Virus record (IMG/VR): IMGVR_UViG_3300033062_002592
Location: 42,320-106,319 of that record
Strand: one strand, 5' to 3'
From: a virus
Taxonomy: Duplodnaviria; Caudoviricetes
Length of the DNA stretch: 64,000 bases
In this document: positions 1 to 64,000 of the stretch, one piece after another
Layout: each line of letters opens with the position of its first letter
Position numbering within the stretch: the first letter of the stretch is position 1
Made by a program: the position numbers and the translations under genes
The notes under the pieces: generated by a model
The model's database searches: none
What the model was told of the DNA's origin: nothing
Seen by the model: only the letters and a program-made list of their open reading frames with translations

Positions 1-3
1 CCT

Positions 4-477
4 GTGGCAAAGCAGGGAATTGACAATATATATAAATTAACGGATTCATCCCATGAACGTGTGCGCGACATTATGGCAACGTTTGCGCCAAGATATGATA
101 ATTTGATGTATATTTTTGCAATACATCATTGTTGTGCTGAATACAAAAAAGAAGTTGATATTAAAGATATCAAATATGGAATTTGGATGACTTCAAAATT
201 ATTCAGTGAAGTTATGGCATGGGTTGAAGAAAATATTCATTTATCCAAATTATCATCGAAAGACCAAAGTTATCTCAATAGCGCCTTCCAAATTTATACC
301 ATGATGCAGAAAGATTCAAATGGATATGTATATCTGCAGGCGCTTATTGAAAATTGTAGTAACAGATGGAGAATTACAAAACCTTCGGTGGCGAGAAAAT
401 TGGAAAGATTTGGTGGATATAATAAATTAAAAAGAATAAGACAAAATACGACAGATTTAGTAAAAATTGAATTATAA
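4..477 (+). CDS. hypothetical protein (possibly 5'-truncated by the window edge)
   Basis: 157-aa ORF, co-oriented with the downstream operon; no motif recognised. Confidence 0.55.
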   Translation: MAKQGIDNIYKLTDSSHERVRDIMATFAPRYDNLMYIFAIHHCCAEYKKEVDIKDIKYGIWMTSKLFSEVMAWVEENIHLSKLSSKDQSYLNSAFQIYTMMQKDSNGYVYLQALIENCSNRWRITKPSVARKLERFGGYNKLKRIRQNTTDLVKIEL

Positions 478-491
478 ATTGAGGTGAAAAA

Positions 492-1751
492 ATGGAAAAA
501 ACAAAAATAATGCTGATGACTGATTCAAATACAAGAACTGGATTTGGCGGCGTTTCACATAATATAGCCATAGGCTTGGCTGAAAACAATTTCGATGTAT
601 CTTGGCTTGGCTGGGGTTTTCATGCTGACGGTCCAATGCCCCGCGCTAATTATATATTATTGCCATCTGGTCAAGCTCCCTTTGGTGAAGACATTCTACC
701 ATATTATCTTCAAGTTATAAAACCAGAAGTTTTCATGACTCAAGCCGACACAAGAATGGTAATGAATATTCCTCAAGCCCTAAAGCAAGTTCCTAATAAG
801 CCAGCGTGGGTATTCTACGTAGTCATAGATGGTTCGACTTGGGATTATAAAGGCGAAAACAAGAAATGGCCCACAAACTGGCTCAATTGCATCAAGCAAG
901 CCGACAAAGTTGTAACCATGACAAAGTTTGGTCAAGATATACTACAGGCGAATGGCGTAGAGTCTCAAGTGATTTATCACGGCGTAGAGACTTCTCGTTA
1001 TACCCCAATATCAGAAGAAAATAAACGCAAGCTGAAAGCCTCGTCCGGCCTTCAAGAGGATCTATTCATCTTTGGTGGAGTCTTCAAAAACATGGCGCGC
1101 AAATGTCCAGAAAAATATCTTCAAGCGTTCAAAATTTTTTACGAAAGCTTAAACGAAGCACAGCAAAGCAAAGTTGCACTTCTTTTACACACAAATCCTG
1201 GACCTGGTCCCTCTGGAGAATTTGACCTAGTTGAACAATGTGTGGATTATGGATTAACGCCAGGAAAAAATGTAATCTTTAGTATGCAAAACGTTCCACC
1301 AGATTTAATGCAACTTGTTTATCAATCAATGGATGTCTATCTACACCTTGGTACAATGGAAGGCTTTGGACTGCCAATTATAGAGGCAATGTCCTGCGGC
1401 ATTCCCAGCATTGGTATCAACAGTTGTACGATGCCCGAATTAATTGGAGACTGCGGCATACTTTCAGAAGTTCCCCGCTATAACAAGACTCATAAGATAA
1501 GCTTCGGCTCATACAATGGCGTTGAATGCGACATAGTTGATCCTTGGGATATTGCAAAAAAGATGCAGAAGCTCTATGAAAGTGAAGCCCTCAGAAAAGA
1601 ACTTGGCTTTAAATCTACAGAACGCGCAGTAAAAACTTTTGATTGGTCAATAATCCGAAAGCAGTGGGTTGATTTAATGAAGTCATTGGTAATCACAGAA
1701 GATAAAATCCCTGAAGAGTGGCAAAAGCTTTATGCCGAGACAAAAGTCTAA
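492..1751 (+). CDS. GT-B fold glycosyltransferase (GT4 family)
   Basis: N-terminal TGFG, IYHGV, EGFGLPIIEAMSCG signature, F(D)W near the C-terminus; SD GAGGTGA upstream. Confidence 0.9.
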   Translation: MEKTKIMLMTDSNTRTGFGGVSHNIAIGLAENNFDVSWLGWGFHADGPMPRANYILLPSGQAPFGEDILPYYLQVIKPEVFMTQADTRMVMNIPQALKQVPNKPAWVFYVVIDGSTWDYKGENKKWPTNWLNCIKQADKVVTMTKFGQDILQANGVESQVIYHGVETSRYTPISEENKRKLKASSGLQEDLFIFGGVFKNMARKCPEKYLQAFKIFYESLNEAQQSKVALLLHTNPGPGPSGEFDLVEQCVDYGLTPGKNVIFSMQNVPPDLMQLVYQSMDVYLHLGTMEGFGLPIIEAMSCGIPSIGINSCTMPELIGDCGILSEVPRYNKTHKISFGSYNGVECDIVDPWDIAKKMQKLYESEALRKELGFKSTERAVKTFDWSIIRKQWVDLMKSLVITEDKIPEEWQKLYAETKV

Positions 1752-1851
1752 ACCAAAAGTTTGCAAAGAAAAAAACTGCAAAAAATGCATGGAACATTTT
1801 CATGTTGAAATACTTTGGTATTGTCCTTATGGTAAAAGAAGGCAAGATTAA

Positions 1852-2199
1852 ATGAAAAGCAAAAGTAGTGAATACCAACCCTTAGTATTACCAGATAAAT
1901 TAGATGAATTATTTAAGATGCAAAGAGAATTCCAAGATGAACATGGATACTGGCCCGATTTACACCATGTTTGTGCCGCCGGTGCTGCAGAGTTTTTAGA
2001 ACTTTGGGCAAAAAGCGGTGGCAAATGGTGGAAGAAACACAAAGTTGCACTTAAAGAAGAACAAGTAGAGGAACTCGTTGATGTTCTCCATTTCTTTCTT
2101 TTGGCCTGTTTAAAACTTGAGATTACTCCCCTAGAACTGTTTGACGCTTATAAGGAAAAATTAAACGTCAATATTGAAAGAGCAAAAAACAATTATTAG
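1852..2199 (+). CDS. dimeric all-alpha dUTPase / MazG-like NTP pyrophosphatase
   Basis: LFKMQREF, KWWK, EELVDVLHFFL and YKEKLNVNIER motifs typical of dUTPase_2. Confidence 0.8.
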   Translation: MKSKSSEYQPLVLPDKLDELFKMQREFQDEHGYWPDLHHVCAAGAAEFLELWAKSGGKWWKKHKVALKEEQVEELVDVLHFFLLACLKLEITPLELFDAYKEKLNVNIERAKNNY

Positions 2200-2211
2200 G
2201 AGATTTTTATT

Positions 2212-3960
2212 ATGACAGAAGATTTTAAACTTATCGAAGAATATCTCGCAAATCACAATTGGAGAATAAGTGAAAACTCAAATACAACTTACAGCTTCTC
2301 AGGATTAAAATCCTATTTAGATTCGCATATCTTGGCCGATTTTGCATTATCTAAATTGCCAGAAGAAATCCGTAAAGCCCATAAAAATGGAGATTTCCAC
2401 ATTCACAATTTAGAATCTGGAAATCTTATCAGATATTGCAGCGGTAACTCGTTGCAAATGTTATTACTGAAGGGCTTGTGGACTCCTTCTCTGATTTCTA
2501 AACCCGCAAAACATTTTAGCGCCGTTGTTGACCATGTGATGAATTATCTTTACATGATTCAAATGGAAACTGCGGGTGCTGTTGCATTTAATGATGTAGA
2601 TACCTTGTTAGCACCGTTTATCAGACATGACAAACTTGATTTCAATCACGTAAAACAGGACATTCAAAGATTAATCTTTAACTTGAATTTTACATTGCGC
2701 TCAGCCTCTCAAACGCCCTTCAGCAATGTTTCATTAAACTTCGGCGTTCCTAAATATCTTAAGAACAGCCCCGCCATAATAGGCGGCGAAGTTAAAGACA
2801 ATCCATGTTACAGCGATTATGAAAAAGAGATTGAAATGTTTGATATAGCTTTCTCAGAGATTCTCATGGATCGCGATGGCAAAATGCGCCCCTTTACATT
2901 TCCCATTCCCACAATTAATCTTACTAAAGCCATAAATTGGGATTCTGAAGCCATTAGAATGATGCTCATAGAAGACATTACATTGGGATCATTTTATTTC
3001 ATGAATTATATTGGCTCAGGCATTTCAGAAGAAACCGTTAGAGCCATGTGTTGCAGATTGAATATTGATACATCAGAATTGTCTTCTGCTGGTGGACTAT
3101 GGAACATGGGTGATTCCACAGGCAGCCTCGGAGTTGTTACACTTAATCTCGCAAGAATTGGATATCTCTCAAAAACAGAGGATGAAATTTATGAACGTCT
3201 TACAGCTTTGCTAAAGCTCGCTGTTGAAGAATTATTAATTAAAGAGCAGATGATACGCAAAGGTTATGAAGCGGGTCTTTCTCCCTTTTCAGAATACTAT
3301 GATTTGAATCTAGACCATTACTTTAGAACAATTGGTATAGTAGGACTTAACGAGCTTTGCTTAAACTTTACAGGCAAAGGCTTGATAGATAATGCAGAGC
3401 TAGGCTACAAAATACTATCATTCTTGAGAGGTAAAATCAAAGAAATTCAGAAAGAAACTAAAAAGCTGTTTAATCTTGAAATGACTCCAGCTGAAGGTAG
3501 TTCATACCGATTAGCCAAGAAAGACTTGGAGAAGTATGCTAACATTAAAACTTTGGGAACAAAGGAAGCACCATATTATACATCGTTGTTGATTCCACCA
3601 TCTGAAGCCATGGACGTTTGGGAACGTTTGAAAATCGAAGAAAAGTTATTACCACTATTCTCAGGCGGAACAGTCTTCCGAGTTTTCGTTGGCGATGAAA
3701 CAGATGATATTAACAGCGTAAAAAAATTGATTCAAACTATAGCTGCTTCGAAGATTCCATATTTTGACATTACAAGAACCTTTTCAGTCTGCGCAGGTGA
3801 AGGTAAGTTCTACAACGGAGAGGTTGAAATCTGCCCAAGCTGTGGTAAGCGAACTGAAGTATTTTCAAGAGTTGTGGGATATTATCGACCAGTAAATAAA
3901 TGGAATATTGGAAAGCAACAAGAATTTAAAGAAAGAAAATACGTTAAAATTGGCGGATGA
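2212..3960 (+). CDS. nrdD: anaerobic (class III) ribonucleoside-triphosphate reductase, no ATP cone
   Basis: HIHNL..YC, FTFPIPT, AMCCRL, NLEMTPAEG, C-terminal Zn-site Cys and glycyl-radical loop SRVVGYY. Confidence 0.93.
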   Translation: MTEDFKLIEEYLANHNWRISENSNTTYSFSGLKSYLDSHILADFALSKLPEEIRKAHKNGDFHIHNLESGNLIRYCSGNSLQMLLLKGLWTPSLISKPAKHFSAVVDHVMNYLYMIQMETAGAVAFNDVDTLLAPFIRHDKLDFNHVKQDIQRLIFNLNFTLRSASQTPFSNVSLNFGVPKYLKNSPAIIGGEVKDNPCYSDYEKEIEMFDIAFSEILMDRDGKMRPFTFPIPTINLTKAINWDSEAIRMMLIEDITLGSFYFMNYIGSGISEETVRAMCCRLNIDTSELSSAGGLWNMGDSTGSLGVVTLNLARIGYLSKTEDEIYERLTALLKLAVEELLIKEQMIRKGYEAGLSPFSEYYDLNLDHYFRTIGIVGLNELCLNFTGKGLIDNAELGYKILSFLRGKIKEIQKETKKLFNLEMTPAEGSSYRLAKKDLEKYANIKTLGTKEAPYYTSLLIPPSEAMDVWERLKIEEKLLPLFSGGTVFRVFVGDETDDINSVKKLIQTIAASKIPYFDITRTFSVCAGEGKFYNGEVEICPSCGKRTEVFSRVVGYYRPVNKWNIGKQQEFKERKYVKIGG

Positions 3961-3961
3961 A

Positions 3962-4117
3962 ATGAACAAAGTTTTTTGCGATTATTGCCATAATGAGATT
4001 CCTCCAGATAAAGTTTATGAAGTAATCTTGAGATATCCCGGAGAAATTTGTGGAACTTGGGACGCCTGTGAAAATTGCTTCAAAGTTATTGAATCAAAAT
4101 TGGGATTGAAAAAATGA
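3962..4117 (+). CDS. small Zn-finger protein
   Basis: MNKVFCDYC...DACENC (two CxxC); ATG immediately after the nrdD stop. Confidence 0.6.
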   Translation: MNKVFCDYCHNEIPPDKVYEVILRYPGEICGTWDACENCFKVIESKLGLKK

Positions 4118-4266
4118 AATGTCATTGCGGATCCGAGCTTAAAGCCGAAGATAGTAAAAGTGGAGAAATCTGGGTCTGCCCCAAATGTGAATGCAAATTC
4201 AGGTTTACTTTAGTAAAATGGCAGAACAAATGCTATGCAAAGTTTCACAAAGACCAAAATACTTAA
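4114..4266 (+). CDS. small Zn-ribbon protein (50 aa, not in the ORF track)
   Basis: Translated by hand: MKCHCGSELKAEDSKSGEIWVCPKCECKFRF...; ATGA overlap with the upstream stop. Confidence 0.65.
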   Translation: MKCHCGSELKAEDSKSGEIWVCPKCECKFRFTLVKWQNKCYAKFHKDQNT

Positions 4267-4270
4267 ATAC
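4254..4270 (+). promoter_or_regulatory. archaeal BRE-TATA promoter
   Basis: CCAAAATACTTAAATAC about 33 nt upstream of ORF 4303; same architecture as the promoters at 61381, 61769 and 62335. Confidence 0.55.
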
Positions 4271-4302
4271 TTGTATTGCTTATATGTATATGAGATGTTT
4301 TT

Positions 4303-4644
4303 TTGCTGATAGACAATACAAGAGTCCAAGTTATGCAATTTGAAAACCTTCGAGAATTTATTAAGCCAAGTTCAAGTTGCTATGTTTTAAAGTATGAACT
4401 CGGCGATGAAGATGCTGTCTATTACACCATCGCTGATGGTTCAAACTTTGCATTATTGGCATTCTGTCTTGATAAAAATTTTAAAACGGAAAACGTCAAG
4501 ATTGAAGGAGATAAGATTATAGAAGCTACAGGCCCCTCAGGAACCACAGTTGTTCTTGCAAATGTTATTAATGATACATTCTTAGAAGCCGTTCTTGATG
4601 AATATTTTGGGAAAAAACCTAGGAAAAAGAAAAATGAAAATTAA
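4303..4644 (+). CDS. hypothetical protein
   Basis: 113-aa ORF, TTG start, downstream of a promoter. Confidence 0.6.
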   Translation: MLIDNTRVQVMQFENLREFIKPSSSCYVLKYELGDEDAVYYTIADGSNFALLAFCLDKNFKTENVKIEGDKIIEATGPSGTTVVLANVINDTFLEAVLDEYFGKKPRKKKNEN

Positions 4645-5551
4645 AACTGTAGCACTTTGCGGCTCAAATATTGGTGATTATCTTTTCGACATTGTGGCAG
4701 AGGGTATGGTTTATTTATTGGGCCGAAAAAACGTTTATATAAAAGATTTGTATATTGCGCCCAATGATCCAAACCAAGATTTACATGGTGGTTATTCATA
4801 TACAAACGAATTTTTGCGAGAGCCAAATGAAATTTCTTCATTGTTTGACTGTGATGTTTTAATTAATAATTACGCTAGAGCGCCAGGAGATATAGGTGAA
4901 CATAAAGAGGCACCGGAATTCAAAAAATCTGGAAAAACCGTTGTTATAATTGATGGCGGCGATTTTCCGAATATGTGGTACCATATTCCCCATGATTTAT
5001 ATTTTAAAAAGGAATATTATATCAATCAAACTTATCCCAAAGATGTATTTAATTTGCCCTTTGCTGCAAAAATGTTTAAATATGATTTTCCCAACATAGA
5101 AAAAACAGGAGATATAAGTCTTTTTGGTAGTCTTGGTGCAAACCCTTTGCGTGGCCAACTTATGGAAGCATTTAAAAAGACAAGTTTTAAATGTAATTTT
5201 GGTGGGCATTCTCTTCAATATATGAAATATCTTGAAGAAGTGCGCAGGCATTGGCTTTGTCTTTCAACTCCAAGCGCTAGTTGGGATACTTACAGATATT
5301 GGGAATTACCCTATTTTGCTTGCCCCATGTTATGTAGTCGCCCAATGATAAAAATAGATAATGATTTTGTTGATAAAGAAAGTTGTTTAAAATTTGACAC
5401 TGCTGAAGAAGCGGTTAAAATTGCAGAAGAGTATCTTCCTCAAAAAGAAGTTTTGTTAAAAATTGGAGAAAAGGCAAGAGAAGTTTCCCTGAAATATAAT
5501 TTGTCTATACATCGAGCGCAAAAAGTTTTGGATGAAGTTGAAAAATTATGA
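4634..5551 (+). CDS. GT-B glycosyltransferase-like protein (Glyco_trans_1_2/CgeB-like)
   Basis: IIDGGD, YFKKE, C-terminal WDTYRYWE..F and GEKARE..HRAQKVL pattern. Confidence 0.65.
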   Translation: MKIKTVALCGSNIGDYLFDIVAEGMVYLLGRKNVYIKDLYIAPNDPNQDLHGGYSYTNEFLREPNEISSLFDCDVLINNYARAPGDIGEHKEAPEFKKSGKTVVIIDGGDFPNMWYHIPHDLYFKKEYYINQTYPKDVFNLPFAAKMFKYDFPNIEKTGDISLFGSLGANPLRGQLMEAFKKTSFKCNFGGHSLQYMKYLEEVRRHWLCLSTPSASWDTYRYWELPYFACPMLCSRPMIKIDNDFVDKESCLKFDTAEEAVKIAEEYLPQKEVLLKIGEKAREVSLKYNLSIHRAQKVLDEVEKL

Positions 5552-6114
5552 AGTGGCAAGATTTAACAAAAGAAGATTATGAAACAAGTTGGGGCGTTGC
5601 CAACTATTTAGATAAAATTGTTTTAGACGTTGGCGCAGATGTTGGAAGCACTGCATTATTTTTCATAGAAAGAGGAGCAAAAAACATTATTTGTGTGGAT
5701 ACAGATACTTCAGGATTAACAAAAAATGCTCAAGAGATTCCTCAAATAAGCAAAATTGTAAATGTTAATATCCAAGATAAATATACAATGGAGCGAGTTC
5801 TTTTAGAAACGGCGGATATTGTAAAGATGGATATAGAAGGAGCTGAAATGTGGCTATTAGAAGTTGATCCACGAATATTGCAGCAACATAAAGAATATAT
5901 TATTGAGATTCATGGTAGTTGTATTCATCATACTCCTGTTTGTGATCCACAATGTCTTTACACTTATATTAAAGATATGTTTTTGAAAAATAACTTTGAA
6001 ATTTTGGATGATTTCATATTTTATTGGAATCCTGTTTATTGTTCAGAATATAAAGGAGAACGCAATAGTCCCGAAAATAAAGGATTACATATTGTTTACT
6101 GCAGGAGAAAATAA
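5548..6114 (+). CDS. class I SAM methyltransferase (FkbM-like)
   Basis: VLDVGADVG motif I; DIVKMDIEGAE; IEIH. Confidence 0.8.
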   Translation: MKWQDLTKEDYETSWGVANYLDKIVLDVGADVGSTALFFIERGAKNIICVDTDTSGLTKNAQEIPQISKIVNVNIQDKYTMERVLLETADIVKMDIEGAEMWLLEVDPRILQQHKEYIIEIHGSCIHHTPVCDPQCLYTYIKDMFLKNNFEILDDFIFYWNPVYCSEYKGERNSPENKGLHIVYCRRK

Positions 6115-7047
6115 ATGAAGATTTTTATAACCGGAGGAACAGGGTTTATTGGAGAAAACCTTGTAAATAAACTGTTAGAACGAAACCATGAAATATATGT
6201 ATTATGTAGAAATGTTACAGACCGCAAAATTACACTTCCCCAAGGCACCAATATTGTTTATGGAGACCTTATTGATGGGCATTTTCTAAAGAAATCCTTA
6301 AAGGAAATAAATCCCGATGTGGTAGTTCATCTTGCTTCAGTCTCTTCGGTCGCTTATGGGCATCAACATGCTCAAGAAAATTTTGAAATTACATTTCTTG
6401 GAACAGTAAATATTCAAAAAGCCTGTGAAGGATTATCAAACTTGCAAAAATTTATTTTTGCGGGAACTTCTGAAGAATATGGCAATCAAACACAATTTCC
6501 AATAAAAGAAAATGCTCCTCTTTTTCCCAATCAACCATATGCCATAGCCAAAGTTGCTTCAGATTATTATCTTGATTATTGTAAAATAGCAAATGGTTTT
6601 CCATCAGTTATTCTACGCCCGTTCAATACATATGGTAGAACAAAGAATTTTACATTTGTAACTGAAAGCATTATATATCAAATGCTTACAAAAGATAAGG
6701 TTATCTTGGGAAATCCCGATGCAACTAGAGATTTGCTCTATGTGGATGACCATGTTAATGGATATATCAAAGCAATTGAAACAACAAAAGACCTTGAAAA
6801 ATGCAGAGCCATAAACTTATGCACTGGAATCGGAACATCTATAAAAACTCTTGCTGAAAAAATTCAAAAAATTGCCGATTTTAAAGGCGAAATAATTTGG
6901 AATATAAAAATTCGCCCAACTGAAATTAATAAGCTCGTTGGAGATTGGGGTCCAGCCTTTGATTATTTAGAATGGCGCCCACAAACCTCATTAGATGAGG
7001 GTTTAAGTTTAGCAACTTATAAGATAAAATCTTTGGTGGTGAAATAG
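6115..7047 (+). CDS. NAD-dependent nucleotide-sugar epimerase/dehydratase (extended SDR)
   Basis: ITGGTGFIG, TSEEYG, PYAIAK (YxxxK), RPFNTYG, RDLLYVDD. Confidence 0.9.
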   Translation: MKIFITGGTGFIGENLVNKLLERNHEIYVLCRNVTDRKITLPQGTNIVYGDLIDGHFLKKSLKEINPDVVVHLASVSSVAYGHQHAQENFEITFLGTVNIQKACEGLSNLQKFIFAGTSEEYGNQTQFPIKENAPLFPNQPYAIAKVASDYYLDYCKIANGFPSVILRPFNTYGRTKNFTFVTESIIYQMLTKDKVILGNPDATRDLLYVDDHVNGYIKAIETTKDLEKCRAINLCTGIGTSIKTLAEKIQKIADFKGEIIWNIKIRPTEINKLVGDWGPAFDYLEWRPQTSLDEGLSLATYKIKSLVVK

Positions 7048-7635
7048 ATGAAGATAAGTAATGAAGAATGGGAAACTTTAAAAACCTTTTTTATGTTTCA
7101 AAAAGGTTTAAGTATGCAAGAAGATATATTGATACTATATAATTTTTCTAAAAACATGGGGTTTAACCATATTCTTGAACTTGGAATAGGAGTAGAGGCA
7201 AATGCAACAAAAGCTTTCGCCTTTGCTAAAGCACAGTTGCCAAGTACATCCTTTACAAGCGTTGATTTCAGCGAAGAAAATATTAAAATTTCCAGAAAAA
7301 TTCTTGAAGATTTTCATCTTGATAAATATGTTGAATTAATACATTCAGATTCGGTGGAATTTCTAAAAAACGCTCCTAAAAACTATTATGATTTAATATT
7401 TATAGATACAAGCCATTCATTTGAACATACTGTTGCAGAAATTGAGTTGTCAACAGAAAAATTCGATCCTGCTGGATACATATTTTTGCATGATACAAGA
7501 CAAATAGGAGTAAAAAATGCCATAGATTATTTTGTGCAGAAAAATCCATTATTCATACACACAGAGTTTAATACTGTAGCTGGGTTGGGTTCCCTTGCAA
7601 AAAAATCTTATGAAAAACAATTGAAAGAAATTTAG
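7048..7635 (+). CDS. class I SAM methyltransferase (Methyltransf_24-like)
   Basis: ILELG, DLIFIDTSH, GYIFLHD. Confidence 0.8.
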   Translation: MKISNEEWETLKTFFMFQKGLSMQEDILILYNFSKNMGFNHILELGIGVEANATKAFAFAKAQLPSTSFTSVDFSEENIKISRKILEDFHLDKYVELIHSDSVEFLKNAPKNYYDLIFIDTSHSFEHTVAEIELSTEKFDPAGYIFLHDTRQIGVKNAIDYFVQKNPLFIHTEFNTVAGLGSLAKKSYEKQLKEI

Positions 7636-7657
7636 TCATTAAAATATACGTGATTAT

Positions 7658-8515
7658 ATGAATCAAAAAAAGATAGCTATTATGGGCGCCAGGGGGCATG
7701 TTGCAACAAATATTTACTGGCAATTACGAGATAATAATGAAATTTACCAATTTTCTAGGGAACAAATTGAAGATCCTCAAGGAGGATATCTTGTTTATCC
7801 TTATTCAGATTTTTTCAACTATGATTATGATTTAATTATAAATTGTGTTGGCTTTGGAAATCCAGAGGAGATTGAAACCGCTGGAGTGCAGTTATTTCTT
7901 GTAACCGAAGAATATGATAATAAAGTCCTAAGTTATTTAAATGAACATCCAAACACAAGATATATTTTTATCAGTTCTGGTGCTGTTCATAATCAATTTT
8001 TTGTTGATGACCTTCAAAAAAAGAATTTTTATCAGATTTCAAAGATAAATGCCGAAGCAAAACACAGGTCTCTTCCAGCTTTAAATATAGTTGATATTAG
8101 ATTGTATTCATTTTTTACTCGTTTTACAAATCTTGATTCCAAATTTTTTATGAGTGCTTTGATAAAGGCAATTTTAACTAAAACGGTATTTGTAACAAAC
8201 GAGAGAGAAATGATTAGGGACTATATAAATCCAAAAGACCTTATTAATCTTATAGAGTTATCCCTTAAACCAAAACATTTAAATGAAGGATTTGATATAT
8301 ACAGTCTAAGTCCCATTTCAAAGTTTGAAATACTTCGGTATTTTCAAGATAAATGTAGATTAAAGGTAAAATTCGATAACAGATATAAAAGCTTTAGTTC
8401 TGTGGGTAAAGATATTTATGCTTCAACTTTTAAAAGGAAAGCAGCGATTCTCGGTTACAAACCAAAATATACATCTCTGAAAACCATAAAGGAAGAATCT
8501 GCATGTCTCCTATGA
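7658..8515 (+). CDS. NAD-dependent sugar epimerase/reductase (SDR)
   Basis: IMGARGHVA Rossmann start, FISSGAV, YQISK (YxxxK), RDYI. Confidence 0.75.
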   Translation: MNQKKIAIMGARGHVATNIYWQLRDNNEIYQFSREQIEDPQGGYLVYPYSDFFNYDYDLIINCVGFGNPEEIETAGVQLFLVTEEYDNKVLSYLNEHPNTRYIFISSGAVHNQFFVDDLQKKNFYQISKINAEAKHRSLPALNIVDIRLYSFFTRFTNLDSKFFMSALIKAILTKTVFVTNEREMIRDYINPKDLINLIELSLKPKHLNEGFDIYSLSPISKFEILRYFQDKCRLKVKFDNRYKSFSSVGKDIYASTFKRKAAILGYKPKYTSLKTIKEESACLL

Positions 8516-10293
8516 AAACTTCAGAATATATTGTAAAATATTTACATGAATATGGAATCGAATATATATTCATGATTCCGGGTGGCGGAGCCATGTTTCT
8601 CAACGATGCGGTTGGTTATGGACCCATAAAATACGTCTGTACACATGGCGAACAAGCTGCGACCATGGCTGCTAAAGCTTACGCACAATACAGTGGCAAA
8701 CTTGGAGTTGTCTGTGTAACAACAGGTTGCGGCGGCACAAATACAATAACTGGAGTTTTGGATGCATATCAAGATAACGCTCCAATTCTAATTATTTCAG
8801 GTAACAACAACCTTTGGGAAACAATCAAAGGCTCGGGTCTTAAACTAAAACAATTTGGTGGACAAGAAGCCGATATATTATCAATTGTTGAACCCATCAC
8901 AAAATATGCTAAAATGGTTGAAAAGCCAGAAGATATAAAATATGAATTACAAAAGGCAATTCATGTTGCAACCCATGGAAGTCCGGGACCCGTGTGGCTT
9001 GACATACCTATGAATATTCAATGTGCCCAAATTGATGAAACAAAACTTTCAGAGTTTGTACCATCCAGAGAAGTATTGAAACCTATTAGTGAAGAAATTT
9101 CAAAAATGGTGATGATGTTTCAACAAGCTTCAAGACCTATAGTTTTGGTTGGACAAGGAGTTCGACTTGCTAAATCTATATCCGAATTTAAAAAATTCAT
9201 AGAAGAAAACAATCTTCCAGTAGTTGCCTCTAAGTTAGGAATTGACATTCTTGAATATGATAATCCATTATATATTGGTAATATTGGAACTAAAGGTGAC
9301 CGTGCAGGAAATTTTGCGATTCAAAATTCGGATTTAGTTTTAGTTTTAGGTTCAAGACTTGCAGTTAGTTCCACAAGCCAGAGGTTTAATTGGTTTGCCA
9401 GAGAAGCCAAAAAAATTGTAGTTGATATAAATTCTATTGAGCACCAAAAGAAAACTGTTAAAATAGATTTATTTATTGAATGTGATTTGAAAAAATTTTT
9501 TGAAATGATGAATTATATTTGTTTAAAGACAGCAAAATCTTCTTGGGTTGAAATATGCCAACATTGGAAAGAAATCTTCAAAACATATTCACCAAGCTTT
9601 GCAGAAAGCGAAAAAATCAATCTGTATTACTTTGCAGAAATACTTTCTCAAAAACTGCGTCCAAACAATGCTATTGTAGGCGATGCAGGATCAAATATGT
9701 TTATTCCCGCCCAAGGAATTCATATTAGTGGTTCCCAAAGATTCATTTTTAGTGCGGCTCAAACGACCATGGGATTCACGCTTCCAGCTTGTGTGGGCGT
9801 CAGCTTAGCAAAAAATAAAGGAGAAGTCATAGGCATCTGCGGCGATGGCTCTTTCCAATTTAACATTCATGAATTGCAAACAATAAAACATCATAATTTA
9901 CCAGTTAAAATTTTTGTCTGGAATAATGGAGGGTATCTCACAATGAGAAATACTCAAATGAACTTTTTCAAAAGGCTTAATGCTTGCACCCCAGAAACTG
10001 GCGTTTCATTTCCAGATACATCAAAGATAGCTAATGCCTATGATATAATGTATTTCAAGGCTGATAACAGTAAATCTCTTCCAAGAATTATAGATGATGT
10101 TTTAAATCATAAAGGACCAGTAATATGTGAAGTTATGTGTCTTTATAACCAACCAATTTTAACAGTGCTTGGAAAGCAAAATCCAGATGGTTCGTTTACA
10201 TCAAGACCGCTTGAAGATATGTATCCATTTTTAGATAGAAAAATATTCTTTAAGGAAATGATAATAAACCCGGTTGAAACTTCTTATGATTAA
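8503..10293 (+). CDS. thiamine-pyrophosphate-dependent enzyme (acetolactate synthase/YerE-like), probably branched-chain sugar synthesis; start may be 8512
   Basis: PGGGAMFLND, HGEQAA, GPVWLDIP, TPP motif GDGS...NNGGY, C-terminal PLEDMYP; sits beside CDP-glucose dehydratase. Confidence 0.85.
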   Translation: MSPMKTSEYIVKYLHEYGIEYIFMIPGGGAMFLNDAVGYGPIKYVCTHGEQAATMAAKAYAQYSGKLGVVCVTTGCGGTNTITGVLDAYQDNAPILIISGNNNLWETIKGSGLKLKQFGGQEADILSIVEPITKYAKMVEKPEDIKYELQKAIHVATHGSPGPVWLDIPMNIQCAQIDETKLSEFVPSREVLKPISEEISKMVMMFQQASRPIVLVGQGVRLAKSISEFKKFIEENNLPVVASKLGIDILEYDNPLYIGNIGTKGDRAGNFAIQNSDLVLVLGSRLAVSSTSQRFNWFAREAKKIVVDINSIEHQKKTVKIDLFIECDLKKFFEMMNYICLKTAKSSWVEICQHWKEIFKTYSPSFAESEKINLYYFAEILSQKLRPNNAIVGDAGSNMFIPAQGIHISGSQRFIFSAAQTTMGFTLPACVGVSLAKNKGEVIGICGDGSFQFNIHELQTIKHHNLPVKIFVWNNGGYLTMRNTQMNFFKRLNACTPETGVSFPDTSKIANAYDIMYFKADNSKSLPRIIDDVLNHKGPVICEVMCLYNQPILTVLGKQNPDGSFTSRPLEDMYPFLDRKIFFKEMIINPVETSYD

Positions 10294-11278
10294 TGCCCCA
10301 CCTTTAGTTTTTTTCAAAATAAATCAAATTGATTATTCGCAATTAAATTCAAAAAAGGTCTCTATAGTCTTAGTAACTTTCAGAAAAACCCCCAAATATG
10401 AAATGCTCTATGAATCACTGTCACACCAAACAATCAAAAATTTTGAAGTTGTGTTAATAGAGGAACAATATGAATTGCATAAAGAACTTGTAAAAAATCT
10501 TTCTAAAAAATTCAATATTTCAACAACCCATGTTTATTGTGAGTCAACGGTACCCGAAAATGCAAAGGCTTTGAACGAAGGAATTGTCCACAGCACAGGC
10601 GATTATATTATGAATATCAACGACTGTATGTATTTTCCTTATAGGTGGCTTGAAAAACATTTGCTTGTTGCTTCAAAGGATTTTCTAAGTTTGGGCGCTC
10701 GCTATTTTACATATTCAACAAATTTTCCAATCGAAAAATATTTATCGGGAATAATTGAAATTCCCAAAGAACAAGATAAAAACATTTCAAAGTTTTTAGA
10801 AGAAAAAAGTGGAATAAAAGATTATTTGAACATCCATTTCGGTGAACATATAGTATCAAGTCCTCAAGATTATAGGCTTTTGGGGCTTCCAACAGATATA
10901 TTCAAAGAAGATAATCTTATTTTAGAAGCATTGCCAGGATGGAATTATGGTGGAAACTCGATGGCTCCTACAGAAATGTTTCTTGAAATAAATGGGTTTG
11001 ATGAAAGATTTGATAATGGTTATGGTTGGACAGATTGCGAAATTGGCATTAGAATGTATAATAAAGGACATAAAGCATTTATTAATCTATCAAATTGGTC
11101 TCTTGAAATTCAAGATAAAGACCATGTTGATGTTATAGAATTAAAAGCAGATTTAAAGGATAAAAACAAATCTGATAATAACTGGAAACTTTATGAGGAA
11201 GCTTGTGATAAAAAATTAACTTTTGTTAATCCAAACAAAAATTTGAGGGAAATAAAAGAAAAAAATAAGGGAAAGTAA
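10286..11278 (+). CDS. GT-A glycosyltransferase (GT2 family)
   Basis: VSIVLVT, QTIKNFEVVLI, ALNEGI, NGFDERFDNGYGWTDCEIG. Confidence 0.8.
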   Translation: MINAPPLVFFKINQIDYSQLNSKKVSIVLVTFRKTPKYEMLYESLSHQTIKNFEVVLIEEQYELHKELVKNLSKKFNISTTHVYCESTVPENAKALNEGIVHSTGDYIMNINDCMYFPYRWLEKHLLVASKDFLSLGARYFTYSTNFPIEKYLSGIIEIPKEQDKNISKFLEEKSGIKDYLNIHFGEHIVSSPQDYRLLGLPTDIFKEDNLILEALPGWNYGGNSMAPTEMFLEINGFDERFDNGYGWTDCEIGIRMYNKGHKAFINLSNWSLEIQDKDHVDVIELKADLKDKNKSDNNWKLYEEACDKKLTFVNPNKNLREIKEKNKGK

Positions 11279-11280
11279 AA

Positions 11281-12333
11281 ATGTCTTCCTTAGAAATTTA
11301 TAAAAATAAAAAGGTGCTTATAACCGGCAACACTGGGTTTAAGGGTTCGTGGCTATCTTTATGGCTGCAGTCTCTTGGAGCAAATGTGTATGGATATTCT
11401 CTTCCTCCTCCAACAGAACCCAATATGTTTAATATTTTAAATTTAAGCACAAAAATTGATACACATTTTGATGATATAAAAGATTTTGCTTCCTTGCTTT
11501 ATTTTTTCAAGATAATTGACCCAGAAATTGTTATTCATCTTGCCGCGCAACCAATTGTTAAAGAATCTTATATGAATCCTAAATTAACATTTGAGACAAA
11601 TGTTATGGGAACAATTAACGTTCTTGAATCAATTAAAAGAACAGACGGTATTAAGGCTGCAATCATAATAACAACAGACAAAGTTTATGAAGATAAATAT
11701 CCTTATATTTATAAAGAAACAGACAAATTGGGAGCAAATGATCCATATAGTTCAAGTAAAGCTTGTGCTGAAATCGTTACAGATTCTTATAGGCGTGCAT
11801 TTTTTAAATCAAAAAATATACAAGTAGCCACTGCACGAGCTGGAAACATTCTTGGGGGAGGAGATTGGGCGGTAAGAATAATTCCAGAAACAATTAAAAA
11901 ATTGCAAAGAGGAGAAAAGGCAACAACATATATGCCAGAAGCTGTTAGACCATGGCAGTTTATTATGGATCCCCTTTATGGATATTTATTACTTGGATCA
12001 AAATTGTTAGAAGGCCCAAAATATTCGGATGCATGGAATTTTGGTCCTCCAGAAACAAATTATCTTACGGTTGAAGAGTTGATTAAAAAAATTATTCGTT
12101 ATTGGGGTTCTGGAGACTACATTACAATTGATTCAGATAAAACAATGCCAGAGTCCGAGCTTTTAAAGCTGGATTGTGAAAAATCTAAAAAATTGCTAGG
12201 TTGGAAAGGAAAATATTCCATAGATGAGACTTTAGAAAAAACTGTTTTATGGTATAAGAATTATTATTCAGGAAAAACAAATATGTATAAATACACATTA
12301 AGTCAAATAAAGGAGTACGATTCAATAAGATGA
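11281..12333 (+). CDS. rfbG: CDP-glucose 4,6-dehydratase
   Basis: KKVLITGNTGFKGSWLSLWL, HLAAQP, TTDKVY, DPYSSSKAC, ARAGNILGGGDW, RPWQ, AWNFGP. Confidence 0.93.
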   Translation: MSSLEIYKNKKVLITGNTGFKGSWLSLWLQSLGANVYGYSLPPPTEPNMFNILNLSTKIDTHFDDIKDFASLLYFFKIIDPEIVIHLAAQPIVKESYMNPKLTFETNVMGTINVLESIKRTDGIKAAIIITTDKVYEDKYPYIYKETDKLGANDPYSSSKACAEIVTDSYRRAFFKSKNIQVATARAGNILGGGDWAVRIIPETIKKLQRGEKATTYMPEAVRPWQFIMDPLYGYLLLGSKLLEGPKYSDAWNFGPPETNYLTVEELIKKIIRYWGSGDYITIDSDKTMPESELLKLDCEKSKKLLGWKGKYSIDETLEKTVLWYKNYYSGKTNMYKYTLSQIKEYDSIR

Positions 12334-12902
12334 GTGATGAATCAGATTCACTCTTTACATATAATCAAAATAATATTGAAATAAATGCAATTGAATATAT
12401 AGAGCATTATACAAGCGATTATAAAAAAGAAGGAAAAATTCTTTATGATACAATTTTAGAACTTAATGCTAAAATCATTGTAGATTTAGGGATTCGCGGT
12501 GGTTGTTCAACAAGAGTATGCCTCTTAGGAGCTAAAGAAACAAATGGAGAAGTTTATAGCTGCGATATAATTTTCCCAGAAAAATCACTTAAAGATTTTA
12601 TAGAAAAGTATGGGTTAAAAAAATATTGGCATCTTCATATTGGTGATGATATAGAGTTTGCATCACAAATAGATAAAAAAATAGATATTCTGCTTTTAGA
12701 TTCGAATCATGAAACTCAGCATGTTATAGCACAATTAGTTTGTTATCCTGAAAAGGTTTCTCCATTAGGTAGAATATTTATACATGATTCAAAGTATCAA
12801 AGTGTAGAAGATGCCATTAACGCTTTTATGTTAAATAATAACAAATGGATTAAAATAGAGCATGACACAACTCTTGGTTATGCTGAGTTTAGGAGAATAT
12901 AA
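12330..12902 (+). CDS. class I SAM methyltransferase (Methyltransf_24-like)
   Basis: IVDLGIRGGCST, IDILLLDSNH, GRIFIHD; paralog of 7048. Confidence 0.8.
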   Translation: MSDESDSLFTYNQNNIEINAIEYIEHYTSDYKKEGKILYDTILELNAKIIVDLGIRGGCSTRVCLLGAKETNGEVYSCDIIFPEKSLKDFIEKYGLKKYWHLHIGDDIEFASQIDKKIDILLLDSNHETQHVIAQLVCYPEKVSPLGRIFIHDSKYQSVEDAINAFMLNNNKWIKIEHDTTLGYAEFRRI

Positions 12903-12906
12903 CTAA

Positions 12907-14043
12907 ATGAAAGTTGGAATGGTCAGTCCTTTTCGGGTTCAATGCGGCAACGCTCAGCACACAGAAAATCTTGTCATAGAACTTGTAAAACAAGTTGATT
13001 CTTTTAAAATATTCGCAGAAAATGTTATTCCTCCTGAAACAGAAATTGGGCCAATAAATAAAAATATTCATATCGATTACGAAAGATGTTGGCAGCGTGG
13101 TCAAGGATTCGAAATTTTAGAAAGAAAAATCAAGGAATATTCACCAAATGTAATACATATACAATTTGTTGGTGGCTTATTCAATGAATTATCTTATGAT
13201 CCAAATAGCGCATTTCAAAAAATTATTGAAAATTTGAGAAATGTTGGAATAAAAATTATTTTATACATGCATGATGTACCAGAATACTTCCCAGATGAAA
13301 AACAAATATATAATTGGTATAAAAATTTGCAAGCAATATTTTTTGTTGCAAATCCATCAACTAAAAATGGAATTAAAAAATGGTTTCCAGAAGCTCAAGT
13401 ATATATTATCCCTCTAGGAACTCCAAATGTAACTATTACCGACAAACTTTTAGCAAGACAAAAACTGGGTTTAAACGAAAAAGATTTTATATTGATGCAA
13501 CCTGGATTTTATGGTAAAAACAAAGGCATGAAAGAAATCATTGATAATATTCAGCATATTCATATACCGAATTTTAAAATGGTTTTTGCGGGAACAATGC
13601 ATCCTTTTTCAATGGATTTAGATAAGGTTTATATGAAAGAATGTATTAAATCTGCACTTAAAGTTAAAGATAGAGTAATTTTCGTAAATAAATTTTTAAC
13701 AAAAGATGAAATAGATTTGTATTGTTCCGCTGCAGATTTCTTTATTTCCAACCAATCAATGATATTTGGCTATGCTGGTACAGCAAGCGTTCATGGCTTA
13801 TTGCCATTTGGTAAACCCCTAATATTGAGTACAAGCCCCAAATTATCTGCCTTTACAGATAATGTAGATTGTAAAAAATTTGCTCCAAATCATCTTGTAG
13901 AAACTATAATGGATCTTTATACAAAAACTGAAATTCAAAAACAACTTTCAAATGGTGCTCTTGAATTGGCTGAAAAAACAAGCTGTAAAAATGTTTCAAA
14001 ACAATGTGTAGAAATCTATAATAAGGTGTGCAAAATAAAATGA
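12907..14043 (+). CDS. GT4-like glycosyltransferase
   Basis: CGNAQHT, IHIQF, IIPLG, GFYGKNKG; paralog of 15760 and 16890. Confidence 0.8.
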   Translation: MKVGMVSPFRVQCGNAQHTENLVIELVKQVDSFKIFAENVIPPETEIGPINKNIHIDYERCWQRGQGFEILERKIKEYSPNVIHIQFVGGLFNELSYDPNSAFQKIIENLRNVGIKIILYMHDVPEYFPDEKQIYNWYKNLQAIFFVANPSTKNGIKKWFPEAQVYIIPLGTPNVTITDKLLARQKLGLNEKDFILMQPGFYGKNKGMKEIIDNIQHIHIPNFKMVFAGTMHPFSMDLDKVYMKECIKSALKVKDRVIFVNKFLTKDEIDLYCSAADFFISNQSMIFGYAGTASVHGLLPFGKPLILSTSPKLSAFTDNVDCKKFAPNHLVETIMDLYTKTEIQKQLSNGALELAEKTSCKNVSKQCVEIYNKVCKIK

Positions 14044-14849
14044 CAGAAGAAAAACTTTTAAACATAATCATAGTAAATCATAATAATTGGAGATATTTGG
14101 CAGGTTGTTTAGCCTCAATTTTTCAAAATACAATTTCAAAAACTGAATATGAAATAATAGTTGTTGATAATGCTTCTACAGACATATCCTTAAAGCTTTT
14201 GGAATATTTACATGAACAAGGAGAGCCAGTTAAAATCATTAAAAATACAGAAAATTTGAATTATGTACTAGGTAATAATATTGGATTGAAAAATACAAAT
14301 TCAAAATACATACTATTTTTAAATAATGATACAATTTTAGATAAAAATTGTCTTAAAGAAATGTTGAATGTATTTACATTAGAACCAAAGGCTGGAATGG
14401 TTGGAGCAATACAATATTCTCCTTCTGGAACTTTAGCGTGCCCACCTCTTGGTAAATTTAATAGGAATCCTGAAGATTGGAGTTCTGTTGGATTTGACCC
14501 ATGTGACAATCCGGAAAAGCTTCCTAAACCATTTGTAGAAGTTGATAATACAAATACCGCGTGCGCAATGATTTCTAAAGAGGTTTTAAACAAAATAGGA
14601 TATATGGATGAAGAATTTTGTCCATGTATGTATGAAGCTGAAGATTATATTATGCGAATAAAAGTTGCAGGATTTAAAATTTTGGTATGTACAACAGCAA
14701 AATTGGTTCATTATGTTGCTGCAACCACAAATATTACGCAAGATACGCAACGATATTATACCTATGTAGTATTGCCAAAAAACCGAAAAGTTTTTATTAA
14801 GAAATGGGGAAAATATTTTGAGGAAGAAAAAAAATGTCAAAAATACTAA
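14040..14849 (+). CDS. GT2 glycosyltransferase
   Basis: IIIVNHN, EIIVVDNASTD, GNNIG, LFLNNDT, MDEEF..EAEDY. Confidence 0.9.
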   Translation: MTEEKLLNIIIVNHNNWRYLAGCLASIFQNTISKTEYEIIVVDNASTDISLKLLEYLHEQGEPVKIIKNTENLNYVLGNNIGLKNTNSKYILFLNNDTILDKNCLKEMLNVFTLEPKAGMVGAIQYSPSGTLACPPLGKFNRNPEDWSSVGFDPCDNPEKLPKPFVEVDNTNTACAMISKEVLNKIGYMDEEFCPCMYEAEDYIMRIKVAGFKILVCTTAKLVHYVAATTNITQDTQRYYTYVVLPKNRKVFIKKWGKYFEEEKKCQKY

Positions 14850-15358
14850 ATCCTTTTGAAAACGTAGAAGCTCATTACAATACAAAACTTATTGGTGCAT
14901 CATATGAAAATAAAATCATCTTGGACTTGGGTGCATCCAATGGAGACTCCGCAGAATATTTTCTAAATAATGGAGCAAAGTTTGTTATAGCAGTTGAAGG
15001 AAATTTCAATTTTCAAGGAAGAAATGTTTTTGCAGAATTGCTAGAAAACAGTAAATTATTTAATGGAAAAATAATTCCAATTTTTATGTGGATAGATAAT
15101 CCCAAACAAATAGAAAATTTAATTATTGCATATAAACCAGATATTGTGAAAAGCGATATTGAAGGAGCTGAAATACACCTGTTTAATATTCGAGATGAAG
15201 TTTGGCAGTTAGTACCAGAATATATTGTTGAAACTCATGAAGGTTATTTACATGACGATTCAAATAAAATTATGTATTTAAAGTGTGAAAAAAATAAATA
15301 TAAAATTATGACTGATACGTGTATTGTTGCCCATGTTATATATACAAAAAGGGAGTGA
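14834..15358 (+). CDS. class I SAM methyltransferase (FkbM-like)
   Basis: ILDLGASNG, DIVKSDIEGAE, VETH; paralog of 5548. Confidence 0.75.
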   Translation: MSKILNPFENVEAHYNTKLIGASYENKIILDLGASNGDSAEYFLNNGAKFVIAVEGNFNFQGRNVFAELLENSKLFNGKIIPIFMWIDNPKQIENLIIAYKPDIVKSDIEGAEIHLFNIRDEVWQLVPEYIVETHEGYLHDDSNKIMYLKCEKNKYKIMTDTCIVAHVIYTKRE

Positions 15359-15364
15359 TAAAAA

Positions 15365-15760
15365 ATGAAAGAAAATCCAAATGTAGAATGGATTAAAAGA
15401 AGAAAAGAACTTTTGGAAAATATCAAAGGATTTGGAATCAAAGGAGACAGAATTCAAATAACAACACAGTTAAGCTACATACATAGTTCAATGTATGAAT
15501 CTATGGTTGGCTGGCAAAATTGGATCAATGGATGGATTTCTATTGAACTTAATAAAAAAATTAATGTTGCAGATTCAAATGTGCTAATTCTTTCCGACAT
15601 AGAACTAAAAGATTTACATGAAAAATTCAAAGATTTTGCTACGAAATTCATAGAACTTGACATAAAATTCACAGAAATTGTAACCAAAAAAATGAATAAG
15701 AAAAAACTCAAAGAGTTTCAACAAGGCCTCGATGATAATATGAAAAGGATGATTGTTTAA
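15365..15760 (+). CDS. DUF2153-like archaeal helical protein
   Basis: W-x-K..LLE, DR, GW..W, FIELDIKFT pattern recalled from the DUF2153 family of Thermoproteota. Confidence 0.55.
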   Translation: MKENPNVEWIKRRKELLENIKGFGIKGDRIQITTQLSYIHSSMYESMVGWQNWINGWISIELNKKINVADSNVLILSDIELKDLHEKFKDFATKFIELDIKFTEIVTKKMNKKKLKEFQQGLDDNMKRMIV

Positions 15761-16899
15761 TGAAAATAGCAATGGTAACCACATGGCGCACAGCCTGTGG
15801 AGTTGCAAAATATACTGAAGAATTATGCAACGAGCTTTCCAAACTTTGTGAATTGAGGATTTTTGCAGAACATACCCAAAAAGAGCTTGAGCCAATAAAC
15901 AAAGATGCAAACATTTTTTATAAACGATGCTATATTAGAGGAGGCTCTTATCAAGAAGAACTCGAAGAAATATTGGATTATAAGCCAGACCTAGTTCATG
16001 TACAATTCGAATCATCTATGTATAGTGAATCTTATAACCCAAACAGTCTTCATCTTAAATTTTTGGATACATTACATATAAATGGTATAAGAACCTGTAT
16101 GACCTTTCACAATGTATTACCATTTCCAAATTTCGTAAACAATGAGGTGCAGCAAATTGCATTATGGTACAGTAGCTTGAACAACAAAGTTATTGTTGGC
16201 AACGAAACCACTAAAAACGAATTTTTGAAATGGAATAAAAATATAGATATATCTGTAATACCTCTAGGTTCAACAATTTTTGATTCTATTACAAAAGAAG
16301 AAGCTCTTAAAAAACTGGGTCTTTCCAATAAAATTTACATAATACAGCCAGGATTCTATGGAGCCGACAAAGGAATGGTTCAACTTGTTAAATTGATGCC
16401 TGAATTGCTTCAGAAATTCCCAAATATTCATCTAGTTTTTGCTGGTGGACTTCATCCATTGGCTCCAGATGCTTGGAAAATTCACACAAAAGAATGTCTC
16501 AAAGAAATCATCAAATTAAACCTAATCAAATATGTATATCCTTTAGGAAAGTTTCTTTCAGAAGATGAATTAAATGTTTGGCTAGGGTTATCTGACATAG
16601 TGATGCTAAATTACCACTGGGTTTCCGGTTTATATAGCGCATCAGCATCCGGCCATCGAGTCCTATGCACTAACAGACCCATAATCATGAATTCTCAAGA
16701 TGTGCGCCTTTCAGAGTTTCAGGATGGCATTCAATGCTGCAAAGCTGATGATGCCCATATGGTAGAAGCCATTTCGAAATGCTTATCTGATAAACTTTAT
16801 GCTGATAAAATAGCTAAAGGCGCTATTGACTATGCCCACGAAACATCATTTGAATCTATAGCAAAAAAACATATGGAGATTTATGAAAAATGCAATTAG
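15760..16899 (+). CDS. GT4-like glycosyltransferase
   Basis: CGVAKYT, VHVQF, VIPLG, GFYGADKG, SASASG. Confidence 0.82.
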   Translation: MKIAMVTTWRTACGVAKYTEELCNELSKLCELRIFAEHTQKELEPINKDANIFYKRCYIRGGSYQEELEEILDYKPDLVHVQFESSMYSESYNPNSLHLKFLDTLHINGIRTCMTFHNVLPFPNFVNNEVQQIALWYSSLNNKVIVGNETTKNEFLKWNKNIDISVIPLGSTIFDSITKEEALKKLGLSNKIYIIQPGFYGADKGMVQLVKLMPELLQKFPNIHLVFAGGLHPLAPDAWKIHTKECLKEIIKLNLIKYVYPLGKFLSEDELNVWLGLSDIVMLNYHWVSGLYSASASGHRVLCTNRPIIMNSQDVRLSEFQDGIQCCKADDAHMVEAISKCLSDKLYADKIAKGAIDYAHETSFESIAKKHMEIYEKCN

Positions 16900-17981
16900 G
16901 ATTAGTTTCAACCTTCGGAGTTAAATGTGGCCTTTCAACCTATAGTACGTATCTCGGCAACGCTCTGCAAAATTCAAAAATTTCTGTCACAGGATTATCA
17001 GAATTTCCTTTTCCAGATGAAAAAGCTATTACTCCGGATTTTCAACCCAAATTTCCATTCTTCAATTGTTGGAAAAGAACAGAGTTCTATGATAGATTAA
17101 TCAAAGAAAGTCATAACTATGATATAATTCATATTCAACATCAGTTTGGATTGTTCAACAATACCTATGCTTGGATACAGCTTTTGCAAAAGATTAAAAA
17201 GCCCATTCTTACAATCCATGATATAGTTCCACCAAATGAGCAGCTTTCAACCTATTTCACAGAAACATTTCACCATGCTGATAGGCTCATAGTACATACG
17301 AATACTTGCAAAAATATGCTTGAAAGTTGGAACTGTCCAAAAGATAAAATCGAATTGATTCCGCATGGCACAAAACTCATAGATGTTCCCACCAAAACTG
17401 AAGCTCGTAAGGAGCTTCAACTTCCAGAAAATGCAAAGATAATTTTATCATGGGGATTTATTTGGGAATCCAAAGGCTTGCTAGAGCTAACGAATATTCT
17501 TTCAGAAGTTAAAAAAACTTATCCAGAAGCAATTTTAATTCATGCCGGCGGCGTTCACCCTATATTGCAGAAATCGCAATATGTTGCGAACATTTTAAAA
17601 GCCGCAATAAAATCTGGGCTTGGACCAAAAGATTTAATTATAACCCAGTGGGTTCCAGAAGATAAAGTGCCAACATGGTTCGGCGCTGCAGATGTAATTG
17701 TTTTGAACTATATGAGAGGCAGTGCCTCAGCCAGCGGTGCCGCGCACAGAGCTATGGCTGGTCATCGACCAATTATAAAAACAGATGATCCATGTGTTGA
17801 AGATATTACAGGTTATACCGTTGCGCGTTTCGATATTAATGCTCTCTATAATGCGATATTGAAAGTTCTACAGGATGAAGTTTTGCAGAAAACTTTGGTT
17901 GAACAGGCAGAAAAAGCTTCCATAGAAACTTCGTGGCAAAACGTTGCTTTGAAGCACAAAAAGCTCTATGGAATGTTTTGA
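16890..17981 (+). CDS. GT4-like glycosyltransferase
   Basis: CGLSTYS, IHIQH, IPHG, WGFIWESKG, SASGA, SWQNVA; 3' end overlaps the convergent gene by 16 bp. Confidence 0.85.
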   Translation: MQLGLVSTFGVKCGLSTYSTYLGNALQNSKISVTGLSEFPFPDEKAITPDFQPKFPFFNCWKRTEFYDRLIKESHNYDIIHIQHQFGLFNNTYAWIQLLQKIKKPILTIHDIVPPNEQLSTYFTETFHHADRLIVHTNTCKNMLESWNCPKDKIELIPHGTKLIDVPTKTEARKELQLPENAKIILSWGFIWESKGLLELTNILSEVKKTYPEAILIHAGGVHPILQKSQYVANILKAAIKSGLGPKDLIITQWVPEDKVPTWFGAADVIVLNYMRGSASASGAAHRAMAGHRPIIKTDDPCVEDITGYTVARFDINALYNAILKVLQDEVLQKTLVEQAEKASIETSWQNVALKHKKLYGMF

Positions 17982-19783
17982 GGCATTCCAGGTATTCCCG
18001 GAAATAAACGTTTTCTAAGCCATTCCCAAAAGTTCCATTGATGTTGAGATGCCATAACTGGATAGTTTATTATTGGAATAACATTTCCTAATTCAACTTT
18101 ATTTGTAAAAGTACATATCGATGTATAACCTTGACTATCAAATTTATGTTCTAAATCTATAAGCGCCAAATTTGCAGGAGTAAATCCTTCTGAACCTATA
18201 TTTATTAAATACATATTTCCGACTTGTAAACCTGGACTTCCTGTTACAGTTATGGTTGTTTGAATTATTGGATCTTTTTGTCTTATAATTAACGTATCTG
18301 CAATATTTTGGCAATATAGATTACTATTATATGTATTTGAATTTTCTATCTGCGGCCTAAATCCATATAAATTTTGACTTGTAATATTACTTCCAATTGC
18401 TTGAAATTTTGTTCCAATATAAAGTCCATCAAGAAATATGTTTGCCTGTCCAACAGCACCGCCATTCCAAGACCCACTTGTAAGAAATGTAATTGAATTT
18501 ATATTAAACCAATCTGGATACCCTATTCTTTTCCAACGGTAGGATCCTGTTGTGGAGTCTTGACTTCCTATCTGACTAAACCCTTCATATTCTGGCCCAA
18601 GAAATAAAGTATATTCTAAATATCCTGCATATCCCCCACCAATTCCCCACCATTTATAATGGTCTTCTATTCTTGATTCAAAATAATTGTTTGAATCAGT
18701 TTCAAGCCTAACATAACATTTTACTGGAGTTTCTAATGCCCACAAAGTTCCGTAATATACATGCAAAAAGTCTCCATTTGTAACGAACAAAGTTTTTGGT
18801 AATGTTTTAGTTGCGGTAAATACCACATTATCTCCATTTTGAAATCCTGGATTTCCAATGTAAAAATCAATAGAATAAGATCCAGAAATTTTATTAATGT
18901 CATCATAAATACGTGTTGAGCCAGTGTCAATTCCACGTATGACATCTGTAACTCTTGAAGTCCAACTGCTTCCTGTGGTTTCACTTCCAGTTTCAGTCCA
19001 AATATCGTGGTCTTGGGGCCAATCACTACCAGTCCAACTTGGATCCCTCTGCCCAAAAGCATAAACTTGGTTTATAACATGTGATAATTCTCTATCTACC
19101 CTGTAATCTTTAATATTTGCACCAGTTGTGAAGACTTCTGCTCCAGCTACACTATCTCTTGGAAGCCAATGTAATTTTTTATTAACATCAACATAAAAAT
19201 CATAGGCTACAAAATCACTAATAGTTTTCATAATATTAAAAACTTTTTCATTTTCTACACTCGAAGGATATTCTGTAGCTGAAGCCACAATATATGCATC
19301 ATCTGTACTTAGATTTCCTTTTGTAGAGCCAGTACAAAGATTTCTTAAACTTTTTACAATATTATCAGCAGCATCATCCTCAGGAAATAAATCATCATGA
19401 TAATATCCACGACTTTGTAAGATTCTATCCATGCATTCTTTATAATCTCTACCTATAAAAGTTCTTAACCAACCATTTCTTGCAGAAAATTCGCTTCTTA
19501 TTGTTTCAATTTTTCCCGCAAATTGGTTCGTGCTACCAGTGATATCATATCCATACCAAATTTTTACATCTTCAAAAACATTAATATCTTTAAAAGCTCC
19601 GGGCACACCAAGTATAGCTGTTGTATCTGGTATTATAATTTCAAAAGATCCAATTGTGCTTGTTAAGCCCTGTTTTACACTTAATGAAGTCACATAATTT
19701 GTGGCGCCATAACCGAAAGCATATTTAAGAGTTGAGCCACTCCAAAATTCAACTCTGTAAACTGGAATTGCTGGAGCAGACAT
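17966..19783 (-). CDS. tail tip / baseplate hub-like protein
   Basis: Last gene of the tail operon; FAGKI, GRDY, YDFYVD..KKLHW, INQVYAFG, LYG, IDLEH pattern of hub/late-control-D-like proteins. Confidence 0.6.
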   Translation of the reverse strand: MSAPAIPVYRVEFWSGSTLKYAFGYGATNYVTSLSVKQGLTSTIGSFEIIIPDTTAILGVPGAFKDINVFEDVKIWYGYDITGSTNQFAGKIETIRSEFSARNGWLRTFIGRDYKECMDRILQSRGYYHDDLFPEDDAADNIVKSLRNLCTGSTKGNLSTDDAYIVASATEYPSSVENEKVFNIMKTISDFVAYDFYVDVNKKLHWLPRDSVAGAEVFTTGANIKDYRVDRELSHVINQVYAFGQRDPSWTGSDWPQDHDIWTETGSETTGSSWTSRVTDVIRGIDTGSTRIYDDINKISGSYSIDFYIGNPGFQNGDNVVFTATKTLPKTLFVTNGDFLHVYYGTLWALETPVKCYVRLETDSNNYFESRIEDHYKWWGIGGGYAGYLEYTLFLGPEYEGFSQIGSQDSTTGSYRWKRIGYPDWFNINSITFLTSGSWNGGAVGQANIFLDGLYIGTKFQAIGSNITSQNLYGFRPQIENSNTYNSNLYCQNIADTLIIRQKDPIIQTTITVTGSPGLQVGNMYLINIGSEGFTPANLALIDLEHKFDSQGYTSICTFTNKVELGNVIPIINYPVMASQHQWNFWEWLRKRLFPGIPGMPQNIP

Positions 19784-20673
19784 TATATTACCTCAATTAC
19801 ATCTAAAGTGAAACTTCTTTCCTGAGGTCTTCCACCTCGGTCTTCAAAATCGATTTTTGAAAAGAATACATTTGTTATAGGTATTATATTATATCCTCTT
19901 TCATCAATATAATTTATTGAACCAGTTGTTCCAGGCAAAGCTCTAAGCCATGCTGAACCTGAATCATTATACGTATAACCCTTAATAGCGAAAACTCTGT
20001 TTTTTGTTCCCATACTTTGTATAACATCAAAGTTAGCCATTGGAATATCGTGTACTACCGTTCTTTGAATTTTTTGTTCCGTAATTTGATTGGCAATTCC
20101 AGATTTTAAGGGTGTACCAATAATTCTAAAGTTGAAGTTTTTATATGTTGGAATATATGCCAACCAACTGCCTCCTCCATCGGTTGAATAATATCCATCT
20201 TCTTGCCATGTTGCTCCACTATAAACACCCGGACTTACTCCCATCCAATATATACAATTAGATGTGTCTCCTGTACCTAAAACTGGTCTTACAACAATAT
20301 TATATGTAATGCCCGGTCTCAATATTATATTTGGAATCACTCTAATATCATACCAGCTCCCCGTGGTGTTTGAAGTTATATCTGCCGAAGCAAACGCCCC
20401 GCTAGATATAACCAATCCTGAAGGAAAGCCAAGAGATGAATTATAGATACATGCCCATATTGAGGGTGGAACACCAACTTTAAAAAGCTTAAGTTGTATA
20501 GACCATATATTGATACTTTTTCCTAAACCAAAGTCTCCAAGAGCAAAGCTTTCAGAAAGCCAGTTTGTGCCAAAAATGCTTCCCGAAGCATTATAAGAAT
20601 CCTCATAGTATTCAATTTTCTGAGGAAAATATGGAAAGAGTTCTCTTATGTTATTATAAATTTTGATTACCAT
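19783..20673 (-). CDS. distal tail (Dit-like) protein with an N-terminal beta-sandwich insertion
   Basis: Follows the tape measure gene; C-terminal about 100 aa (VHDIP..DVIQSMG..F.IKG..LRALPGTTG..DF.D.G.RP.ER.F.L) paralogous to 59733..60293. Confidence 0.5.
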   Translation of the reverse strand: MVIKIYNNIRELFPYFPQKIEYYEDSYNASGSIFGTNWLSESFALGDFGLGKSINIWSIQLKLFKVGVPPSIWACIYNSSLGFPSGLVISSGAFASADITSNTTGSWYDIRVIPNIILRPGITYNIVVRPVLGTGDTSNCIYWMGVSPGVYSGATWQEDGYYSTDGGGSWLAYIPTYKNFNFRIIGTPLKSGIANQITEQKIQRTVVHDIPMANFDVIQSMGTKNRVFAIKGYTYNDSGSAWLRALPGTTGSINYIDERGYNIIPITNVFFSKIDFEDRGGRPQERSFTLDVIEVI

Positions 20674-21711
20674 TTATCTGCCGCCTCTTCTTCGAGCTTC
20701 CTGAGCCATTCTCCAAGCTACAGTATCCATCATGTTATCAATATCTACAGTTGATGAAACAGGTCCAGTATTCAAAGTAATATTTATATTATTTAAATTA
20801 GTTCCAGCAGGTGTTTGTATTATTGGTTCACTTTTTTGCGTATATACATTTACTCCCATTGGTGGAACAACTTCGTTTTTATAGTTATACATATTTGCTA
20901 TCATTGTTGATGTATTTGTAGTTGTATTTGAGGACGGAAAAACTTCATTTTTATAAATTGGGGGATTTCCCACTGTTAATGGACTGGGCATTTCTTTTTG
21001 CATAAACGTATTTGTGTTTGCCGTTGTAAAGTTATATATATTCATTCCTTCTGGTATAACAGTTTCACCTTTATGTACAAGCGCAAGGCCTGTTTTTGTA
21101 ACAACTCCTCCTTTTTGTAGATATGCTATTGTTGATACTATTGGTGCATAAGTTGCCACAGCTCCTGCAACGCCTCCCGCAGCCGCAGCAGCAGTTTCAG
21201 CAGCAGTTGCAGCCCACGCAGCGGAAGCAACATGGGTATAAGAAGTCGCCAGTGCCTCATTTGATATAACCTTTTGAGCATCTCCAATTAAACCAAGTTC
21301 TTGTGCTATCCTAAACAAATCTACAGCAGTTACAACAATCCTCATTGCAGCACCAACTCCATAAACTGTTGCTGTAACTAATTTCAAAACTTCATTATGG
21401 TTGAAAAAATAATTATTAAGAACTGATAAGGCTCTGCCCATAAGCATGAAATCCCAGCTTGCGCTGCGAAGAGGAGCTATTCTTTCCTGTAAAGTTTCTG
21501 TATTTTCTCGATTAGCTCTCGAAAAATCCATCGTTGTTGTTGCAGTTATTTTTGTAGCGCCTTGTAAATCCGCCAATCCACTTTTTGTTATTTCAATGCC
21601 AGAGGTGTCAGCATCCGATGTAACATTGATTCTTATCTCTATGGTATCTCCAGCTCCCCACCCACTTGTAAATGTTCCTCCTGCACCTCTAATATCCATT
21701 CTTGCCGCCAT
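20674..21711 (-). CDS. short tape-measure-like protein
   Basis: Ala-rich helical core; LQKGGVV.KTGLALVHKGETVIP motif typical of TMP C-termini; position after the tail chaperones. Confidence 0.7.
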   Translation of the reverse strand: MAARMDIRGAGGTFTSGWGAGDTIEIRINVTSDADTSGIEITKSGLADLQGATKITATTTMDFSRANRENTETLQERIAPLRSASWDFMLMGRALSVLNNYFFNHNEVLKLVTATVYGVGAAMRIVVTAVDLFRIAQELGLIGDAQKVISNEALATSYTHVASAAWAATAAETAAAAAGGVAGAVATYAPIVSTIAYLQKGGVVTKTGLALVHKGETVIPEGMNIYNFTTANTNTFMQKEMPSPLTVGNPPIYKNEVFPSSNTTTNTSTMIANMYNYKNEVVPPMGVNVYTQKSEPIIQTPAGTNLNNINITLNTGPVSSTVDIDNMMDTVAWRMAQEARRRGGR

Positions 21712-21712
21712 T

Positions 21713-21916
21713 TTATGTCATCCTCATTTTACTTTCCATTTGTTTCAATTTATCTCTTCTTTGAGTTTCCAACTCATTATCTATAATTATAAATTCTGAA
21801 ATGGTTTTTGCATCTTCTTTTTCAAGCTGGCTCGGCAAACATTGAAATGCTTTGCACAAGTTGTACTTAACTATAATTGGATTTAATGTTTTGTCGTAAG
21901 CCAGCTCAATTATAAA
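21713..21916 (-). CDS. -1 frame extension of the tail assembly chaperone (gpGT-like; not in the ORF track)
   Basis: Open -1 frame FIIELAYDKTLNPIIVKYNLCKAFQCLPSQLEKEDAK...MRMT*, entered through slippery A AAT TTA at 21919-21913. Confidence 0.75.
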   Translation of the reverse strand, partial: FIIELAYDKTLNPIIVKYNLCKAFQCLPSQLEKEDAKTISEFIIIDNELETQRRDKLKQMESKMRMT

Positions 21917-22254
21917 TTTTGTGTTTCAATGTTTCTAACAAGATTTAATTCTGAAGATATTTGAAAGAGGCGTTCTCCAAGCTGTCCATCCATATTATGA
22001 ATTTCCTCAATTGTAAATGGAATGAACTTTCCATCTTTTTCATAGAAAACAGTCTTCAAAAGCAATTGTTCATTAAAGTGCGTACTGTCATAGCTTACAG
22101 CTCCAGAAAAAGGATCCACATGGTTGCATTCTGCTGATACAGCATTTTTTTCTCCCCATGTCCATTTGCGAAAGCCAAAACGTTGACCGCTGCCAGATGG
22201 AATCTCCGTAACGCCTAGTTCACCCTCTTTTTTCAATATATATGTTTCTTTCAT
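21910..22254 (-). CDS. tail assembly chaperone (gpG-like)
   Basis: Lies between tail tube and TMP; ends in slippery heptamer AAATTTA just before TAA; SD GAGGAGG. Confidence 0.75.
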   Translation of the reverse strand: MKETYILKKEGELGVTEIPSGSGQRFGFRKWTWGEKNAVSAECNHVDPFSGAVSYDSTHFNEQLLLKTVFYEKDGKFIPFTIEEIHNMDGQLGERLFQISSELNLVRNIETQNL

Positions 22255-22310
22255 TTAATCGACCTCCTCGGCCTATTTTATATTTTTACGAATTTAAAAA
22301 ATTGGAAAAT

Positions 22311-22736
22311 TTAAGTGGTAGATGATACAACACTGCCAGTGCCTATGAAATCCCATGTTTCACTAAAGATAGTTGAGCCCGGTCTATATGATGGTGTAGC
22401 TTTGCTCAATTTTAGGCCGCTTATAGTTATATAAGGCAAACCAGCAGCAGAGCCGCTACGGTTGGGCCAAATCTGAATATCCATATAATCTAATGGATTT
22501 TCACCCTTTGCCATCCATGCCCACGGACCAGAGCCAGAATAGAATCTTTCTATAGTAACCGTTGTTTTGTAGCATCCTTCAAGAATTGCTGCAAGATATC
22601 TTGAGCCGCATTCTTCATGCTCTTTTATTCCTTGATCCAAATCGTAGGATACTCGTTGAATTCCGCTGAGTCTTATGTAAGCACCACTACCAGTTTTAAT
22701 GAATGTATCTATCTGCCATCCTGCATATACTGGAAT
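22311..22736 (-). CDS. tail tube (major tail) protein; likely start is ATT at 22736, not the TTG at 22640
   Basis: Frame stays open upstream (IPVYAGWQIDTFIKTGSG...GIQRVSYDLDQG) to an ATT 9 nt after GGAGG; beta-rich 141 aa; position before the chaperone. Confidence 0.65.
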   Translation of the reverse strand: MPVYAGWQIDTFIKTGSGAYIRLSGIQRVSYDLDQGIKEHEECGSRYLAAILEGCYKTTVTIERFYSGSGPWAWMAKGENPLDYMDIQIWPNRSGSAAGLPYITISGLKLSKATPSYRPGSTIFSETWDFIGTGSVVSSTT

Positions 22737-22758
22737 ATTCTCAATCCTCCTTTATTTT

Positions 22759-23247
22759 TTATACTGTAACTCCTTTATTATGTTTAACTATATAAGCGTG
22801 GCCACTTAGAATTAAGAGTGGCGGTCTTATACTTAAATTATCCATTCTTCGCCATCCTGTAAGATATAAAAATTTTTCAATTTTATCATCGTCTTGTTTC
22901 AAAATGCTTCCGCTTCTAAGAATTCTTTCAGTTTCTCTGCGAAGTTGATATATTGCATTTTTAGCCCAACCCAAACTTGAATTTGAATCCTGAGTTGGTC
23001 TAATATAGATTTCAAAACCCACAGATTCTAAATCTCTATAAGTCGGATCTAATCCGCAATCCAAAGGTGGTGATGAAACTTCACCGGCAGGAATTATAAC
23101 AATCTGTGGGAATGTAATGTTTTCATTGTAAAGTCTTGTGCTAAAGTGTATTCCTGAACTGTTTATTGTTGCTGCCGCAGCCAAATCTCCCATCAGAGAC
23201 CAATTGTTTTTAAGCAGAAGCATAGTTTCAATTATTGCATCAGTCAT
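22759..23247 (-). CDS. tail terminator/completion-like protein, paralog A
   Basis: FPQI, IYIRP.QDS..SLGWAKNA shared with the neighbour; neck-tail position. Confidence 0.5.
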   Translation of the reverse strand: MTDAIIETMLLLKNNWSLMGDLAAAATINSSGIHFSTRLYNENITFPQIVIIPAGEVSSPPLDCGLDPTYRDLESVGFEIYIRPTQDSNSSLGWAKNAIYQLRRETERILRSGSILKQDDDKIEKFLYLTGWRRMDNLSIRPPLLILSGHAYIVKHNKGVTV

Positions 23248-23249
23248 TT

Positions 23250-23702
23250 CTAATCTTCTCTAAACATATTATGTCTCACTTCTATCAAACTTCTTAATAT
23301 AATTGGGCGCGTTTTTATTTCATCTAAATTTCTTCGTTTAGTTATAAATATGAAATCAGAATGATTATTATCAATAAGTTCACTATTATTCCTCAAAATT
23401 TTATAAATCTCTCTTCTGATTTTATATTCTGCGTTCTTGGCCCACCCCAAACTTTGACCAGAGTCCTGTTGTGGACGAACCCAAATATTGATATTAACTC
23501 CATCATCAATTTTATACCAAGGATGTATTCCGGCTGTCAACACGCTTTGCGGACCAGAAGAATGAGTTATAGTTATTTGGGGGAATGCAATATTGTCATC
23601 GTACCAACCTGTTGTAAAATTAACATCGTTTATTGTCAAACCCGATTCTGTGAGACTCCAATAATTTCGCAGAAGAGACAATATATTTAATTGTATATCC
23701 AT
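23250..23702 (-). CDS. tail terminator/completion-like protein, paralog B
   Basis: Start MDIQLN via TAATG overlap; FPQI, IWVRP.QDS..SLGWAKNA. Confidence 0.5.
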   Translation of the reverse strand: MDIQLNILSLLRNYWSLTESGLTINDVNFTTGWYDDNIAFPQITITHSSGPQSVLTAGIHPWYKIDDGVNINIWVRPQQDSGQSLGWAKNAEYKIRREIYKILRNNSELIDNNHSDFIFITKRRNLDEIKTRPIILRSLIEVRHNMFRED

Positions 23703-24127
23703 TAATATGCACTTCCTGAACGAGGCACCAAGCGTCTCACAATAGCATATTTTGAAACTATGACATCTCCATTTAATCTCCAAACATGCCTTGATAATAT
23801 CAAATATCTAATTCCTGAACCTGATGGAATAATGCATTGATCCCACTGCGCTAAATTAACATCGGGATTTACATAAACTCTTTCAAAATCGTCTTCGTAG
23901 AAACCTGCAGGTATAACAATATCTGTGGCGCTGATATGTTGTACTAAAGCTTTGAAGCTTCCAGTTGTCCATATTGTTTGAGAATCTCCATATCCATATG
24001 TTATCGCAGAACTGGTATCATAAGCGCTGCTGGTATCCACAGAACGTTGAAGCCATTGGAGCCATTCTCCATTCTGAGCTATTAAATATTGGAATTTTTG
24101 TTTTGCATTATTCCAATTTAGATGCAT
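23702..24127 (-). CDS. head closure (stopper)-like protein
   Basis: Size, beta-rich pattern and position after the adaptor. Confidence 0.5.
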   Translation of the reverse strand: MHLNWNNAKQKFQYLIAQNGEWLQWLQRSVDTSSAYDTSSAITYGYGDSQTIWTTGSFKALVQHISATDIVIPAGFYEDDFERVYVNPDVNLAQWDQCIIPSGSGIRYLILSRHVWRLNGDVIVSKYAIVRRLVPRSGSAY

Positions 24128-24138
24128 ATTTCATCACA

Positions 24139-24603
24139 TTAGAAATAGCTTGGAGCCGTGTCACTCCAAGTTGTTGTTGGACCTTCGGCACTTACTTGTA
24201 TAGGTTGAATAGCTCTAAGGTGTAACTGTGCGGATTCTTTGAATTGTTCTATGAGATTTCTATAAGTTGATAAAAGCTGAGGCTGTTGCACTGTAACACC
24301 AGCAGTCCAATTGAAACCGTCAACTATTACATCTCCACTTAAAAGTGTTATGAGTCTCATACAACTATAATCAAGTTCACAGGTTCTAACATGGTTTGAA
24401 GTTATAGGGTCTGTAGATTGCATTATTGATAAACCCAAAATTCCATATAAATAATAATTAGCCAAGTTTATTTGTGCAAGGACACTTCCGCTGGAAATTC
24501 CTTGCCCCCAGAAATAATATTGATTATCTGAACCGCTGTAAGCACCATTTAATGCCAATCTTATATCTTCACAGGTTATAACTGGATTTGTATCCGTACT
24601 CAT
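24139..24603 (-). CDS. head-tail adaptor-like protein
   Basis: Helical 154-aa protein (ITCEDIR...INLANYYL) in the neck position. Confidence 0.5.
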   Translation of the reverse strand: MSTDTNPVITCEDIRLALNGAYSGSDNQYYFWGQGISSGSVLAQINLANYYLYGILGLSIMQSTDPITSNHVRTCELDYSCMRLITLLSGDVIVDGFNWTAGVTVQQPQLLSTYRNLIEQFKESAQLHLRAIQPIQVSAEGPTTTWSDTAPSYF

Positions 24604-24611
24604 TTCATCAC

Positions 24612-27600
24612 CTATTCATCTATATATGATTCTTCTCCTTCTTCATTAAAATCTGGTTGACCATCTTCCTTTGATAACCATGGAGAATCGGGAGAGGTTG
24701 GTTTCAAAAAGCCCGAAGAGTCCCCCTCTTTCTGAGTCCATTTTGTATCACTTATACCTGGCTGAAGCCACACGTTCTCCGCAGAGCTTCTTCCAAGCCA
24801 TGTTCTTCTTATAATAACTTGACCTTTTGCATTAACACTATATACATAGTCGCCGAAGCTTAAAAGCTGCATATATGGATATACTTTTATAAGATAATCC
24901 TTTATTGATGTAAATGCGGGCGTTGTTTTTATATTTTTTTCAGAAAAGTCTATAAATCTTGATAAAACTGAGAAAACTTGGTCTGTATATCTTGTAAATC
25001 TTGGAACAACATCAAAATATTCATCAGTATTGTTTAAAAGTCTTGGCAAAACTTCAATTATAGAATCTCTATAATAAGCAGCTCCAACAAACATTCTTAA
25101 AAGTTGGTCATATCTTGCAGCATACCTTGGGCTTGTTTTTATAATTTCATCTTGATATCTTTCAAGTCTTGGAAGAACTTTTAAAACTTCCTCTTGTTGC
25201 GTCCAAAGCCTTGGAATTGTTTTAAAAACTGCATCTATAAATAATAGAAATGTGGGTTTAACTCTGATAAATTCATCCATTGCAGATTTAAATCTTGGTA
25301 AAGCCTTGAATATTTCATCATATTGAGTTATAATAACTGCGCCGGGAACACTTGCAAGTATTGTAAAAAGCTTATCGCCATATGACATCAATTTAGGAGT
25401 GAGCTTTATATTTTTATCATTGAATGATGTCATTCTGGGCAAAAGTCTTAGAAGTTCATCAATTTGAGTTAAAAATCTTGGATTAATTCTAATTATTTCA
25501 TCTTTATAAGATTGGAGTCTTATTAAAATTTTGTATATTTTATCTGAATGTGATAACATTCTCGGCATAAATTTAAGAAATTCTTCTTTGTAATTTACAA
25601 ATTTTGGAGTAGTTTTAAAGGTATTTTCTTTGAATGACATAAATTGTGCTTTAACATTAAACAAGTTATCTACATCTAACTTTAATTTTGGTAAAACTTT
25701 GATTATTTTATCAAAATTGGACATATTAAAACCAACAATCAATTTAATAAGAGTATCTTGATATAACATGAATTTTGGAGTAATTTTCAAATGTCTATCA
25801 AGGTAAATTCTTTGCATTATAAGAACTTTAAATACTTTATCAATATGTTCCATAAGTCTTGGATTGATTTTAATTATTTCATCTCTGTGGGCTTGAAAAC
25901 GAGATAAAATCTTATAGAGAGAATCATTATATGCTATAAATTTGGGCGTTATTTTAAATACAGAATCAAGTCTGGACAAAAATAAAGGCATAATTTTAAT
26001 AAGTTCATCTTTATGGAATTTCAATTGAGGCAAAACTTTAATTATACTATCAAAATTACTTACATTATAACCTACTATCAATTTGTAAAGTCTTTCTCCA
26101 TATGAAACAAACTTTGGAGTTAATTTCAAATGTGTATCAGAATATTGCATCATTCTTGGTAAAAATTTAAAAAGTTCATCTGTTTGTTGCATGAATTTTG
26201 GATTAACTTTGATTATTTTTTCTCTAAAACTTTGAAAACGCAATAAAATTTTATAGAGGGAATCTGCATAAACCAAGAATCTTGGTAAAGCCTGCAGATT
26301 TTTGTCATTAAATGCGGTAAACTTTGGATAAAATTTAATATATTTATCTGTCATATTTAAAAATCTGGGAGTAACCTTTACATTTTTGTCAAAATGCGCT
26401 AAAAGTCTGGGTAAAATCTTTATTATAGCATCTGCATGTGAAGTAAATTTGGGAATTATTTTAAAAATTTCATCAGAATAAGACTTAAATTGAGGTTTTA
26501 CACGAATGATTTTATCAAGTTGCACTTGCAATCTTGGAAGCAAAATCAGGCATTTTTCTGCATATGATACGAATCTTGGAGTTAATCTAATGTTTGTATC
26601 AGAATATTGCATCATTCTTGCGAGAACTTTAAGCACCTGATCCACTTTTTGCATAAAAGCTGGATTAACCTTAATTATTTCTTCTTTAAACGATTGAAAT
26701 CTCAACAAAACTTTGTAAAGTTCTTCAGCGTGTTGCATAAATCTTGGAAAAGTTTTCAGAAATTCTTCCTGAAAAGATAAGAATCGCGGATTTATTTTAA
26801 TCTGTTTATCTCCATAAACCATAAATCTGGGCAAAATTTTGAGATTTTCATCCTTTTGAAATGATAGTCTCGGTAAAGTCTTCATAAACGTATCAGTATT
26901 TGTTGGAAACCTTGGCAACATTTTTAAAATATTGTCAAGTTGGCTTCTGTAAAGAACTAAAAGTCTATAATATTCATCTAAACCATAATTTTGAAATCTT
27001 GGAGAAAATTTGAGTATTTCATCTTTATTGGAGCTTATCCTTGGCAAAGCTTTGACATAAACATTGTCAGCGAAACGTGGAAAAGTTGGAATAATTCTTA
27101 TTAATGAACCATCAAAACTCAAAGTTATGGGTTCTGATAAATAAGTACGGTTTGCGGGCAAAGAACTAAGTCTTCCAGCACCAGTAGGAATCCATAAATT
27201 ATTAAATCCAATCTGCCAAACTCCATTTTCGCTAAAATTCCACGAACCACTGTTGGGACCATAAAGGAAGTTAATACTTCCCGTTTTAAGTAACGCAAGT
27301 TGAACAGTTCTATTAGGTATATTTATATTATACAAATCCGGATCCAAAATATGATATGGATATTCATAAGATAATTCTTCCACTGTAACAGCTAATCTTG
27401 CAGTTATTGGAACAAGTCCCATAATAAATAACAAGGCGCAGCCCTGAGCTGTACTATCATTATCATAGGTGCTAGTGTCGCTGTAAGCTCTAAATAAATT
27501 CGTAGAAGAATTATATAACGTACTATCTTTTATTAAATGGCTCCAAGCTGGTGGGTCACCACTTGGGCCTGTACCAGCCAATAATGTTTGGACATTTGAT

Positions 27601-30600
27601 TGTCCCGTTGCTGTTAAAGTGTCGTAGGCGCCCATGATTGCTCCCCAACCCATAAGAGTATTTGTTAATCTAAATTGAGGATTACTATAATGTTCATGAA
27701 CACAAGAATATTTTTGTGTAGTAATATATGTCCATTGCAATGATTGCCATAAGTTTCTTAGGAATCTGCTCTCAATATCTTCAGCTAATCTATCATAATT
27801 TGTCATGCTGTAATTTTTGGTTCTAAGATAGGCAATTGTTTCTAAAAATCCACCAGCTTCAGTTTCTGCATAAATAGATCCTGATATATATCCATAATAA
27901 TGAAGAGTTGTGCTTAAATATGAACTTGTATTCCAATAATAATTATTCAATACATCCCATATTTGTTGAGAATATGTTAAACCTGAGTTCATTCCAAAAT
28001 CATAGAATAATAAAAAGTTTCTAAGTGTTTGTCCTTGTTCATCGTAAAATCTTCGTGATGGTTCACTATAACTTGATGTTGGAGTATAATAATATAGAAA
28101 TCCATTATTATTGTTTTGTGAACTTGTAAATGTGGAATAATAATTATTGAAAGCTGTGGTTAAATTCCATTTTGACGTTTGATAATTATATAAATTTGAC
28201 CAATAATATCCATAGAGAAGTTCTCCATCATAATTGCTAAAATATGAACCAGTATCTTGAATATAGGAAGAGGTTGGTAACCCATTAACCATAACAGAGT
28301 TATCTAATGCTGATTGAATAACTGTTTGGTTTACAATTCCCAATTTTTTAGCTCGCGCATACCATCTTAAAATTTCTTGCCATTCAGTTATGGCAGCTAA
28401 ATCATTTGTAAATGTTGCTTTAGTTCTTTGATTAAGTACCATGGCTATATATTTTGTTGCCGTTGAACCAGTCCAATTTATACTGTTAGAAAGACTCGTT
28501 AGATAACCTATTAAATAAGAACTAAGAGGATATGTAAGTATTGCTACCTTAACATTATAAGGACTGGAAGTTTTTGTTGAATATTCCAAATCAGTATATA
28601 TATCATTGTAAAATTTGGGCATAACTGTAAGTCTATCGTTAGCAGTTAAAACTTGAGATGTTTCATCCTGCCAATCTACAACCGTCTCCCAACTTCCAGT
28701 ATTATTATATCTTCTATAATAAATATGATTTGCTAAAGGATATCCGGCCCAAAAAACAAATAAGTCTCCTGAGCCAGTAACTGCACTGATGCATGGTGCC
28801 ATAGTAGCCGCCGTGGTATATGATGCCTTAAAAGTTGCGATGCAACCTATATATTTAATGCTTCCAGTGGCAAGATATGTTCCAGAACTTCCAGAGGCAT
28901 ATCCTAAATTGATTTTTTCAAGATAAGCACTTGACATCATGGAATTATAGGATAATCCATCCAACAAGGTAAATCCTTTTGCAACACTTCCAGTAACTTG
29001 ACTATTATCTCTATATATAGTAGTTGTTCCAACAAATAGTTCGCTGGGCTGGCCTATAGTAGGTGTAACTCCTGTACTTGTACTTATATCGCTGCCGCTT
29101 GTTATTGCTGTTTGATCCAAAAATCCTGCAGTTAGTAATCCATTATATTCACAAACATTTACTACTGAACCAGAATTTGCAGCAGAAAAGTTGACAACAA
29201 CATTTGATGTTCCGGCTGCGCCTGCAACTCCAGCCCAAATTTCAGACCTCATATATTCTGAAGGATAACTTCCACTTTTCTGTGGAGTCCATGTTACACC
29301 ACTTTGAGTAATGCTTGTTACATTTGCTGTGCTGGCTCCAGAGCCTATTATTCCAACGGTGGCGATAAGCAAGTTTCCATTTTGTGGATTACTACTTAAA
29401 ACAGTAGTATTGGTGCTGCCTGTTGATACTCCTCTTGCATATTGAATTCTTGTAGGAGTATTTTCAACAGTTTGCACCACAAATTCGCTGCCAGTGCTCC
29501 AATAACCATTACTATAAGTTCTTGTATCATATTCTATATTATTTGGAGAATTCAAAAGAAATACAAGATGCATATCATCATTTATTGCTGTGGCACTAAA
29601 ATATCCAGATGTCTTTAAAACTCCCATTGAACCCGTTTCTTCATTATTTACAGTTGAACCAGAAAACAGTCTTCCTTTTATCGTTTCAGAACTCTTACCA
29701 TAGACCACATACATTTTTCCATTTGTTAAAGGCACAATTTCTGATGCGTCATAATTTATACTGGTAAGTGTAAAGGGAAAAGTTGCTGCTGTTGTCCATG
29801 TTCCATCATTTGCACTGCTTTTTGTTAAATACGTTGATATTGTTGCACCAATTGATTCCTGATATCCATAACTTATATATGGATAACTTCCGGTATCTAC
29901 AGCAACGCTTGGATAATATACATATTCTACAAAAATTCCAGGATTATTTGTACAATTATAAACAGTTTGTTCAGCGCTCCAATCTATACTTCCTGTACTT
30001 GTTGGAGTACCGCGAGCATACATTAAATCTCCGCCCGCTGTTTCTGGAGCATACGCATAATGCACATATGTGCCATCAAAATGAATATCAAATTTTCTTC
30101 CAGATGAACATGCTCTTATAGCGCTGGAAGTTCCCCATGTAACACCCGCAGAACTTGTGGAGTAAACCATGTTTGTGCCATCGCTGAAAAAGTGCCACAG
30201 TAAGCTTTGCGCGTAGAAACTTTTTCTTTGAGATGGATACGATGTCGCAGAATTAGATGAGCCAGAACCAATGGTAACTGATGTTGGAGGAGTTATTCCT
30301 GCCTGAACTTTAAATGAAGCGTCTGTATATTCTAAAAGTTTAGGTAAAGTTTTTAAAGATTTGTCAGATTGAAGTATAACTCGTGGTAAAATTTTCAGAG
30401 ATATATCATTTGAACTTTTAAAAAGTGGAGAAACTTTTAAAGTATTATCTTGAGAACCTGTATATTTTGGAAAATTAGCATTACATGTTATTGTTTGATG
30501 AACATAATTCACTAATCTTGGTAAAGTTTTAACCGACTTATCTGAATAAACTAAAAGTCTGGGAAGAATTTTAAAATTACTATCATTAGAGCTTGTTGTG

Positions 30601-31295
30601 TATGTTACTGCTGGAGCTCCAGTTCCATATAAAGTTGCAATGGCGCCAACCCAGTGTAAAGAATTTGCACCAGCTCCACTTACCCAAGAAAATGCTGTTC
30701 CTGTAGCACCTGTTATACATTCTACATAAGCGTTGGCTGTAGCATTATTTACTACACCATCTAATAGTGTGAACCCATGAAGTATTGTTCCTGAGCCAGT
30801 AGCAGAATAGCCACCATAACAACCAACTGAACCAACCCATAATTCGCTTCCTGAAGTAGTGGTTGCTGTTGTACCTGTGCTTCCGCTTTTTGCCATTACT
30901 GTTGCATCGGTATACGAACCAGATTGGTCTATAAGTACACTATAGCTGCCAGTTACTATTCCACTATATTCACATATATCAAATACAAATTCATTTAAAG
31001 TTTTGGTGCCGCCAAGTTTTATATTTCCAGTTGCTGATGGACTTGCACCTGTTGCAATTCCTACCCATACTTCTGTGGAGCCGTCATATGCTGCTGCCCA
31101 TATTTGTACGCCCGCTGATTGTCTAGCCCAATATACACCACTTTGATAAATAGCAGAACCAGTTCGAGTGGTTCCAGTTGAATTGCTTCTTATAGTCATT
31201 GTGCCTATAAGCACATTGCCAGTTGTGGGAGCAGCACCCATGGTAAAACTAGAAGTTGCAGTTGCTCTAGCATTTCCCTGAACGCGAATTACCAA
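24612..31295 (-). CDS. giant 2227-aa virion fibre/adhesin: two copies of a ~210-aa beta domain, propeller-like and helical domains, about 50+ 14-aa repeats
   Basis: Internal duplication RVQGNA/RIQYA...EIWAG...CEY...GFTLLDG...IAT; repeats D-x-h-h-K-h-x-P-[RK]-[FL]. Confidence 0.75.
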   Translation of the reverse strand: MVIRVQGNARATATSSFTMGAAPTTGNVLIGTMTIRSNSTGTTRTGSAIYQSGVYWARQSAGVQIWAAAYDGSTEVWVGIATGASPSATGNIKLGGTKTLNEFVFDICEYSGIVTGSYSVLIDQSGSYTDATVMAKSGSTGTTATTTSGSELWVGSVGCYGGYSATGSGTILHGFTLLDGVVNNATANAYVECITGATGTAFSWVSGAGANSLHWVGAIATLYGTGAPAVTYTTSSNDSNFKILPRLLVYSDKSVKTLPRLVNYVHQTITCNANFPKYTGSQDNTLKVSPLFKSSNDISLKILPRVILQSDKSLKTLPKLLEYTDASFKVQAGITPPTSVTIGSGSSNSATSYPSQRKSFYAQSLLWHFFSDGTNMVYSTSSAGVTWGTSSAIRACSSGRKFDIHFDGTYVHYAYAPETAGGDLMYARGTPTSTGSIDWSAEQTVYNCTNNPGIFVEYVYYPSVAVDTGSYPYISYGYQESIGATISTYLTKSSANDGTWTTAATFPFTLTSINYDASEIVPLTNGKMYVVYGKSSETIKGRLFSGSTVNNEETGSMGVLKTSGYFSATAINDDMHLVFLLNSPNNIEYDTRTYSNGYWSTGSEFVVQTVENTPTRIQYARGVSTGSTNTTVLSSNPQNGNLLIATVGIIGSGASTANVTSITQSGVTWTPQKSGSYPSEYMRSEIWAGVAGAAGTSNVVVNFSAANSGSVVNVCEYNGLLTAGFLDQTAITSGSDISTSTGVTPTIGQPSELFVGTTTIYRDNSQVTGSVAKGFTLLDGLSYNSMMSSAYLEKINLGYASGSSGTYLATGSIKYIGCIATFKASYTTAATMAPCISAVTGSGDLFVFWAGYPLANHIYYRRYNNTGSWETVVDWQDETSQVLTANDRLTVMPKFYNDIYTDLEYSTKTSSPYNVKVAILTYPLSSYLIGYLTSLSNSINWTGSTATKYIAMVLNQRTKATFTNDLAAITEWQEILRWYARAKKLGIVNQTVIQSALDNSVMVNGLPTSSYIQDTGSYFSNYDGELLYGYYWSNLYNYQTSKWNLTTAFNNYYSTFTSSQNNNNGFLYYYTPTSSYSEPSRRFYDEQGQTLRNFLLFYDFGMNSGLTYSQQIWDVLNNYYWNTSSYLSTTLHYYGYISGSIYAETEAGGFLETIAYLRTKNYSMTNYDRLAEDIESRFLRNLWQSLQWTYITTQKYSCVHEHYSNPQFRLTNTLMGWGAIMGAYDTLTATGQSNVQTLLAGTGPSGDPPAWSHLIKDSTLYNSSTNLFRAYSDTSTYDNDSTAQGCALLFIMGLVPITARLAVTVEELSYEYPYHILDPDLYNINIPNRTVQLALLKTGSINFLYGPNSGSWNFSENGVWQIGFNNLWIPTGAGRLSSLPANRTYLSEPITLSFDGSLIRIIPTFPRFADNVYVKALPRISSNKDEILKFSPRFQNYGLDEYYRLLVLYRSQLDNILKMLPRFPTNTDTFMKTLPRLSFQKDENLKILPRFMVYGDKQIKINPRFLSFQEEFLKTFPRFMQHAEELYKVLLRFQSFKEEIIKVNPAFMQKVDQVLKVLARMMQYSDTNIRLTPRFVSYAEKCLILLPRLQVQLDKIIRVKPQFKSYSDEIFKIIPKFTSHADAIIKILPRLLAHFDKNVKVTPRFLNMTDKYIKFYPKFTAFNDKNLQALPRFLVYADSLYKILLRFQSFREKIIKVNPKFMQQTDELFKFLPRMMQYSDTHLKLTPKFVSYGERLYKLIVGYNVSNFDSIIKVLPQLKFHKDELIKIMPLFLSRLDSVFKITPKFIAYNDSLYKILSRFQAHRDEIIKINPRLMEHIDKVFKVLIMQRIYLDRHLKITPKFMLYQDTLIKLIVGFNMSNFDKIIKVLPKLKLDVDNLFNVKAQFMSFKENTFKTTPKFVNYKEEFLKFMPRMLSHSDKIYKILIRLQSYKDEIIRINPRFLTQIDELLRLLPRMTSFNDKNIKLTPKLMSYGDKLFTILASVPGAVIITQYDEIFKALPRFKSAMDEFIRVKPTFLLFIDAVFKTIPRLWTQQEEVLKVLPRLERYQDEIIKTSPRYAARYDQLLRMFVGAAYYRDSIIEVLPRLLNNTDEYFDVVPRFTRYTDQVFSVLSRFIDFSEKNIKTTPAFTSIKDYLIKVYPYMQLLSFGDYVYSVNAKGQVIIRRTWLGRSSAENVWLQPGISDTKWTQKEGDSSGFLKPTSPDSPWLSKEDGQPDFNEEGEESYIDE
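24870..27115 (-). repeat. degenerate 42-bp (14-aa) tandem protein repeat, roughly 53 units
   Basis: e.g. DNILKMLPRFPTNT DTFMKTLPRLSFQK DENLKILPRFMVYG. Confidence 0.85.
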
Positions 31296-31314
31296 TATAT
31301 ATCATACCTATATT

Positions 31315-31791
31315 TTAAATTTTTATAGTCCAACTTATAGTTTTCTGCAAATCCAAAATCGTTAATTCACAATAAAAAGTTCTTCTCGAAGTATTGTAAA
31401 TTACTTGGCTTTTAAAATTTCCCTGTGTAACTTTCCAGCCAAATTCATAGGAACCAATTGAAAATCCAGCATAATCGTTTGTTTTAGCGTGCGCAGATAC
31501 AAATTCTGTAAAGGCATCCTTATAATGTATGAGACCTTCACCATATTTTAAATCAAGGCCTGAAAGGGGAAAAACATAGTATAATCCATCTATGTTGAAC
31601 ACTCCAGTATGACAATCAAAAAACAAATCGGAATCTGCGGAGACCAGATGAAACTTTCTCAGTCTAAACTTTTCTATTTCTTTGAACAGGTGCTCTTTCC
31701 CAGAGTCATCCCATTCTCTCAAAATGGTGCCGTCATTATATTCGGCAACCCAAATTACATCCTGTTGATAAAGTGGAGAATAGCTCGCCAT
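31315..31791 (-). CDS. hypothetical protein
   Basis: 158 aa, SD GGAGGTGA; WVAEYNDG start typical of phage proteins. Confidence 0.7.
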   Translation of the reverse strand: MASYSPLYQQDVIWVAEYNDGTILREWDDSGKEHLFKEIEKFRLRKFHLVSADSDLFFDCHTGVFNIDGLYYVFPLSGLDLKYGEGLIHYKDAFTEFVSAHAKTNDYAGFSIGSYEFGWKVTQGNFKSQVIYNTSRRTFYCELTILDLQKTISWTIKI

Positions 31792-31848
31792 TGTATTGGT
31801 TCACCTCCGAATAATATTGTATTATTGAAGAACCCAAAAAAGATGGGA

Positions 31849-32466
31849 TTATGTGTATTTGTAGCGTAAGCAGAATGATCCGGTTTTTGGTCCCTGAGGT
31901 GTCGTACTTAAGATGCTTAGATATGATGCAATCAGCCATGCGCTGCCGCTTCTTCCACCCGTTTGTGAACCCGAAAGTATATAGAATGCTCCCGGCGTAA
32001 AAAGTCTGCGCCCCGTAGCTGCTGAACCACTAACAATATTTATATATGGCATTGAAAGTGAACCGCTGGCTCCTCTGCTACCAGAAATACCTATGTCAGT
32101 CATAAAGTACCAACTGCTACTAGCCCAAACTGAACCCGTCAAAGATCCAGATTGTAGATCCCAATCTCTATTGGCAGTAGTTTCTGCGGCATGGTCTGCA
32201 GAACCTGATGCGTGATGTCCAAATCCTAAGCATACTCCGTCTCCCTGAGCCTGCCCACTTGATGATAATAGTGCATCTGAAACGTTAGCGCTGCCGGAAT
32301 AATTATTGACAACCCAGAAATAAATTGTGCTTCCTGAACTTCCAGTATCTATAGTTCCAAAATCAAAAACTGCACTCATTGCTCCCCATGAACTCGTAAT
32401 CCAAACTACACTAGAATCAGTTGCATTTCCAGAACTTGTATAAAATGAAATTATTGGTGCTACCAT
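31849..32466 (-). CDS. putative virion decoration protein, very [ST]GS-rich
   Basis: 205 aa with 12 SGS/TGS; SD GGAG. Confidence 0.65.
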   Translation of the reverse strand: MVAPIISFYTSSGNATDSSVVWITSSWGAMSAVFDFGTIDTGSSGSTIYFWVVNNYSGSANVSDALLSSSGQAQGDGVCLGFGHHASGSADHAAETTANRDWDLQSGSLTGSVWASSSWYFMTDIGISGSRGASGSLSMPYINIVSGSAATGRRLFTPGAFYILSGSQTGGRSGSAWLIASYLSILSTTPQGPKTGSFCLRYKYT

Positions 32467-32509
32467 TTTTTTTCCTCCATTTTTTTAATTTTTATTTTTT
32501 ATAAATTTA

Positions 32510-33058
32510 TTATTCTTCATACCAAAATGCTTCAAAGGCAACATTAGCGTATGATGCACCACTATATGCAAGTAAATATGTTTGTGTTGCATCTATCAAC
32601 ATTTCATTTTGCCTAGATTCTGAACTTCCAAATTTGAGAATTCCGAAGGCTGGGCAAGAACTGATATATATAAGAGAACCTGTTCCTGCATTAGTGGATC
32701 CAGTAACAATTCCTCTTTGAAAGAGTATAGAACCCGTTGGTGCTGTCCTATTTAAGTTCAAAGGAATTAAAATTGTTGCTGCGTGTGAACCTGTAAGTAC
32801 ACTTCCCGTTCCTTCAATTAAAAATACCGTTACTGGATTGGCAATATCACCATTGATAATTTTAAAACTTAAATGGTATTTTGTTGTTGATTTTTGTCCT
32901 CTTATAAGTGTATATACCATAATATTGGCGCCGGTATTAATTAAACTTGAAATATAATAACCATTACCTTTTCTAATTTCATCAAGAGATTTCTCTATGC
33001 CAATCTTTTCTGCCTTGCCAGTTGAATAAACATCTGAATGAACCGTTGAAGTTGACAT
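32510..33058 (-). CDS. putative virion protein
   Basis: 182 aa, C-terminal WYEE, 5 TGS; directly after the MCP. Confidence 0.6.
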   Translation of the reverse strand: MSTSTVHSDVYSTGKAEKIGIEKSLDEIRKGNGYYISSLINTGANIMVYTLIRGQKSTTKYHLSFKIINGDIANPVTVFLIEGTGSVLTGSHAATILIPLNLNRTAPTGSILFQRGIVTGSTNAGTGSLIYISSCPAFGILKFGSSESRQNEMLIDATQTYLLAYSGASYANVAFEAFWYEE

Positions 33059-33081
33059 TATTTCATCCCGTTAATTTTAAA

Positions 33082-33102
33082 TGGTGGGAATTTCACCCAC
33101 CA
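33082..33102 (-). terminator. stem-loop downstream of the MCP gene
   Basis: TGGTGGG-aatttca-CCCACCA, 7-bp perfect stem. Confidence 0.4.
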
Positions 33103-33121
33103 AAGTTCAAAATCATTGAAT

Positions 33122-34051
33122 TTAGCTTACGTTTATGCCAGCAATTGCACATATAGTATTACCTACTAGAACAACTGGAGCATAACGTGCAGTTATGTAC
33201 ACACCAACCGAGTCCCTCTCTTCAAGTGCTTTGATTCCTGTAGTTATTGGTCTACGTTCCACAAACATTCCCATTGGACTGTATTGACCCAATATGTTTG
33301 TAGTTCTTCCTCTTGAAAGCACATAAGCGCTACCTGTGGGACAGTTTATTGATGCATAAGCATCAAGACCCAATATATCTCCGAACTTACCCGGCACAGC
33401 CATCAAGCCTTCCTGCAGAATGGGTTCACCATAATGCATCAGCGATGTGAAGTGTGGAAGCTTCTCGATATGAGTCTTAGCCAATGGGTGCACCAATAGA
33501 GTATCTGGCATATAGTTGTACTGTTCTATCTGAGCCTTAGCGTTTATAATGTCGTATGTGCCTATGCCAGGTCCGCCAGAACCCGATATGACGAATTCTG
33601 TGCCGTCAAAAGCCAAGCTTTTGCCTGATGCAGTGACTGAACTTCCTGTGCCTGCGCCGATTGCAGAAATGCAATCTTTATCAATCTTGTTAGCAAATCT
33701 CAAAGCGCTACGCACAAGCTGGTCTTGCTGAATAGGTATCAATGAATCTTCAATCATTTCTTTCGTGATTATGAATCCGTGCGCAATCTTGTAAGGAACT
33801 ACGTTCACGGACGTATAAGTTGTAACATCAAGCGGAATCTCGACACCTTCAGCAACTTTCTGTACAACAGCAGCCGCACTACCCGACTGTTTCGGGAATG
33901 TAATGCTGTTAGATGCTGTTAGAGAATATTGCTGGAAAAACTGTCGTGCAACCATGTTTGGCATAGCAATTTGAACCACTTGCTGGTGTAATGCGGGATA
34001 AAGTAAACCCGCAGTAGTAACTGGTGATAGTATTTCTCTCTGTAAAGACAT
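33122..34051 (-). CDS. major capsid protein (HK97 fold)
   Basis: VAEGVEIP, K.AHGFIITKEMIEDS, KIDKD, PDTLLVHP, GDILGL; follows protease and decoration genes; strong SD. Confidence 0.9.
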   Translation of the reverse strand: MSLQREILSPVTTAGLLYPALHQQVVQIAMPNMVARQFFQQYSLTASNSITFPKQSGSAAAVVQKVAEGVEIPLDVTTYTSVNVVPYKIAHGFIITKEMIEDSLIPIQQDQLVRSALRFANKIDKDCISAIGAGTGSSVTASGKSLAFDGTEFVISGSGGPGIGTYDIINAKAQIEQYNYMPDTLLVHPLAKTHIEKLPHFTSLMHYGEPILQEGLMAVPGKFGDILGLDAYASINCPTGSAYVLSRGRTTNILGQYSPMGMFVERRPITTGIKALEERDSVGVYITARYAPVVLVGNTICAIAGINVS

Positions 34052-34132
34052 CTTTCTTTTCCTCCTGTAATTTTAATTATTTCATTATTAATACGTATTT
34101 GGGCATAAAGCCCACTTAAAAAACTGGGAAAT

Positions 34133-34579
34133 TTACTTTATTGTACTTATAAAGGCCACAACGCCCGTTCCAGAACCACTAACAACTCTACCTATTGGAT
34201 AACATGCTATACTTGATATAGCGGCGTTTGCATTTGCCCAACTATTGCTACAAACGTTTCCTGCTCCAGATAAGAACAATAAGTCTCCTGGATTGGAAGT
34301 TTGAGTTGACACAACCTTTGTTAGGTTTTTAGCCATTCCCCAAACAAGCACTGGGCATGTATCTCCATCAGATACGGTTGAAAGTGCAAGTCCTGCGACA
34401 GGAACTGCAGAACCGGACAATGTTCCAGATAATGGCTGAAATACATCTGTACTGTTATCTCCAGAAACAAATTGAACTATTTTGCCCGCGGTAATACTAC
34501 CAGATGCTCTGAATGTTACTGCAAGACATGGAGTTGTAGCTATATAATCTTTTGTTCCTTCCGTAAACATGAATGCCAT
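34133..34579 (-). CDS. capsid cement/decoration protein (DUF2190-like)
   Basis: ITAGKIV, GLAL, GD..PV.VWG, GDLL, IGRV pattern; between scaffold and MCP. Confidence 0.65.
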   Translation of the reverse strand: MAFMFTEGTKDYIATTPCLAVTFRASGSITAGKIVQFVSGDNSTDVFQPLSGTLSGSAVPVAGLALSTVSDGDTCPVLVWGMAKNLTKVVSTQTSNPGDLLFLSGAGNVCSNSWANANAAISSIACYPIGRVVSGSGTGVVAFISTIK

Positions 34580-34595
34580 TTTCCATCATTCCTCC

Positions 34596-35189
34596 TTAAT
34601 AGGATTCGAGAATGTTATGCTTCTGTGCGAAAGCTTTGACTTCTTGGAACCATTTAGGAACATCCTGTGCAGTGATTTCAACTGGAGTTTCATTGGCATC
34701 TTCGACTCTTGCTCCACCAATTTCTTTCTTGATAGGCTTTTTATCATCTTCCTCTGGTTCTTCACCATTCGGAGGCTGGTCGTGTTTCACATCTTTAGGA
34801 ATTCCGCCTTTAGCGGGAACATTAGTGAAAGTTGCTTTATCCTGCTTCACTGGAGCTGGAGCTACCTCTTTTTTAGCTTCCTCTGGTTTGCAACCCTCTT
34901 CTTTCTTTGCTTCATCCTTAACCTTTACTTTAAAGGCTTCCTCAAGTTTAATTCCTAAAGCAGCGATGGCTTGTTCAAGCTTTGTGAAAGCGGCTTCCTC
35001 TTTCTTAGCTTCATCGTCCTTTTTCTTAGCTTCGTCTTTCTTTCTCTCATCCTCATCTTTCTTTTTAGCCTCATCTTCGTATTTCTTAAGTCTCTCTTCG
35101 AGTTTTGCAATCTGTTCCCCAAGCAAAACTACTGCGTCTGTGCCTGCTGGTTTAAGTGTAGTGGCTTCGATTTCTGTTTTAGTTGACAT
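34596..35189 (-). CDS. nested in-frame scaffolding protein (internal start)
   Basis: GGAGG (35202-35198) 8 nt before in-frame ATG of MSTKTEIEA; like lambda C/Nu3 or Mu I/Z. Confidence 0.55.
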   Translation of the reverse strand: MSTKTEIEATTLKPAGTDAVVLLGEQIAKLEERLKKYEDEAKKKDEDERKKDEAKKKDDEAKKEEAAFTKLEQAIAALGIKLEEAFKVKVKDEAKKEEGCKPEEAKKEVAPAPVKQDKATFTNVPAKGGIPKDVKHDQPPNGEEPEEDDKKPIKKEIGGARVEDANETPVEITAQDVPKWFQEVKAFAQKHNILESY

Positions 35190-35804
35190 TTCTCTTTCCT
35201 CCATTTTTTTATTTTCTACTGAAAGTCTAGCCTCAGCTTCTTTCGAAGCCTCCGGCGTGACTGATTTCTCAGCTAATGCTGAGGTAATACCAGCGATAAA
35301 CGATACTGGTTGAAAATCGCTGGAACTGTAAGCGGGATCTGTTACTATAGAAGCTTCCCGCAATTTAATATTTTTAATAACATCATGTGCATTTTTACAT
35401 CTGCACATTTTAAAAGGTTTCGTTTGTTTACCACAAATTGAGCAAAATGCATCTGCTGTTGCGCCAATACTAATATGTCTCAACCTGCCCTTTAAGACAG
35501 CTCTTTGTATATATGGATCATCAACTTCAGCTTTGAATAAAACTCTTTTGTTTGGAACATCATGTACACCCTCTGTTAAACCACCAATAACATCTCTGGC
35601 TGATTTAGAGTGGTCTAATCTAAGCGTGGCTCCTTTAACTTGTTCTGCTATCTTTGATAATTCCTTTTCATCAATTGCAAAATTATTAGCACATACTGTG
35701 GTATTTACAAGTTCACCTGAAATAAGAAGGCTTTTATCTTCTCCTTCCTTTCCTGCAAACTCGACTATAGATGCGTCCCATGTTAAATTTAAATTATTAT
35801 CCAT
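34596..35804 (-). CDS. prohead protease with a C-terminal scaffold domain
   Basis: LRLDH, IGG, ISIG (catalytic Ser), CxxC..CxC insert, EASIVTDPAY; acidic/Lys-rich coiled-coil C-terminus. Confidence 0.85.
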   Translation of the reverse strand: MDNNLNLTWDASIVEFAGKEGEDKSLLISGELVNTTVCANNFAIDEKELSKIAEQVKGATLRLDHSKSARDVIGGLTEGVHDVPNKRVLFKAEVDDPYIQRAVLKGRLRHISIGATADAFCSICGKQTKPFKMCRCKNAHDVIKNIKLREASIVTDPAYSSSDFQPVSFIAGITSALAEKSVTPEASKEAEARLSVENKKMEEREMSTKTEIEATTLKPAGTDAVVLLGEQIAKLEERLKKYEDEAKKKDEDERKKDEAKKKDDEAKKEEAAFTKLEQAIAALGIKLEEAFKVKVKDEAKKEEGCKPEEAKKEVAPAPVKQDKATFTNVPAKGGIPKDVKHDQPPNGEEPEEDDKKPIKKEIGGARVEDANETPVEITAQDVPKWFQEVKAFAQKHNILESY

Positions 35805-35807
35805 ATT

Positions 35808-36062
35808 TCATCCCTTATTATGTGTTTTAAACCAAGATTTTGCTTTTTCCTTAGTCCATCCTTTAGATTTAGAAAAAAGGTAACTTTGTGTTCTCATGCC
35901 CGCTTTGCAGCGTCCTCCAACGTATTTTCCCTTAGGACATCCAACAACAGCTTTGATTCCTTTTCCTTCATCAATAGTAATCGTTCTGAAAGAATTGGGA
36001 TCAAAACTAGATTTATTTCCATGTCCTGACCTTATTGTTTCAGGATTTTCATCCCAAGGCAT
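35808..36062 (-). CDS. small basic head-morphogenesis-associated protein
   Basis: SFRTITI..GIKAVVG...QSYLF.K.KGWT.EKAK.W..H, a domain often found next to prohead proteases. Confidence 0.6.
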   Translation of the reverse strand: MPWDENPETIRSGHGNKSSFDPNSFRTITIDEGKGIKAVVGCPKGKYVGGRCKAGMRTQSYLFSKSKGWTKEKAKSWFKTHNKG

Positions 36063-36076
36063 AATTAGTCACACTT

Positions 36077-36337
36077 CTACCACGCTTGTGAAACATATGA
36101 TCCGCTAACGCTGTAAATTGAATGTTTGCTTCCACTTGTTATGCATAGATAAAGTATAGGTGCTCCAGTTGTTCCCATAGTAGTGGGTGAACCAGTCACT
36201 AATACTATGTCTCCAGGACTCATAGAACTGGATGGAATTGAACCAAATTGTTTAGTAAAGCAAAATATTTGTGCGTCAACCTCAGGATATTCATTCATTG
36301 GGTAAACCCTGTTTGGAACTGATGCCAAAATCTTCAT
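36077..36337 (-). CDS. hypothetical virion protein (start may be the TTG at 36328)
   Basis: 3 [ST]GS motifs in 86 aa; SD GGAGG. Confidence 0.6.
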   Translation of the reverse strand: MKILASVPNRVYPMNEYPEVDAQIFCFTKQFGSIPSSSMSPGDIVLVTGSPTTMGTTGAPILYLCITSGSKHSIYSVSGSYVSQAW

Positions 36338-36366
36338 CCTCCTTTATCTTATATACCATGACCTAA

Positions 36367-37104
36367 TTATTCTATCTGTCCCAACAGCTTTTCTAAGCTG
36401 GTAAAGGGACTTGATGAAACTCCTCCTGCGAGAAGTTTCAAATTATTTACTTTTCCCTTAAAAAGCATGAATTTATACGCATCGGCTTTCTCAATCAGTG
36501 AAATGTCCCCATTTTCTTCAATCCATTCACGCATCTGTGATTCTGATAAAACAAGAGTTTCTGGAGTCTTAACCAAGACGTTTATAGTGCCATCTGCGCC
36601 TGTAACAATCGATATCTTTTCCCAATCATCCTTCAGGAATGTAGCAACATCCCAATCTGAGAATTCATCGCTGATAGGATGCGCATGTATGGATCCAATG
36701 ATTTTCTCATCTTTACGATATTCCTTAGTTTTCTTAAAAGTCACGGACATGTCTTCGCCAATTTCCATCATGTCCATGCGGATGCCCTCTGGAGTCTTGA
36801 CAAGAAGTGCGCCGAACTCTTTCTTTGTTTCGTGTGTGAATCTATAAATTTTCTGTATCTGATCCTCAAGAACTTCATTTAATAACAATTTTGATGAAAG
36901 ATACCATCTTTTACCGCAATCATCGCAAGCAAAACCAAATACAACCTCTGATTTCCGAACAATTTGAGCTTGAAGTCTGCTTCTCAAGTTTCCACCGCAG
37001 CGTGGGCATTGATAATGTTTTGCATGGGGTCGAAGTCTTCCACCTGCAAGAGCGGGATACAAAAGTGCTGGAGTCGTTACTGGTGATAGAATTTCTGTAC
37101 TCAT
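36367..37104 (-). CDS. Zn-finger + JAB/MPN metalloprotease-domain protein with an MCP-like N-terminal peptide
   Basis: CPRC...CDDC; KEFG...GSIHAHP.....SDWD JAB motif; N-terminus EILSPVTTPALLYPAL. Confidence 0.75.
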   Translation of the reverse strand: MSTEILSPVTTPALLYPALAGGRLRPHAKHYQCPRCGGNLRSRLQAQIVRKSEVVFGFACDDCGKRWYLSSKLLLNEVLEDQIQKIYRFTHETKKEFGALLVKTPEGIRMDMMEIGEDMSVTFKKTKEYRKDEKIIGSIHAHPISDEFSDWDVATFLKDDWEKISIVTGADGTINVLVKTPETLVLSESQMREWIEENGDISLIEKADAYKFMLFKGKVNNLKLLAGGVSSSPFTSLEKLLGQIE

Positions 37105-37256
37105 TTTTTTTCCTTCTTTTGAATCTCTATTTTTTGAAACTCAGGATCATGATATGCTCCGCAGGCTCCACCCGAGACATGGTCTGTCCACTGGTCTAAT
37201 GCTTTCTGTAGTTCTTGCTGAACTTTCTCTCCCATTTCCTTAGGAACTTTTGACAT
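37101..37256 (-). CDS. small hypothetical protein
   Basis: MSKVPKEMG..., SD AGGAGAG; ATGA overlap with the JAB gene. Confidence 0.55.
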   Translation of the reverse strand: MSKVPKEMGEKVQQELQKALDQWTDHVSGGACGAYHDPEFQKIEIQKKEKK

Positions 37257-37268
37257 AAAATCTCTCCT

Positions 37269-37301
37269 AAATTGATAAGCAAAAAAATTGCTTATCAATT
37301 T
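37269..37301. promoter_or_regulatory. perfect 14-bp inverted repeat (operator or hairpin)
   Basis: AAATTGATAAGCAA-aaaaa-TTGCTTATCAATTT. Confidence 0.6.
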
Positions 37302-38216
37302 TTAACTTGAACCAGTTGAAGAACCTGTCACACTTTTATACCAATATAGGTAATCGCATAGACATGAGCCGCTTGCATTTTTTCCATTGAATCCAAAAGC
37401 AATACCTCTTATAGTAAAGTAAAATGGATTAGGAATAATAGTTGATCCACTAAATAGATTATTATCTAATACATAATCAAAAGAATTCCAACCCTCGGTG
37501 TGTATGTCTGTTTTAGCAATTTTAAATCTTGCATATGTACTATTACTGCCGGTATCAAAACAATATTCAAAGCCTGTACCTAAAGGACCGCTTCCAGTTG
37601 AAACAAGTATTTTAAGTTCAAGCCATTTAAATCCAGAAATTCCATTGATGCTAAAAGTTGGAGTAGGTGGATACATATAAGCATAAACTGATATATCATA
37701 TTTTGTGCCAGCTGCATAATCAAAATACCAATTTAATCTTATATCATTTGATTCTCCCTTCCCAAAAGCTGTGTAAGGCATATGATAAGGGCTAGAACAA
37801 CCCGAAAGAGGATCATAACCTTGAAACACTAAACTTTGACCTTCACCCGAAAGCGTACTTCCAGACATATAAATGCCTTTAGTAGATACAGAACCACTAG
37901 CAATCCATGAACCAGTCCAATAACAATCAGTAGCCGAACCAGATGTCCGCCTCATATTCCAAGCCCAAATGGTACCTTGATAAAAAAGTTCTGGATCTTT
38001 ATGAGGCAAATGCCAATCTGTAGCTAAAAGATATTGTGCTCCCGCCGTGCGTAAATCAAAAATATCGATTGCTCCACCATCTGCATCCAGGTCTGCATAA
38101 ACATTGTAAGTTGCATCTCCTGCCGATGAACCAAATGCATCAGCAACTATCTTTAAATCTATCATATTTACTTTTCCATTGAAATCAGCATCACCAATTA
38201 AATAATGATTTCCCAT
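37302..38216 (-). CDS. dockerin-domain virion protein
   Basis: GDADFNGKVNMIDL...AFGS..GD..YN..ADLDADG..IDIFDL duplicated Ca-binding loops; ATG at 38216; many [ST]GS. Confidence 0.75.
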   Translation of the reverse strand: MGNHYLIGDADFNGKVNMIDLKIVADAFGSSAGDATYNVYADLDADGGAIDIFDLRTAGAQYLLATDWHLPHKDPELFYQGTIWAWNMRRTSGSATDCYWTGSWIASGSVSTKGIYMSGSTLSGEGQSLVFQGYDPLSGCSSPYHMPYTAFGKGESNDIRLNWYFDYAAGTKYDISVYAYMYPPTPTFSINGISGFKWLELKILVSTGSGPLGTGFEYCFDTGSNSTYARFKIAKTDIHTEGWNSFDYVLDNNLFSGSTIIPNPFYFTIRGIAFGFNGKNASGSCLCDYLYWYKSVTGSSTGSS

Positions 38217-38217
38217 T

Positions 38218-38961
38218 TTATGCCACCTTCTTATTTGTGTATTGTAATCTAATATTGTGAATATACAAGCTTTCACTTGCAGCTCCGCTTGCATAGATAC
38301 TTATAGGTGAATCCATTGTAACAACATTACTTTCGTTAAAATTGGTCCAACTTCCCGAAAAAAGTCCTCCTGCGGTACCATTCCATGCACATCTAGCCAC
38401 CAATAAAGCATCGATTGTTTGAACTATTACCGATTTAGAACTTGCAGCGCTTCCAGATCCATATACTAAAAGTCTAAAACTTCCAACATCGAAATTAATA
38501 AAATCAATTTTGGTTGTGTGTTCTGGTAAAAATGCTCCATAAGTCGTAGCAAGAGTTAAAGTTTGTTGTGTAGGAGAAGAAAAAAGATTAATTTCTCCCC
38601 AAACTCCTTTAATACCATTAACGGTGGTTATACTACCAGAGTAATCAATAGCAAAAATATCTGCAGCAGGTGAATCTGTGTAATTTAAAATACTGAAAGC
38701 GTTGGTAGATCCATATCTTCGCCAGATGATATCTTTGTTTCCTCCACCTAAATTGCTTGCGCTTCTTGCAAAATACACAGAGTTTGAATTGGGTGAAGAA
38801 AGCATTGGATTTGTAGAACCATAAGCCAATAATGGATTAATTAGATAAATACCACTTCCGCTACTAGCCTTTAAAGTAGTTGTACCTAGAGTTTCCACAT
38901 TTACATCTCTGAATTTGTCCAATGGATGCGTTGCCATTTTTGGAATTTCATACATTGTCAT
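38218..38961 (-). CDS. putative virion fibre/decoration protein
   Basis: Beta-rich, SGS motifs, structural module. Confidence 0.55.
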   Translation of the reverse strand: MTMYEIPKMATHPLDKFRDVNVETLGTTTLKASSGSGIYLINPLLAYGSTNPMLSSPNSNSVYFARSASNLGGGNKDIIWRRYGSTNAFSILNYTDSPAADIFAIDYSGSITTVNGIKGVWGEINLFSSPTQQTLTLATTYGAFLPEHTTKIDFINFDVGSFRLLVYGSGSAASSKSVIVQTIDALLVARCAWNGTAGGLFSGSWTNFNESNVVTMDSPISIYASGAASESLYIHNIRLQYTNKKVA

Positions 38962-39003
38962 TTTTCTTTCACTCCCTTTTTATTATTATAATTACTTTAA
39001 TTA

Positions 39004-39393
39004 TTATTCTCCTTTAATCCATATATTATAATGCATACGAATCCTAGGAACTAAATCGAGCATGATTGCATCAACCGCAGGCCACATAAAAGGCTGAGCC
39101 TCCTGCTTTGAAGTTCCATACTCAACATAAGCCGCATAAGGCTCTCCCCGAGTATTCGTGGCATCAGCAACTAGAGCGTAAGTTGGAAAATCTCCTTCCC
39201 AACGGATACTAGCTTGAAGATTTCCAGTATCAATAGGACAAAGTCCTTTCGCCATAATTTCCATCTCACTCATTCCCCATTCCATATCGTCAATAACTTG
39301 CGGAGGAACCTCATTCATTCTGCCAATTAAATTTTCCAATTTTGCAAATGCATCTGCACTGTAAACTTCAATTTTAACATCAATATAAGACAT
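39004..39393 (-). CDS. HK97 gp10-like neck/tail completion protein
   Basis: AK.LCPIDTGNLQASI, YAAYVEYGTSK..AQPFMWPA. Confidence 0.88.
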   Translation of the reverse strand: MSYIDVKIEVYSADAFAKLENLIGRMNEVPPQVIDDMEWGMSEMEIMAKGLCPIDTGNLQASIRWEGDFPTYALVADATNTRGEPYAAYVEYGTSKQEAQPFMWPAVDAIMLDLVPRIRMHYNIWIKGE

Positions 39394-39399
39394 TTTTAA

Positions 39400-39681
39400 T
39401 CAACCTTGTTCCATTTTCTTGAGTCTATAATAATAATCATTCAGTTCATTTAAATGAACAAGCGCAATTTTACCAGTCATTATTGGATTATTAAATGTAA
39501 TATTTGTTTTCGGATATTTTAAACCATGCTCAAGCTCTACATCAAGACCCATTCGAAATTGTTTAATATCAAACTTTGAAGTTTTCCAATCAATTCCTAT
39601 GGCTTCACCAATAAGCAATGCTTCATATTCCGTGAAATTCCTTCGGTTTCTGCGAGTATCCATTGTTTCATAATATGCCAT
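39400..39681 (-). CDS. DUF5661-like protein
   Basis: FRMGLDVELEHG...TN.T...TGKIAL.HLNE..DYY.RL.KME. Confidence 0.75.
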   Translation of the reverse strand: MAYYETMDTRRNRRNFTEYEALLIGEAIGIDWKTSKFDIKQFRMGLDVELEHGLKYPKTNITFNNPIMTGKIALVHLNELNDYYYRLKKMEQG

Positions 39682-39686
39682 TTTTA

Positions 39687-39929
39687 TCACATCTTAGGAA
39701 TAAGGAAACAACCGCAATTCGGATGCGCATTGATGATTCCCTCAACATCTTTCAGTTCTACTTCAACCCCATCCATGGATTTGCAAATTTCGCAATTTTC
39801 ATCAGCTTCTGGAGTTACCCAAACATATTTCACATAGTTCGAACTCTTATAGACATTGCGAATCCCTAGGTGAAACGCTGACAATAATGAATTTATAGAG
39901 AGCATTTCAATTCTGTTTTCAATTTTCAT
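39687..39929 (-). CDS. minimal Mu gpF/SPP1 gp7-like head morphogenesis domain
   Basis: W...D..CEIC..MDG...HPNCGC signature. Confidence 0.75.
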   Translation of the reverse strand: MKIENRIEMLSINSLLSAFHLGIRNVYKSSNYVKYVWVTPEADENCEICKSMDGVEVELKDVEGIINAHPNCGCFLIPKM

Positions 39930-40122
39930 CTTTTTTATACCTTAAATCGTACAACATTACATCGATGCGGGCGATGATAATTGCTGCAGCCAAAGCATCG
40001 GTTTTTCTTTTATGTGCTTCAGATTTCAACATTAATTTTAATTCGTAAAGTTCATCTGCACTTACATTTAAATTAGCAAGTTTATCTAATAATTCAACTT
40101 TACGTTTATTATCTTTATTCAT
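39919..40122 (-). CDS. small helical protein, paralog of the C-terminus of 40119..40610
   Basis: LLDKL...E..ELK...IIARIDVML vs LLEKL...E..KLK...ILARIDVLL. Confidence 0.6.
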   Translation of the reverse strand: MNKDNKRKVELLDKLANLNVSADELYELKLMLKSEAHKRKTDALAAAIIIARIDVMLYDLRYKKDEN

Positions 40123-40610
40123 TTCATCTTCAAACCCTTATAATCTTGTAACAATACATCTATCCTAGCCAATATAAATGAAGCCCAGAAAATTTCTTCT
40201 TCTCTTTTATTATTTTTTGTATCCTTAATCCTACAATTTAATTCTTCTTTCAATTTTTCCATTTCAGTAGGTGTAATAGTTTTTGCCTCAAGTTTTTCAA
40301 GAAGATGGTCTGTTTTAAATTCTTTCGGATGATGAAGGGCCTTCACAGCGTTGCTAGTCATGGCATTCCAAAACAGTTCCATTTTTGTTTCTAAACAAAC
40401 CAATCTATCTGTATTAACTGATACTTTATCTTCTAAACATTTAAGTCTTTCACAATCTGCTTTACTATCTACCCGAGTTTGTTCAAGGCTGGAAATCCTT
40501 TCTTTAATGTCTGCGCCTTCTTTAAATCTGGCCCAAAGAAAAGTCAAAATTGCAACAATTAAAGAACCAATTGAAGCAAAAAAAGGAAGATTTGAGGCGT
40601 CAAAACTCAT
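40119..40610 (-). CDS. N-terminally membrane-anchored coiled-coil protein
   Basis: TM segment FFASIGSLIVAILTFLW followed by heptad repeats. Confidence 0.65.
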   Translation of the reverse strand: MSFDASNLPFFASIGSLIVAILTFLWARFKEGADIKERISSLEQTRVDSKADCERLKCLEDKVSVNTDRLVCLETKMELFWNAMTSNAVKALHHPKEFKTDHLLEKLEAKTITPTEMEKLKEELNCRIKDTKNNKREEEIFWASFILARIDVLLQDYKGLKMK

Positions 40611-42607
40611 TATTCCAACTCTCCATTTTCTTTCATTTTAACCATTTCGTCCAATATTTTATCGAAACTTTTAATAGTTTCGGTCTTCAACTCTGAAAGA
40701 GGTTCCAAGTCTTCCTGTTTTAATGATAAATCATCTTCATTTCCCAGTGCCGTGTTTGCATTCATGCGCCCCATCAGATAACTTGAAACAATGTTTTCAT
40801 TGATAAGTTCCTTGGCGGCGTCACGGGCTTCTCTCTTAACATCCTTGACCAATTTAGCATCATCTTTCAAGTCAAACTTTGTCTTTTGAGTCAAACCAAG
40901 CATTTTTTCCCTGAAATTCTCTTCCAATTTCAATAATTGAATCTTTTTAGTTTTCAAATCTTCCAATTTCATGTGACTCTCCGGAGGTTTTTTTGATTGC
41001 TGTCTAACTCTATTCTGCTCAGGAGCTTTAATAGCACCACCAGGTTTGGGTGGAAAGCCCGAAGGCTGAGTTCCCGGCTCTTTTGATATTAATTCATCAT
41101 ATTTTTTATCCTGCATAGACCTAAAACCCATTTCTTCTCTGCATTCGTTTACACTTACAGCACCAGCCTGCATCATTTGTATTAATCTTTGGCTACGCAT
41201 GTTTTTGTCTTCTTCAATAATTGGTTTCCAAACTATATGAGCATTTTCAGTTTTATCTCCAAACTTCATTTTAATAAGAGGCTCGAATATATATTTCTCG
41301 ATTGGATCTGCAATGAATTCTTGCAGAACTTGCAGTCTTGTAACAAAATCGTGAAGTACAACTTCGGCGATACCTCTTGATGTGCGATACGTATAACCCA
41401 TCATAATTGGTGGAACACCGAGTGATTGATATCTACGAAGCAATAGAAAATCTACCCACCATTCTAATCTTAATTCTGAAGCCATTGTTTTGAATTCTTC
41501 CATAGATACATCACCTTTGGTGAATATCATTGTAGCCGCACTGCGCGTTTTCAAGGCATTCATTAAATCTCCCATTTGACCCGTGCTATAAGGCTTCTCT
41601 GGAGTTCCACCTTTAACAATCAATGGTGGCACTGCTCTGCTGTGAATCCATGTTGCAGCGTCATTTTCAAACTGCATAAGCAATTCATTATTCTTTATAA
41701 TTGGCATCAGCACGCTGTTGCCATATGCGGATTCATATCCCCATGATGCAGGACGATATCTGCAATGAATGCATGATTCATTGTCTATCAGAACGGGTGG
41801 AAATGCCATCCATTGTATATAACCATACTGATTACCATATGAATCTCTTCGAACACGCATGTATAATGGATCCAAATCTTTTAGAGCAACAATTGTTTTT
41901 GCATCGGGTGCTCTACCCATCCTATCGGCGACAAAGTTTTTCTTTGTTCCATTATCTTCAATTATTGCTGGTTTCACCTTATTTAATGGAATATTCAAAC
42001 TATTCAAATCATCCTTTGAATAATTTTCGCCTTTATATTCATACATTGGCATTGTAGTTTTAACGGTTTTATCCCATTGAATCTCTGTGTAACTATTACC
42101 ATAAACGAGACAATCTGTAGCCATAACAAGCATATGCTGCATTAAATCCAATCTTTGAATCATGTCATTCAGATAATCTATAACTTCTTCACTTTCATGG
42201 CTGATAGTAAACCCCTTTCCAACTGCCAAATTTACCTGCATTTGCACAGCTTGCTGAATATCAGGTTGTGACCTGTACATTTTGCGGTATTTCGGCAAAT
42301 CCGAGATTGGGTTAACACCGTAAACTTTAGTGTAAACATCTGCATAAGGACTCTGAACAAGACCAAACCCAGAACCTTCGGGTAAACCTCGGGATCCGTA
42401 GCCTAGTCCTCTTAAAAGATATAATGCAGGCTGTTCAGTCCACTGCGGCGGCACATCAAAGTCGAATTCTTCGGCAATTTCTTTAGGCAAAACTCTTGCT
42501 TTCAGCTCTCCAAGAGTCAGCATCGCTGTTTGCATTGCAGCATCGTATCTGGCTCTTGCCATTGGCCGCCACATTGGCGGTCTTTTTATTTCATTTTCTT
42601 TGCTCAT
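40610..42607 (-). CDS. portal protein
   Basis: CLVYGNSY.EI, LDP, IHCR, YGNS.L, LGVPPI.MG, SVNECREEMG. Confidence 0.88.
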   Translation of the reverse strand: MSKENEIKRPPMWRPMARARYDAAMQTAMLTLGELKARVLPKEIAEEFDFDVPPQWTEQPALYLLRGLGYGSRGLPEGSGFGLVQSPYADVYTKVYGVNPISDLPKYRKMYRSQPDIQQAVQMQVNLAVGKGFTISHESEEVIDYLNDMIQRLDLMQHMLVMATDCLVYGNSYTEIQWDKTVKTTMPMYEYKGENYSKDDLNSLNIPLNKVKPAIIEDNGTKKNFVADRMGRAPDAKTIVALKDLDPLYMRVRRDSYGNQYGYIQWMAFPPVLIDNESCIHCRYRPASWGYESAYGNSVLMPIIKNNELLMQFENDAATWIHSRAVPPLIVKGGTPEKPYSTGQMGDLMNALKTRSAATMIFTKGDVSMEEFKTMASELRLEWWVDFLLLRRYQSLGVPPIMMGYTYRTSRGIAEVVLHDFVTRLQVLQEFIADPIEKYIFEPLIKMKFGDKTENAHIVWKPIIEEDKNMRSQRLIQMMQAGAVSVNECREEMGFRSMQDKKYDELISKEPGTQPSGFPPKPGGAIKAPEQNRVRQQSKKPPESHMKLEDLKTKKIQLLKLEENFREKMLGLTQKTKFDLKDDAKLVKDVKREARDAAKELINENIVSSYLMGRMNANTALGNEDDLSLKQEDLEPLSELKTETIKSFDKILDEMVKMKENGELE

Positions 42608-42616
42608 TTAAATCAC

Positions 42617-43486
42617 TCACGTTATATATAATTCTGCATCTGCAATCCAACACGTAGGTGAACCTGTTAATCTGCCCTGTGCCCAGAAAATAATTCCAGT
42701 AGGAACTGTAGGAGTTCCATTAGAACTACTTACATAAGCAGGAACAATGAAATCTAAAGTTCTTTGCTGCCAAATTCCACCATTGGCATCCTGAACATAT
42801 GCATATTCATAGTGGCCACCGCTGAAGTAGTTATACCAAAATGCTGTTGCTGGAAGTAAAGCTCCACTGTAAAAATCTATACCTATACGAGCACCACATT
42901 CAGGATAACCTGGCCATGAAGAATCAGTTTGGACTTTCATCCAAGCTTTACCAACAACATGCTTTCCTGGAGTAACAGCAAAATTTATTGTATTAACTTC
43001 TCTTTCAGTATTACTATCAGCTGGTGTATGTGTTTCAATGCGCATACTTGGATTTCCAACGGTTCGAACAGTATTGTAATCTAAGAAAGTGATTTGTGGG
43101 TCAACTCCATGAGCAAAATAACCATATTGCCAGTAAACTTCCCATCCATTGTTGTATGTTAAATTCATGTTTGCGGGAATTAAAGCCAAGTTAACCGCGG
43201 ATGCAACTCCTCCCCATATTACATTTCCATAAAAAGTTAATGTGCCCTTATATATTTGCCATATAAAAACATTAGCACCAGTAGAAATGCTTACGTCCCA
43301 TTGAAGTTCTTTTAGATAAATTGATCCTCCAGTGTTTGTAAGGACATTGTTAGTGCTTTGTAAAATAGTAGTTAAAACTGAGCCAGAAAAATCTATCTTT
43401 CCAGTTAACCCGTTTTTTGCATAGTATTTACTGTCTGATCCCGACCAAATTAAATATGAAAATGGAATATCACATTTCATACTCAT
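42617..43486 (-). CDS. virion fibre/carbohydrate-binding protein
   Basis: SYLIW...YYAKNG.TG.I..SGS module shared with the adjacent spikes; C-terminal CBM-like sandwich. Confidence 0.55.
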   Translation of the reverse strand: MSMKCDIPFSYLIWSGSDSKYYAKNGLTGKIDFSGSVLTTILQSTNNVLTNTGGSIYLKELQWDVSISTGANVFIWQIYKGTLTFYGNVIWGGVASAVNLALIPANMNLTYNNGWEVYWQYGYFAHGVDPQITFLDYNTVRTVGNPSMRIETHTPADSNTEREVNTINFAVTPGKHVVGKAWMKVQTDSSWPGYPECGARIGIDFYSGALLPATAFWYNYFSGGHYEYAYVQDANGGIWQQRTLDFIVPAYVSSSNGTPTVPTGIIFWAQGRLTGSPTCWIADAELYIT

Positions 43487-43499
43487 ATTTCATCAACTA

Positions 43500-45722
43500 T
43501 TAAAGCGCAGCCTTCCAAAATACTCCTGCAGCTCCACCCGCTGTATGATAGACTGTGATATTTGTGGCGTTTACAGTATAACTGAATTGTAATGGATTAC
43601 TGCCTGAAGCATTTAATGAAACCCATCTTGGAGTCTGAGGCAAATTATGAGCAATAGTGCCACCATTGGCGACTGATGCATAGCCTGTGCTTTCCCAACC
43701 TTGTAAAGAACTGTGGCTGCCGCTTAAGCGAAACAGAGTCCCTGAAGCAGCTCCACTGGCATAATTTATTACATAAGTATTATAATCGGATATAGGAGAA
43801 ATTGCATACTCATTTATTGCATAATTTGATTTGGCAGGAGTTCTATCATCTATGATTTGCTTCGCACTTATGTTGCAATATTGAGATTGGTAGAGTTTCA
43901 CTCCCGAAGAATCATAAAGTCCGCTTGTCGCACAATTATATGTTCTTATATTATCTATTGTGCAATAATTACAATTTTCAACATTAACTCCGTCATACCA
44001 AGAGTTTTCTGCGTAAATTGAACCAACATGAACATTTTTTGCTCTATAAATGTATAATCCAGCTGATCCACTTATATTTTTAGCATATATTGAATCTATA
44101 TTAATATGATGTATATTATCTTGGGTAGCAGCACTAATATTGACTCCTCTACCATTTGAACCAGTTATATAATCTGATACAACGCTTCCTATTGAAACTG
44201 CATATACCGATCCCGAATTTACAACATTGCTGTCAATGCTTAAGCCACCTGCAACCGCATTATAAGTAATGATTTGACCTATAGAAACATGATGTGTTGA
44301 ACCATAATCGCCAGCTATTCTTACCCCATAACCGCCGCTGCCAGATGTTATAACACTGTTTGCTGTAATGTAGGAGCCTGTTGCATTATAATAAGGTCCT
44401 CCAGTTCCACTTCCAGTCCAAGTCCATATTTCAAGCGTTGCTGCACCAACATCGCTTTGAGATATTTTTTCTGTATATAATCTGTCTATAAATACATAAT
44501 TAGATCCTTCAAGAGATACTAGAGCGTTGCCAATATCATAGCCTTCGGCATATCCTATATTAACATATTTACAGCAGTCGAGAAGGAATCCTGCCCCGTA
44601 ACATTTGTTAGAACCTAGGCCAGTTGCTTTAAAGTTAGGAACTGTAATGTAATTACTGCCAGTAATCCAAAACGCTGTAATCCAAGCATTTCCAGGAGGA
44701 CTTTGAGTAGGACTTTGGTTTGCAATATTGGCATCGAATATTGAATTTATACAATTTATATAAATATAATTTTTACTAAACGCAGTAAACATGCTTAATC
44801 CATTGCCGCTGCCAGAACCATTTAAAATCTTCCAAGTTGCATTTTCAAAAATCAATCCAATATTGTTATAAGGTATGTTGACAGTGTTTCCAGCAGTAAA
44901 TATTCCATCTTTAATAACAACAGTGCCACCATTTGGCATCGTGCCTAATACGTAAGTTAAAAGCGTAGAAGCGCTTGCGCTTGAAGTTATCACACCAGTG
45001 TGACCGTTTTGAGCAGTATAACCGTTAGAACCGCTGTAAAGCACATATGATGCTGGCATCTCTCCCGAACCAGTGTTTGCAGTTAAATAATAAGTCACAT
45101 AACCATAGTCATTTGTGCCAGTTATTGTCATGTTTGTTCCGGCATGAAGATTTATCGCAGATCCAGTATATGGCGAACCTTCATTTGTGTAACCTTTCAT
45201 AGGTATGTAACTTGCAGTAATCGAACTTCCTGAAATATTTCCAATTATTATAATATTACTACCGCTGATTGTTGTTGCATTAATTGTACTTCCAGATATT
45301 CTTGAGCTTCCAGTAATTGTTGTTGCAACAATGTTTGCGGGATTGAATGTTCCCACTGAAAGTGTACTTGCTGCAACAGTGCTTCCACTTATAGTTCCGC
45401 TGCCTGTCAAGTTTGTAACATAAACATTTGTAATTACAGCAGTGCTTCCAGTCAAGTTTGCAGCTATTATGCTACTTCCCGAATAAATCGCATTATCATA
45501 ATCAATATATGATTGTATGACTCCAGTTGTATATCCTTCAAATCTATTTAATGTGTCATCAAAAACTGTCCCACTTAAAGAACCCGTAATTGAGTTTTTA
45601 ACAGTATTATAAACAAGTCCGCTAATAAGAACCTTTCCAGATGATCCAGATTTTCCATAATAATAACTGTCTGTACCCAAATAAATTATCCAATCTGAAT
45701 TAAGATATTGAGTTGTTGACAT
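43500..45722 (-). CDS. beta-helix (pectate lyase-like) spike protein 3
   Basis: ISGS repeats, DANIANQ, parallel beta-helix repeats, C-terminal IAHNL..P...TNITVYH...VFWKA. Confidence 0.75.
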   Translation of the reverse strand: MSTTQYLNSDWIIYLGTDSYYYGKSGSSGKVLISGLVYNTVKNSITGSLSGTVFDDTLNRFEGYTTGVIQSYIDYDNAIYSGSSIIAANLTGSTAVITNVYVTNLTGSGTISGSTVAASTLSVGTFNPANIVATTITGSSRISGSTINATTISGSNIIIIGNISGSSITASYIPMKGYTNEGSPYTGSAINLHAGTNMTITGTNDYGYVTYYLTANTGSGEMPASYVLYSGSNGYTAQNGHTGVITSSASASTLLTYVLGTMPNGGTVVIKDGIFTAGNTVNIPYNNIGLIFENATWKILNGSGSGNGLSMFTAFSKNYIYINCINSIFDANIANQSPTQSPPGNAWITAFWITGSNYITVPNFKATGLGSNKCYGAGFLLDCCKYVNIGYAEGYDIGNALVSLEGSNYVFIDRLYTEKISQSDVGAATLEIWTWTGSGTGGPYYNATGSYITANSVITSGSGGYGVRIAGDYGSTHHVSIGQIITYNAVAGGLSIDSNVVNSGSVYAVSIGSVVSDYITGSNGRGVNISAATQDNIHHINIDSIYAKNISGSAGLYIYRAKNVHVGSIYAENSWYDGVNVENCNYCTIDNIRTYNCATSGLYDSSGVKLYQSQYCNISAKQIIDDRTPAKSNYAINEYAISPISDYNTYVINYASGAASGTLFRLSGSHSSLQGWESTGYASVANGGTIAHNLPQTPRWVSLNASGSNPLQFSYTVNATNITVYHTAGGAAGVFWKAAL

Positions 45723-45725
45723 TTA

Positions 45726-47741
45726 TTAAACCTCCGCTCTCCAAAATACTCCCAACGAACCACCTACAGTATGATACACAGTAATGTTCGTTGCATCTGC
45801 TGTATAGCTAAAGTAAGCTGGAATGCTTCCACTCGCAGTTAATGAAATTGTTTTAGGTATTGCAACGCAGCCATGAGCTATAGTTCCACCATTTGATATA
45901 GAATTATATCCATAATTATCAGTAATATATCCTCTGTTATGTTTTATCATGTTATTGGTACCAACTAAATTCATCACTGTTCCATTATTTTGGAATATAT
46001 TATCGTTTATAGTCCAATAGTCAGCAAGATTATTTTGAGTAATACCGTAAGTATTTGAAACAAATATATTTCCTATACAATTTACATACATTGAGCCAGT
46101 TCCTGTATCCCAACCCGAAAGTCCCACCGTGCTTCCTGAGAAATAGTTATTATTTACTATTGTGTAATTGGCACCATCAGTAATACCTATTCCAGTGGCA
46201 TTGTTTAATATTTTGTTTGAATTCAAGTCATTGTTGGACCCACTTCGTAAAAATATTCCTATATTTGAACCTGAAACAATATTTCCTTCTACTACCCATT
46301 GTTTTCCATAAATCTGTATTCCATAGTATAGAGTATTATATATAATATTATTTGTAAGTAAAACATTGTCAGCATGAAAATCTGCTAAATCTCCAATTCC
46401 ACAAGCCTGAGTTCCAATTGGATTTAAAATTTTGTTATTTGAACAAATGCAATGGTCTGACCTTACTGAAATTCCATAACAATCATTATTTACTCTGCCA
46501 TATTTTTCAATTGTACAATTTGAAATTGTTACATGGGGTGAACCTGAACTTAGATAAACTCCATGCTGAGCAGAGCCACTCATATAACATTTATCAATTA
46601 AAATGTCTTTAGTTGAACCATATCCGTATGAAGATACGCCAATATAAATGCATCCTTTTGTAATAGTTGAACCACACGATGTAAAATTACAACTTATCAC
46701 TTGTGTTCTTTTATTCAAATAAGATAAAACAAGACCAAAATCATATGTATTTGTAATATTAACATCCTGAACTAATGCATCAGTAGCTCCTGCAAGATAT
46801 ATTCCAGCCGGAATACCAGAAGCTTGTCCACTTGCATTTCCATCTATAAATCCACCTTTTATAGTTATATATGGATCATTAGATCCTAGATTTGGATTCA
46901 TAATTACAGGAGCATTTAAGCCCGAATCGGCAACAATTTTTCCATCAATTTCCATAAGTGTATAACTCGGAATTAAAATTGATCCTGTTACAATAAAGTT
47001 GCCTTTAAGAAAAGCTTTCTCTTGCCAAGTACGACCTGATGTTAAACTATTCAATGCAGCATTAATAACATATGTTGCGCTGCTACCGCTATAAATTATG
47101 CTTCCTGAAGTGCTTTCTGCAAAATATGGACCACCATTGGCTGAACTACTATAAATTATAATATTTGAAGGAAGTTGATTATAAAGTACATCCATTGATA
47201 TGGGCACAGCAGAGCTTGAAATTGTAAGAATCTGTCCAGTTTGACTTACTGTAGTACCACCACTACCTGTGAAATCGACATCTCCGAAAAGATTTGTGCT
47301 ACCGAGAACAGAGTTGCTGTGGACACCAACGTGAACGTGGTCGTCATGGCTTGGAGTGTCTCCACTTCCAGAATACGCCGTTGATCCAATGTCTTGAGGA
47401 TTGTTATTACTTAAACTTGGTGAGCCATGAGTGTGGTCGCCTTTGCTATAGTAAGTTGACATTCCAACGTTAGAACTTAATCCATAAGTTGTTTCTTCAG
47501 TCATTGGACCTGCATATGGACTTGCTGCAGTTAAACCATCAATTTTAATATTTTTACCAGTTTGAGTAAGAGTTATAGCACTACCCTGTTCTAATGTAAT
47601 ATCACCAACTACAGCAGCGCTGCCGCTTTTAGCAACTGAAGTCACAAGACTTCCTTGGTAGGCCGCGCCTGATATATTCATACTACCACTTATGTACGGC
47701 GCAGATACTAAAGCTGGTGTAAATTTACTCCACGATGACAT
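45726..47741 (-). CDS. beta-helix spike protein 2
   Basis: DHTH/DHVH knobs, INAALNSLTSGRTW.EK, IDGN, NosD-like repeats, C-terminal IAHG...VFWRAEV. Confidence 0.78.
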   Translation of the reverse strand: MSSWSKFTPALVSAPYISGSMNISGAAYQGSLVTSVAKSGSAAVVGDITLEQGSAITLTQTGKNIKIDGLTAASPYAGPMTEETTYGLSSNVGMSTYYSKGDHTHGSPSLSNNNPQDIGSTAYSGSGDTPSHDDHVHVGVHSNSVLGSTNLFGDVDFTGSGGTTVSQTGQILTISSSAVPISMDVLYNQLPSNIIIYSSSANGGPYFAESTSGSIIYSGSSATYVINAALNSLTSGRTWQEKAFLKGNFIVTGSILIPSYTLMEIDGKIVADSGLNAPVIMNPNLGSNDPYITIKGGFIDGNASGQASGIPAGIYLAGATDALVQDVNITNTYDFGLVLSYLNKRTQVISCNFTSCGSTITKGCIYIGVSSYGYGSTKDILIDKCYMSGSAQHGVYLSSGSPHVTISNCTIEKYGRVNNDCYGISVRSDHCICSNNKILNPIGTQACGIGDLADFHADNVLLTNNIIYNTLYYGIQIYGKQWVVEGNIVSGSNIGIFLRSGSNNDLNSNKILNNATGIGITDGANYTIVNNNYFSGSTVGLSGWDTGTGSMYVNCIGNIFVSNTYGITQNNLADYWTINDNIFQNNGTVMNLVGTNNMIKHNRGYITDNYGYNSISNGGTIAHGCVAIPKTISLTASGSIPAYFSYTADATNITVYHTVGGSLGVFWRAEV

Positions 47742-47747
47742 ATTTCA

Positions 47748-50426
47748 TTAAACCTCCGCCTTCCACATACATATTAAATCACTTGCGAGTGTAACTGGGA
47801 TGTTAATCTGGAAAGTTGCACTGCCAGTGTTACTGACCCACCATCGGGTGTCAGCCATTGGATTTACATTAACATAATTTGGTACTGCTGCAAGACCATG
47901 TGTAATAGCACTGCTGGTTTGACCTGCTGTTATGGTTGTTGTCCCAGAATTTTCTGTTTTATATCCAATATTATTAAAAATTTTGTTTGTAGCAGCAGCA
48001 GTTGATGTATTTGTTATTTGAGCTGTGATATTACCATAAACTTGAACACCTGTTACCAAAGCTGAATCTGTACCACCCCAAATTCGTATTCCTCTTGTTT
48101 GTGTAGCAACTCCAGTATCATAATATAATCCGCCTATAATACTAATTTTTGATCCTGTCCATAAACTAACACCATCTTGAATACCACTTCCAGTTCTACC
48201 ATTATTTTCTGCTACACAATTTACAAGTGTTTGTGTTGTGGCAAGACTATTTTCACATAACCACCCAGCTTGTTTATTATCTTGAGCTTCGCAATCTGTA
48301 TATCTAACACCCGTAGCCTGTCCTATATAAAAACCGGAATATGTACCACCACCTATTCCGCAACCAAACGCTTTACATCCTATATAATGTCCATCACTAT
48401 TAAATACATTAAATCCATTATATATAGCAGCTTCAGCAATACATCCAATAATAATATCATCACTTCCACCCAAACTGAAAGAATGTTGTCCTGAAGCATT
48501 AACATGAATTCTTGAAAGCAAAGATGCTCTTGTATCTCCACTAATATGTATTCCATCAGTTAGTGGTTCATTTATATCTATATCTTCTATTACATGCATA
48601 CTATCATAAGCTACATAAGGAGTATTAATATAAATAGCATAGCTTGTTCCACTTTGGTTGGATTTGTTTCCATAAATTTGGAAATTGTTTAATTTGCATT
48701 GTATTACTCCAGAACCAGTTATATTAATCACATTACAATTAGAATTATTTAATAGATATATTTCGCTTCCGATACCTTCTCCACATAAGTGTATTTTTGA
48801 ACCAGAAATAGATAATGTAGCATTTGTGTAATAAATTCCATTTTTGAGAAATGCTAATCCACCATTAGATACTAATTTACTCAAAGCAGTTTGTATAGCA
48901 ATTGTTGCGCTTGAACCACTGTAAGCCACCTGTCCTGTACTTCCGCTTGTAGTATAGTAAAGACCATCTGATCCACTATAAACTATGAAAGAAGCTGGAG
49001 TTACAATTGTTGTTGAAGGTAATCCTGAATAAGTTGTTGCTGTAAGAGTTGTAAATATAGCACTGTTACCTATATAAGTGCTACCAGAAATTGTACTACC
49101 AGTTATGTAAGATGAATTTATATTTGTAATTGCAGCATTTGAACCTGAAAATAGGCTACCTGTGATATTTGTAGCTGTTAAAGTCGTTACAAAAGCATTG
49201 CTGCCACGAAGTGTGCTTCCGCTTACAGTTCCGCTACCGCTCAAATTCGTAACATACGCATTGGTTATTACGGCAGTTGAGCCGCTGAAAGTGCTTCCAG
49301 AAATCATGCTTCCCGAAACGTTTGTCGCATAAATATTTGTTAGACCAGACAATGCCGATGATAATGCAGTTTGTATTACCTGTCCAGATTGTGTAACCAC
49401 TATGTTTGGTGGACTACCAGTTAGATATATTCTGCTGTAAAGTGCCGATGAACCTGAATTTGCTAAACTCAGAACTCCTCTGTGATAATGGTCTCCATGA
49501 CTTCCAGATGTTGAAGTTCCAGCTGCCGAAGAACCAGAAACGTCTGTTGGAACCAATTCATATAAACCTGGAGTGCCGTGAACATGGTCTGCTCTTGCAA
49601 GCATTGTGTTGTCGTCCCCAACAAGAGCCGTTTGACCATAAACATATGAAGATGATACATAATTTGCAAAACTTCCACCGCCTCCACCACTTCCAGTTGA
49701 CTGTAATGATAGATTAATTCTATCATTTGCACCGTCATCTGTCATTTGAATTATCATGCCACCGGCATTTGTAATATTCACAATCCTTCGAGCAAATGTG
49801 GTGGCGCTGCCAGTTTGAATATGCATTGCAGGACCATAATAATCAGCGCCTGTAATGTATCCTGTTACAACTAATCCTGCGCCAGTTATATATGAAACTG
49901 CAGAACCAGTTACAACAAGCTGAGGAATTGTGAGACTGTAATTTGAGAAATCTGTTATTTGACTTTTAGAAATAGTTCCTAACAATGAACTGCCGCTGAT
50001 GCTTCCAGTCACAATCAAGCTGCCGCTTATGCTTGAAGTTCCCGAACCAGTTATGCTTAAAGCATTGTTGATATCTATAATTTGATTTTTATAAATTGAA
50101 ACTGCATCAGTGCTTCCAGAAGTATGTGTGGGACCATGAGAAGCTGGGCTGTGAGTTCTAACAGTCGTTAAATTTAATCCCGAGAAATAATCTGTATCAA
50201 CAGCATGGTCAACAACTTTGCTGCCGCTGGTAGCATAATCGGATTTAAGCATGTCACCTAAACCTGTTGCGCTGATTCCTTGATAGTTGGAACCACTTAT
50301 AGTTCCGATAACAGTTAAAGTGCCTGTTACAGTTGCACTTCCAGAACTTGAAGAACCTGTTACAACTTTTAAATTTCTACATCTAATCTCTCTGTAGGCA
50401 TCGAGAGTTCCTCTATTATATGGCAT
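47748..50426 (-). CDS. beta-helix spike protein 1
   Basis: DHVH/DHYH, xSGS repeats, AIQTAL..GG...L..G.Y, GNKSNQ, C-terminal ITHGLAAVP...WKAEV. Confidence 0.78.
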   Translation of the reverse strand: MPYNRGTLDAYREIRCRNLKVVTGSSSSGSATVTGTLTVIGTISGSNYQGISATGLGDMLKSDYATSGSKVVDHAVDTDYFSGLNLTTVRTHSPASHGPTHTSGSTDAVSIYKNQIIDINNALSITGSGTSSISGSLIVTGSISGSSLLGTISKSQITDFSNYSLTIPQLVVTGSAVSYITGAGLVVTGYITGADYYGPAMHIQTGSATTFARRIVNITNAGGMIIQMTDDGANDRINLSLQSTGSGGGGGSFANYVSSSYVYGQTALVGDDNTMLARADHVHGTPGLYELVPTDVSGSSAAGTSTSGSHGDHYHRGVLSLANSGSSALYSRIYLTGSPPNIVVTQSGQVIQTALSSALSGLTNIYATNVSGSMISGSTFSGSTAVITNAYVTNLSGSGTVSGSTLRGSNAFVTTLTATNITGSLFSGSNAAITNINSSYITGSTISGSTYIGNSAIFTTLTATTYSGLPSTTIVTPASFIVYSGSDGLYYTTSGSTGQVAYSGSSATIAIQTALSKLVSNGGLAFLKNGIYYTNATLSISGSKIHLCGEGIGSEIYLLNNSNCNVINITGSGVIQCKLNNFQIYGNKSNQSGTSYAIYINTPYVAYDSMHVIEDIDINEPLTDGIHISGDTRASLLSRIHVNASGQHSFSLGGSDDIIIGCIAEAAIYNGFNVFNSDGHYIGCKAFGCGIGGGTYSGFYIGQATGVRYTDCEAQDNKQAGWLCENSLATTQTLVNCVAENNGRTGSGIQDGVSLWTGSKISIIGGLYYDTGVATQTRGIRIWGGTDSALVTGVQVYGNITAQITNTSTAAATNKIFNNIGYKTENSGTTTITAGQTSSAITHGLAAVPNYVNVNPMADTRWWVSNTGSATFQINIPVTLASDLICMWKAEV

Positions 50427-50428
50427 TT

Positions 50429-51040
50429 TTAAAAACCAACCCTAAATTTTCCTATTTTAATTTCAAATTTCCGCTCCTGCGGAATTTTTTCAATTTGAAT
50501 AAATTTTTCAACTTTTGGAATTTCCTTTTTTAAAAGCATAACTTGAAAACAATCTGAACCAAAAAAGACTTTTTCATTATATTTAACTACAACATCCAAT
50601 GTTGACACCAATTTATTATAATCATGAATCCATGTATTCTGTTTACAGTTACCAACACTTGTGCGGCTTAAATGCGATCCTATGTATTCCACCAGCAATA
50701 TATATTTACTTGAAACGCTGTAGAGTTCATACATGATATCTTTGGCTTTTTCAGGTGGACTATGTGCAAGCACTCCCGATGAATATACCAATTCAAATTT
50801 ATTATCTTTATATGGTATTGACGTAGCATCTGCAACTTTAAATGTTCCATCAACATATGTTTTAGCAAAGTTGATTTTATCTTCATCGCTGTCGATACCA
50901 TAAAGAGGCGCAAGCCCTTGAAGATACCAAAGCTCTCGCCCGTAGTTGCATCCCGCTTCAAAGATATTTTTAGGATGAAGTTCTTTAGCAAATTCAATAA
51001 TGATTGTTGTTTCAGGTGATTTCTCTAAATTATAATTCAT
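50429..51040 (-). CDS. class I SAM methyltransferase (similar to glycan-locus methylases)
   Basis: IFEAGCNYG, GID, FELVYSSGVLAH, S.KYILLVEY. Confidence 0.82.
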   Translation of the reverse strand: MNYNLEKSPETTIIIEFAKELHPKNIFEAGCNYGRELWYLQGLAPLYGIDSDEDKINFAKTYVDGTFKVADATSIPYKDNKFELVYSSGVLAHSPPEKAKDIMYELYSVSSKYILLVEYIGSHLSRTSVGNCKQNTWIHDYNKLVSTLDVVVKYNEKVFFGSDCFQVMLLKKEIPKVEKFIQIEKIPQERKFEIKIGKFRVGF

Positions 51041-51043
51041 TTA

Positions 51044-51193
51044 TCAACGCTCATTTGAATAACAAGGACTTTTCAATAAACAATCACAGCACCACGTAAC
51101 ATAAGTCGCTCCGGGATATGGTATAACCTTTGTCGAATATTTTGTATCATATGTTTCTATAGAAGTCCTTCCGCATCTTTGGCATGTAACCAT
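51044..51193 (-). CDS. small Zn-finger protein (49 aa, not in the ORF track)
   Basis: MVTCQRCG...WCCDCL; SD GGAGG. Confidence 0.65.
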   Translation of the reverse strand: MVTCQRCGRTSIETYDTKYSTKVIPYPGATYVTWCCDCLLKSPCYSNER

Positions 51194-51215
51194 TTTTCAT
51201 CATCCTCCATAATTT

Positions 51216-51533
51216 TTAATATCCTGGCCCATATTGTCCAGGAATATCTTCATCAACATCAAGCGGAGTTGTTTTTGTAGTTTTCACAATTGCAAAATCC
51301 GCTAAATTTCCACTATTATCATAATACCTGATGAAATTCATACATATTGGACACGGTGCCAAATACCAATATGAATCTGTTGGATTAAATGCTAACACTG
51401 TATCCACAGGACCATGACAATGTGGGCATCCTCCATCGCTTTTTCTAATTGGAACTCCATAAGTTTTTGAAGCTTGAATTCCATCCACGAATAATATTGC
51501 AGGAAGCTCCCCTGAACCCGTTAAATGCGCCAT
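51216..51533 (-). CDS. Zn-finger protein
   Basis: CPHC...CPIC; start MAHLTG after SD GGTGA. Confidence 0.65.
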   Translation of the reverse strand: MAHLTGSGELPAILFVDGIQASKTYGVPIRKSDGGCPHCHGPVDTVLAFNPTDSYWYLAPCPICMNFIRYYDNSGNLADFAIVKTTKTTPLDVDEDIPGQYGPGY

Positions 51534-51556
51534 ATTTGTCACCAAAACTTGACCAA

Positions 51557-51763
51557 TTACTTTTTGGGGCCCCATCTCTGCGAAACCGGATTAAAATACC
51601 TATCATAGCGGCATTTCATGCATCTTGCACGCACAATTCCCTGATTTTCAAGATATGTAAACGTGTATTCATCCGAACCGCATATACATCTGGGCGGAGC
51701 TGGAACTAAGAATTTTATAGAACCATTAGGATATTTCTGCGGTCTTCCCGGTTTACCTTGCAT
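51557..51763 (-). CDS. Zn-ribbon protein
   Basis: MQGKPGRPQKY...CICG...CMKC. Confidence 0.6.
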   Translation of the reverse strand: MQGKPGRPQKYPNGSIKFLVPAPPRCICGSDEYTFTYLENQGIVRARCMKCRYDRYFNPVSQRWGPKK

Positions 51764-51914
51764 AAATTTCGTCATCCAACCAAATAAAATTCTCAAGCAC
51801 AAGTCCACATTTTTTGCAGACAAGTTCTCCAATATGCGTATCAATATATATCGAACTGCCGCTGCTGTCCCAACACATATTGCATTGAATGCTAAAATCC
51901 ACGTTGTCTACCAT
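51753..51914 (-). CDS. stand-alone TFB/TFIIB-type Zn ribbon (53 aa, not in the ORF track)
   Basis: MVDNVDFSIQCNMCWDSSGSSIYIDTHIGELVCKKCGLVLENFIWLDDEIYAR; overlaps the terminase stop and the next start. Confidence 0.7.
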   Translation of the reverse strand: MVDNVDFSIQCNMCWDSSGSSIYIDTHIGELVCKKCGLVLENFIWLDDEIYAR

Positions 51915-53347
51915 GTTACCACGCTCATTTCAATCTCCTGTTTTTGTTTATCACTTGCAAGTTTATCTAAAGTTGGGTCAGAAACCTGAACTATCATAGG
52001 ATCAAATTCAAACGTAAATTCTTTATAAACTGCAAGCGCAAGCGCCCAGACCATATCATCCATCCCAGCCTCTTCTTTCCCACTGTAGCGCGTGTGCAAA
52101 CCCATTTTAGTTGAAGTTCTCTGAATGCCATGCAGTTGCAGCTCAAGTTTCTCAGCTATAGAGCCCATATCCTTATGGGGCAAGCCCACTTTAGTTCTCT
52201 GCATGAGCATTCTTAATCTAATGATGATATTCTCCTTTACTGTGGAAGTGAGGTCAAACCCCTGAATAACATAGCTTCCACAGTATTTTTCATTGCTTAA
52301 GATATCCTGCATGGTTTGACCTCCTGGTCCACTGGCGTCTATTTTCACAGCAATTGGATTAAATTCAAGATAAAGCATTCTGATAATATCAGCCTGCTCA
52401 TCATAGTTTACTCCCGCCATTTCTTCAATATATAATGTTTTAAAAGTTTCAGGAGCCGTTTCTTCAACTACATAAACTATTGTTTCGGACGTAGTTTTAC
52501 CAAAATCAATTCCAAAATAAATCGGATTCTTCGTTTTATATCCGCTTGATATAAATTCTTTGATTTTTTGATTATTCCATATCAATTCATAAGGAAAGAA
52601 TGATAATGATTCATCAATGAATTCGGCGCAGTATTCTTGTTTAAAATCAATATCCGTCATTCCTTCTCTGAGGAACTTTTCCTGATTAGCTAGACGCGGA
52701 CATTGCCAATAAATAATTTCATGATAACTCCATGTTGTGTCGAATTTTTGGCCCAACCCTCTGTAAACAACCTGTAGAGGTTCCGTAATTTCGTAATATC
52801 GTCCACGCTTCCCCTTTGGAGTGCTGTTTAACGTAATGTGGCCGCCAATTATCTGGAAGTCTCGCACAACAATCCACAATTCTCTATCATTGGCAACATG
52901 CGCGTACTCATCAACATAAACATCCGTTTCTGGACCTCTCATTCCGAAGCCTCGAATGTTTCCAGGCTCGCTCGATGGCAATGACATAATACGTGCGCCA
53001 TTCGGTAGCGTAGCGGCCTGACGGTTGTGTTCTTTTAAATGCGGCTGTAAAGTTAATGGAAACGTGGCAAGCATATCATACCATTTTCCAAGAAGTTCTT
53101 CGGCAATGCGCTGTCCCGTAGATACCAATATAATTTGTCGACCGGGATTTGTAAACGATTTATAGATTGCTTCGCCGGCAATGGTTGTGCTGATTCCAGT
53201 TTTCTTTGATTTGTTGATTGCTCTGTTTCTTGAAGTATCCCGAATGAGATGCTTCTGGTAAGGATCCATAATCCATGGAATCATTCCATCGGGAGATTCA
53301 AGTTTAATGAAGGATTCTACAAAATTGACGGGATCCAATAAAGTCAA
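51908..53347 (-). CDS. terL: terminase large subunit
   Basis: YQ, NKSKKTGIS (deviant Walker A), VYVDEYAH Walker B, STPKG, QEYCAEF, GIDFG nuclease, DASGPG, DDMVWALALA. Confidence 0.92.
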   Translation of the reverse strand: MTLLDPVNFVESFIKLESPDGMIPWIMDPYQKHLIRDTSRNRAINKSKKTGISTTIAGEAIYKSFTNPGRQIILVSTGQRIAEELLGKWYDMLATFPLTLQPHLKEHNRQAATLPNGARIMSLPSSEPGNIRGFGMRGPETDVYVDEYAHVANDRELWIVVRDFQIIGGHITLNSTPKGKRGRYYEITEPLQVVYRGLGQKFDTTWSYHEIIYWQCPRLANQEKFLREGMTDIDFKQEYCAEFIDESLSFFPYELIWNNQKIKEFISSGYKTKNPIYFGIDFGKTTSETIVYVVEETAPETFKTLYIEEMAGVNYDEQADIIRMLYLEFNPIAVKIDASGPGGQTMQDILSNEKYCGSYVIQGFDLTSTVKENIIIRLRMLMQRTKVGLPHKDMGSIAEKLELQLHGIQRTSTKMGLHTRYSGKEEAGMDDMVWALALAVYKEFTFEFDPMIVQVSDPTLDKLASDKQKQEIEMSVVTW

Positions 53348-53370
53348 TAAGAGATCCTTATCTAATGCTT

Positions 53371-54798
53371 CTATAAAGCAATCCCTCCTTGGTCAAGCAT
53401 GAAGCTTTCATTTGAACCAAGATTTATAGAGTAAAACATTGCTGCAAGAAGTCCCGTTGTTTTTGAAAATACTTGGAATAATTGTTCCGTATAATTTATA
53501 TAAATACTTAATTTGGGTGTTATTGTTATAAATTGATCCGAATATTTCATCAGCTTTGGCATGGATTTTATTACTAAATCTTTGTTTACCAGCATTCTTG
53601 GTAAAACATCTATGAATTTTTCAAAAGTTGCTGTAAACTGCGGCAAAAATCTGATTGTTTCATCTTTAAGATTTGAAAACCTTCCCAAAGTTGTAAAGGC
53701 CAAATCCAAATATGAGGTCAACCTTGGATATGTTCTTATTATTTCTTCGGAATATTTTTGAAATAAAGGCATCAAAATTAGCAATTTATCATAATATGAT
53801 GATATTTTAGGGTAAACTTTAAATAAGAAATCGCTGTTGACCTGAAGTTTGGGAAGAATTTTCAATATTTGATGTTGATAAGAAGCAAATTTGGGCAAAA
53901 CCTTGATTATTTCTTCTTTTTGAGTTGAAAACAAAACCAAAAGTTTAAAAAGCTCATCAGTATATGCGCTTAATCTGGGCGCAACTTTAACATTATAATC
54001 AACAAAATCAAGAAGTCTTGGAACGCTTTTAATGTTTAAATCTTTATATCCTACAAATTTTGGAGTTACTTTAATAGCCACATCTCGATAATTTTGAAAC
54101 AGGACTTTCATGGAAATTAATTGGTCAAAACTTTGTAAAAATCTGGGCGAAACTTTAATGATTTCCTCTTTATAATCATAGAAAGCTCCCATTCGTGCTA
54201 TACATGTTATTAGGCGATCCATCTGATTTGAAAATCTTGGTAAATTTTTAATTTGAATATCTGAAGATTTCATAAATTTTGGCATCATTTTTATAATATT
54301 ATCTGCAATAATTATGAATGCGGGCAAAACCTTGAAAATTTCATCTTTATTTTCTTTAAATCTTGGCAACATCTTTATTAATTCATCCAAATTTAACAAC
54401 AGTTTAGGCAATACTTTTACATTGATATCAACAGATTGCGTGAACTTTGGTAAAGTTTTTACAACTTTATCCATTTGAGACAAAAATTGCGGATTAATTT
54501 TAATCAATTCATCTTTATATTGCATATACCTACCTAAAATTTTTACAATTTGATCCATCTGACTCAAATATTTAGGCAACACCTTTGAATTCAAATCTTT
54601 GAAAGATAAAAATTTCGGGTAAATTTTAATTAATTTTTCATCATATTTTGTGAAGCGTGGAAGTATCTTTAAATTTTCATCGGCGAACCTTTGTAGTCTT
54701 GGAGTTAATTTTAATATTTGATCCTGCTGAGTTATTGTTTCAGCGGCTCCGCCCCAAACTCCGCTCATCCAAAATTGTTTTGCAATTGCTCCAGGCAT
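53371..54798 (-). CDS. protein made almost entirely of about 30 14-aa repeats (same repeat as the 2227-aa protein)
   Basis: DQILKLTPRLQRFA DENLKILPRFTKYD EKLIKIYPKFLSFK ... Confidence 0.8.
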   Translation of the reverse strand: MPGAIAKQFWMSGVWGGAAETITQQDQILKLTPRLQRFADENLKILPRFTKYDEKLIKIYPKFLSFKDLNSKVLPKYLSQMDQIVKILGRYMQYKDELIKINPQFLSQMDKVVKTLPKFTQSVDINVKVLPKLLLNLDELIKMLPRFKENKDEIFKVLPAFIIIADNIIKMMPKFMKSSDIQIKNLPRFSNQMDRLITCIARMGAFYDYKEEIIKVSPRFLQSFDQLISMKVLFQNYRDVAIKVTPKFVGYKDLNIKSVPRLLDFVDYNVKVAPRLSAYTDELFKLLVLFSTQKEEIIKVLPKFASYQHQILKILPKLQVNSDFLFKVYPKISSYYDKLLILMPLFQKYSEEIIRTYPRLTSYLDLAFTTLGRFSNLKDETIRFLPQFTATFEKFIDVLPRMLVNKDLVIKSMPKLMKYSDQFITITPKLSIYINYTEQLFQVFSKTTGLLAAMFYSINLGSNESFMLDQGGIAL

Positions 54799-54799
54799 A

Positions 54800-55327
54800 T
54801 TATCTACCTAATTTCATTTTTGTGCGCCTATGAGTGATACAATCAACTTCAATCCATATATCAGAAGCCCATCCATAAGTTTCATATGTTTCTCCATCTG
54901 TTGAATCAACGAGTTCAATTCTTAATTGTAGTGAATTTATTTCATTCCATGTCCAAGGTTGTCCCGTAGTTGGATTTACTACATAAATAGAACTAAATTC
55001 TTGTATGCTTGTTGTTAAAGTTTGACTGGTAAAATACCAATTTCCCCAAGTTATTATACCATATTTTATAGTATTACTTTTCAGACTTCCATAATACAAT
55101 ACTTTTTTTGCCCTTATTTTTATAGTAACACTGTTTACTGGAAACCTTGTATTTACTGAGTCTTCACATTCATAAATATCTGTGTAAGTTCCATTTACTC
55201 CAAAGAAAGCATCACACCAAGTGGTATCATCAGCATCACTCATTATCATATAATGGGCAATATTATAAAATGGGCGCAATTTTTTTGTTGCAGTATCAGC
55301 AGAGGGTCTAAAAATCAAAATAGCCAT
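54800..55327 (-). CDS. putative virion beta-sandwich protein
   Basis: RP.AD...NPTTGQPWTWNEINSLQ motif seen in phage and archaeal surface proteins. Confidence 0.6.
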   Translation of the reverse strand: MAILIFRPSADTATKKLRPFYNIAHYMIMSDADDTTWCDAFFGVNGTYTDIYECEDSVNTRFPVNSVTIKIRAKKVLYYGSLKSNTIKYGIITWGNWYFTSQTLTTSIQEFSSIYVVNPTTGQPWTWNEINSLQLRIELVDSTDGETYETYGWASDIWIEVDCITHRRTKMKLGR

Positions 55328-55339
55328 ATTTCATCCTGC

Positions 55340-56179
55340 TTAAGTTGAATCATCATCCCAGTAACTTATAAAACCACCATGTTTAGCTGCTGCTGAAGAA
55401 CTTAAGTAAAGCGTGCTTCCGGTAACTGCAGTTTTAAACAGAATTGATGGTGGGTTTACACTTATTGTGTAACCTTCGTTTCTATCAAAAGGCATTTCTC
55501 CACTCAACATTGAATAATCAAGTCCGCTTCCAGAACTGTACCAAGCCATCCATTGAGTGCCGGAACCACTGCTGTTATAAACAATACTATAAATTTTTAA
55601 ATGTTTATTAGCAACACCTGTAATTACTGATGATAATGAATTCGCAGTGCTTGTAACTGCAATAGGTACAGATTTAAATGTTGATTCCGGTACTAATGTA
55701 ACCTGTTGAACAACTCGTGTACAGTGTACTTCATCAATATAAATTGGAGCAGTATTGGCTATACTGGCATAAATCATTATAAATTTAATATCTAACGAAC
55801 TGGTTCCTCTATATTCATAAAATGTCCATGCTGAACCCGAAACAGTAATATCATTTAAAGTATCTGTGGTTTCATCGCTTAATTTGAATCCTGCGCCAAT
55901 AAGAGTTTGACTTCCACTTTCAGATATTGATTGAGCCCAAAAACTAAGAATAACTTCCGATGCTTTTAATGGCTCAGTATATTGATATATATATACTCCC
56001 GGATCCAAATTTGCAGAGTACCTATCTACAAGAACGGGTGAAGTAATAATTGATGCTCCATTTGATTCCCATCCACTTAAACTTCCAGCTTCAAATCCTC
56101 CGTTTTTCAGCAAGTTGCTGGTATTGACATTTCCACCTGCTAAATAAAGTATTTTGCTTATCGCATTTTCTTCACTCAT
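55340..56179 (-). CDS. CBM4/9-like carbohydrate-binding virion protein
   Basis: NLLKNGGFEAG..GW...LSFWA...W..Y...IYIDEV. Confidence 0.65.
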   Translation of the reverse strand: MSEENAISKILYLAGGNVNTSNLLKNGGFEAGSLSGWESNGASIITSPVLVDRYSANLDPGVYIYQYTEPLKASEVILSFWAQSISESGSQTLIGAGFKLSDETTDTLNDITVSGSAWTFYEYRGTSSLDIKFIMIYASIANTAPIYIDEVHCTRVVQQVTLVPESTFKSVPIAVTSTANSLSSVITGVANKHLKIYSIVYNSSGSGTQWMAWYSSGSGLDYSMLSGEMPFDRNEGYTISVNPPSILFKTAVTGSTLYLSSSAAAKHGGFISYWDDDST

Positions 56180-56192
56180 TTTATATCACTCC

Positions 56193-56789
56193 TTAAGGAG
56201 TTTCTCCGTAAAGAACAGCCACACTTACCCATTGAGAAGAAGCGGCGCCAGTTACCATTACACGAAGAGAAAGAGGACCTACAAAAGTATGTATTGGTAC
56301 TCTAGATTCAAAGGTAAATGGAATTATTGTGGTTGATGACTCAGAAAATATTCTTTTATGAATGGCAGATCCAGACATTAAATTGAATGCGCAATAAACA
56401 GGAGATATACAATAATAGCCATATATTGAACCAGTCTTGCCTGCAGTAACACTTCCAGTCCAAACTTGTGTACCCGTTGTAGTAATAGGTGTTACAGATG
56501 AACCCGAACCTTCTATCCATCTAGGCTCTTTATAAACACCCCAACGCAACAATGAGGCGCTGCCAGTATCAAGAGTTATAGGAAGATTAATTGTTGAACC
56601 AGTTATCTGCAGTTGCGCACTCAACAGAGTTGAACCGGTGATACCAACTGCTCTGGGATCGATATATGACCCAGAAGCATCAGCAATAGTTAAAACCACG
56701 GCTTCAGCATGAGCTGTGCTGCCGCTGAGCCATGTTCTTAATCTTTTTCCCGCTGCATCAGTTGGTACTTGAACATAACTTTCTGACAT
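56193..56789 (-). CDS. putative virion protein, [ST]GS-rich
   Basis: MSESYVQVP.D..GK start; 9 [ST]GS in 198 aa. Confidence 0.6.
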   Translation of the reverse strand: MSESYVQVPTDAAGKRLRTWLSGSTAHAEAVVLTIADASGSYIDPRAVGITGSTLLSAQLQITGSTINLPITLDTGSASLLRWGVYKEPRWIEGSGSSVTPITTTGTQVWTGSVTAGKTGSIYGYYCISPVYCAFNLMSGSAIHKRIFSESSTTIIPFTFESRVPIHTFVGPLSLRVMVTGAASSQWVSVAVLYGETP

Positions 56790-56811
56790 ATTTTCACATC
56801 AAATTATATAT

Positions 56812-57507
56812 TTAAAACTTTATGGTTCCCAGACCATTAATGTCTAATGGTATATAAATTGGAGGAAGAAAAGTTGCAATACAGCCGACATAATTTAGGA
56901 ATGATTGACCAGTGGTTCCAACAGATGCCGTTCCAGTTGTTGACACTATTTTTTCGCAATAACCATTTGACATTTTTCCATCAGTTATGGTACCGTCAAG
57001 CAAAGTAAACCCGTTTGTTGGATTACTTTGAGCAGTTGACAAAATTGTAGTTCCTTGTACTATGGTACCTATCCAAAGCTCATCTGCTTTAGAAGTAACA
57101 CTTGTAGTTCCGCTTAATAATGTTGGTCCTGCTCCGCTGCCACTGGCAACTTTGTCAAGAAAACTGGATGTCGCTATTCCTGAATATTCACAAACATTAA
57201 TTACTCCGCCCAAATCAGGATTGCCTGTATAGGCAACACTAATGCTGTTAGAAGCATTTGCAGAAACTATTCCAGCCCATATTTCAACATCCACTCTTTC
57301 TGAAACGTCAAGTATTTTAGAATTTTGTTTAGTCCATAGTACATTAGTTTGAGTAACACTACTTACAGTTCTCATGGTCACTGCAGATGCGATTCCTATA
57401 GTTGCAACCAAAAAATTCCCATTTTGAGGTGGTGAAGACATAGTTACGCTTACTGGAGTAGTAAGACCATGCCCATTTGCGTTGCCTTGCACCCTTAATA
57501 TTGTCAT
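56812..57507 (-). CDS. stand-alone copy of the beta domain duplicated in the 2227-aa protein
   Basis: RVQGNA, P.NGN.LVATIG, EIWAG, NVCEYSG, ELWIG, GFTLLDG, YVGCIATF. Confidence 0.75.
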   Translation of the reverse strand: MTILRVQGNANGHGLTTPVSVTMSSPPQNGNFLVATIGIASAVTMRTVSSVTQTNVLWTKQNSKILDVSERVDVEIWAGIVSANASNSISVAYTGNPDLGGVINVCEYSGIATSSFLDKVASGSGAGPTLLSGTTSVTSKADELWIGTIVQGTTILSTAQSNPTNGFTLLDGTITDGKMSNGYCEKIVSTTGTASVGTTGQSFLNYVGCIATFLPPIYIPLDINGLGTIKF

Positions 57508-57522
57508 TTCATTTCTCCAAAC

Positions 57523-57780
57523 TCAACTAAAATGAAAAGATAAAATTGATAAATCACCAATATCAATTTCATTGTTACTGTTGAAATCGTATTCTACAGG
57601 AGCAGGCGGACATGTTTGATTAAAATATGCTGCAACTGTGCGCAGGTCAAACACATTGACAATTCCATCATGATTAACATCATATATTGAATAATTTGGT
57701 TTATTAACAACAGCAGTAACAAAAGCTACTGATAGTAATAACCAAGATGCAATAAATATTGCAATCAATATTTTGTTCAT
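57523..57780 (-). CDS. secreted or membrane-anchored stand-alone dockerin
   Basis: Hydrophobic N-terminus followed by YDVNHDGIVNVFDL...YDFNSNNEIDIGDL. Confidence 0.75.
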   Translation of the reverse strand: MNKILIAIFIASWLLLSVAFVTAVVNKPNYSIYDVNHDGIVNVFDLRTVAAYFNQTCPPAPVEYDFNSNNEIDIGDLSILSFHFS

Positions 57781-57794
57781 TTTTCTTGCCTCCT

Positions 57795-58184
57795 TTATCT
57801 TATAAAATAATAATCTGCCCAAACTGTTTTTGCGTTGCTTCCAGTGTTAAAGAAAGTAAAAATCAAATTGCTTCCGGATGCAATAAATTTACCGATTTCA
57901 AGCACGAAACTTTCGGGGACAGTTTTTGTATAAATATTTTCGCATGTTACAAAATCTGAACCACTTAAGTTCCAAAAATCACCATCATTAAATGAACTCA
58001 TATGAATTCCGAATTTTATCAAACTTGCATCAAAGGTCAATGTATATGTATCATATGTAAATCCTGATGATCCTGGAATGATGATTCGTCTACCAACAAT
58101 GTAGCTTGCTTCCAGTTGTGGATTATACTGTCTGGTCGGAACTCGTGTATAGTAGATTTTCGGTAAATTTATTGTAGCACTCAT
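57795..58184 (-). CDS. hypothetical (putative virion) protein
   Basis: 129 aa, 2 SGS. Confidence 0.6.
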   Translation of the reverse strand: MSATINLPKIYYTRVPTRQYNPQLEASYIVGRRIIIPGSSGFTYDTYTLTFDASLIKFGIHMSSFNDGDFWNLSGSDFVTCENIYTKTVPESFVLEIGKFIASGSNLIFTFFNTGSNAKTVWADYYFIR

Positions 58185-58378
58185 TTCTTAGCAAACTCCT
58201 TCAACGCAGGTCTATCAAGCTCTAGGAGCATCAGCGCTGCTAGAGCGCAGAAAACTTTACCAGAATAATCTACAGATGTAGTATAGATTCCTCCGGTAGT
58301 TTTCTTTTCACATGGTCTGTTTTTACACCGTGAACAATACTTTTCAAAGTACCATTCAATCGGTGATTTTATGGTCAT
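58181..58378 (-). CDS. small Cys-rich protein
   Basis: CSRC..C...C; SD GGTGA. Confidence 0.6.
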   Translation of the reverse strand: MTIKSPIEWYFEKYCSRCKNRPCEKKTTGGIYTTSVDYSGKVFCALAALMLLELDRPALKEFAKK

Positions 58379-58384
58379 TTCATC

Positions 58385-58648
58385 ACCTTTCTAGAGCAGA
58401 GCCTCTTTCAGCCGGATATGATGCGCTGAATTCGTTCAGGCTCAACATATCCATGTTGCCTTACTCTGTTTCTCTAAGGTAGTGAAACTTCTAGACGCAC
58501 CCGTTTACTCAGGCATCGCTCAACCATCTCGATTCAGCCACCACATATTAACGCAAAGTTGGCCGACTCTGCGAGAATTGCCGGCGCTTAAACCTGCTTG
58601 GCGAAGCTTATCAAGAGCGCGTGCTGTGCTTAATCTAGTTTCACCTTT
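58385..58648. ncRNA. candidate structured non-coding RNA (strand uncertain)
   Basis: GC-elevated 260-nt gap in a gene-dense region with several nested stems (see findings). Confidence 0.4.
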
Positions 58649-58650
58649 TA

Positions 58651-59721
58651 TTAATATGAAATACTTATTAGAAGTCCATCTTGAAAGGTCAACCATTCTC
58701 CTGATGATGCGCCCGTAAAAACGTAAGTGCTTGTAGTTATTCCTTGGGAATTACTATATGAACGATGATGACCTTTAAATCCTATGTCTCCAGCTGAAAT
58801 AACATCACTATCTGTTGCTAAACTTCCACTGGATCCTCTCCAAAGATGCGTATCAAAGTTGGTAGTTCCAGAACTCCAACCAAATGTACCATCATAAGAT
58901 ATTATGAATCTTCCATATGCTACACCCGCATTATATATTGCAAAAGCTCCAGCGGTGGTTCCAGGTGTAACAGTTGTTGCAATAGCAATGTCGCTTGAAG
59001 TTGTAAGAACTTTTAATACTCCAGCACCCCTAATCTCTGTTTGGCCATTTTTTCTTATTGCAAAATTTTCACTAGCTGAACCAGAACTCAAAACTCTTAG
59101 CATTGATGCTGATGATCCCGCAGCATTATCATGGGCAATCATATCTATGTAAGAGTCTGGAGCGCTGGTGGCACTGCGCATTAATAGTCCTATGGTGTCA
59201 AAACTATCCAATATAGTTATTGCTTGTCTAAATGGTTTTTTACCAAGATATCCTAATCCTTGACCAATAAATAAAGCACACCAATTAGAATAATTGCTCA
59301 TACCGGCTTCAATATCAACACTTACAGAGCTTTGTGCATCACCATATGGAGGGTCATCTACGCCGCAATTATTATTAAGGTCAAACTCGGCAACATGCAC
59401 AGCTCGATGATAATTTTTATTAACCAAAGGATTAAAAGAAAAGGTATGAGAAGTGGGACTATTTTGTGATTGCAAATATAAATCAACAGCATCGCCACTG
59501 CCCATATTTGGACCATTATCTAAAAGCAGCGCAGCCGCAAATAATGCTTCACTTGATCCTGTCAAGTTGCGTGAAACATTGCGGATTACTTGGCTGGACC
59601 AGATAGGTGGGGGACCACCCCAAATATCTGTTGTTGAAAACATATCGGAGCCTGAGCCCCAAACATTAGCTGAAGTCAACATTTCATATTGCATTTTTGC
59701 CCTGCTTATGTCTATGCTCAT
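58651..59721 (-). CDS. putative tail fibre/tip protein
   Basis: Gly/Ser-rich beta protein with C-terminal F.DGLL motif typical of fibre ends; many [ST]GS. Confidence 0.55.
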   Translation of the reverse strand: MSIDISRAKMQYEMLTSANVWGSGSDMFSTTDIWGGPPPIWSSQVIRNVSRNLTGSSEALFAAALLLDNGPNMGSGDAVDLYLQSQNSPTSHTFSFNPLVNKNYHRAVHVAEFDLNNNCGVDDPPYGDAQSSVSVDIEAGMSNYSNWCALFIGQGLGYLGKKPFRQAITILDSFDTIGLLMRSATSAPDSYIDMIAHDNAAGSSASMLRVLSSGSASENFAIRKNGQTEIRGAGVLKVLTTSSDIAIATTVTPGTTAGAFAIYNAGVAYGRFIISYDGTFGWSSGTTNFDTHLWRGSSGSLATDSDVISAGDIGFKGHHRSYSNSQGITTSTYVFTGASSGEWLTFQDGLLISISY

Positions 59722-59732
59722 TTTTATTTCAC

Positions 59733-60293
59733 CTAAAAGTTCAAATTATAATAGTTACCCACATTTGTTGAATTGCAAAAAACACTTCCGCTGTTTGTTG
59801 GGAATGTGAATGTACCAACGTTTGCACCATCTACAAAAACGTAGCCAGTTGCATACTGTTCATTTATAGGAGCAAATCTTCCAACAATAGCTCTGATTCC
59901 ATCAATTACATAAACTATACCTGTAAGTGTGGCTTCAGTTTCAAAACTTATGGCGTTTAATATAAATTCTCTCTCTACAGGTCTTTCTCCTTTGTCTTTA
60001 AAATCAATTTTCTCAAAATAAATTTGAGTCAAAGGAACATTAAAGGCTTCTGATTGAAACTCAAAATATCCAGTTGAACCAGGTAAACTTCGTAAAACAT
60101 CACTTGTAGCATTATAATTTATTCCTTTAAAAACATAAACCGGTAACTTTCTTCCCATATTTTGAACTATATCCTGATTTATCGTTGCAAGGTCATGGAC
60201 TATATTTCGAGAAACTGTTTTTTTTGTCACATCTTGTATAATAATGTTTTGGATAAGAACCATGTTAGAATCATAGAGTTTGGCTGCAGGCAT
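59733..60293 (-). CDS. paralog of the Dit-like domain of 19783..20673
   Basis: VHDL...DIVQNMG..FKG..LRSLPGSTG..IDFKDKGERP.EREF.L. Confidence 0.6.
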   Translation of the reverse strand: MPAAKLYDSNMVLIQNIIIQDVTKKTVSRNIVHDLATINQDIVQNMGRKLPVYVFKGINYNATSDVLRSLPGSTGYFEFQSEAFNVPLTQIYFEKIDFKDKGERPVEREFILNAISFETEATLTGIVYVIDGIRAIVGRFAPINEQYATGYVFVDGANVGTFTFPTNSGSVFCNSTNVGNYYNLNF

Positions 60294-60454
60294 TATTTTT
60301 CACTTAACTAATTCCGATATCATGGAAACTTGGTAAAAATTTAAAATTCATTTTATATGCTACCCGTTAAAATTTGGTTTATCAAATTATATATTTCACA
60401 ATTTAAAAATGAGACATTTGCATTGCACTCTTCAGAATGAATGCAATTTTCGCA

Positions 60455-60475
60455 ACAAAGCTTCGAAAGCTTTGT
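60455..60475. terminator. stem-loop downstream of 60497..60973
   Basis: ACAAAGCTT-cga-AAGCTTTGT. Confidence 0.4.
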
Positions 60476-60496
60476 CAAAACCTGAGAGTTGACCAT

Positions 60497-60973
60497 TTAA
60501 TGTTTATGAATATGATGTCTGCATATATGGACGTGAAATGTGAAGGTCGTGGTAGCAGTCATGCCAAGAGCGGTTGCAGTTACGGTACAAACGCCAGGAG
60601 CAACTTCAGGCGGAATAATCCACGCAGCCATGAAATTTCCGTCTGCATCCGTTGTGGCGTCAGACAACGGGAAAGGGGTTCCAGCCGAATCCGTCACAAC
60701 GAGTCCGACTGCTTCGCCAGATTGAGGTGTTCCATCAATACTTACGTTACCAGAAATATTTACGGTATCTTCGTGGTCATAACTTGCTGCATCAATCTTG
60801 ACAGAAACGACCGCCACTGTCACGACTATCTTCTTTAACAACGCCCATATACGGTATAAATTTTTATTAAGCTTGTGAAGCATATGTAAAATTCTAATAA
60901 GAAGGAAAAGAATTATTATAATTAAGGTTGAAATAATAAAAGTTGAAAATAAGAACAATTCTAATAGAGTCAC
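60497..60973 (-). CDS. membrane-anchored Ig-like protein with a His-rich tail
   Basis: N-terminal TM helix; V.ISG.V...TTDADGNF...G.CTVTAT Ig-like fold; C-terminal HVHICRHHIHKH. Confidence 0.65.
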   Translation of the reverse strand: MTLLELFLFSTFIISTLIIIILFLLIRILHMLHKLNKNLYRIWALLKKIVVTVAVVSVKIDAASYDHEDTVNISGNVSIDGTPQSGEAVGLVVTDSAGTPFPLSDATTDADGNFMAAWIIPPEVAPGVCTVTATALGMTATTTFTFHVHICRHHIHKH

Positions 60974-60999
60974 TTAATCACCACTTTAAAGACCTTGAC

Positions 61000-61347
61000 C
61001 TATTTATGAAAACAAGAACTTTTCTGATTTATTTTTTTCAGATTTTTAAGATAAGCCTCTTCATTTTTGATATATTGATTATTTACAAAATTTAGAATAT
61101 GATATAATGATTCTTCGCCCGTAAGCTGTTGAATGAAATAGCAGCCTTTTTTAACTTTAAGTTTTTTCAAAAAATTCACTGCATATTGACAGTGACCAAC
61201 AAGTTCGCAGGATTGGCATCGCTCCCAGCTATCGGGGTAAGAACAAGGGCCGCAAGTAAGGTGACATGCTCGTTTGCCAGGATACAAATTTATTTGGGAG
61301 TCGCCTTCACATCGGCAACATTTATCTTCCCAATTATCAGTTACCAT
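61000..61347 (-). CDS. Cys-rich Zn-binding protein
   Basis: CCRC, C...C..C, C..C....C; BRE-TATA upstream. Confidence 0.65.
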   Translation of the reverse strand: MVTDNWEDKCCRCEGDSQINLYPGKRACHLTCGPCSYPDSWERCQSCELVGHCQYAVNFLKKLKVKKGCYFIQQLTGEESLYHILNFVNNQYIKNEEAYLKNLKKINQKSSCFHK

Positions 61348-61380
61348 TTAAAAATAGCAATAATATAATAGTGAAACGAA

Positions 61381-61397
61381 GTATATAAAGCTTTTGG
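61381..61397 (-). promoter_or_regulatory. archaeal BRE-TATA promoter
   Basis: Minus strand CCAAAAGCTTTATATAC, about 33 nt upstream of ATG 61347. Confidence 0.7.
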
Positions 61398-61398
61398 A

Positions 61399-61575
61399 TT
61401 ATAAATCATTCAAGTTTGGGTTTGTAGAAGTTTTTACAATGGTTTCGGGCTGTAAAGAAGACATGAAGTATTTTCCGCAGTTCATACATTGCCAACGTTG
61501 TTTCGTGCTACCAGATGCCAATTTTTTGAAGCCCACTTTCACGACATGTGTATGATGACAATGTGGACAGTTCAT
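61399..61575 (-). CDS. IS1 InsA-type Zn-ribbon protein (58 aa, not in the ORF track)
   Basis: MNCPHCHHTHVVKVGFKKLASGSTKQRWQCMNCGKYF matches CP.C....vK.G......QR..C..C...F. Confidence 0.7.
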   Translation of the reverse strand: MNCPHCHHTHVVKVGFKKLASGSTKQRWQCMNCGKYFMSSLQPETIVKTSTNPNLNDL

Positions 61576-61736
61576 AATGTAGCCACCGCCGCGGTGAGAA
61601 CTAAACTGAACAGGGTTGCACTGAGCCAGGCAAATTTGAAGCTTTGGGGCAATTTTTTCTGGGTGAAAGCTTTATAGAGACAGAGTAGCATGAAGAAGTC
61701 GGTTATTCCGAATATTATTGTGGGTATTAATAACAT
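61572..61736 (-). CDS. small two-TM membrane protein (54 aa, not in the ORF track)
   Basis: MLLIPTIIFGITDFFMLLCLYKAFTQKKLPQSFKFAWLSATLFSLVLTAAVATL; promoter upstream, ATGA overlap downstream. Confidence 0.6.
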   Translation of the reverse strand: MLLIPTIIFGITDFFMLLCLYKAFTQKKLPQSFKFAWLSATLFSLVLTAAVATL

Positions 61737-61768
61737 TGTGCGTACCTACGTAGATACGTATCAGAGGA

Positions 61769-61785
61769 GCTTATAAAGTTTTTGG
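61769..61785 (-). promoter_or_regulatory. archaeal BRE-TATA promoter
   Basis: Minus strand CCAAAAACTTTATAAGC. Confidence 0.65.
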
Positions 61786-61816
61786 TACCATAAAAGATGT
61801 TATGATGAATTTCATC

Positions 61817-62299
61817 TCAGGATGCATAAAGTTCGGGATGATGAACGGGGCAGAATTGCTTATCATATGTTCGCTTTGAAAAATTACAGTTCATACATAA
61901 AACTTGATAACCTTCTGGATAATTATGTTGTTTAACCCATAGAATCATATCTTTTTTATGTTCTTTCTGTTCCAAATGTCCGTTTCCATGAATGTGGTCT
62001 AGTGTAAGAAATTCAAAATGAGATTCACCGCAACATTGACATTTTAATTCTGGAGAATAATGTTGAAAGACTTCGTGCCGAAGATTAATACGATAATTTC
62101 TAATTTTTTTCTTGATAATATCATAATTATTTCTCCAATATTCTTTGCTATATTTATGATAATGTTCTTTATTTTTTTCATAATATCTTTTATTTATTAA
62201 TTGAAGCTGTCTTTTTTTACATTCTGGGTTATAACAAATTGTGCGGGTTGGATTATGTCTTGGAGTGAAGGATTCTCCACAGTAGATGCAAATAGGCAA
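61817..62299 (-). CDS. HNH-type endonuclease with an N-terminal Zn finger
   Basis: C..CGE....LTLDHI.GNG...YQVLCMNCN..K. Confidence 0.8.
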   Translation of the reverse strand: MPICIYCGESFTPRHNPTRTICYNPECKKRQLQLINKRYYEKNKEHYHKYSKEYWRNNYDIIKKKIRNYRINLRHEVFQHYSPELKCQCCGESHFEFLTLDHIHGNGHLEQKEHKKDMILWVKQHNYPEGYQVLCMNCNFSKRTYDKQFCPVHHPELYAS

Positions 62300-62334
62300 G
62301 TGGAATCACCTTATATACATATATATAATTGCTT

Positions 62335-62351
62335 GTATATAAAGTTTTTGG
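62335..62351 (-). promoter_or_regulatory. archaeal BRE-TATA promoter
   Basis: Minus strand CCAAAAACTTTATATAC, then SD GGTGA. Confidence 0.7.
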
Positions 62352-62412
62352 TTCAGATTATAAGATATGAGTGTAGGATTTTGTATTTTTTCTATAACCA
62401 AGATTTTTCGTA

Positions 62413-62532
62413 CCGTATCTTGTTTCTTAAGATATCAGAGATACGGCCACCTCGTATCTTGAGTCTTGCGATTCAAGACTCTGTCTCTATCGTCTATCTT
62501 AAGTCTTGCGACATGCATCTTAACTCTTACGA
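62413..62532. repeat. cluster of 17-bp direct repeats and inverted repeats (origin, packaging or operator-like)
   Basis: TATCTTGAGTCTTGCGA 62455, TATCTTAAGTCTTGCGA 62495, CATCTTAACTCTTACGA 62516; IRs CCGTATCT/AGATACGG and GAGTCTTG/CAAGACTC. Confidence 0.7.
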
Positions 62533-62844
62533 CTCATGTATCATGTATTAATATATCATGTTCGAAGTTCAACTCACAATGTTATCTATATTGCATGAAC
62601 AATATAAATTCAACAATCTCTGCAATAGCGCGCATTACATCATTTACATTAAAACTATATAAACTTTATATATACATCAAAATCTATACTGCATATTGAA
62701 AAACAACGTGCAATATGTATCGTACAACTCAAGATTCGAATCTCTTCGAACAAATATACATGAAATCAACATAGTTCGAAATTCTTCGAAGCGTCCCATA
62801 ATCTTTATAAGCGACTTTTTACATAGAGCTTCTCGCGTGAAAAC

Positions 62845-63555
62845 ATGACAAGCAAAAAAGCAACAAAAAGTGCAACTAAGCAGTTAATTGCTGAGTTGCA
62901 CTCTAGTGCATCGAAAGTTGTACTCGATAGTGCAACTAAAGATGCAATTAAAACAGAAACAAAAACAACAGAAAATAATACGAAAAGTGCAACTGCTGAT
63001 GTAAAAGTGCGTGACGTAAAAGTGTTATCTCAAAAGAAAACTTCTGATGAACTCGCTAAGAGTACACGCGCTATTGACAACAAAAGTTTCAGAAGCTATG
63101 TCAACGTGCAGTTAGACGACAAGACATTTGACAGTGCAACTTCAAGTGCATACTACTATGAAACTGAAGATGTCAACGCAGAGAACAAGCTAGACTTCTC
63201 ACAGAAAATTGCAAACGAAAAAGTTGAACTCTACGTGAACACAATGCAGTTGAACTCTCAGATGACAGCGCAAGTGATACAGAAAATGTATCGTACGTGT
63301 GGCAGTGCGTATTGTGACAAAATTAGAAACAAGCTATACGCACTATCAGTTGAACTCTACGATTCAACTCTCGCTGAAACGTGCGAAACATTCGAAGAGT
63401 ACACTGCGAAGCTACTTGAGAAGTACATCACAAGTGAACTTCTCAGTAAGCTCACAAAAGAGAACAAGCTATTAGTCAAAATAGACTACTACAGAAGACA
63501 AGCGCGAAAACAACGCTACATATTCATAAAAGTGCGCACTCAAAGTGCATCATAA
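62845..63555 (+). CDS. hypothetical protein (no Pro, no Trp, one Gly) in the GG/CC-free island
   Basis: 236-aa ORF; TTTATAA box at about 62805; T-run after the stop. Confidence 0.75.
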   Translation: MTSKKATKSATKQLIAELHSSASKVVLDSATKDAIKTETKTTENNTKSATADVKVRDVKVLSQKKTSDELAKSTRAIDNKSFRSYVNVQLDDKTFDSATSSAYYYETEDVNAENKLDFSQKIANEKVELYVNTMQLNSQMTAQVIQKMYRTCGSAYCDKIRNKLYALSVELYDSTLAETCETFEEYTAKLLEKYITSELLSKLTKENKLLVKIDYYRRQARKQRYIFIKVRTQSAS

Positions 63556-63616
63556 GAAAACAACTGAAAACACAACAATCTCTTCTTTTTTTTGTGAACA
63601 CTGTGAGTTGATAAAA

Positions 63617-63778
63617 ATGATAAACAAAGAAAACGAATCAATAGTTAAACAAACAATGAACTATCTCAGTGAACTAAAAAGTATCAACAGAGAAATGTCA
63701 GAAGTAATTGAATACTCAGAGTTATTCTACATGAAACTACAAAGAAAATTCGAGATTGAATTCAGACTTGAACTCTGA
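63617..63778 (+). CDS. small helical protein (no Gly/Pro/Trp) in the GG/CC-free island
   Basis: MINKENESIV...FRLEL, followed by a hairpin and T-tract. Confidence 0.6.
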   Translation: MINKENESIVKQTMNYLSELKSINREMSEVIEYSELFYMKLQRKFEIEFRLEL

Positions 63779-63792
63779 GTTCAATTTTTTTT
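63768..63792 (+). terminator. hairpin plus T8 terminator
   Basis: TTGAACTC-t-GAGTTCAA-TTTTTTTT. Confidence 0.6.
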
Positions 63793-63907
63793 CATCATTG
63801 CGCGAGCCGATCCTATCTTGAGTATTACGATATCAGATTCAAAAAATCGCAAAGTTTTCATCATGTATCGTAAGATATACGAATCAGCCGATCCGATCCA
63901 CTCCGAC

Positions 63908-64000
63908 TTTGCCTTGCCTTTGCCTAACCAATTTGCCTTGCCTTTGCCTAACCAATTTGCCTTGCCTTTGCCTAACCAATTTGCCTTGCCTTTGCCTAAC
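63908..64000. repeat. perfect 24-bp tandem repeat, at least 3.9 copies, running off the window edge
   Basis: Unit TTTGCCTTGCCTTTGCCTAACCAA at 63908, 63932, 63956 and 63980. Confidence 0.95.

Follow-up and report, generated by a model that had tools for sequence, protein, structure and literature searches.

Soluble glycan enzymes beside the structural genes

The window is a 64,000-nucleotide stretch of a 106-kb tailed virus genome. Its left arm carries the following glycosylation genes and a small neighbour, all on the plus strand (identities are to orthologues in the related virus G001):

492..1751, plus strand: outlying GT1/GT4-type glycosyltransferase (GT) (Pfam Glycos_transf_1; 62% identical)
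4595..12902, plus strand: sugar-tailoring block that varies among lineages (Pfam, NCBIfam)
First part of the block, plus strand: CgeB-like GT (4595), FkbM-type methyltransferase (5548), SDR (6115), methyltransferase (7048), second SDR (7658)
Second part of the block, plus strand: ThDP enzyme (8503), GT2 (10274), CDP-glucose 4,6-dehydratase (11281), sugar O-methyltransferase-like protein (12330)
12907..14043, plus strand: GT1-family glycosyltransferase (Pfam Glycos_transf_1; 44% identical)
14028..14849, plus strand: GT2 glycosyltransferase, conserved core (Pfam Glycos_transf_2, E 7e-27)
15365..15760, plus strand: DUF2153-like small helical protein adjoining the GT4 genes (Pfam PF09921, slightly under cut-off)
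15760..16899, plus strand: second GT4-type glycosyltransferase (Pfam Glyco_transf_4), overlapping the start of the next gene by 10 nt
16890..17981, plus strand: soluble GT4 glycosyltransferase, the clade hallmark (Pfam Glyco_transf_4, Glyco_trans_1_4, Glycos_transf_1)

Altogether the left arm encodes seven GTs plus NDP-sugar enzymes, as an earlier note on this DNA had listed, and 0 of its 20 proteins contain transmembrane-like segments. All of the encoded glycan enzymes are soluble, with no flippase or oligosaccharyltransferase among them, and the lack of transmembrane-like segments fits direct glycosylation of proteins in the cytoplasm. Within the tailoring block, the 11281 product scores 429.6 bits, above the NCBIfam CDP-glucose 4,6-dehydratase equivalog cut-off of 278, and the 8503 product is acetolactate-synthase-like (NCBIfam); relatives encode aminotransferases, C-methyltransferases or radical-SAM enzymes instead. 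Apart from the GT4, GT2, GT1 and SDR core, no enzyme is kept beside the structural module in every lineage. Homologues of the 14028..14849 GT2 were found in all ingroup loci and those of the second GT4 in L029, L030 and L037 (39-46% identical), while the DUF2153-like protein is conserved in at least four lineages, with homologues in G001, L034 and L030.

The hallmark GT4 gene is convergent with the tail hub-like gene (17966..19783), and the ends of the two overlap. Its best relatives among solved structures were 6kih (sucrose-phosphate-synthase-like) and 7mi0 (a GT); no known protein O-GT was found among these relatives, the resemblance being to generic GT4 enzymes only. We consider this GT4 a candidate priming enzyme that may read the tripeptide described below.

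An ordered tripeptide in the outer particle proteins

The excess of the ordered tripeptide [ST]GS is about 8-fold and confined to the outer particle proteins. When each protein was measured against its own composition, the structural arm (13,475 aa) held 190 motifs against 23.2 expected, with SGS at 110 against 12.9 (z 27) and TGS at 80 against 10.3 (z 22), and these two ranked first by enrichment among all 8,000 tripeptides. Position 1 takes Ser or Thr and position 3 strictly Ser, and the preceding residue is hydrophobic (Phi), often Ile, Val or Trp; [ST]GS makes up 75% of all xGS tripeptides. Control tripeptides gave observed/expected counts of 15/10.3 (SGT), 8/9.0 (TGT), 24/12.9 (GSS), 24/12.9 (SSG), 2/7.9 (AGS), 2/6.9 (NGS) and 7/9.4 (SAS). 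Outside the structural arm [ST]GS is at chance in about 18,000 aa (7 against 6.9 expected), both in the left arm (2 against 2.2) and in the 42 kb that make up the rest of the genome (5 against 4.7). The structural arm comprises these features, with their motif counts:

17966..19783, minus strand: tail hub-like protein, its role taken from gene position alone; 11 motifs (0.73 expected)
19783..20673, minus strand: distal tail protein; 4 motifs (0.43 expected)
20674..21711, minus strand: internal tape-measure candidate (PHROG tape measure, E 4.5e-5); 0 motifs
21910..24603, minus strand: small tail/neck proteins at 21910 (1 motif), 22311 (3), 22759 (1), 23250 (0), 23702 (3) and 24139 (2)
24612..31295, minus strand: giant fibre-like protein, 2,227 aa; 27 motifs, all within residues 1-1,349
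31849..33058, minus strand: two small virion proteins adjoining the major capsid protein (MCP) gene, of 205 aa (31849; 12 motifs) and 182 aa (32510; 5 motifs)
33122..34051, minus strand: HK97-fold MCP (Pfam Phage_capsid, Foldseek matches to HK97); 4 motifs
34133..34579, minus strand: 148-aa head protein, decoration candidate; 3 motifs, 3/3 conserved in G001
34596..35804, minus strand: protease/scaffold candidate (weak PHROG match, head maturation protease); 0 motifs
36077..38961, minus strand: motif-bearing proteins at 36077 (3), 37302 (10; N-terminus weakly dockerin-like) and 38218 (4)
40610..42607, minus strand: portal protein, 665 aa (Pfam Phage_portal); 0 motifs
42617..50426, minus strand: four spike/fibre proteins, two with right-handed beta-helix domains; 3, 23, 14 and 33 motifs
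51908..53347, minus strand: large terminase (Pfam Terminase_6N and Terminase_6C); 0 motifs
55340..59721, minus strand: further motif-bearing proteins at 55340 (CBM_4_9-like; 5), 56193 (9), 56812 (1), 57795 (3) and 58651 (4)

Twenty-six virion proteins, mostly unrelated to one another, carry the motif, with a density of about 2 per 100 aa, in keeping with its proposed recurrence across unrelated folds. The earlier hand counts were reproduced for the proteins at 31849 (12), 17966 (11), 56193 (9), 32510 (5), 33122 (4) and 36077 (3), and the dozens noted in the spikes and giant fibre came to 23, 14, 33 and 27. Equally, the terminase, portal, protease/scaffold candidate and tape-measure candidate hold none and the left arm holds 2, as had been claimed; the 36367 protein, which lies between the motif-bearing 36077 and 37302/38218 proteins, also has none. 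Seventeen proteins of the structural arm, 4,070 aa in all, lack the motif; were they to carry it as densely as the arm as a whole, about 14 copies would be expected (P(0) = 7e-7). In the fibre-like protein, the C-terminal 14-aa-repeat region is free of the motif.

Ser, Gly and Thr are plentiful in the fibres and spikes, and the cultured control phage HTVC008M shows a generic 1.6-1.8-fold clumping, the same for permuted tripeptides, so that low-complexity composition, shared protein ancestry or a DNA-level repeat might be thought to produce the excess. This is very improbable. The excess not only survived the composition correction that the earlier note had set as a check but proved stronger than the hand counts had suggested: 15 proteins reached p<=0.002 in 2,000 per-protein shuffles, with z up to 15, and permuted tripeptides were flat. 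Without the four large fibre/spike proteins there were still 93 motifs against 12.0 expected. Its coding sequences comprise 86 different 9-mers and draw on both serine codon families, AGY and TCN; the motif thus acts on the protein and not at the DNA level, and it has no flanking consensus. Composition correction, codon diversity and the excess outside the fibres together rule out an artefact of this kind.

Distribution and conservation across relatives

The motif is restricted to one virus clade, which has a hallmark soluble GT4 gene adjoining the tail-hub gene. The excess was found in 8/8 diverged ingroup lineages (G000, G001, L020/L029, L030, L034, L037, L038 and L024) with GC contents of 31-49%. 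In an unbiased tripeptide scan SGS and TGS ranked first in L020 and L029 and within the top five in L024, and the same scan of the outgroup gave nothing comparable. The hub-like protein has no Pfam or PHROGs match, and each of 11 homologues, about 40% identical, holds 9-17 motifs, in total 138 against 12.4 expected. Outgroup viruses are at chance level: L022/L023 (MCP 49% identical) have 4 motifs against 3.0 expected, the L032 hub has 0, and L003-L012 pooled show a 1.5-fold excess.

The hallmark GT4 accompanies the motif in the ingroup lineages sampled (the GT region of L024 lies outside the view) and is usually convergent with the hub gene. Its orthologues, 42-64% identical, lie beside the hub in G001, L029, L030, L034 and L038 and near it in L037; the family forms 57 clusters at >=40% identity, followed by a gap down to <=27%, and was not found in 5/5 outgroup records. 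The co-occurrence of motif and GTs proposed earlier holds for this one GT4, which travels with the motif and is absent from motif-poor outgroups, but not for GT possession as such, since 4/5 motif-poor outgroup viruses have GT1/GT2 genes.

Because the association is confined to one clade, it counts as one evolutionary event, and the motif could be read by the product of some other gene specific to the clade. [ST]GS might belong to a different modification or reader, be it an enzyme of the host, a kinase, some other enzyme of the virus or a decoration protein, with the GT cluster serving, for example, DNA or host-surface glycosylation. The cluster is embedded among nucleotide-metabolism genes (NrdD, dUTPase-like and dNK-like), so some of the GTs could act on DNA or another substrate. 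A ThyA-like gene lies inside the L029 cluster. Nevertheless, no ThyA/ThyX-type hydroxymethylase was found in G000 or G001 (records 64-78% complete), no membrane proteins that could serve a lipid-linked surface glycan are present, and the GT4, GT2, GT1 and SDR core is alone in being conserved beside the structural module across the lineages. Modification by a hostile host would moreover favour depletion of the motif rather than enrichment. We regard a different reader as unlikely.

Sites are conserved beyond their surroundings. The motif was retained in 54/90 orthologue comparisons (60%), while residue identity outside motifs was 46%, and Ser conservation was 65% inside motifs against 40% outside. 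Position 1 showed twelve Ser/Thr swaps, and one MCP site changes register with the motif preserved. The majority of sites in the small tail/neck proteins (21910..24603) are kept in G001. These alignments indicate purifying selection on the motif, with turnover too.

Surface exposure, which the earlier note had predicted, agrees with the outer roles of the carriers and with secondary structure in two models of modest confidence (MCP and hub; pLDDT 71 and 63). All four MCP motifs (residues 56, 135, 156 and 239) sit at loop or strand ends, and those of the hub mostly in loops and hairpin tips. Such strand-to-turn positions, the preceding hydrophobic residue and the location of some spike motifs inside short periodic beta-helix-like repeats would also suit an unmodified structural device: a beta-turn, hairpin cap or solubility element in exposed loops. 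We find this rather improbable. MCP sites are conserved to about 54% identity, yet the same folds do without the motif in outgroups, where KQAGS, ATT and NST occupy the corresponding loops of MCPs of 39-49% identity and the hub has none. Turn propensity hardly explains why AGS, NGS, DGS, GGS, SGT, TGT and SAS rate at or below chance. Furthermore, the motif's appearance is switch-like and simultaneous in over 20 unrelated proteins, and loops of the same viruses' non-structural proteins show no excess.

A candidate sequon for virion O-glycosylation

We propose, with a probability of roughly 0.55, that Phi-[Ser/Thr]-Gly-Ser is the acceptor sequon for virus-encoded cytoplasmic O-glycosylation of virion proteins. 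The earlier glycosylation reading is supported in part: the excess is real, ordered, at the protein level, confined to outer virion proteins and linked to the GT4, a link that amounts to a single evolutionary event. The GT4 (16890-17981), perhaps with its DUF2153-like neighbour, would act on proteins that are folded or in the course of assembly, recognise the tripeptide at the point where a beta-strand gives way to a turn, and transfer the first sugar to a hydroxyl. Chain extension would fall to the conserved GT2 and GT1/GT4 enzymes, and the lineage-variable tailoring enzymes, here CDP-glucose 4,6-dehydratase, the ThDP enzyme and methyltransferases, would diversify the distal sugars. The portal, tape measure, scaffold and terminase, as internal proteins or enzymes, would lie outside selection for the motif. 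If this is correct, a sugar coat may act as a shield, stabilise the particle or modulate adsorption; that it mimics the host is speculation. The virus had been called archaeal, which we soften to plausible given its family-B polymerase, RFC-like clamp loader and DUF2153.

GtfA/GtfB prime serine-rich-repeat adhesins in Gram-positive bacteria by cytoplasmic GT-B/GT4-type O-glycosylation of Ser/Thr before export. The proposed scheme is similar in that a cytoplasmic GT4-type enzyme would prime Ser/Thr before export or assembly and further GTs extend the chain. The GtfA/GtfB substrate is a long Ser-rich repeat, however, whereas the tripeptides here are dispersed; no specific sequence similarity between our GT4 and solved GtfA structures was detected, and the two adjacent GT4 genes are not conserved as a pair across the clade. 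Autotransporter heptosyltransferases (Aah/AIDA-I, TibC/TibA) O-glycosylate many Ser of beta-helical surface proteins in the cytoplasm at short strand-loop-strand positions, much as proposed here, but they act on single repetitive adhesins rather than a whole virion proteome, and no GT here matches a heptosyltransferase family in Pfam.

The N-x-S/T sequon of oligosaccharyltransferase-dependent N-glycosylation (archaeal AglB, bacterial PglB) likewise spans three residues, with a hydroxy amino acid as specificity element. Here it is at chance (O/E 0.94), no gene for an oligosaccharyltransferase, flippase or membrane enzyme is present, and the acceptor would be a hydroxyl.

Mycobacteriophage virions are glycosylated by phage-encoded GTs (Freeman et al. 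2023 Cell Host Microbe, cited in PMC12619734), with glycans reported, according to PMC12619734, at the C-termini of capsid and tail-tube subunits. Compared with that account, the motif here is scattered over its carrier proteins, and the glycan cluster (seven GTs and tailoring enzymes) is much larger and belongs to an unrelated, plausibly archaeal virus. On the same account, in both systems a tailed virus encodes soluble GTs of its own next to structural genes, the substrates would be proteins of the capsid and tail, and a shielding coat is the proposed role.

Gene arrangement and virus lineage

The window is the terminal 64 kb of a 106,319-bp IMG/VR virus record and consists of two arms, in which the following genes, named by their starts, concern us here.

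492, 12907, 15760 and 16890, plus strand, left arm: GT1/GT4-type glycosyltransferases
10274 and 14028, plus strand, left arm: GT2 glycosyltransferases
4595, plus strand, left arm: CgeB-like glycosyltransferase
20674, minus strand, structural module: tape-measure candidate
33122, minus strand, structural module: HK97-fold major capsid protein (MCP)
40610, minus strand, structural module: portal
45726 and 47748, minus strand, structural module: beta-helix spikes
51908, minus strand, structural module: large terminase

An HK97-fold MCP, a portal and a large terminase (Pfam Phage_capsid, Phage_portal and Terminase_6N/6C) mark a Caudoviricetes-type tailed dsDNA virus, and the MCP model matched HK97 and other capsids structurally with probability 1.00. 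Many right-arm proteins received no family assignment. The left arm, beside the structural genes, holds seven glycosyltransferases on the plus strand between 492 and 17981, the number given in the earlier note, along with three SDR sugar dehydratases/epimerases, an acetolactate-synthase-like ThDP enzyme, methyltransferases, NrdD, a dUTPase-like protein and a weak dNK-like protein. No transmembrane-like segments were found in any of the 20 left-arm proteins, and with no membrane enzyme in the arm it is unlikely that the cluster makes a lipid-linked surface glycan.

One of the SDR proteins, 11281, scored above the NCBI equivalog cut-off for CDP-glucose 4,6-dehydratase, and the ThDP enzyme adjoins this bona fide dehydratase and the methyltransferases (8503-12333). 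We take this gene set to recall routes to 6-deoxyhexoses that are branched-chain or methylated, of which yersiniose (YerE) is one. The window showed no sugar-1-phosphate cytidylyltransferase; a relative, L037, has an NTP_transferase gene.

The virus lineage may plausibly be archaeal, judged from its genes. This genome encodes a family-B polymerase as well as a clamp loader that resembles RFC and contains a Rep_fac_C domain, DUF2153 was matched in Sulfolobus only among 14 control genomes, and a diverged relative, G001, comes from anaerobic landfill leachate. The search for a host gave no provirus in GTDB representatives and no tRNAs, and neither the atlas nor the cluster members supplied a host taxon.

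The Ser/Thr-Gly-Ser excess and its carriers

The earlier note had counted SGS and TGS by hand and proposed that they form a sequon for virus-encoded glycosylation of the virion. Our recount reproduced its numbers. With expected counts derived from the composition of each protein, the structural arm contained 110 SGS against 12.9 expected and 80 TGS against 10.3, so that the excess survives the correction; no other tripeptide in the arm was as strongly enriched, and per-protein shuffles gave z up to 15. The tripeptides suggested for comparison showed no such excess (observed/expected: GSS 24/12.9, SSG 24/12.9, AGS 2/7.9), and neither did others (SGT 15/10.3, TGT 8/9.0, NGS 2/6.9, DGS 2/5.1, GGS 5/11.1, SAS 7/9.4). 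Removal of the four large fibre and spike proteins left the excess unchanged (93 against 12.0 expected). On these grounds an artefact of composition or low complexity was rejected. The left-arm enzymes were nearly free of the motif, as had been claimed (2 against 2.2 expected), and the other 42 kb of the genome had 5 against 4.7; about 18,000 aa of non-structural protein thus stand exactly at chance. A cultured marine T4-like Pelagibacter phage, HTVC008M, served as a negative control and showed only generic clumping ([ST]GS 1.6-fold, GS[ST] 1.8-fold, [ST]GT 1.6-fold), with no ordered tripeptide in excess.

The motif is encoded by 86 different 9-mers that use both AGY and TCN serine codons, which shows that selection acts at the peptide and led us to reject a motif at the DNA level. 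It is about 8-fold enriched, occurs on both capsid and tail, is strict for Gly (SAS and TAS are not enriched) and makes up three quarters of all xGS tripeptides. Hydrophobic residues (Ile, Val, Trp) are preferred at position -1 and small ones (Thr, Ala, Gly) after the motif; no longer flanking consensus was found. N-x-S/T was at chance (O/E 0.94), and an N-glycosylation sequon was therefore rejected; this, with a left arm lacking transmembrane-like segments, also separates the virus from oligosaccharyltransferase-dependent N-glycosylation.

Carriers number 26 of the 43 structural-arm proteins, 18 of them individually significant, and include the MCP and its small neighbours, neck and tail proteins, the tail hub-like protein (17966; hereafter the hub), the spikes, and the 2,227-aa fibre within its first 1,350 residues. 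The 17 motif-free proteins (4,070 aa) would carry about 14 motifs at the arm's rate (P(0) = 7e-7). Among them are the portal, terminase, tape measure and protease/scaffold candidate, all correctly listed in the earlier note as lacking the motif, as well as two proteins or regions built from a 14-residue tandem repeat of rough consensus D-x-x-x-K-x-L-P-[RK]-[FLM]-x-x-[YF]-x:

24612-27100: C-terminal ~830 aa (residues ~1400-2227) of the giant 2,227-aa protein; no [ST]GS, no family match
53371-54798: nearly all of a 475-aa protein upstream of the terminase; no [ST]GS, no family match

LP[RK]F ranked third in enrichment and was set aside as belonging to this separate repeat. Three further observations concern individual proteins. 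The adjacent tail genes 22759-23247 and 23250-23783 are paralogues that both match one and the same protein of relative L020, and only one of them has a motif. A 330-aa protein with 10 motifs (37302-38294) has a weak, sub-threshold match to dockerin type I at residues 34-73 (E 0.009). The 236-aa protein at 62845-63555 contains 0.4% Gly.

Placement and evolution of the motif

AlphaFold models were in line with the expectation that the motifs would fall in loops. Of the four MCP sites (residues 56, 135, 156 and 239 of 309; pLDDT 71), one lies in the E-loop, one just past the spine helix and the other two in A-domain loops. In the hub (pLDDT 63), non-regular structure holds 24 of the 33 motif residues, compared with 47% of the protein as a whole. 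Typically in the hub model, the Ser/Thr sits at the end of a strand and Gly-Ser within the turn. Placement in both predicted structures fits exposed loops.

In a large protein collection, in which the MCP family extended from 100% down to 39% identity, all four MCP sites were kept down to about 54% identity, and one moved register yet stayed a motif (TGS at 135 became SGS at 136). When this genome was compared with four diverged relatives, the triplet was kept in 54 of 90 orthologue comparisons, against 46% residue identity outside motifs, and Ser conservation was 65% inside motifs and 40% outside. Ser and Thr exchanged 12 times at the first position; Gly and the final Ser, where kept, were unchanged. 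Every lineage also had motif gains of its own. Eleven hub homologues of about 40% identity carried 9-17 motifs each (138 in total against 12.4 expected), and of their aligned motif columns some were filled in 8-11 sequences and many in one only. This pattern of conservation and turnover points to selection on particular sites and on overall density.

None of the motif-poor outgroups showed a comparable [ST]GS excess. Outgroup MCPs at 39-49% identity had 0-1 motifs, with other small residues in the equivalent loops; loci L003-L012 (MCPs 24-29% identical) gave a pooled 1.5-fold, L022/L023 (49%) had 4 motifs against 3.0 expected, and L032, with a hub 26% identical, had none and no adjacent glycosyltransferase. 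These outgroups have the same folds without the motif, its order and choice of residues are strict, and loops of non-structural proteins show no excess; all three facts sit badly with a purely structural turn motif. Nor did the outgroups have an enriched tripeptide of their own of comparable strength. One of them, L010 (IMGVR_UViG_3300018080_000929), has a mild excess of SGT (12 against 2.0 expected), possibly another lineage's own ordered tripeptide.

The glycosyltransferase cluster and the reading of the motif

Homologues of the GT4 gene at 16890-17981 (42-64% identical) occur in every motif-rich lineage with a visible neighbourhood, namely G001, L020/L029, L030, L034, the P0099 contig, L037 and L038, whose GC content is 31-49%. 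The GT4 gene overlaps the hub gene convergently, in this genome and in six sampled lineages (G001, L029, L030, L034, the P0099 contig and L038); in relatives it is usually followed by GT2, GT1/GT4 and SDR genes. The family comprises 57 clusters sharing at least 40% identity, many of which lie on contigs of 96-106 kb, the next proteins being at most 27% identical. The gene has no close cellular relative and is a hallmark of the clade. A tblastn search of cultured phages with GT4 16890 and GT2 10274 gave one 24% match, in an uncultured megaphage, which suggests that neither has real homologues in cultured phages. Profile scans recovered G001 only among viral contigs (GT4) and three loci only in metagenomes (hub). 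In the PDB the GT4 profile found only 6kih and 7mi0, and with these as its best solved relatives the sequence gives no mark of a protein O-glycosyltransferase.

The earlier note had asked whether the motif co-occurs with glycosyltransferase clusters. The association held for this particular GT4 and failed for glycosyltransferases generally: this GT4 was present in none of five outgroup records, GT1/GT2 genes were present in four of the five, and the outgroups show no comparable excess. The presence of any glycosyltransferase was accordingly rejected as a predictor, and the motif goes with this GT4. All the positives belong to a single clade and amount to one evolutionary event; other genes confined to that clade would correlate just as well. 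A host-encoded reader of the motif is possible.

The closest known system is mycobacteriophage virion glycosylation, with which this virus shares virus-encoded glycosyltransferases beside the structural genes. The acceptor region there is reported to be the C-termini of capsid and tail-tube subunits (PMC12619734); here, in contrast, the motifs are spread along 26 proteins, so that the location and scale of the glycan would differ. Other systems fit less well. A GtfA/GtfB-type pair, a GT4 and a paralogous GT-B partner conserved together, is not seen in this clade: 15760 and 16890 are adjacent here, whereas in G001 the GT4 neighbours a DUF2153-like gene and the nearest homologue of 15760 is a 12907-like GT1 elsewhere in the cluster. 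Bacterial autotransporter heptosyltransferases (BAHT) are also unlike this cluster, since the Pfam glycosyltransferase matches of the left arm are all GT1, GT2 or GT4, with none to a heptosyltransferase family. If the sugar cluster acted instead in DNA glycosylation, as in the T4-like glucosylation of hydroxymethylated bases, it would lack its usual partner: no ThyA/ThyX-type hydroxymethylase (PF00303, PF02511) was matched in this genome or G001 (records 64-78% complete), although the glycan cluster of L029 does contain a ThyA-like gene.

We consider a glycosylation sequon the best available explanation of [ST]GS and put this candidate role at slightly better than even (about 0.55). A fuller proposal is more tentative, and we would give it somewhat less than an even chance: that hydrophobic-[Ser/Thr]-Gly-Ser is a minimal O-glycosylation sequon read on folded proteins by the soluble, clade-specific viral GT4, and that a probably archaeal tailed virus lineage thereby coats its whole outer surface (capsid, decoration, tail, hub, spikes and fibres) with glycans that differ in their distal sugars from lineage to lineage. 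The general view is that no simple sequon exists for O-glycosylation. If a small soluble enzyme does read a strict tripeptide, that would be a rare exception, of practical use as a tag in glyco-engineering, and this would be the first case found of proteome-wide, virus-encoded virion glycosylation in this kind of virus. In agreement with the earlier note's claim of novelty, our literature search found no published S/T-G-S glycosylation motif and no glycosyltransferase-dependent virion glycosylation of an archaeal tailed virus. The motif would also offer a sequence-only read-out of outward-facing virion proteins and loops.

Tailoring genes vary by lineage: this genome has the ThDP enzyme and CDP-glucose dehydratase, and other members of the clade have aminotransferases, C-methyltransferases and radical-SAM enzymes. 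Such variation around a constant putative sequon and priming glycosyltransferase resembles a surface caught up in an arms race, much like the diversity of O-antigens. Radical-SAM/SPASM and B12-binding radical-SAM genes, absent from the window, lie in or beside the glycan cluster of relatives (L020:209-2705; L038:2005-3336). This virus clade is rich in selfish elements: several MCP homologues (P0060, P0066, P0069, P0075 and P0078) have endonuclease domains of Vsr/DUF559, PF18741 or LAGLIDADG type fused to them, and intein-splicing domains are carried by a portal of 1,426 aa and a GT2 of 666 aa (loci L024:1-4112 and gene 19327-21327 of the P0099 contig).

What the first reader, a model, noticed from the sequence alone, without database searches (positions are those of the whole stretch)
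36367..37104. JAB/MPN protease carrying a copy of the major capsid protein N-terminus
Seen: the JAB protein begins MSTEILSPVTTPALLYPAL and the MCP (34051) begins MSLQREILSPVTTAGLLYPAL, so 14 of 16 residues are identical. The codons differ at many synonymous positions (LLYPAL = ctt ttg tat ccc gct ctt vs tta ctt tat ccc gca tta), which points to selection on the peptide rather than a recent duplication. A CxxC-CxxC finger and an E...HAH......SxxD JAB motif follow. Known: JAB domains remove ubiquitin-like modifiers, and ubiquitin-like conjugation is used in antiviral defence and occurs in several archaeal lineages. Inference: the N-arm mimic is a packaging tag that builds a de-conjugase into the capsid lattice, either to strip host Ubl marks from virion proteins or for delivery on infection.
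Basis: partly seen in the sequence, partly recalled or inferred. Interest (0 to 1): 0.85.

Follow-up and report, generated by a model that had tools for sequence, protein, structure and literature searches.

The report
Capsid-arm peptide on a viral JAB protease
A zinc protease of the deubiquitinase (JAB/MPN) type, encoded among the head-assembly genes of an uncultivated, probably archaeal, tailed virus, begins with a conserved copy of the capsid protein's N-terminal arm, which most likely brings the enzyme to the assembling capsid.

Summary
The 245-aa ORF (36367-37104, minus) and the HK97-fold capsid protein (MCP, 33122-34051, minus) share 14 of 16 residues at their N-termini. This is the only outlier among 42,179 pairs of ORF N-termini in the 106-kb genome.

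The protein is a very divergent JAB/MPN protease. Its AF2 model matches only JAMM enzymes, and E96, H140, H142, S149 and D152 are invariant.

The peptide is the distal N-arm of the MCP, the most conserved part of that protein. About 60 JAB homologs keep it, at 69-81% identity where the MPN domain is 43-48%. Synonymous sites are saturated, and each copy has its own signature (JAB P-[SA], MCP A-G). It is therefore an old, separately selected mimic, not a recent duplication. I found no co-variation with the cognate MCP (p = 0.31), but the MCP peptide hardly varies.

The gene sits next to protease-scaffold, cement and MCP genes in all 10 related viruses examined. A deeper clade lacks the peptide.

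Best reading (about 45%): the peptide uses N-arm contacts to recruit the enzyme to procapsids. The host-Ubl-stripping idea has no support. This scan noted the same stretch once before, in an overlapping window.

The parts
36367..37104 (-). JAB/MPN (JAMM) protease gene, 245 aa: N-arm-like peptide, Zn ribbon, MPN domain
   Evidence: ORF. AF2 model. Structure matches to JAMM enzymes only. 38 plus 28 homologs.
37048..37104 (-). Codons 1-19, MSTEILSPVTTPALLYPAL: copy of the MCP distal N-arm. The core is hydrophobic-hydrophobic-Y-P-x-L.
   Evidence: Y16 and P17 are nearly invariant in 38 homologs. Disordered in the AF2 monomer (pLDDT below 50).
36916..37008 (-). Four-Cys Zn ribbon (C33, C36, C60, C63)
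   Evidence: C60 and C63 are invariant, C33 and C36 nearly so. Weak Pfam Zn_ribbon_TFIIS and DUF7351 hits. Absent in the distant homologs P0050 and P0059, which keep the peptide.
36388..36882 (-). MPN domain, residues 75-239, with E96 and H140-x-H142-x6-S149-x2-D152
   Evidence: PfJAMM1 Z 8.7, AMSH/Sst2 Z 8.2, AF2198 Z 8.0, Rpn11, Cap3 and a bacterial Ubl-DUB. E96, H140, H142, S149 and D152 are invariant across 23 diverse homologs.
33122..34051 (-). Major capsid protein, HK97 fold, 309 aa
   Evidence: Pfam PF05065 1.1e-9. AF2 model. Foldseek matches to HK97, Haloferax tailed virus 1 and encapsulins at E 1e-12 to 1e-13.
33989..34036 (-). MCP residues 6-21, EILSPVTTAGLLYPAL: distal N-arm and the best-conserved stretch of the MCP
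   Evidence: Y18 and P19 are invariant; P10, V11, T13 and L21 are at least 90% conserved in 41 MCPs down to 39% identity. The Pfam profile starts at residue 17. AF2 places an N-arm helix at residues 10-32.
34596..35804 (-). Prohead protease fused to a scaffold (402 aa). The C-terminal helix VPxWFxEΦ is a candidate N-arm-binding element.
   Evidence: D64-H65, S112, W385 and E388 are invariant in 8 homologs. Weak PHROG 'head maturation protease' hit. The protease and scaffold parts are separate ORFs in L018 and L012.
34133..34579 (-). Cement/decoration-like protein
   Evidence: Pfam Phage_cement_2, 4.5e-4. Syntenic in all loci.
36077..36337 (-). 86-aa protein directly downstream of JAB, with a conserved N-terminus ASVPNRVYP
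   Evidence: The longer L016 homolog gives a weak Phage_cement_2 hit.
35808..36062 (-). 84-aa conserved head-module protein, fused to the protease in L012 and L029
37101..37298 (-). 65-aa ORF whose stop overlaps the JAB start (ATGA). It is fused to JAB in some homologs.
   Evidence: N-terminal fusion in P0031, P0032 and P0039; insertion between the two CxxC pairs in P0042 and P0043.
40610..42607 (-). Portal protein, at the start of the head module
   Evidence: Pfam Phage_portal 2.2e-9 and Portal_Mu.
39687..39929 (-). Mu F / SPP1 gp7-like minor head protein domain
   Evidence: PHROG minor head protein, 7.9e-8.

Best explanation
The gene encodes a catalytically intact but highly divergent JAMM/MPN zinc protease (Zn ribbon plus MPN domain). 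It is a fixed member of the head-morphogenesis module of an uncultivated lineage of tailed, probably archaeal, HK97-type viruses. Its first 19 residues copy the distal N-arm of the capsid protein, the most conserved segment of that protein. The copy has been kept by purifying selection, independently of the MCP copy, across the whole clade.

The most likely mechanism is that the flexible peptide occupies the site or sites that an MCP N-arm occupies during procapsid assembly. Candidates are the scaffold C-terminal helix, the groove under a neighbouring subunit's E-loop, and an antiparallel partner N-arm. The protease would then be recruited to, or built into, the procapsid and would act there on a virion-associated substrate.

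Shown: the peptide identity, its conservation, the MPN fold and active site, and the synteny. Inferred: binding, presence in procapsids or virions, and the substrate.
For: - The match is unique in the genome.
- The peptide occurs only in JAB and MCP in every locus examined.
- It is kept in all full-length homologs of the clade. It is 69-81% identical where the MPN domain is 43-48%.
- pS is 0.73-0.76 and pN is 0.13-0.28.
- Each copy has a stable signature, JAB P-[SA] and MCP A-G plus two extra residues, so there has been no gene conversion.
- The peptide survives loss of the Zn ribbon in P0050 and P0059.
- In the MCP it is the N-arm: Y18 and P19 are invariant in 41 MCPs, and AF2 gives an N-arm helix at residues 10-32.
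- In the JAB model it is a free, disordered tail and is not packed on the enzyme.
- JAB lies next to protease-scaffold, cement and MCP genes in 10 of 10 related viruses.
- Scaffolding proteins bind the MCP N-terminus, and N-arms pair with each other, in SPP1 (PMC6813328) and 80alpha (PMC5644958).
- Two homologs carry an intein inside the HxH motif. This fits a site that is highly conserved and needed.
Against: - There is no direct evidence of binding or of presence in virions.
- A deeper clade keeps the JAB gene in the same position without the peptide, so the enzyme's link to the head module does not depend on it. In L022 the MCP starts MALVRDAFTWVDTGAIAYPAL. P0051-53, P0056-58, P0060, P0062 and P0068 also lack the peptide.
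- In P0032 the peptide is internal, behind a fused 44-residue domain, so a free N-terminus is not required.
- In L014 and P0037 only the YPxL half is kept.
- No co-variation with the cognate MCP is seen.
- In L021 the scaffold C-terminus differs while both peptides are kept.
Confidence: 0.45

Rival explanations
1. Shared processing site. Both N-termini are recognised and cut by the same protease, either the prohead serine protease fused to the scaffold or the JAB enzyme itself. On this view the peptide is a common propeptide or cleavage signal rather than a docking element.
For: A protease-scaffold fusion with invariant D64-H65 and S112 lies between the two genes. Phage P2 gpO cuts the N-termini of its MCP and portal, and 80alpha capsid and scaffold share an N-terminal motif cut by host Prp (my own knowledge, not checked here). 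T4 capsid-targeting sequences are cut off by the prohead protease after targeting (papers listed).
Against: The peptide is the best conserved part of the MCP, and it runs into the generic HK97 N-arm motif covered by the Pfam profile; removed propeptides are usually less conserved than the mature protein. The motif is absent from the scaffold, which the protease must also degrade. There is no conserved small-small or GG site for a JAMM cut: JAB residues 10-13 vary.
Confidence: 0.2
2. Common client signal. The peptide is read by a third factor that both proteins need and that is not part of the capsid lattice. Examples are a host chaperonin or prefoldin, or a virus-encoded modifying enzyme (the virus carries a large glycosylation set and a Ubl/E1 operon).
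For: The genome encodes a ThiF E1 (1.5e-28), a ThiS/MoaD-like 72-aa protein and a second weak JAB. Other readers of this scan noted many glycosyltransferases (unchecked). The Ubl tail ...PSTTGA loosely resembles MCP ...SPVTTAG.
Against: The TT pair is not conserved in the JAB copies; the conserved core is hydrophobic-hydrophobic-YPxL. The peptide has no lysine to accept a Ubl. The resemblance to the Ubl tail is three residues and could be chance.
Confidence: 0.13
3. Assembly regulator or decoy. The JAB peptide competes with MCP N-arms for their partner. It would cap, delay or nucleate lattice growth, for example by filling the five N-arm sites left empty around the portal vertex. The enzyme activity would be secondary.
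For: N-arms make inter-capsomer and N-arm to N-arm contacts in SPP1. The JAB gene lies between the portal/neck genes and the scaffold/MCP genes.
Against: The JAMM site is invariant and hosts inteins, which argues that catalysis matters. The clade without the peptide keeps the enzyme. No stoichiometry data exist.
Confidence: 0.1
4. Functionless relic. The 5' end of the JAB gene was once copied from the MCP gene by recombination and means nothing now.
For: Both genes lie in one operon, 2.3 kb apart.
Against: Synonymous sites are saturated while the peptide is held. At large distances it is the best-conserved part of the protein. It persists through domain loss and fusions.
Confidence: 0.02

Closest known systems
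T4 capsid targeting sequence (CTS) on internal proteins, and the propeptides of head proteins in giant phages
   Same: A short N-terminal peptide on a non-structural protein that would direct it into the assembling prohead. Reviewed in PMC9026906 and PMC5694885 (listed).
   Different: As far as I know, the T4 CTS does not resemble the MCP. It is shared by several cargo proteins and is cut off by the prohead protease. Here the peptide copies the MCP's own N-arm and sits on a single protein family. Cleavage is unknown.
Encapsulin cargo-loading peptides
   Same: A short terminal peptide docks an enzyme cargo onto the inside of an HK97-fold shell. The MCP model matches encapsulin shells, including EncA bound to a targeting peptide (7s2t).
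   Different: Encapsulin peptides are usually C-terminal and do not mimic the shell protein. No docking was tested here.
Scaffold-N-arm and N-arm-N-arm contacts in SPP1, 80alpha, P22 and phi29
   Same: These give the likely binding sites. The scaffold C-terminal helix binds the MCP N-terminal helix, and extended N-arms pair across capsomers (PMC6813328; PMC5644958).
   Different: In those phages only the MCP carries the N-arm. I know of no enzyme with an N-arm copy.
Archaeal and bacterial JAMM deconjugases (PfJAMM1, AF2198, Cap3, the bacterial Ubl-DUB of 8tyx) and eukaryotic AMSH/Rpn11
   Same: MPN fold (Z 7.5-8.7) and the E...HxH...SxxD zinc site.
   Different: Sequence similarity is at noise level: Pfam Prok-JAB scores 14 bits for the query, and a PDB profile search gives E 0.24 for Cap3. 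The HxH-to-Ser spacing is 6, not 7. There is an N-terminal Zn ribbon and an N-arm peptide. The gene sits in a head module, not a Ubl operon. The substrate is unknown.
Lambda gpK (MPN plus NlpC/P60) with the ubiquitin-like tail assembly protein gpI
   Same: A precedent for an MPN domain inside a virion-morphogenesis module (my own knowledge; Iyer, Burroughs and Aravind 2006; not checked here).
   Different: gpK is a tail-tip protein. No Ubl-like partner was identified in this head module.

Membership tests
JAMM/MPN+ (JAB) metalloprotease | MPN fold | tested here: met
   AF2 model pLDDT 78.7. All top Foldseek and VIA matches are MPN domains: PfJAMM1 Z 8.7 (rmsd 3.0 over 113 residues), Sst2/AMSH Z 8.2, AF2198 Z 8.0. 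Z of about 8 is middling on its own; the match counts because only one fold appears in the list.
JAMM/MPN+ (JAB) metalloprotease | Catalytic Glu plus the HxH...S..D zinc site | tested here: met
   E96, H140, H142, S149 and D152 are invariant in 38 close and 23 diverse homologs. The His-to-Ser spacing is 6 residues; the canonical 7 is from my own knowledge.
JAMM/MPN+ (JAB) metalloprotease | Sequence-profile membership (Pfam PF14464 Prok-JAB above its cut-off of 25 bits) | tested here: inconclusive
   The query scores 14.1 bits, E 0.044. 13 of 23 family members hit at E up to 0.01, best 1.6e-6.
JAMM/MPN+ (JAB) metalloprotease | Cleaves a Ubl or another (iso)peptide bond | not testable with these tools
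   Needs an enzyme assay.
Capsid or compartment targeting peptide (T4 CTS, encapsulin CLP) | The peptide binds shell or scaffold and is enough for encapsidation | not testable with these tools
No proteomics exist for this uncultivated virus.
Capsid or compartment targeting peptide (T4 CTS, encapsulin CLP) | A short terminal peptide conserved beyond the rest of the cargo protein | tested here: met
   Peptide 69-81% identical against 43-48% for the MPN domain and 30-36% for residues 20-69 in distant homologs.
Capsid or compartment targeting peptide (T4 CTS, encapsulin CLP) | The same tag is shared by several cargo proteins | tested here: not met
   A motif scan of the genome and all fetched loci finds it only in JAB and MCP.
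HK97-fold major capsid protein (for the partner gene) | HK97 fold with N-arm, E-loop, spine helix, and P and A domains | tested here: met
   Pfam PF05065 and PF25209. AF2 model with a spine helix at 105-133. Foldseek matches to HK97 and HFTV1 at E about 1e-12.
HK97-type (S78-like) prohead serine protease (for the neighbouring gene) | Catalytic His and Ser in a herpesvirus-protease-like fold | tested here: inconclusive
   D64-H65 and S112 are invariant. Only a weak PHROG hit, 0.0049, and no Pfam hit. The fold was not predicted.

The most novel reading that the evidence does not exclude
The N-arm copy is a portable capsid-incorporation tag: the virus loads a deubiquitinase-type protease into or onto its HK97 capsid by molecular mimicry of the capsid protein's own assembly arm. 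The enzyme would then act inside the particle, or after ejection into an archaeal host, on ubiquitin-like conjugates, either the virus's own Ubl/E1 system or a host Ubl-based defence. This would be the first case of cargo targeting by MCP mimicry and the first JAMM enzyme that is a virion head component.
Probability: 0.25. Interest if true: 0.85.

Novelty: new variant of a known kind. Interest (0 to 1): 0.66.

Why it matters
Terminal peptides that direct proteins into capsids or protein compartments are known. A peptide that does so by copying the capsid protein's own N-arm is not known to me. Nor is a JAMM/MPN protease that is a fixed gene of a head-assembly module.

If the reading holds, it gives three things:
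- A simple, testable rule for loading cargo into HK97-type shells.
- A new role for deubiquitinase-like enzymes in virion morphogenesis or early infection of archaea.
- A handle on what the very conserved N-arm of this capsid family binds.

The virus also carries its own Ubl/E1 genes, so the enzyme may connect capsid assembly with ubiquitin-like modification in archaeal viruses.

Tried and rejected
No binding test was possible.
- A single-protein scan of IMG/VR with JAB found nothing. The alignment-based scan found 5 loci.
- Two scans of GTDB genomes, with the MCP and JAB alignments, found no provirus. A tblastn of the MCP against GenBank phages found nothing. The listing of cluster members gave no names. 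It is probably archaeal: the best matches of the viral RFC small subunit are archaeal RFCS (1iqp 6.9e-54, 2chq 1.4e-49).
- A profile search of PDB sequences gave no significant hit.
- Idea that the first half of the peptide mimics the C-terminal tail of the virus's Ubl (...PSTTGA against ...SPVTTAG). The STTGA tail is conserved in the relative G001, but TT is not conserved in the JAB copies. I kept this only as a weak part of one rival.
- Idea that the scaffold's internal start region (MSTKTEIEATT...) carries the same motif. Rejected: its conserved motif is KPAGxDAVVLL.
- Idea that the neighbouring 86-aa protein's ASVPNRVYP is the same tag. Rejected: the pattern differs and it is shared with other paralogs.
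- YPxL is also the ALIX-binding late-domain motif of retroviruses (my own knowledge). I did not pursue this. In this MCP family the YP is part of the generic HK97 N-arm motif, and I know of no archaeal ALIX.
- The co-variation test was run and gave no signal; its power is low.
- Two literature searches found no paper on a JAB/MPN gene in a head module.

Full report
**1. Observation**

The minus-strand ORF 36367-37104 encodes 245 aa starting MSTEILSPVTTPALLYPALAGG. The ORF 33122-34051 encodes a 309-aa protein starting MSLQREILSPVTTAGLLYPALHQQ. Each ORF begins at the first start codon after a stop and has an SD-like site. The JAB start overlaps the stop of a 65-aa upstream ORF (ATGA).

I compared the 30-residue N-termini of all 292 ORFs of at least 60 aa in the 106,319-bp genome, which makes 42,179 pairs. 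This pair is the only one above 10 of 16. The runners-up, at 9-10, look like related proteins.

**2. What the protein is**

Pfam alone is weak: Prok-JAB scores 14 bits, E 0.044, with several Zn-ribbon families at similar levels. An AF2 model built on 38 homologs has pLDDT 78.7 and shows three parts:
- a disordered N-terminal tail (residues 1-20, pLDDT below 50);
- a small beta Zn-ribbon;
- a domain at residues 75-239.

The structural neighbours of that domain are exclusively JAMM/MPN proteins. They include PfJAMM1 (Z 8.7, rmsd 3.0, 113 residues aligned), AMSH/Sst2 (Z 8.2), AF2198 (Z 8.0), Rpn11, Cap3 and a bacterial Ubl-deubiquitinase.

E96, H140, H142, S149 and D152 are invariant in 38 close homologs and in 23 diverse ones, some only 28-36% identical. 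13 of the 23 reach Prok-JAB at E up to 0.01, best 1.6e-6. Two homologs, P0039 and P0040, carry an intein with a DUF559-type endonuclease exactly between the two His of HxH. Inteins favour strongly conserved, needed sites.

I conclude that this is an active-type JAMM protease of a very divergent family. A profile search of PDB sequences finds nothing significant.

**3. What the peptide is in the capsid protein**

The 309-aa protein is an HK97-fold MCP. It hits Pfam PF05065 and PF25209, and its AF2 model matches HK97, Haloferax tailed virus 1 and encapsulin shells at E about 1e-12. It has no delta domain. The scaffold is fused to the prohead protease in the 402-aa ORF 34596-35804, where D64-H65, S112 and a C-terminal VPxWFxE helix are invariant.

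The Pfam capsid profile begins at residue 17, and AF2 places the N-arm helix at residues 10-32. The shared peptide is therefore the distal N-arm. It is the best-conserved segment of the MCP: in 41 full-length MCPs down to 39% identity, Y18 and P19 are invariant, and P10, V11, T13 and L21 are at least 90% conserved. More remote MCPs, at 24-29% identity (L002-L011), have a different N-terminus and no JAB gene nearby.

**4. Evolution of the copy**

Three searches together gave about 60 JAB sequences with a visible N-terminus: the 5.8-billion-protein search, the exhaustive profile search and the metagenome scan. Findings:
- Every member of the clade keeps M-S-T-x-hydrophobic-L-x-P-V-x-x-P-S-hydrophobic-hydrophobic-Y-P-x-L. 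This holds down to profile E about 1e-28. It includes P0050 and P0059, which have lost the Zn ribbon, and P0042 and P0043, which have an insertion inside it.
- In distant members the peptide is 69-81% identical to the query, while the MPN domain is 43-48% and residues 20-69 are 30-36%.
- Over the 16 codons, pS is 0.73-0.76 within JAB, within MCP and between them, which is saturated. pN is 0.28 for JAB and 0.13 for MCP.
- The two copies keep their own signatures throughout: JAB has P-[SA] where the MCP has A-G, and the MCP has two extra residues after the start. They have evolved separately for a long time without gene conversion.
- Across eight virus pairs the JAB peptide is no closer to its own MCP than to the others (0.632 against 0.622, permutation p = 0.31). 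Both are held to one consensus. The MCP peptide hardly varies, so this test is weak.
- The window's 14 of 16 is the closest of the eight pairs tabulated; the others share 6 to 12 of 16.
- The minimal core is hydrophobic-hydrophobic-Y-P-x-L, which is all that L014 and P0037 retain.
- In 12 viruses both genes could be read, and the motif is in both. It occurs in no third protein.
- A deeper JAB clade lacks the peptide (P0051-53, P0056-58, P0060, P0062, P0068). In the one such virus with its MCP in view (L022), the MCP keeps only AYPAL, and the JAB gene still sits directly upstream of the protease-scaffold gene.

**5. Context**

The gene order on the minus strand is: portal, small proteins, Mu F-like minor head domain, DUF5661-like, neck/tail-completion-like protein, two [S/T]GS-rich proteins, the 65-aa ORF, JAB, the 86-aa protein, the 84-aa protein, protease-scaffold, cement-like protein, MCP. 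JAB keeps this place next to protease-scaffold, cement and MCP in all 10 related viruses with enough flank. It behaves as a core head-module gene, not a patchy accessory gene.

The genome also encodes a large terminase, a family-B DNA polymerase and an RFC small subunit. The best matches of the RFC are archaeal (1iqp 6.9e-54, 2chq 1.4e-49), ahead of eukaryotic and far ahead of bacterial clamp loaders. The host is therefore probably an archaeon. No provirus or named relative was found.

A lead from another reader of this scan held up in part. Outside the window the genome has a 72-aa ThiS/MoaD-like protein ending ...GDVIVIQPSTTGA, a weak second JAB and a ThiF E1 at 1.5e-28. The Ubl is also present in the relative G001.

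**6. Mechanism**

In the tailed phages that have been studied, the scaffold's C-terminal helix binds the MCP N-terminal helix in the procapsid. After scaffold release the N-arm extends under the neighbour's E-loop and pairs antiparallel with an N-arm of the next capsomer (SPP1, PMC6813328; 80alpha, PMC5644958). A flexible tail on another protein with the same sequence should be able to use one of these sites.

This is the simplest account of four facts:
- the peptide is a free, disordered tail;
- it is the best-conserved part of the JAB protein at large distances;
- it survives domain loss and fusions;
- the gene is embedded in the head module.

I put this reading at about 0.45. The steps from peptide identity to binding, and from binding to incorporation, are inference. 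The substrate is open. It could be the virus's own Ubl conjugates, a head protein or a host Ubl.

Rivals:
- A shared cleavage or recognition site for the prohead protease or for JAB itself (0.2). The main argument against is that the segment is the most conserved part of the MCP and is continuous with the generic N-arm motif.
- A shared client signal for a chaperone or modifying enzyme (0.13).
- A competitive regulator of lattice growth, for example at the portal vertex (0.1).
- A relic (0.02), contradicted by the selection data.

**7. Comparison with what is known**

In function the peptide resembles the T4 capsid targeting sequence and encapsulin cargo-loading peptides. It differs from them in that it mimics the shell protein itself and is carried by one enzyme family only.

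As an enzyme the protein passes the fold and active-site tests for JAMM/MPN+. It fails the curated sequence cut-off, has an unusual His-to-Ser spacing and lies outside any Ubl operon. Lambda gpK is a precedent for an MPN domain in virion assembly, but in the tail (my own knowledge).

My two literature searches found no description of a JAB gene in a head module or of an N-arm mimic.

**8. Limits**

Only one virus of the peptide-less clade has its MCP in view.

Noticed in passing
P0039 and P0040 (JAB homologs): Two JAB homologs carry a roughly 400-aa intein (Intein_splicing/Hint plus a DUF559/MTES_1575 endonuclease) inserted exactly between the two histidines of the catalytic HxH motif (...H | C...HN | C-H-P...).
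   Followed up: partly
L012:4461-6259, L017:6701-8441, L029:12752-13843, L042:13444, L043:4786; proteins P0165, P0171, P0174, P0183, P0188-P0196: In many relatives the MCP gene is interrupted within or just after the N-arm coding region. The breaks fall after ...SPVTT, after ...LLY or after ...QIAMP(N/K). The inserts often encode DUF559, MTES_1575, Vsr-like or LAGLIDADG endonucleases. I did not resolve whether they are introns or inteins. At least three different sites are used.
   Followed up: partly
window 37101-37298 (-); P0031, P0032, P0039, P0042, P0043, P0044: The 65-aa ORF that overlaps the JAB start (motif QKAL-x-EW-x(3)-VF) is fused in frame to the JAB N-terminus in some viruses. In others it is inserted between the two CxxC pairs of the Zn ribbon. 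This domain-fusion pattern suggests the two proteins work together. Its function is unknown.
   Followed up: partly
genome 13143-19996, outside the window (L019:644-7497): An operon with a 72-aa ThiS/MoaD-like protein ending PSTTGA, a 413-aa protein, a weak JAB (379 aa, Prok-JAB 5e-4) and a ThiF E1 (1.5e-28). It is followed by a run of small proteins that end in a common ...[RK]KKG-x-[FIV]-[IV]-G-E-R-V-x-Q tail, and then a HerA/TrwB-like ATPase. The Ubl, with its STTGA tail, is also in the relative G001 (L030).
   Followed up: partly
window 36077-36337 (-) and homologs L012:1353-1871, L014:8773-9048, L016:6785-7339, L017:3284-3634, L018:3429-3752: The gene just downstream of JAB varies from 86 to about 550 aa, but its product always begins (M)ASVPNRVYP-x(2)-E[FY]. 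The L016 version gives a weak Phage_cement_2 hit. A similar start (MTMYE[IV]P-x-M-x-THPLDKFR) is on window 38218-38961 and L017:1894-2340.
   Followed up: no
L018:3798-5589; L012:2143-3912: In these relatives the protease-scaffold gene is split into separate protease and scaffold ORFs. In L018 a small endonuclease-like ORF lies between them. In L012 and L029 the 84-aa protein (window 35808-36062) is fused to the protease N-terminus.
   Followed up: no
L015:4050-7127; L032:1270-4575: Portal genes of relatives contain inteins (Intein_splicing, LAGLIDADG). Selfish elements are unusually dense in the head genes of this lineage: portal, JAB, protease-scaffold and MCP.
   Followed up: no
L012:4461-4600 (MCP N-terminus): One MCP has a 13-residue insertion (GSDGKTLIGSVKS) between the two halves of the N-arm motif (EILSPVTT | GLLYPAL). 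Its cognate JAB peptide has no insertion. The motif is therefore bipartite.
   Followed up: no
genome 26529-27503 and 36099-38432 (L033:6029-7003, L033:15599-17932): The virus encodes an archaeal-type RFC small subunit (best PDB hits are Pyrococcus and Archaeoglobus RFCS) and a family-B DNA polymerase. The host is probably archaeal. The window contains no tRNA genes.
   Followed up: partly

Follow-up and report, generated by a model that had tools for sequence, protein, structure and literature searches.

What could lead a virus to give up a dinucleotide, and with it three amino acids, across an entire gene cassette? The question is raised by the window analyzed here, a stretch of 64,000 nucleotides from a viral record of 106,319 bp. 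Near its right end, an unstranded island of 1355 bp (62452..63806; 35% G+C) contains only three GG/CC sites, namely a single CCC at 62795-62797, which counts as two CC, and a single GG at 63301-63302. Base composition predicts 48.7 CC and 36.0 GG for this segment. The mean over 20,000 mononucleotide shuffles was 84.3 GG/CC sites (sd 7.7) and the minimum was 57, so that the observed count lies far below every shuffled control; its Poisson probability is approximately 2e-32. A sequence-only reading had already counted one CCC and one GG, and both counts were reproduced, while the deficit (3 vs. 84 ± 8) proved larger than the one estimated there. The sharp borders described in the same reading are equally evident, with GGCCACC ending at 62451 and CCGATCC beginning at 63807. 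Save for this CCGATCC (63807-63813), the ban extends to 63887.

The 106-kb virus genome has no second stretch of this kind. When GG/CC-free gaps are ranked over the 106,319-bp record, the top three (506, 505, and 345 bp) are the three pieces of the island, and the next-longest gap found elsewhere is 135 bp. Outside the island, the observed/expected ratio of CC/GG is approximately 1.1, i.e., the island alone is depleted. As a background control we used 119 unrelated viral loci (chance matches of a 14-mer border motif), and not a single 800-bp window in them had a GG/CC observed/expected ratio below 0.35. The G+C content of the island equals that of the genome and is not lowered; instead, G and C are shifted into GC, CG, TG, and CT steps, the GC and CG steps being raised.

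Among longer words, GATC is absent from the island (0 vs. 4.2 expected), as are GGCC and CCGG, and CTAG is depleted. In the pooled islands of all cassette loci, GATC occurs 2 times vs. 22 expected and CTAG 8 times vs. 22. The same four words, GATC, GGCC, CCGG, and CTAG, are under-represented genome-wide. On the other hand, TGCA, GCGC, TCGA, and CGCG are over-represented in the island, in agreement with the earlier impression that the first three are abundant and GATC missing, and TGCA, AGCT, GCGC, and TCGA are over-represented in the pooled islands. The enrichment of the latter four rules out a general avoidance of palindromes or restriction sites. A longer or gapped banned word was likewise rejected, as no di-, tri-, or gapped word other than GG/CC was found to be depleted in the island.

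Purifying selection strips the duplex step CC/GG, as well as GATC and CTAG, from the whole segment, and the removal of CC/GG spans both strands and both coding and non-coding DNA. As a consequence of the ban, Gly, Pro, and Trp are given up in the cassette proteins: ORF1 contains one Gly and no Pro or Trp (29 such residues expected), and, as had been claimed, neither of the two ORFs of the island has Pro or Trp, their Gly total being one. Codon junctions are free of GG/CC too, with 0 observed vs. 18.4 expected in ORF1 of the present genome, G000, and 0 vs. 16.5 in ORF1 of its syntenic relative G001, and hence selection at the level of codons or tRNAs was rejected. The ORF1 protein recoded in the codon usage of the genome would carry 19.6 GG/CC sites, whereas one is observed. 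The 393-bp non-coding leader contains 2 GG/CC vs. 22 expected. In relatives at 71–94% DNA identity, substitutions creating GG/CC number 0–4 vs. 9–54 expected; since diverging relatives do not create GG/CC and the G+C content is unchanged, hypermutation and composition drift were rejected. As the ban covers GG as well as CC on a single strand, duplex DNA is the likely target, and the strictness of the ban implies that something inside the infected cell reads the GG/CC step. The proposal of strong selection on the DNA sequence is thus supported by codon junctions, the leader, the substitution pattern, and conservation across 15 loci.

These 15 loci all carry the cassette, 13 of them under a near-total ban and 2 under a relaxed one, with normal flanks. 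Protein identities across the loci fall to 30–37% and the ban is still kept, so that it holds among homologs in related viruses, and G001 contains exactly one such island in 100 kb. The cassette recurs in a group of tailed, probably archaeal viruses. The motif avoidance known in phages either runs weakly through the whole genome or removes individual restriction sites; here, the ban is strict enough to cost three amino acids in every cassette protein and is kept through deep divergence. It marks the DNA in need of protection and the two letters at stake. No matches were obtained by blastn of the region against phage records, and no related loci via a neighboring 356-aa protein. In the window and the first 20 kb of the record, no Rfam RNA family was detected, nor were tRNA genes found. 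A search for the host in genome contigs yielded nothing with TerL and only an irrelevant 28% match with NrdD.

The cassette is delimited by repeats (coordinates of stranded features are on the plus strand unless stated). The left border comprises three copies of a 17-nt repeat, TATCTTRAGTCTTRCGA, starting at 62455, 62495, and 62516 (62455..62532), and within it a perfect 8-bp palindrome with a 5-nt loop (GAGTCTTG then CAAGACTC; 62461-62481). A further, inverted copy lies within the leader (62718..62735, minus strand). With ≤2 mismatches allowed, the 15-mer core of this repeat is confined to the island borders in both 100-kb genomes searched, while the 14-mer border motif had only chance matches across viral contigs, none of them with islands; a two-copy border pattern matched an unrelated tandem repeat. 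The only CCC of the island (62795..62797) lies a few bases upstream of a TATA-like box, TTTATAA (62804..62810), and has equivalents in G001 and L006. This box, approximately 35 nt before the start of ORF1, is the putative promoter of the cassette. It is followed by a GG-free, SD-like GTGA (62837-62840), and in most of the 12 loci displayed TATA-like boxes and GTGA precede ORF1. The altered Shine–Dalgarno sequence pointed out earlier was found ahead of both ORFs, each preceded by GTGA without GG, whereas GGTGA/AGGAG-type cores precede 56 of 129 other ORFs.

Downstream of ORF1, a run of eight T preceded by CTCTTC (63586..63593) likely serves as an oligo-T terminator or attenuator, judging by its sequence, and a CTCT-T-run is likewise found 3′ of ORF1 in relatives. 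A second T8 run follows ORF2 (63785..63792). The right border (63807..63899) contains CCGATCC (63807-63813), a copy of the 17-nt repeat (63814-63830), a partial inverted copy (63862-63878), and CCGATCCGATCC (63888-63899); its GCCGAWCC motif is kept in relatives. Next comes a C-rich 24-bp tandem repeat with the unit TTTGCCTTGCCTTTGCCTAACCAA (63908..64000), which is truncated by the end of the window, resumes at the start of the record, and has six copies in the contig L014, and in relatives an array of the CCTTGCC/CCTTTCC type occupies the equivalent position. In all loci whose right flank is long enough, the C-rich array and GCCGAWCC lie immediately next to the island. Altogether, a non-coding stretch of approximately 370 bp with direct, inverted, and 24-bp tandem repeats borders the island and is conserved in relatives.

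ORF1 (62845..63555; 236 aa) belongs to an unannotated family (alignment A1) and is present in 15 of 15 loci. Its N-terminal tail is rich in Lys, Ala, Ser, and Thr, its middle part is beta-rich, and its C-terminal part is a predicted winged helix-turn-helix (HTH), in which the recognition helix is the most conserved part of the family. The single Gly codon, GGC at 63301-63303, falls into a conserved turn before this helix, and the tolerated GG exceptions are Gly codons in the conserved CGGAYGDK turn of the HTH. A comparison of the ORF1 model by VIA-align gave 1sfu as the best match (Z 7.2, rmsd 2.2 Å over 70 residues), although Z values of this size are common for unmatched models, followed by many winged-HTH regulators with Z of about 5. 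Foldseek found nothing at E <0.001 in the PDB and nothing usable in the ESM Atlas. The set of Z-DNA contacts (helix-3 Asn and Tyr, wing Trp) is incomplete, the ORF1 family being devoid of Trp, and the spacing in Z-alpha domains differs from the helix-3 Asn-x-Leu-Tyr of this family. A nuclease-like set of conserved residues was not found in it.

ORF2 (63617..63778; 53 aa), called as a gene in L014, has no Gly, Pro, or Trp and occupies a variable cargo position. The cargo ORFs of the 15 loci form several unrelated clusters of swappable, tiny genes, all with no Gly, Pro, or Trp. Neither Pfam nor PHROGs contains a family for ORF1, ORF2, or 14 family members; relatives of the T5 pre-early proteins A1, A2, and dmp were not detected with them in ORF1 or ORF2, and no cassette protein matched a known Aca/Acr, pre-early, or anti-restriction family. 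The earlier suggestion that the two ORFs are anti-defence or host-takeover factors would fit the architecture of a conserved, predicted winged-helix protein accompanied by variable tiny genes. In acr-aca loci, the gene of a conserved HTH regulator accompanies small genes that vary and are unrelated, and the cassette similarly pairs a conserved predicted winged-helix gene with variable small genes behind a repeat-bearing promoter region. Unlike acr-aca loci, however, the cassette has its regulator gene first rather than last, and shows no sequence match to known Aca or Acr. ORF1 may define a winged-helix protein family that is new, comes with conserved DNA repeats, and is probably carried by archaeal viruses.

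The cassette lies at a divergent junction, beside the HNH/terminase end of the late block. An HNH endonuclease gene (61817..62299, minus strand), the first of the leftward block of late packaging and structural genes, is 150 bp from the island, and in the relative L143 the island is immediately flanked on its left by an HNH gene, a 173-aa ORF, and TerL; no terminase small subunit was recognizable near the island. The HNH gene, the terminase of one relative, and the adjoining repeat-rich array are consistent with a nearby genome end. The two ends of the contig overlap, however, and close it into a circle, and L014, a 100% identical contig from another sample, runs across the contig junction and both island borders. 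Hence the terminal position of the island is an assembly break, and it gives no support to the first-injected region suggested in the sequence-only reading. L014 and the synteny of G001 likewise refute an assembly chimera.

The explanation that we tentatively favor, as possible rather than probable, is by analogy with the first-step-transfer (FST) region of T5: the island may be a first-exposed pre-early segment purged of words read by host nucleases, i.e., a CCN/NGG protospacer-adjacent motif (PAM) and sites of the GG/CC, GATC, and CTAG types. It would be a self-contained immediate-early (pre-early) cassette, arranged as border repeats, a TATA promoter, the winged-helix gene, one to four variable tiny genes, oligo-T runs, and border repeats, in which viral DNA must function while host nucleases are still active. 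The first purged word would be the CCN/NGG PAM, on which archaeal type I CRISPR-Cas relies for spacer uptake as well as interference; the others would be the restriction sites GGCC, CCGG, GATC, and CTAG, which are only partly avoided in the remaining genome. The winged-helix protein would regulate the cassette via the border repeats, the variable small proteins would serve takeover or anti-defence, and the repeat-rich array would delimit the first-exposed DNA.

Several published systems resemble such an arrangement. In T5-like phages, restriction-modification (R-M) and CRISPR strike only when their sites fall within the FST region, and direct and inverted repeats abound in the non-coding DNA that flanks this region (PMC10644984). 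The cassette may be likened to the FST of T5/BF23 and to the leading end of T7, which enters by transcription, as a short first-expressed block; in T5/BF23 the sequence of this block sets the sensitivity to R-M and CRISPR, as only sites inside it count (PMC10644984), and the repeat-rich non-coding border, in T5 the injection-stop region, has a counterpart here in sequence. Unlike the T5 FST, the cassette is known from a circularly closing contig, lacks homologs of A1, A2, and dmp, and belongs to a virus that is probably archaeal; moreover, its purge hits a whole dinucleotide rather than particular 4–8-bp sites and rewrites proteins. In Pyrococcus furiosus, spacers are taken up beside 5′-CCN-3′ near free DNA ends (PMC5737086), and CC-type PAMs recur in types I-A, I-B, I-C, and I-F (PMC8482600). 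Published PAM depletion in phage genomes (Kupczok and Bollback, 2014; PMC4246573), including that of a CC PAM in Pseudomonas phages (PMC12174588), is weak and genome-wide. The likeness is that a 2–3-bp word read by CRISPR-Cas is counter-selected on both strands, CC/CCN being a common PAM (PMC8482600, PMC5737086); here, the depletion is near-total within 1.4 kb and absent elsewhere in the genome.

Evasion of PAMs and restriction ranks first among the candidates, since the islands are also purged of GATC and CTAG, two words avoided genome-wide. The island lacks GG/CC (save the sites given above), GATC, GGCC, and CCGG, and their genome-wide avoidance makes these words putative host defence motifs. 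Of the two causes proposed earlier, evasion of CCN/NGG PAMs and GG/CC restriction sites is thus favored by the joint purge of GATC and CTAG, but the lack of CC/GG depletion outside the island speaks against it, as CRISPR pressure alone would be expected to leave some depletion genome-wide, contrary to the ratio of approximately 1.1. One banned dinucleotide across divergent members and habitats, despite PAMs that vary between hosts, fits better with a virus-borne or universal reader. The ban offers a sequence signature by which uncultured viruses could be searched for the genes exposed or expressed first, prime anti-defence candidates, and it gives a connection, open to testing, with CC-type CRISPR PAMs or a novel CC/GG reader.

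Such a universal reader is a less likely option: infected archaeal and bacterial cells may hold an undescribed reader of CC/GG in incoming viral DNA, and the first genes of unrelated viruses would have converged on avoiding this step. Such a reader might belong to host defence or be a takeover tool widespread among viruses. If it is neither CRISPR nor restriction, it would amount to a new kind of virus–host interaction, and the cassette with its adjoining C-rich array would be among the clearest handles for finding it.

We regard a virus-made reader as rather unlikely. It could be a CC-type nuclease or nickase, encoded by the virus or delivered in the virion and directed against host DNA, or a viral CC/GG mark, the latter being the second cause proposed earlier; a cassette free of sites would survive, or remain readable, in the first minutes, with the remaining genome protected or entering later. 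The nickase Nt.CviPII of chloroviruses cuts at CCD, and viral nickases with sites of two to three letters therefore exist. One dinucleotide is banned in all cassette lineages in any habitat, as if reader and cassette were co-inherited, the remaining genome is not depleted, and the genome encodes a DNA methyltransferase and several unannotated enzymes. However, no candidate enzyme was found in this genome, including any like the Nt.CviPII-type nickases and methylases that read a short CC word; ORF1 has no nuclease-like residues, and the cargo proteins are tiny. The contexts of surviving GATC sites point to a GGATC-specific methyltransferase rather than a CC/GG-wide one, and genome-wide avoidance of GGCC and CCGG persists, although it should be needless under a general CC mark; a general CC-methylase was rejected on these grounds. 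A TGT/DpdA gene (PF01702) was not found in G000 and G001, both records of which may be incomplete according to CheckV, while 14 of 14 control genomes were positive. The proposal of a virus-encoded GG/CC modification therefore found no support here. A similar puzzle in T5, which spares its own FST DNA while destroying that of the host, speaks in favor of a virus-made reader (PMC10644984).

Still more doubtful is a cis-acting architecture, in which the region is an origin, packaging, or control region and CC words (GCCGAWCC and the CCTTGCC arrays) are protein signals; ORF1 might then be an iteron-type initiator or regulator, kept from binding or spreading into its own gene by CC/GG-free DNA. The C-rich array and GCCGAWCC directly adjoin the island wherever the right flank suffices, the 24-bp tandem spacing is iteron-like, and the recognition helix is the best-conserved part of ORF1. 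In RepE-type plasmid origins, the gene of a winged-helix protein lies beside tandem repeats of about 24 bp, with related repeats near the promoter; 24-bp tandem repeats are common to both systems, but ORF1 has one recognizable winged-helix domain, and RepE is among the Foldseek matches of ORF1 only at noise level (TM ~0.15). The cumulative GC skew has its minimum at the cassette, although skew is confounded with gene orientation. The model of a RepE-type origin explains no dinucleotide ban. Avoidance of stray sites normally needs no total removal of CC/GG over 1.4 kb on both strands and would not normally demand that unrelated cargo proteins be rewritten.

Escape from chromatin, by which a GG/CC-free segment would stay histone-poor and be transcribed at once, seems very unlikely. 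Archaeal histones are reported, from SELEX experiments with HMf histones, to favor (G/C)3 elements in 10-bp phase. GG or CC is part of six of the eight (G/C)3 words, and the virus itself is probably archaeal. Against this, the G+C content of the island is not lowered and its GC and CG steps are raised, and the parallel purge of GATC and CTAG is left unexplained. Finally, we give almost no credence to a cause in RNA or translation (sparing of Gly/Pro/Trp tRNAs or RNase escape), to mutation bias or hypermutation, or to a chimera: all codons with CC- or GG-containing anticodons are indeed missing, but the junction, leader, substitution, and contig tests refute these readings, since GG/CC is gone from codon junctions (0 vs. 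18) and the 393-bp leader, GG and CC are both banned on one strand, the G+C content of the island equals that of the genome, relatives diverge freely without creating GG/CC, and a contig of identical sequence, obtained from another sample, runs over both borders of an island that has a syntenic counterpart in G001.

The GG/CC-free island (window 62452-63806; 1355 bp, 35% G+C) contains GG or CC at only two places, CCC at 62795-62797 and GG at 63301-63302, against 49 CC and 36 GG expected from its base composition. In 20,000 shuffles of the island, the mean number of GG/CC was 84.3 (sd 7.7; minimum, 57), and hence the depletion noticed in the sequence-only reading is significant against shuffled controls (Poisson P ~2e-32). 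The observed to expected ratio is 0.03-0.07, while no 800-bp window in a background control of 119 unrelated viral loci had a ratio below 0.35. The window is the final 64 kb of a 106,319-bp IMG/VR virus record (G000), and the three longest GG/CC-free gaps of the whole record are the three pieces of the island, the fourth being 135 bp. The boundaries are as sharp as had been described: GGCCACC ends at 62451 on the left and CCGATCC begins at 63807 on the right, and save for this single CCGATCC the ban extends to 63887.

The ban shapes both proteins and non-coding DNA. ORF1 (62845-63555, plus strand; 236 aa) encodes a single Gly and lacks Pro and Trp (29 residues of these three kinds expected), and ORF2 (63617-63778, plus strand; 53 aa) encodes none of the three. 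Recoded in the genome codon usage, the ORF1 protein would carry 19.6 +/- 4.1 GG/CC versus one observed. No GG/CC spans a codon junction in ORF1 or in its homolog from a syntenic relative, G001 (18.4 and 16.5 expected, respectively, from codon-order shuffles), and the 393-bp non-coding leader has two versus 22 expected. Selection thus acts on DNA, as the sequence-only reading had proposed. Selection at the level of tRNAs or RNases was rejected, since the purge extends to codon junctions and non-coding DNA and, on a single strand, covers GG as well as CC; mutation bias was also rejected as the cause. The G+C content of the island is not lowered, G and C having moved into GC, CG, TG, CT, and TC steps, and besides GG/CC only GATC and CTAG are depleted in it among di-, tri-, tetra-, and gapped words. 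Both ORFs have a GG-free SD-like signal, GTGA, versus GGTG/GGAG-type cores at 56 of 129 other ORFs.

A word-based search yielded no relatives of ORF1. A full HMMER search identified 13 proteins (30-38% identity), 11 of which have no Pro or Trp and retain Gly solely in an invariant turn, ...CGGAYGDK.... Fifteen independent loci yielded cassette DNA, all with normal GG/CC in the flanks. The depletion first seen in the window is shared by these homologous islands, being near-total in 13 loci and relaxed in two (L018 and L139), which are still depleted three- to five-fold. The only exceptions in the 13 strict loci are the codons of the turn glycines and, in some of these loci, a single CCC lying a few bases ahead of the TATA box. 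The G001 genome (101 kb; core proteins 50-60% identical) contains exactly one island, which is 1.67 kb long, holds four ORFs, and occupies the corresponding map position. In pairs of close relatives (71-94% DNA identity; 43-309 substitutions each), GG/CC were created 0-4 times versus 9-54 expected; hence, the ban is maintained at present and not by descent alone. The island is therefore real, strongly selected, and conserved.

The relaxed islands (L018:189-1263 and L139:2957-3817) contain 19 and 12 GG/CC, respectively, clustered in a few runs (for example, CCCCC and GGGGG), and their ORF1 proteins contain Pro and Trp. These loci are natural controls for what else changed alongside the relaxed ban.

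Several words are under-represented genome-wide, namely GATC, GGCC, and CCGG, as well as CTAG in G001. The islands purge them more fully, together with all other CC/GG: the pooled islands have two GATC and eight CTAG (22 expected for each), and neither GGCC nor CCGG. General avoidance of palindromes was rejected, as TGCA, AGCT, GCGC, and TCGA are enriched in islands. GATC occurs in G000 at 0.39 of expectation, and all 125 sites in 106 kb lie within GGATC or GATCC (HGATCD, zero), suggesting a GGATC-specific virus methylase that would shield the sites from a GATC-cutting host enzyme. A candidate is the N6/N4 methyltransferase at G000 34534-35475, whose PDB relatives include N4-cytosine methyltransferases. 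A 7-deazaguanine system was rejected after a search of G000 and G001 for a TGT family gene found none. In G001, CTAG is strongly avoided and the surviving sites favour TCTAGA.

The cassette opens with border repeats, which lead to a TATA-like box and GTGA, then to ORF1 and a CTCT-T8 run; one to four small ORFs come next, with a T run behind each, and border repeats close it. ORF1 is present in all cassette loci, and the ORFs downstream of it fall into several small families without mutual relationship, all free of Gly, Pro, and Trp. In the two 100-kb genomes, the 15-17-nt repeat TCTTRAGTCTTRCGA (at most two mismatches) lies at island borders only, and it is still recognisable in relatives with ORF1 only ~30% identical. 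Every locus with enough right flank has, to the right of the island, a GCCGAWCC motif and then a strand-asymmetric C-rich array, built of six copies of a 24-bp repeat in G000 and of CCTTGCC/CCTTTCC words in other loci. On the minus strand, the 24-bp unit has the pattern G2-N3-G2-N4-G2-N3-G2, which might form a two-tetrad quadruplex. The pair CCGATCCGATCC and TTGCCTTTGCCTAA (window 63888-63930) recurs at G000:490-535, downstream of a 95-aa ORF (G000 179-466) of ordinary GG/CC content, which is thereby bracketed by the same signals as the island border.

No usable match to ORF1 was found in Foldseek, Atlas, Pfam, or PHROGs. Its AlphaFold model (pLDDT 73; >85 in the C-terminal part) has a disordered tail rich in Lys/Ala/Ser/Thr, then a small beta-rich part, and probably a winged helix at the C terminus. 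In VIA-align, a viral Z-alpha domain scores highest (Z 7.2, rmsd 2.2 A, 70 residues), and many wHTH regulators come next (Z ~5). GDKxRNxLY, the best-conserved segment, would be the recognition helix; the glycines that persist make up the turn preceding it, which would explain why their codons are the only tolerated GG sites. We infer that ORF1 may bind the conserved border repeats and control the cassette.

The sequence after the island recurs at the start of the G000 contig, and L014, a 100% identical 9.6-kb contig of a different sample, runs from late genes through the island and six 24-bp repeats into the G000 start. The assembly must then be either circular or terminally redundant and collapsed, and the island came to lie at the contig end through a break in the tandem repeat, a position that is no evidence of a genome terminus. 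The same contig rules out a chimera. The record is classed as linear and 78% complete, yet its ends overlap (window 63908-64000, G000:1-113; L014:6700-6870). The island sits where the leftward late block and the rightward genes diverge, and coincides with the minimum of cumulative GC skew, for which gene orientation is a confounder. The late block begins, 150 bp from the island, with the gene of an HNH endonuclease (window 61817-62299). In locus L143 (2554-5655), the HNH gene, a 173-aa ORF, and TerL directly adjoin the island, TerL being one ORF past HNH; in G001, the HNH homolog is located elsewhere. In HK97-like phages, an HNH gene adjoining the terminase genes flanks the cos site. By this analogy, a genome end near the island is at most plausible, and a cos or pac site could lie between the late block and the island.

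To our knowledge, the well-described duplex readers of bare CC are those that recognize CRISPR-Cas PAMs. CCN is the PAM of type I-A (Acidianus) and some I-B and I-C systems, and CC that of type I-F (PMC8482600); in Pyrococcus furiosus, spacers are taken up beside 5'-CCN-3', preferentially close to free DNA ends (PMC5737086). T5-like phages are sensitive to restriction-modification and CRISPR only with sites in first-step-transfer DNA, which is bordered by a repeat-rich non-coding stretch (PMC10644984). This offers a possible reason for purging just one small block, and the cassette with its adjoining array is alike in form. We tentatively rank first the reading that the cassette is pre-early DNA, the first to be exposed, and has been cleared of PAMs and restriction words, close to what was initially envisaged; against it counts the absence of any CC/GG depletion outside the island. 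A virus-borne reader of CC/GG (a nuclease, nickase, or mark) would better fit the same dinucleotide ban across very divergent lineages, and is overall a less probable explanation. Weaker still, and rather improbable, is a cause that acts in cis and is linked to the CC-rich signals next to the island, and avoidance of histones is very unlikely. The remaining probability falls to a reader of a kind so far not thought of. In published cases, PAM depletion is weak and spread over the genome (PMC4246573; PMC12174588), whereas the cassette ban is near-total and local, and no published description of such a local, near-total dinucleotide ban was found in the literature. We regard the cassette as an extreme case of motif avoidance in putatively first-acting viral DNA.

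The virus encodes TerL, portal, a family-B polymerase, an RFC-like clamp loader, ERCC4 and PD-(D/E)XK nucleases, and NrdD, besides the N6/N4 DNA methyltransferase. It also carries a ThiF (E1-like)/JAB operon, a PLP enzyme, and a lanthionine-dehydratase-like C-terminal domain (G000:13449-16696), and a 17-kb glycan-synthesis cluster (window 492-17981) with seven glycosyltransferases, SDR sugar enzymes, a ThDP enzyme, and methyltransferases. Sequence searches with TerL and NrdD did not find the host. The best matches of TerL and PolB are in haloarchaeal tailed viruses (26-29% identity), and the promoters resemble TATA boxes; the host is probably an archaeon of an anaerobic habitat. NrdD (window 2212-3960) is only 27% identical to its G001 counterpart (G001:24616-26508), versus 50-60% for neighbouring genes, suggesting independent acquisition or replacement.
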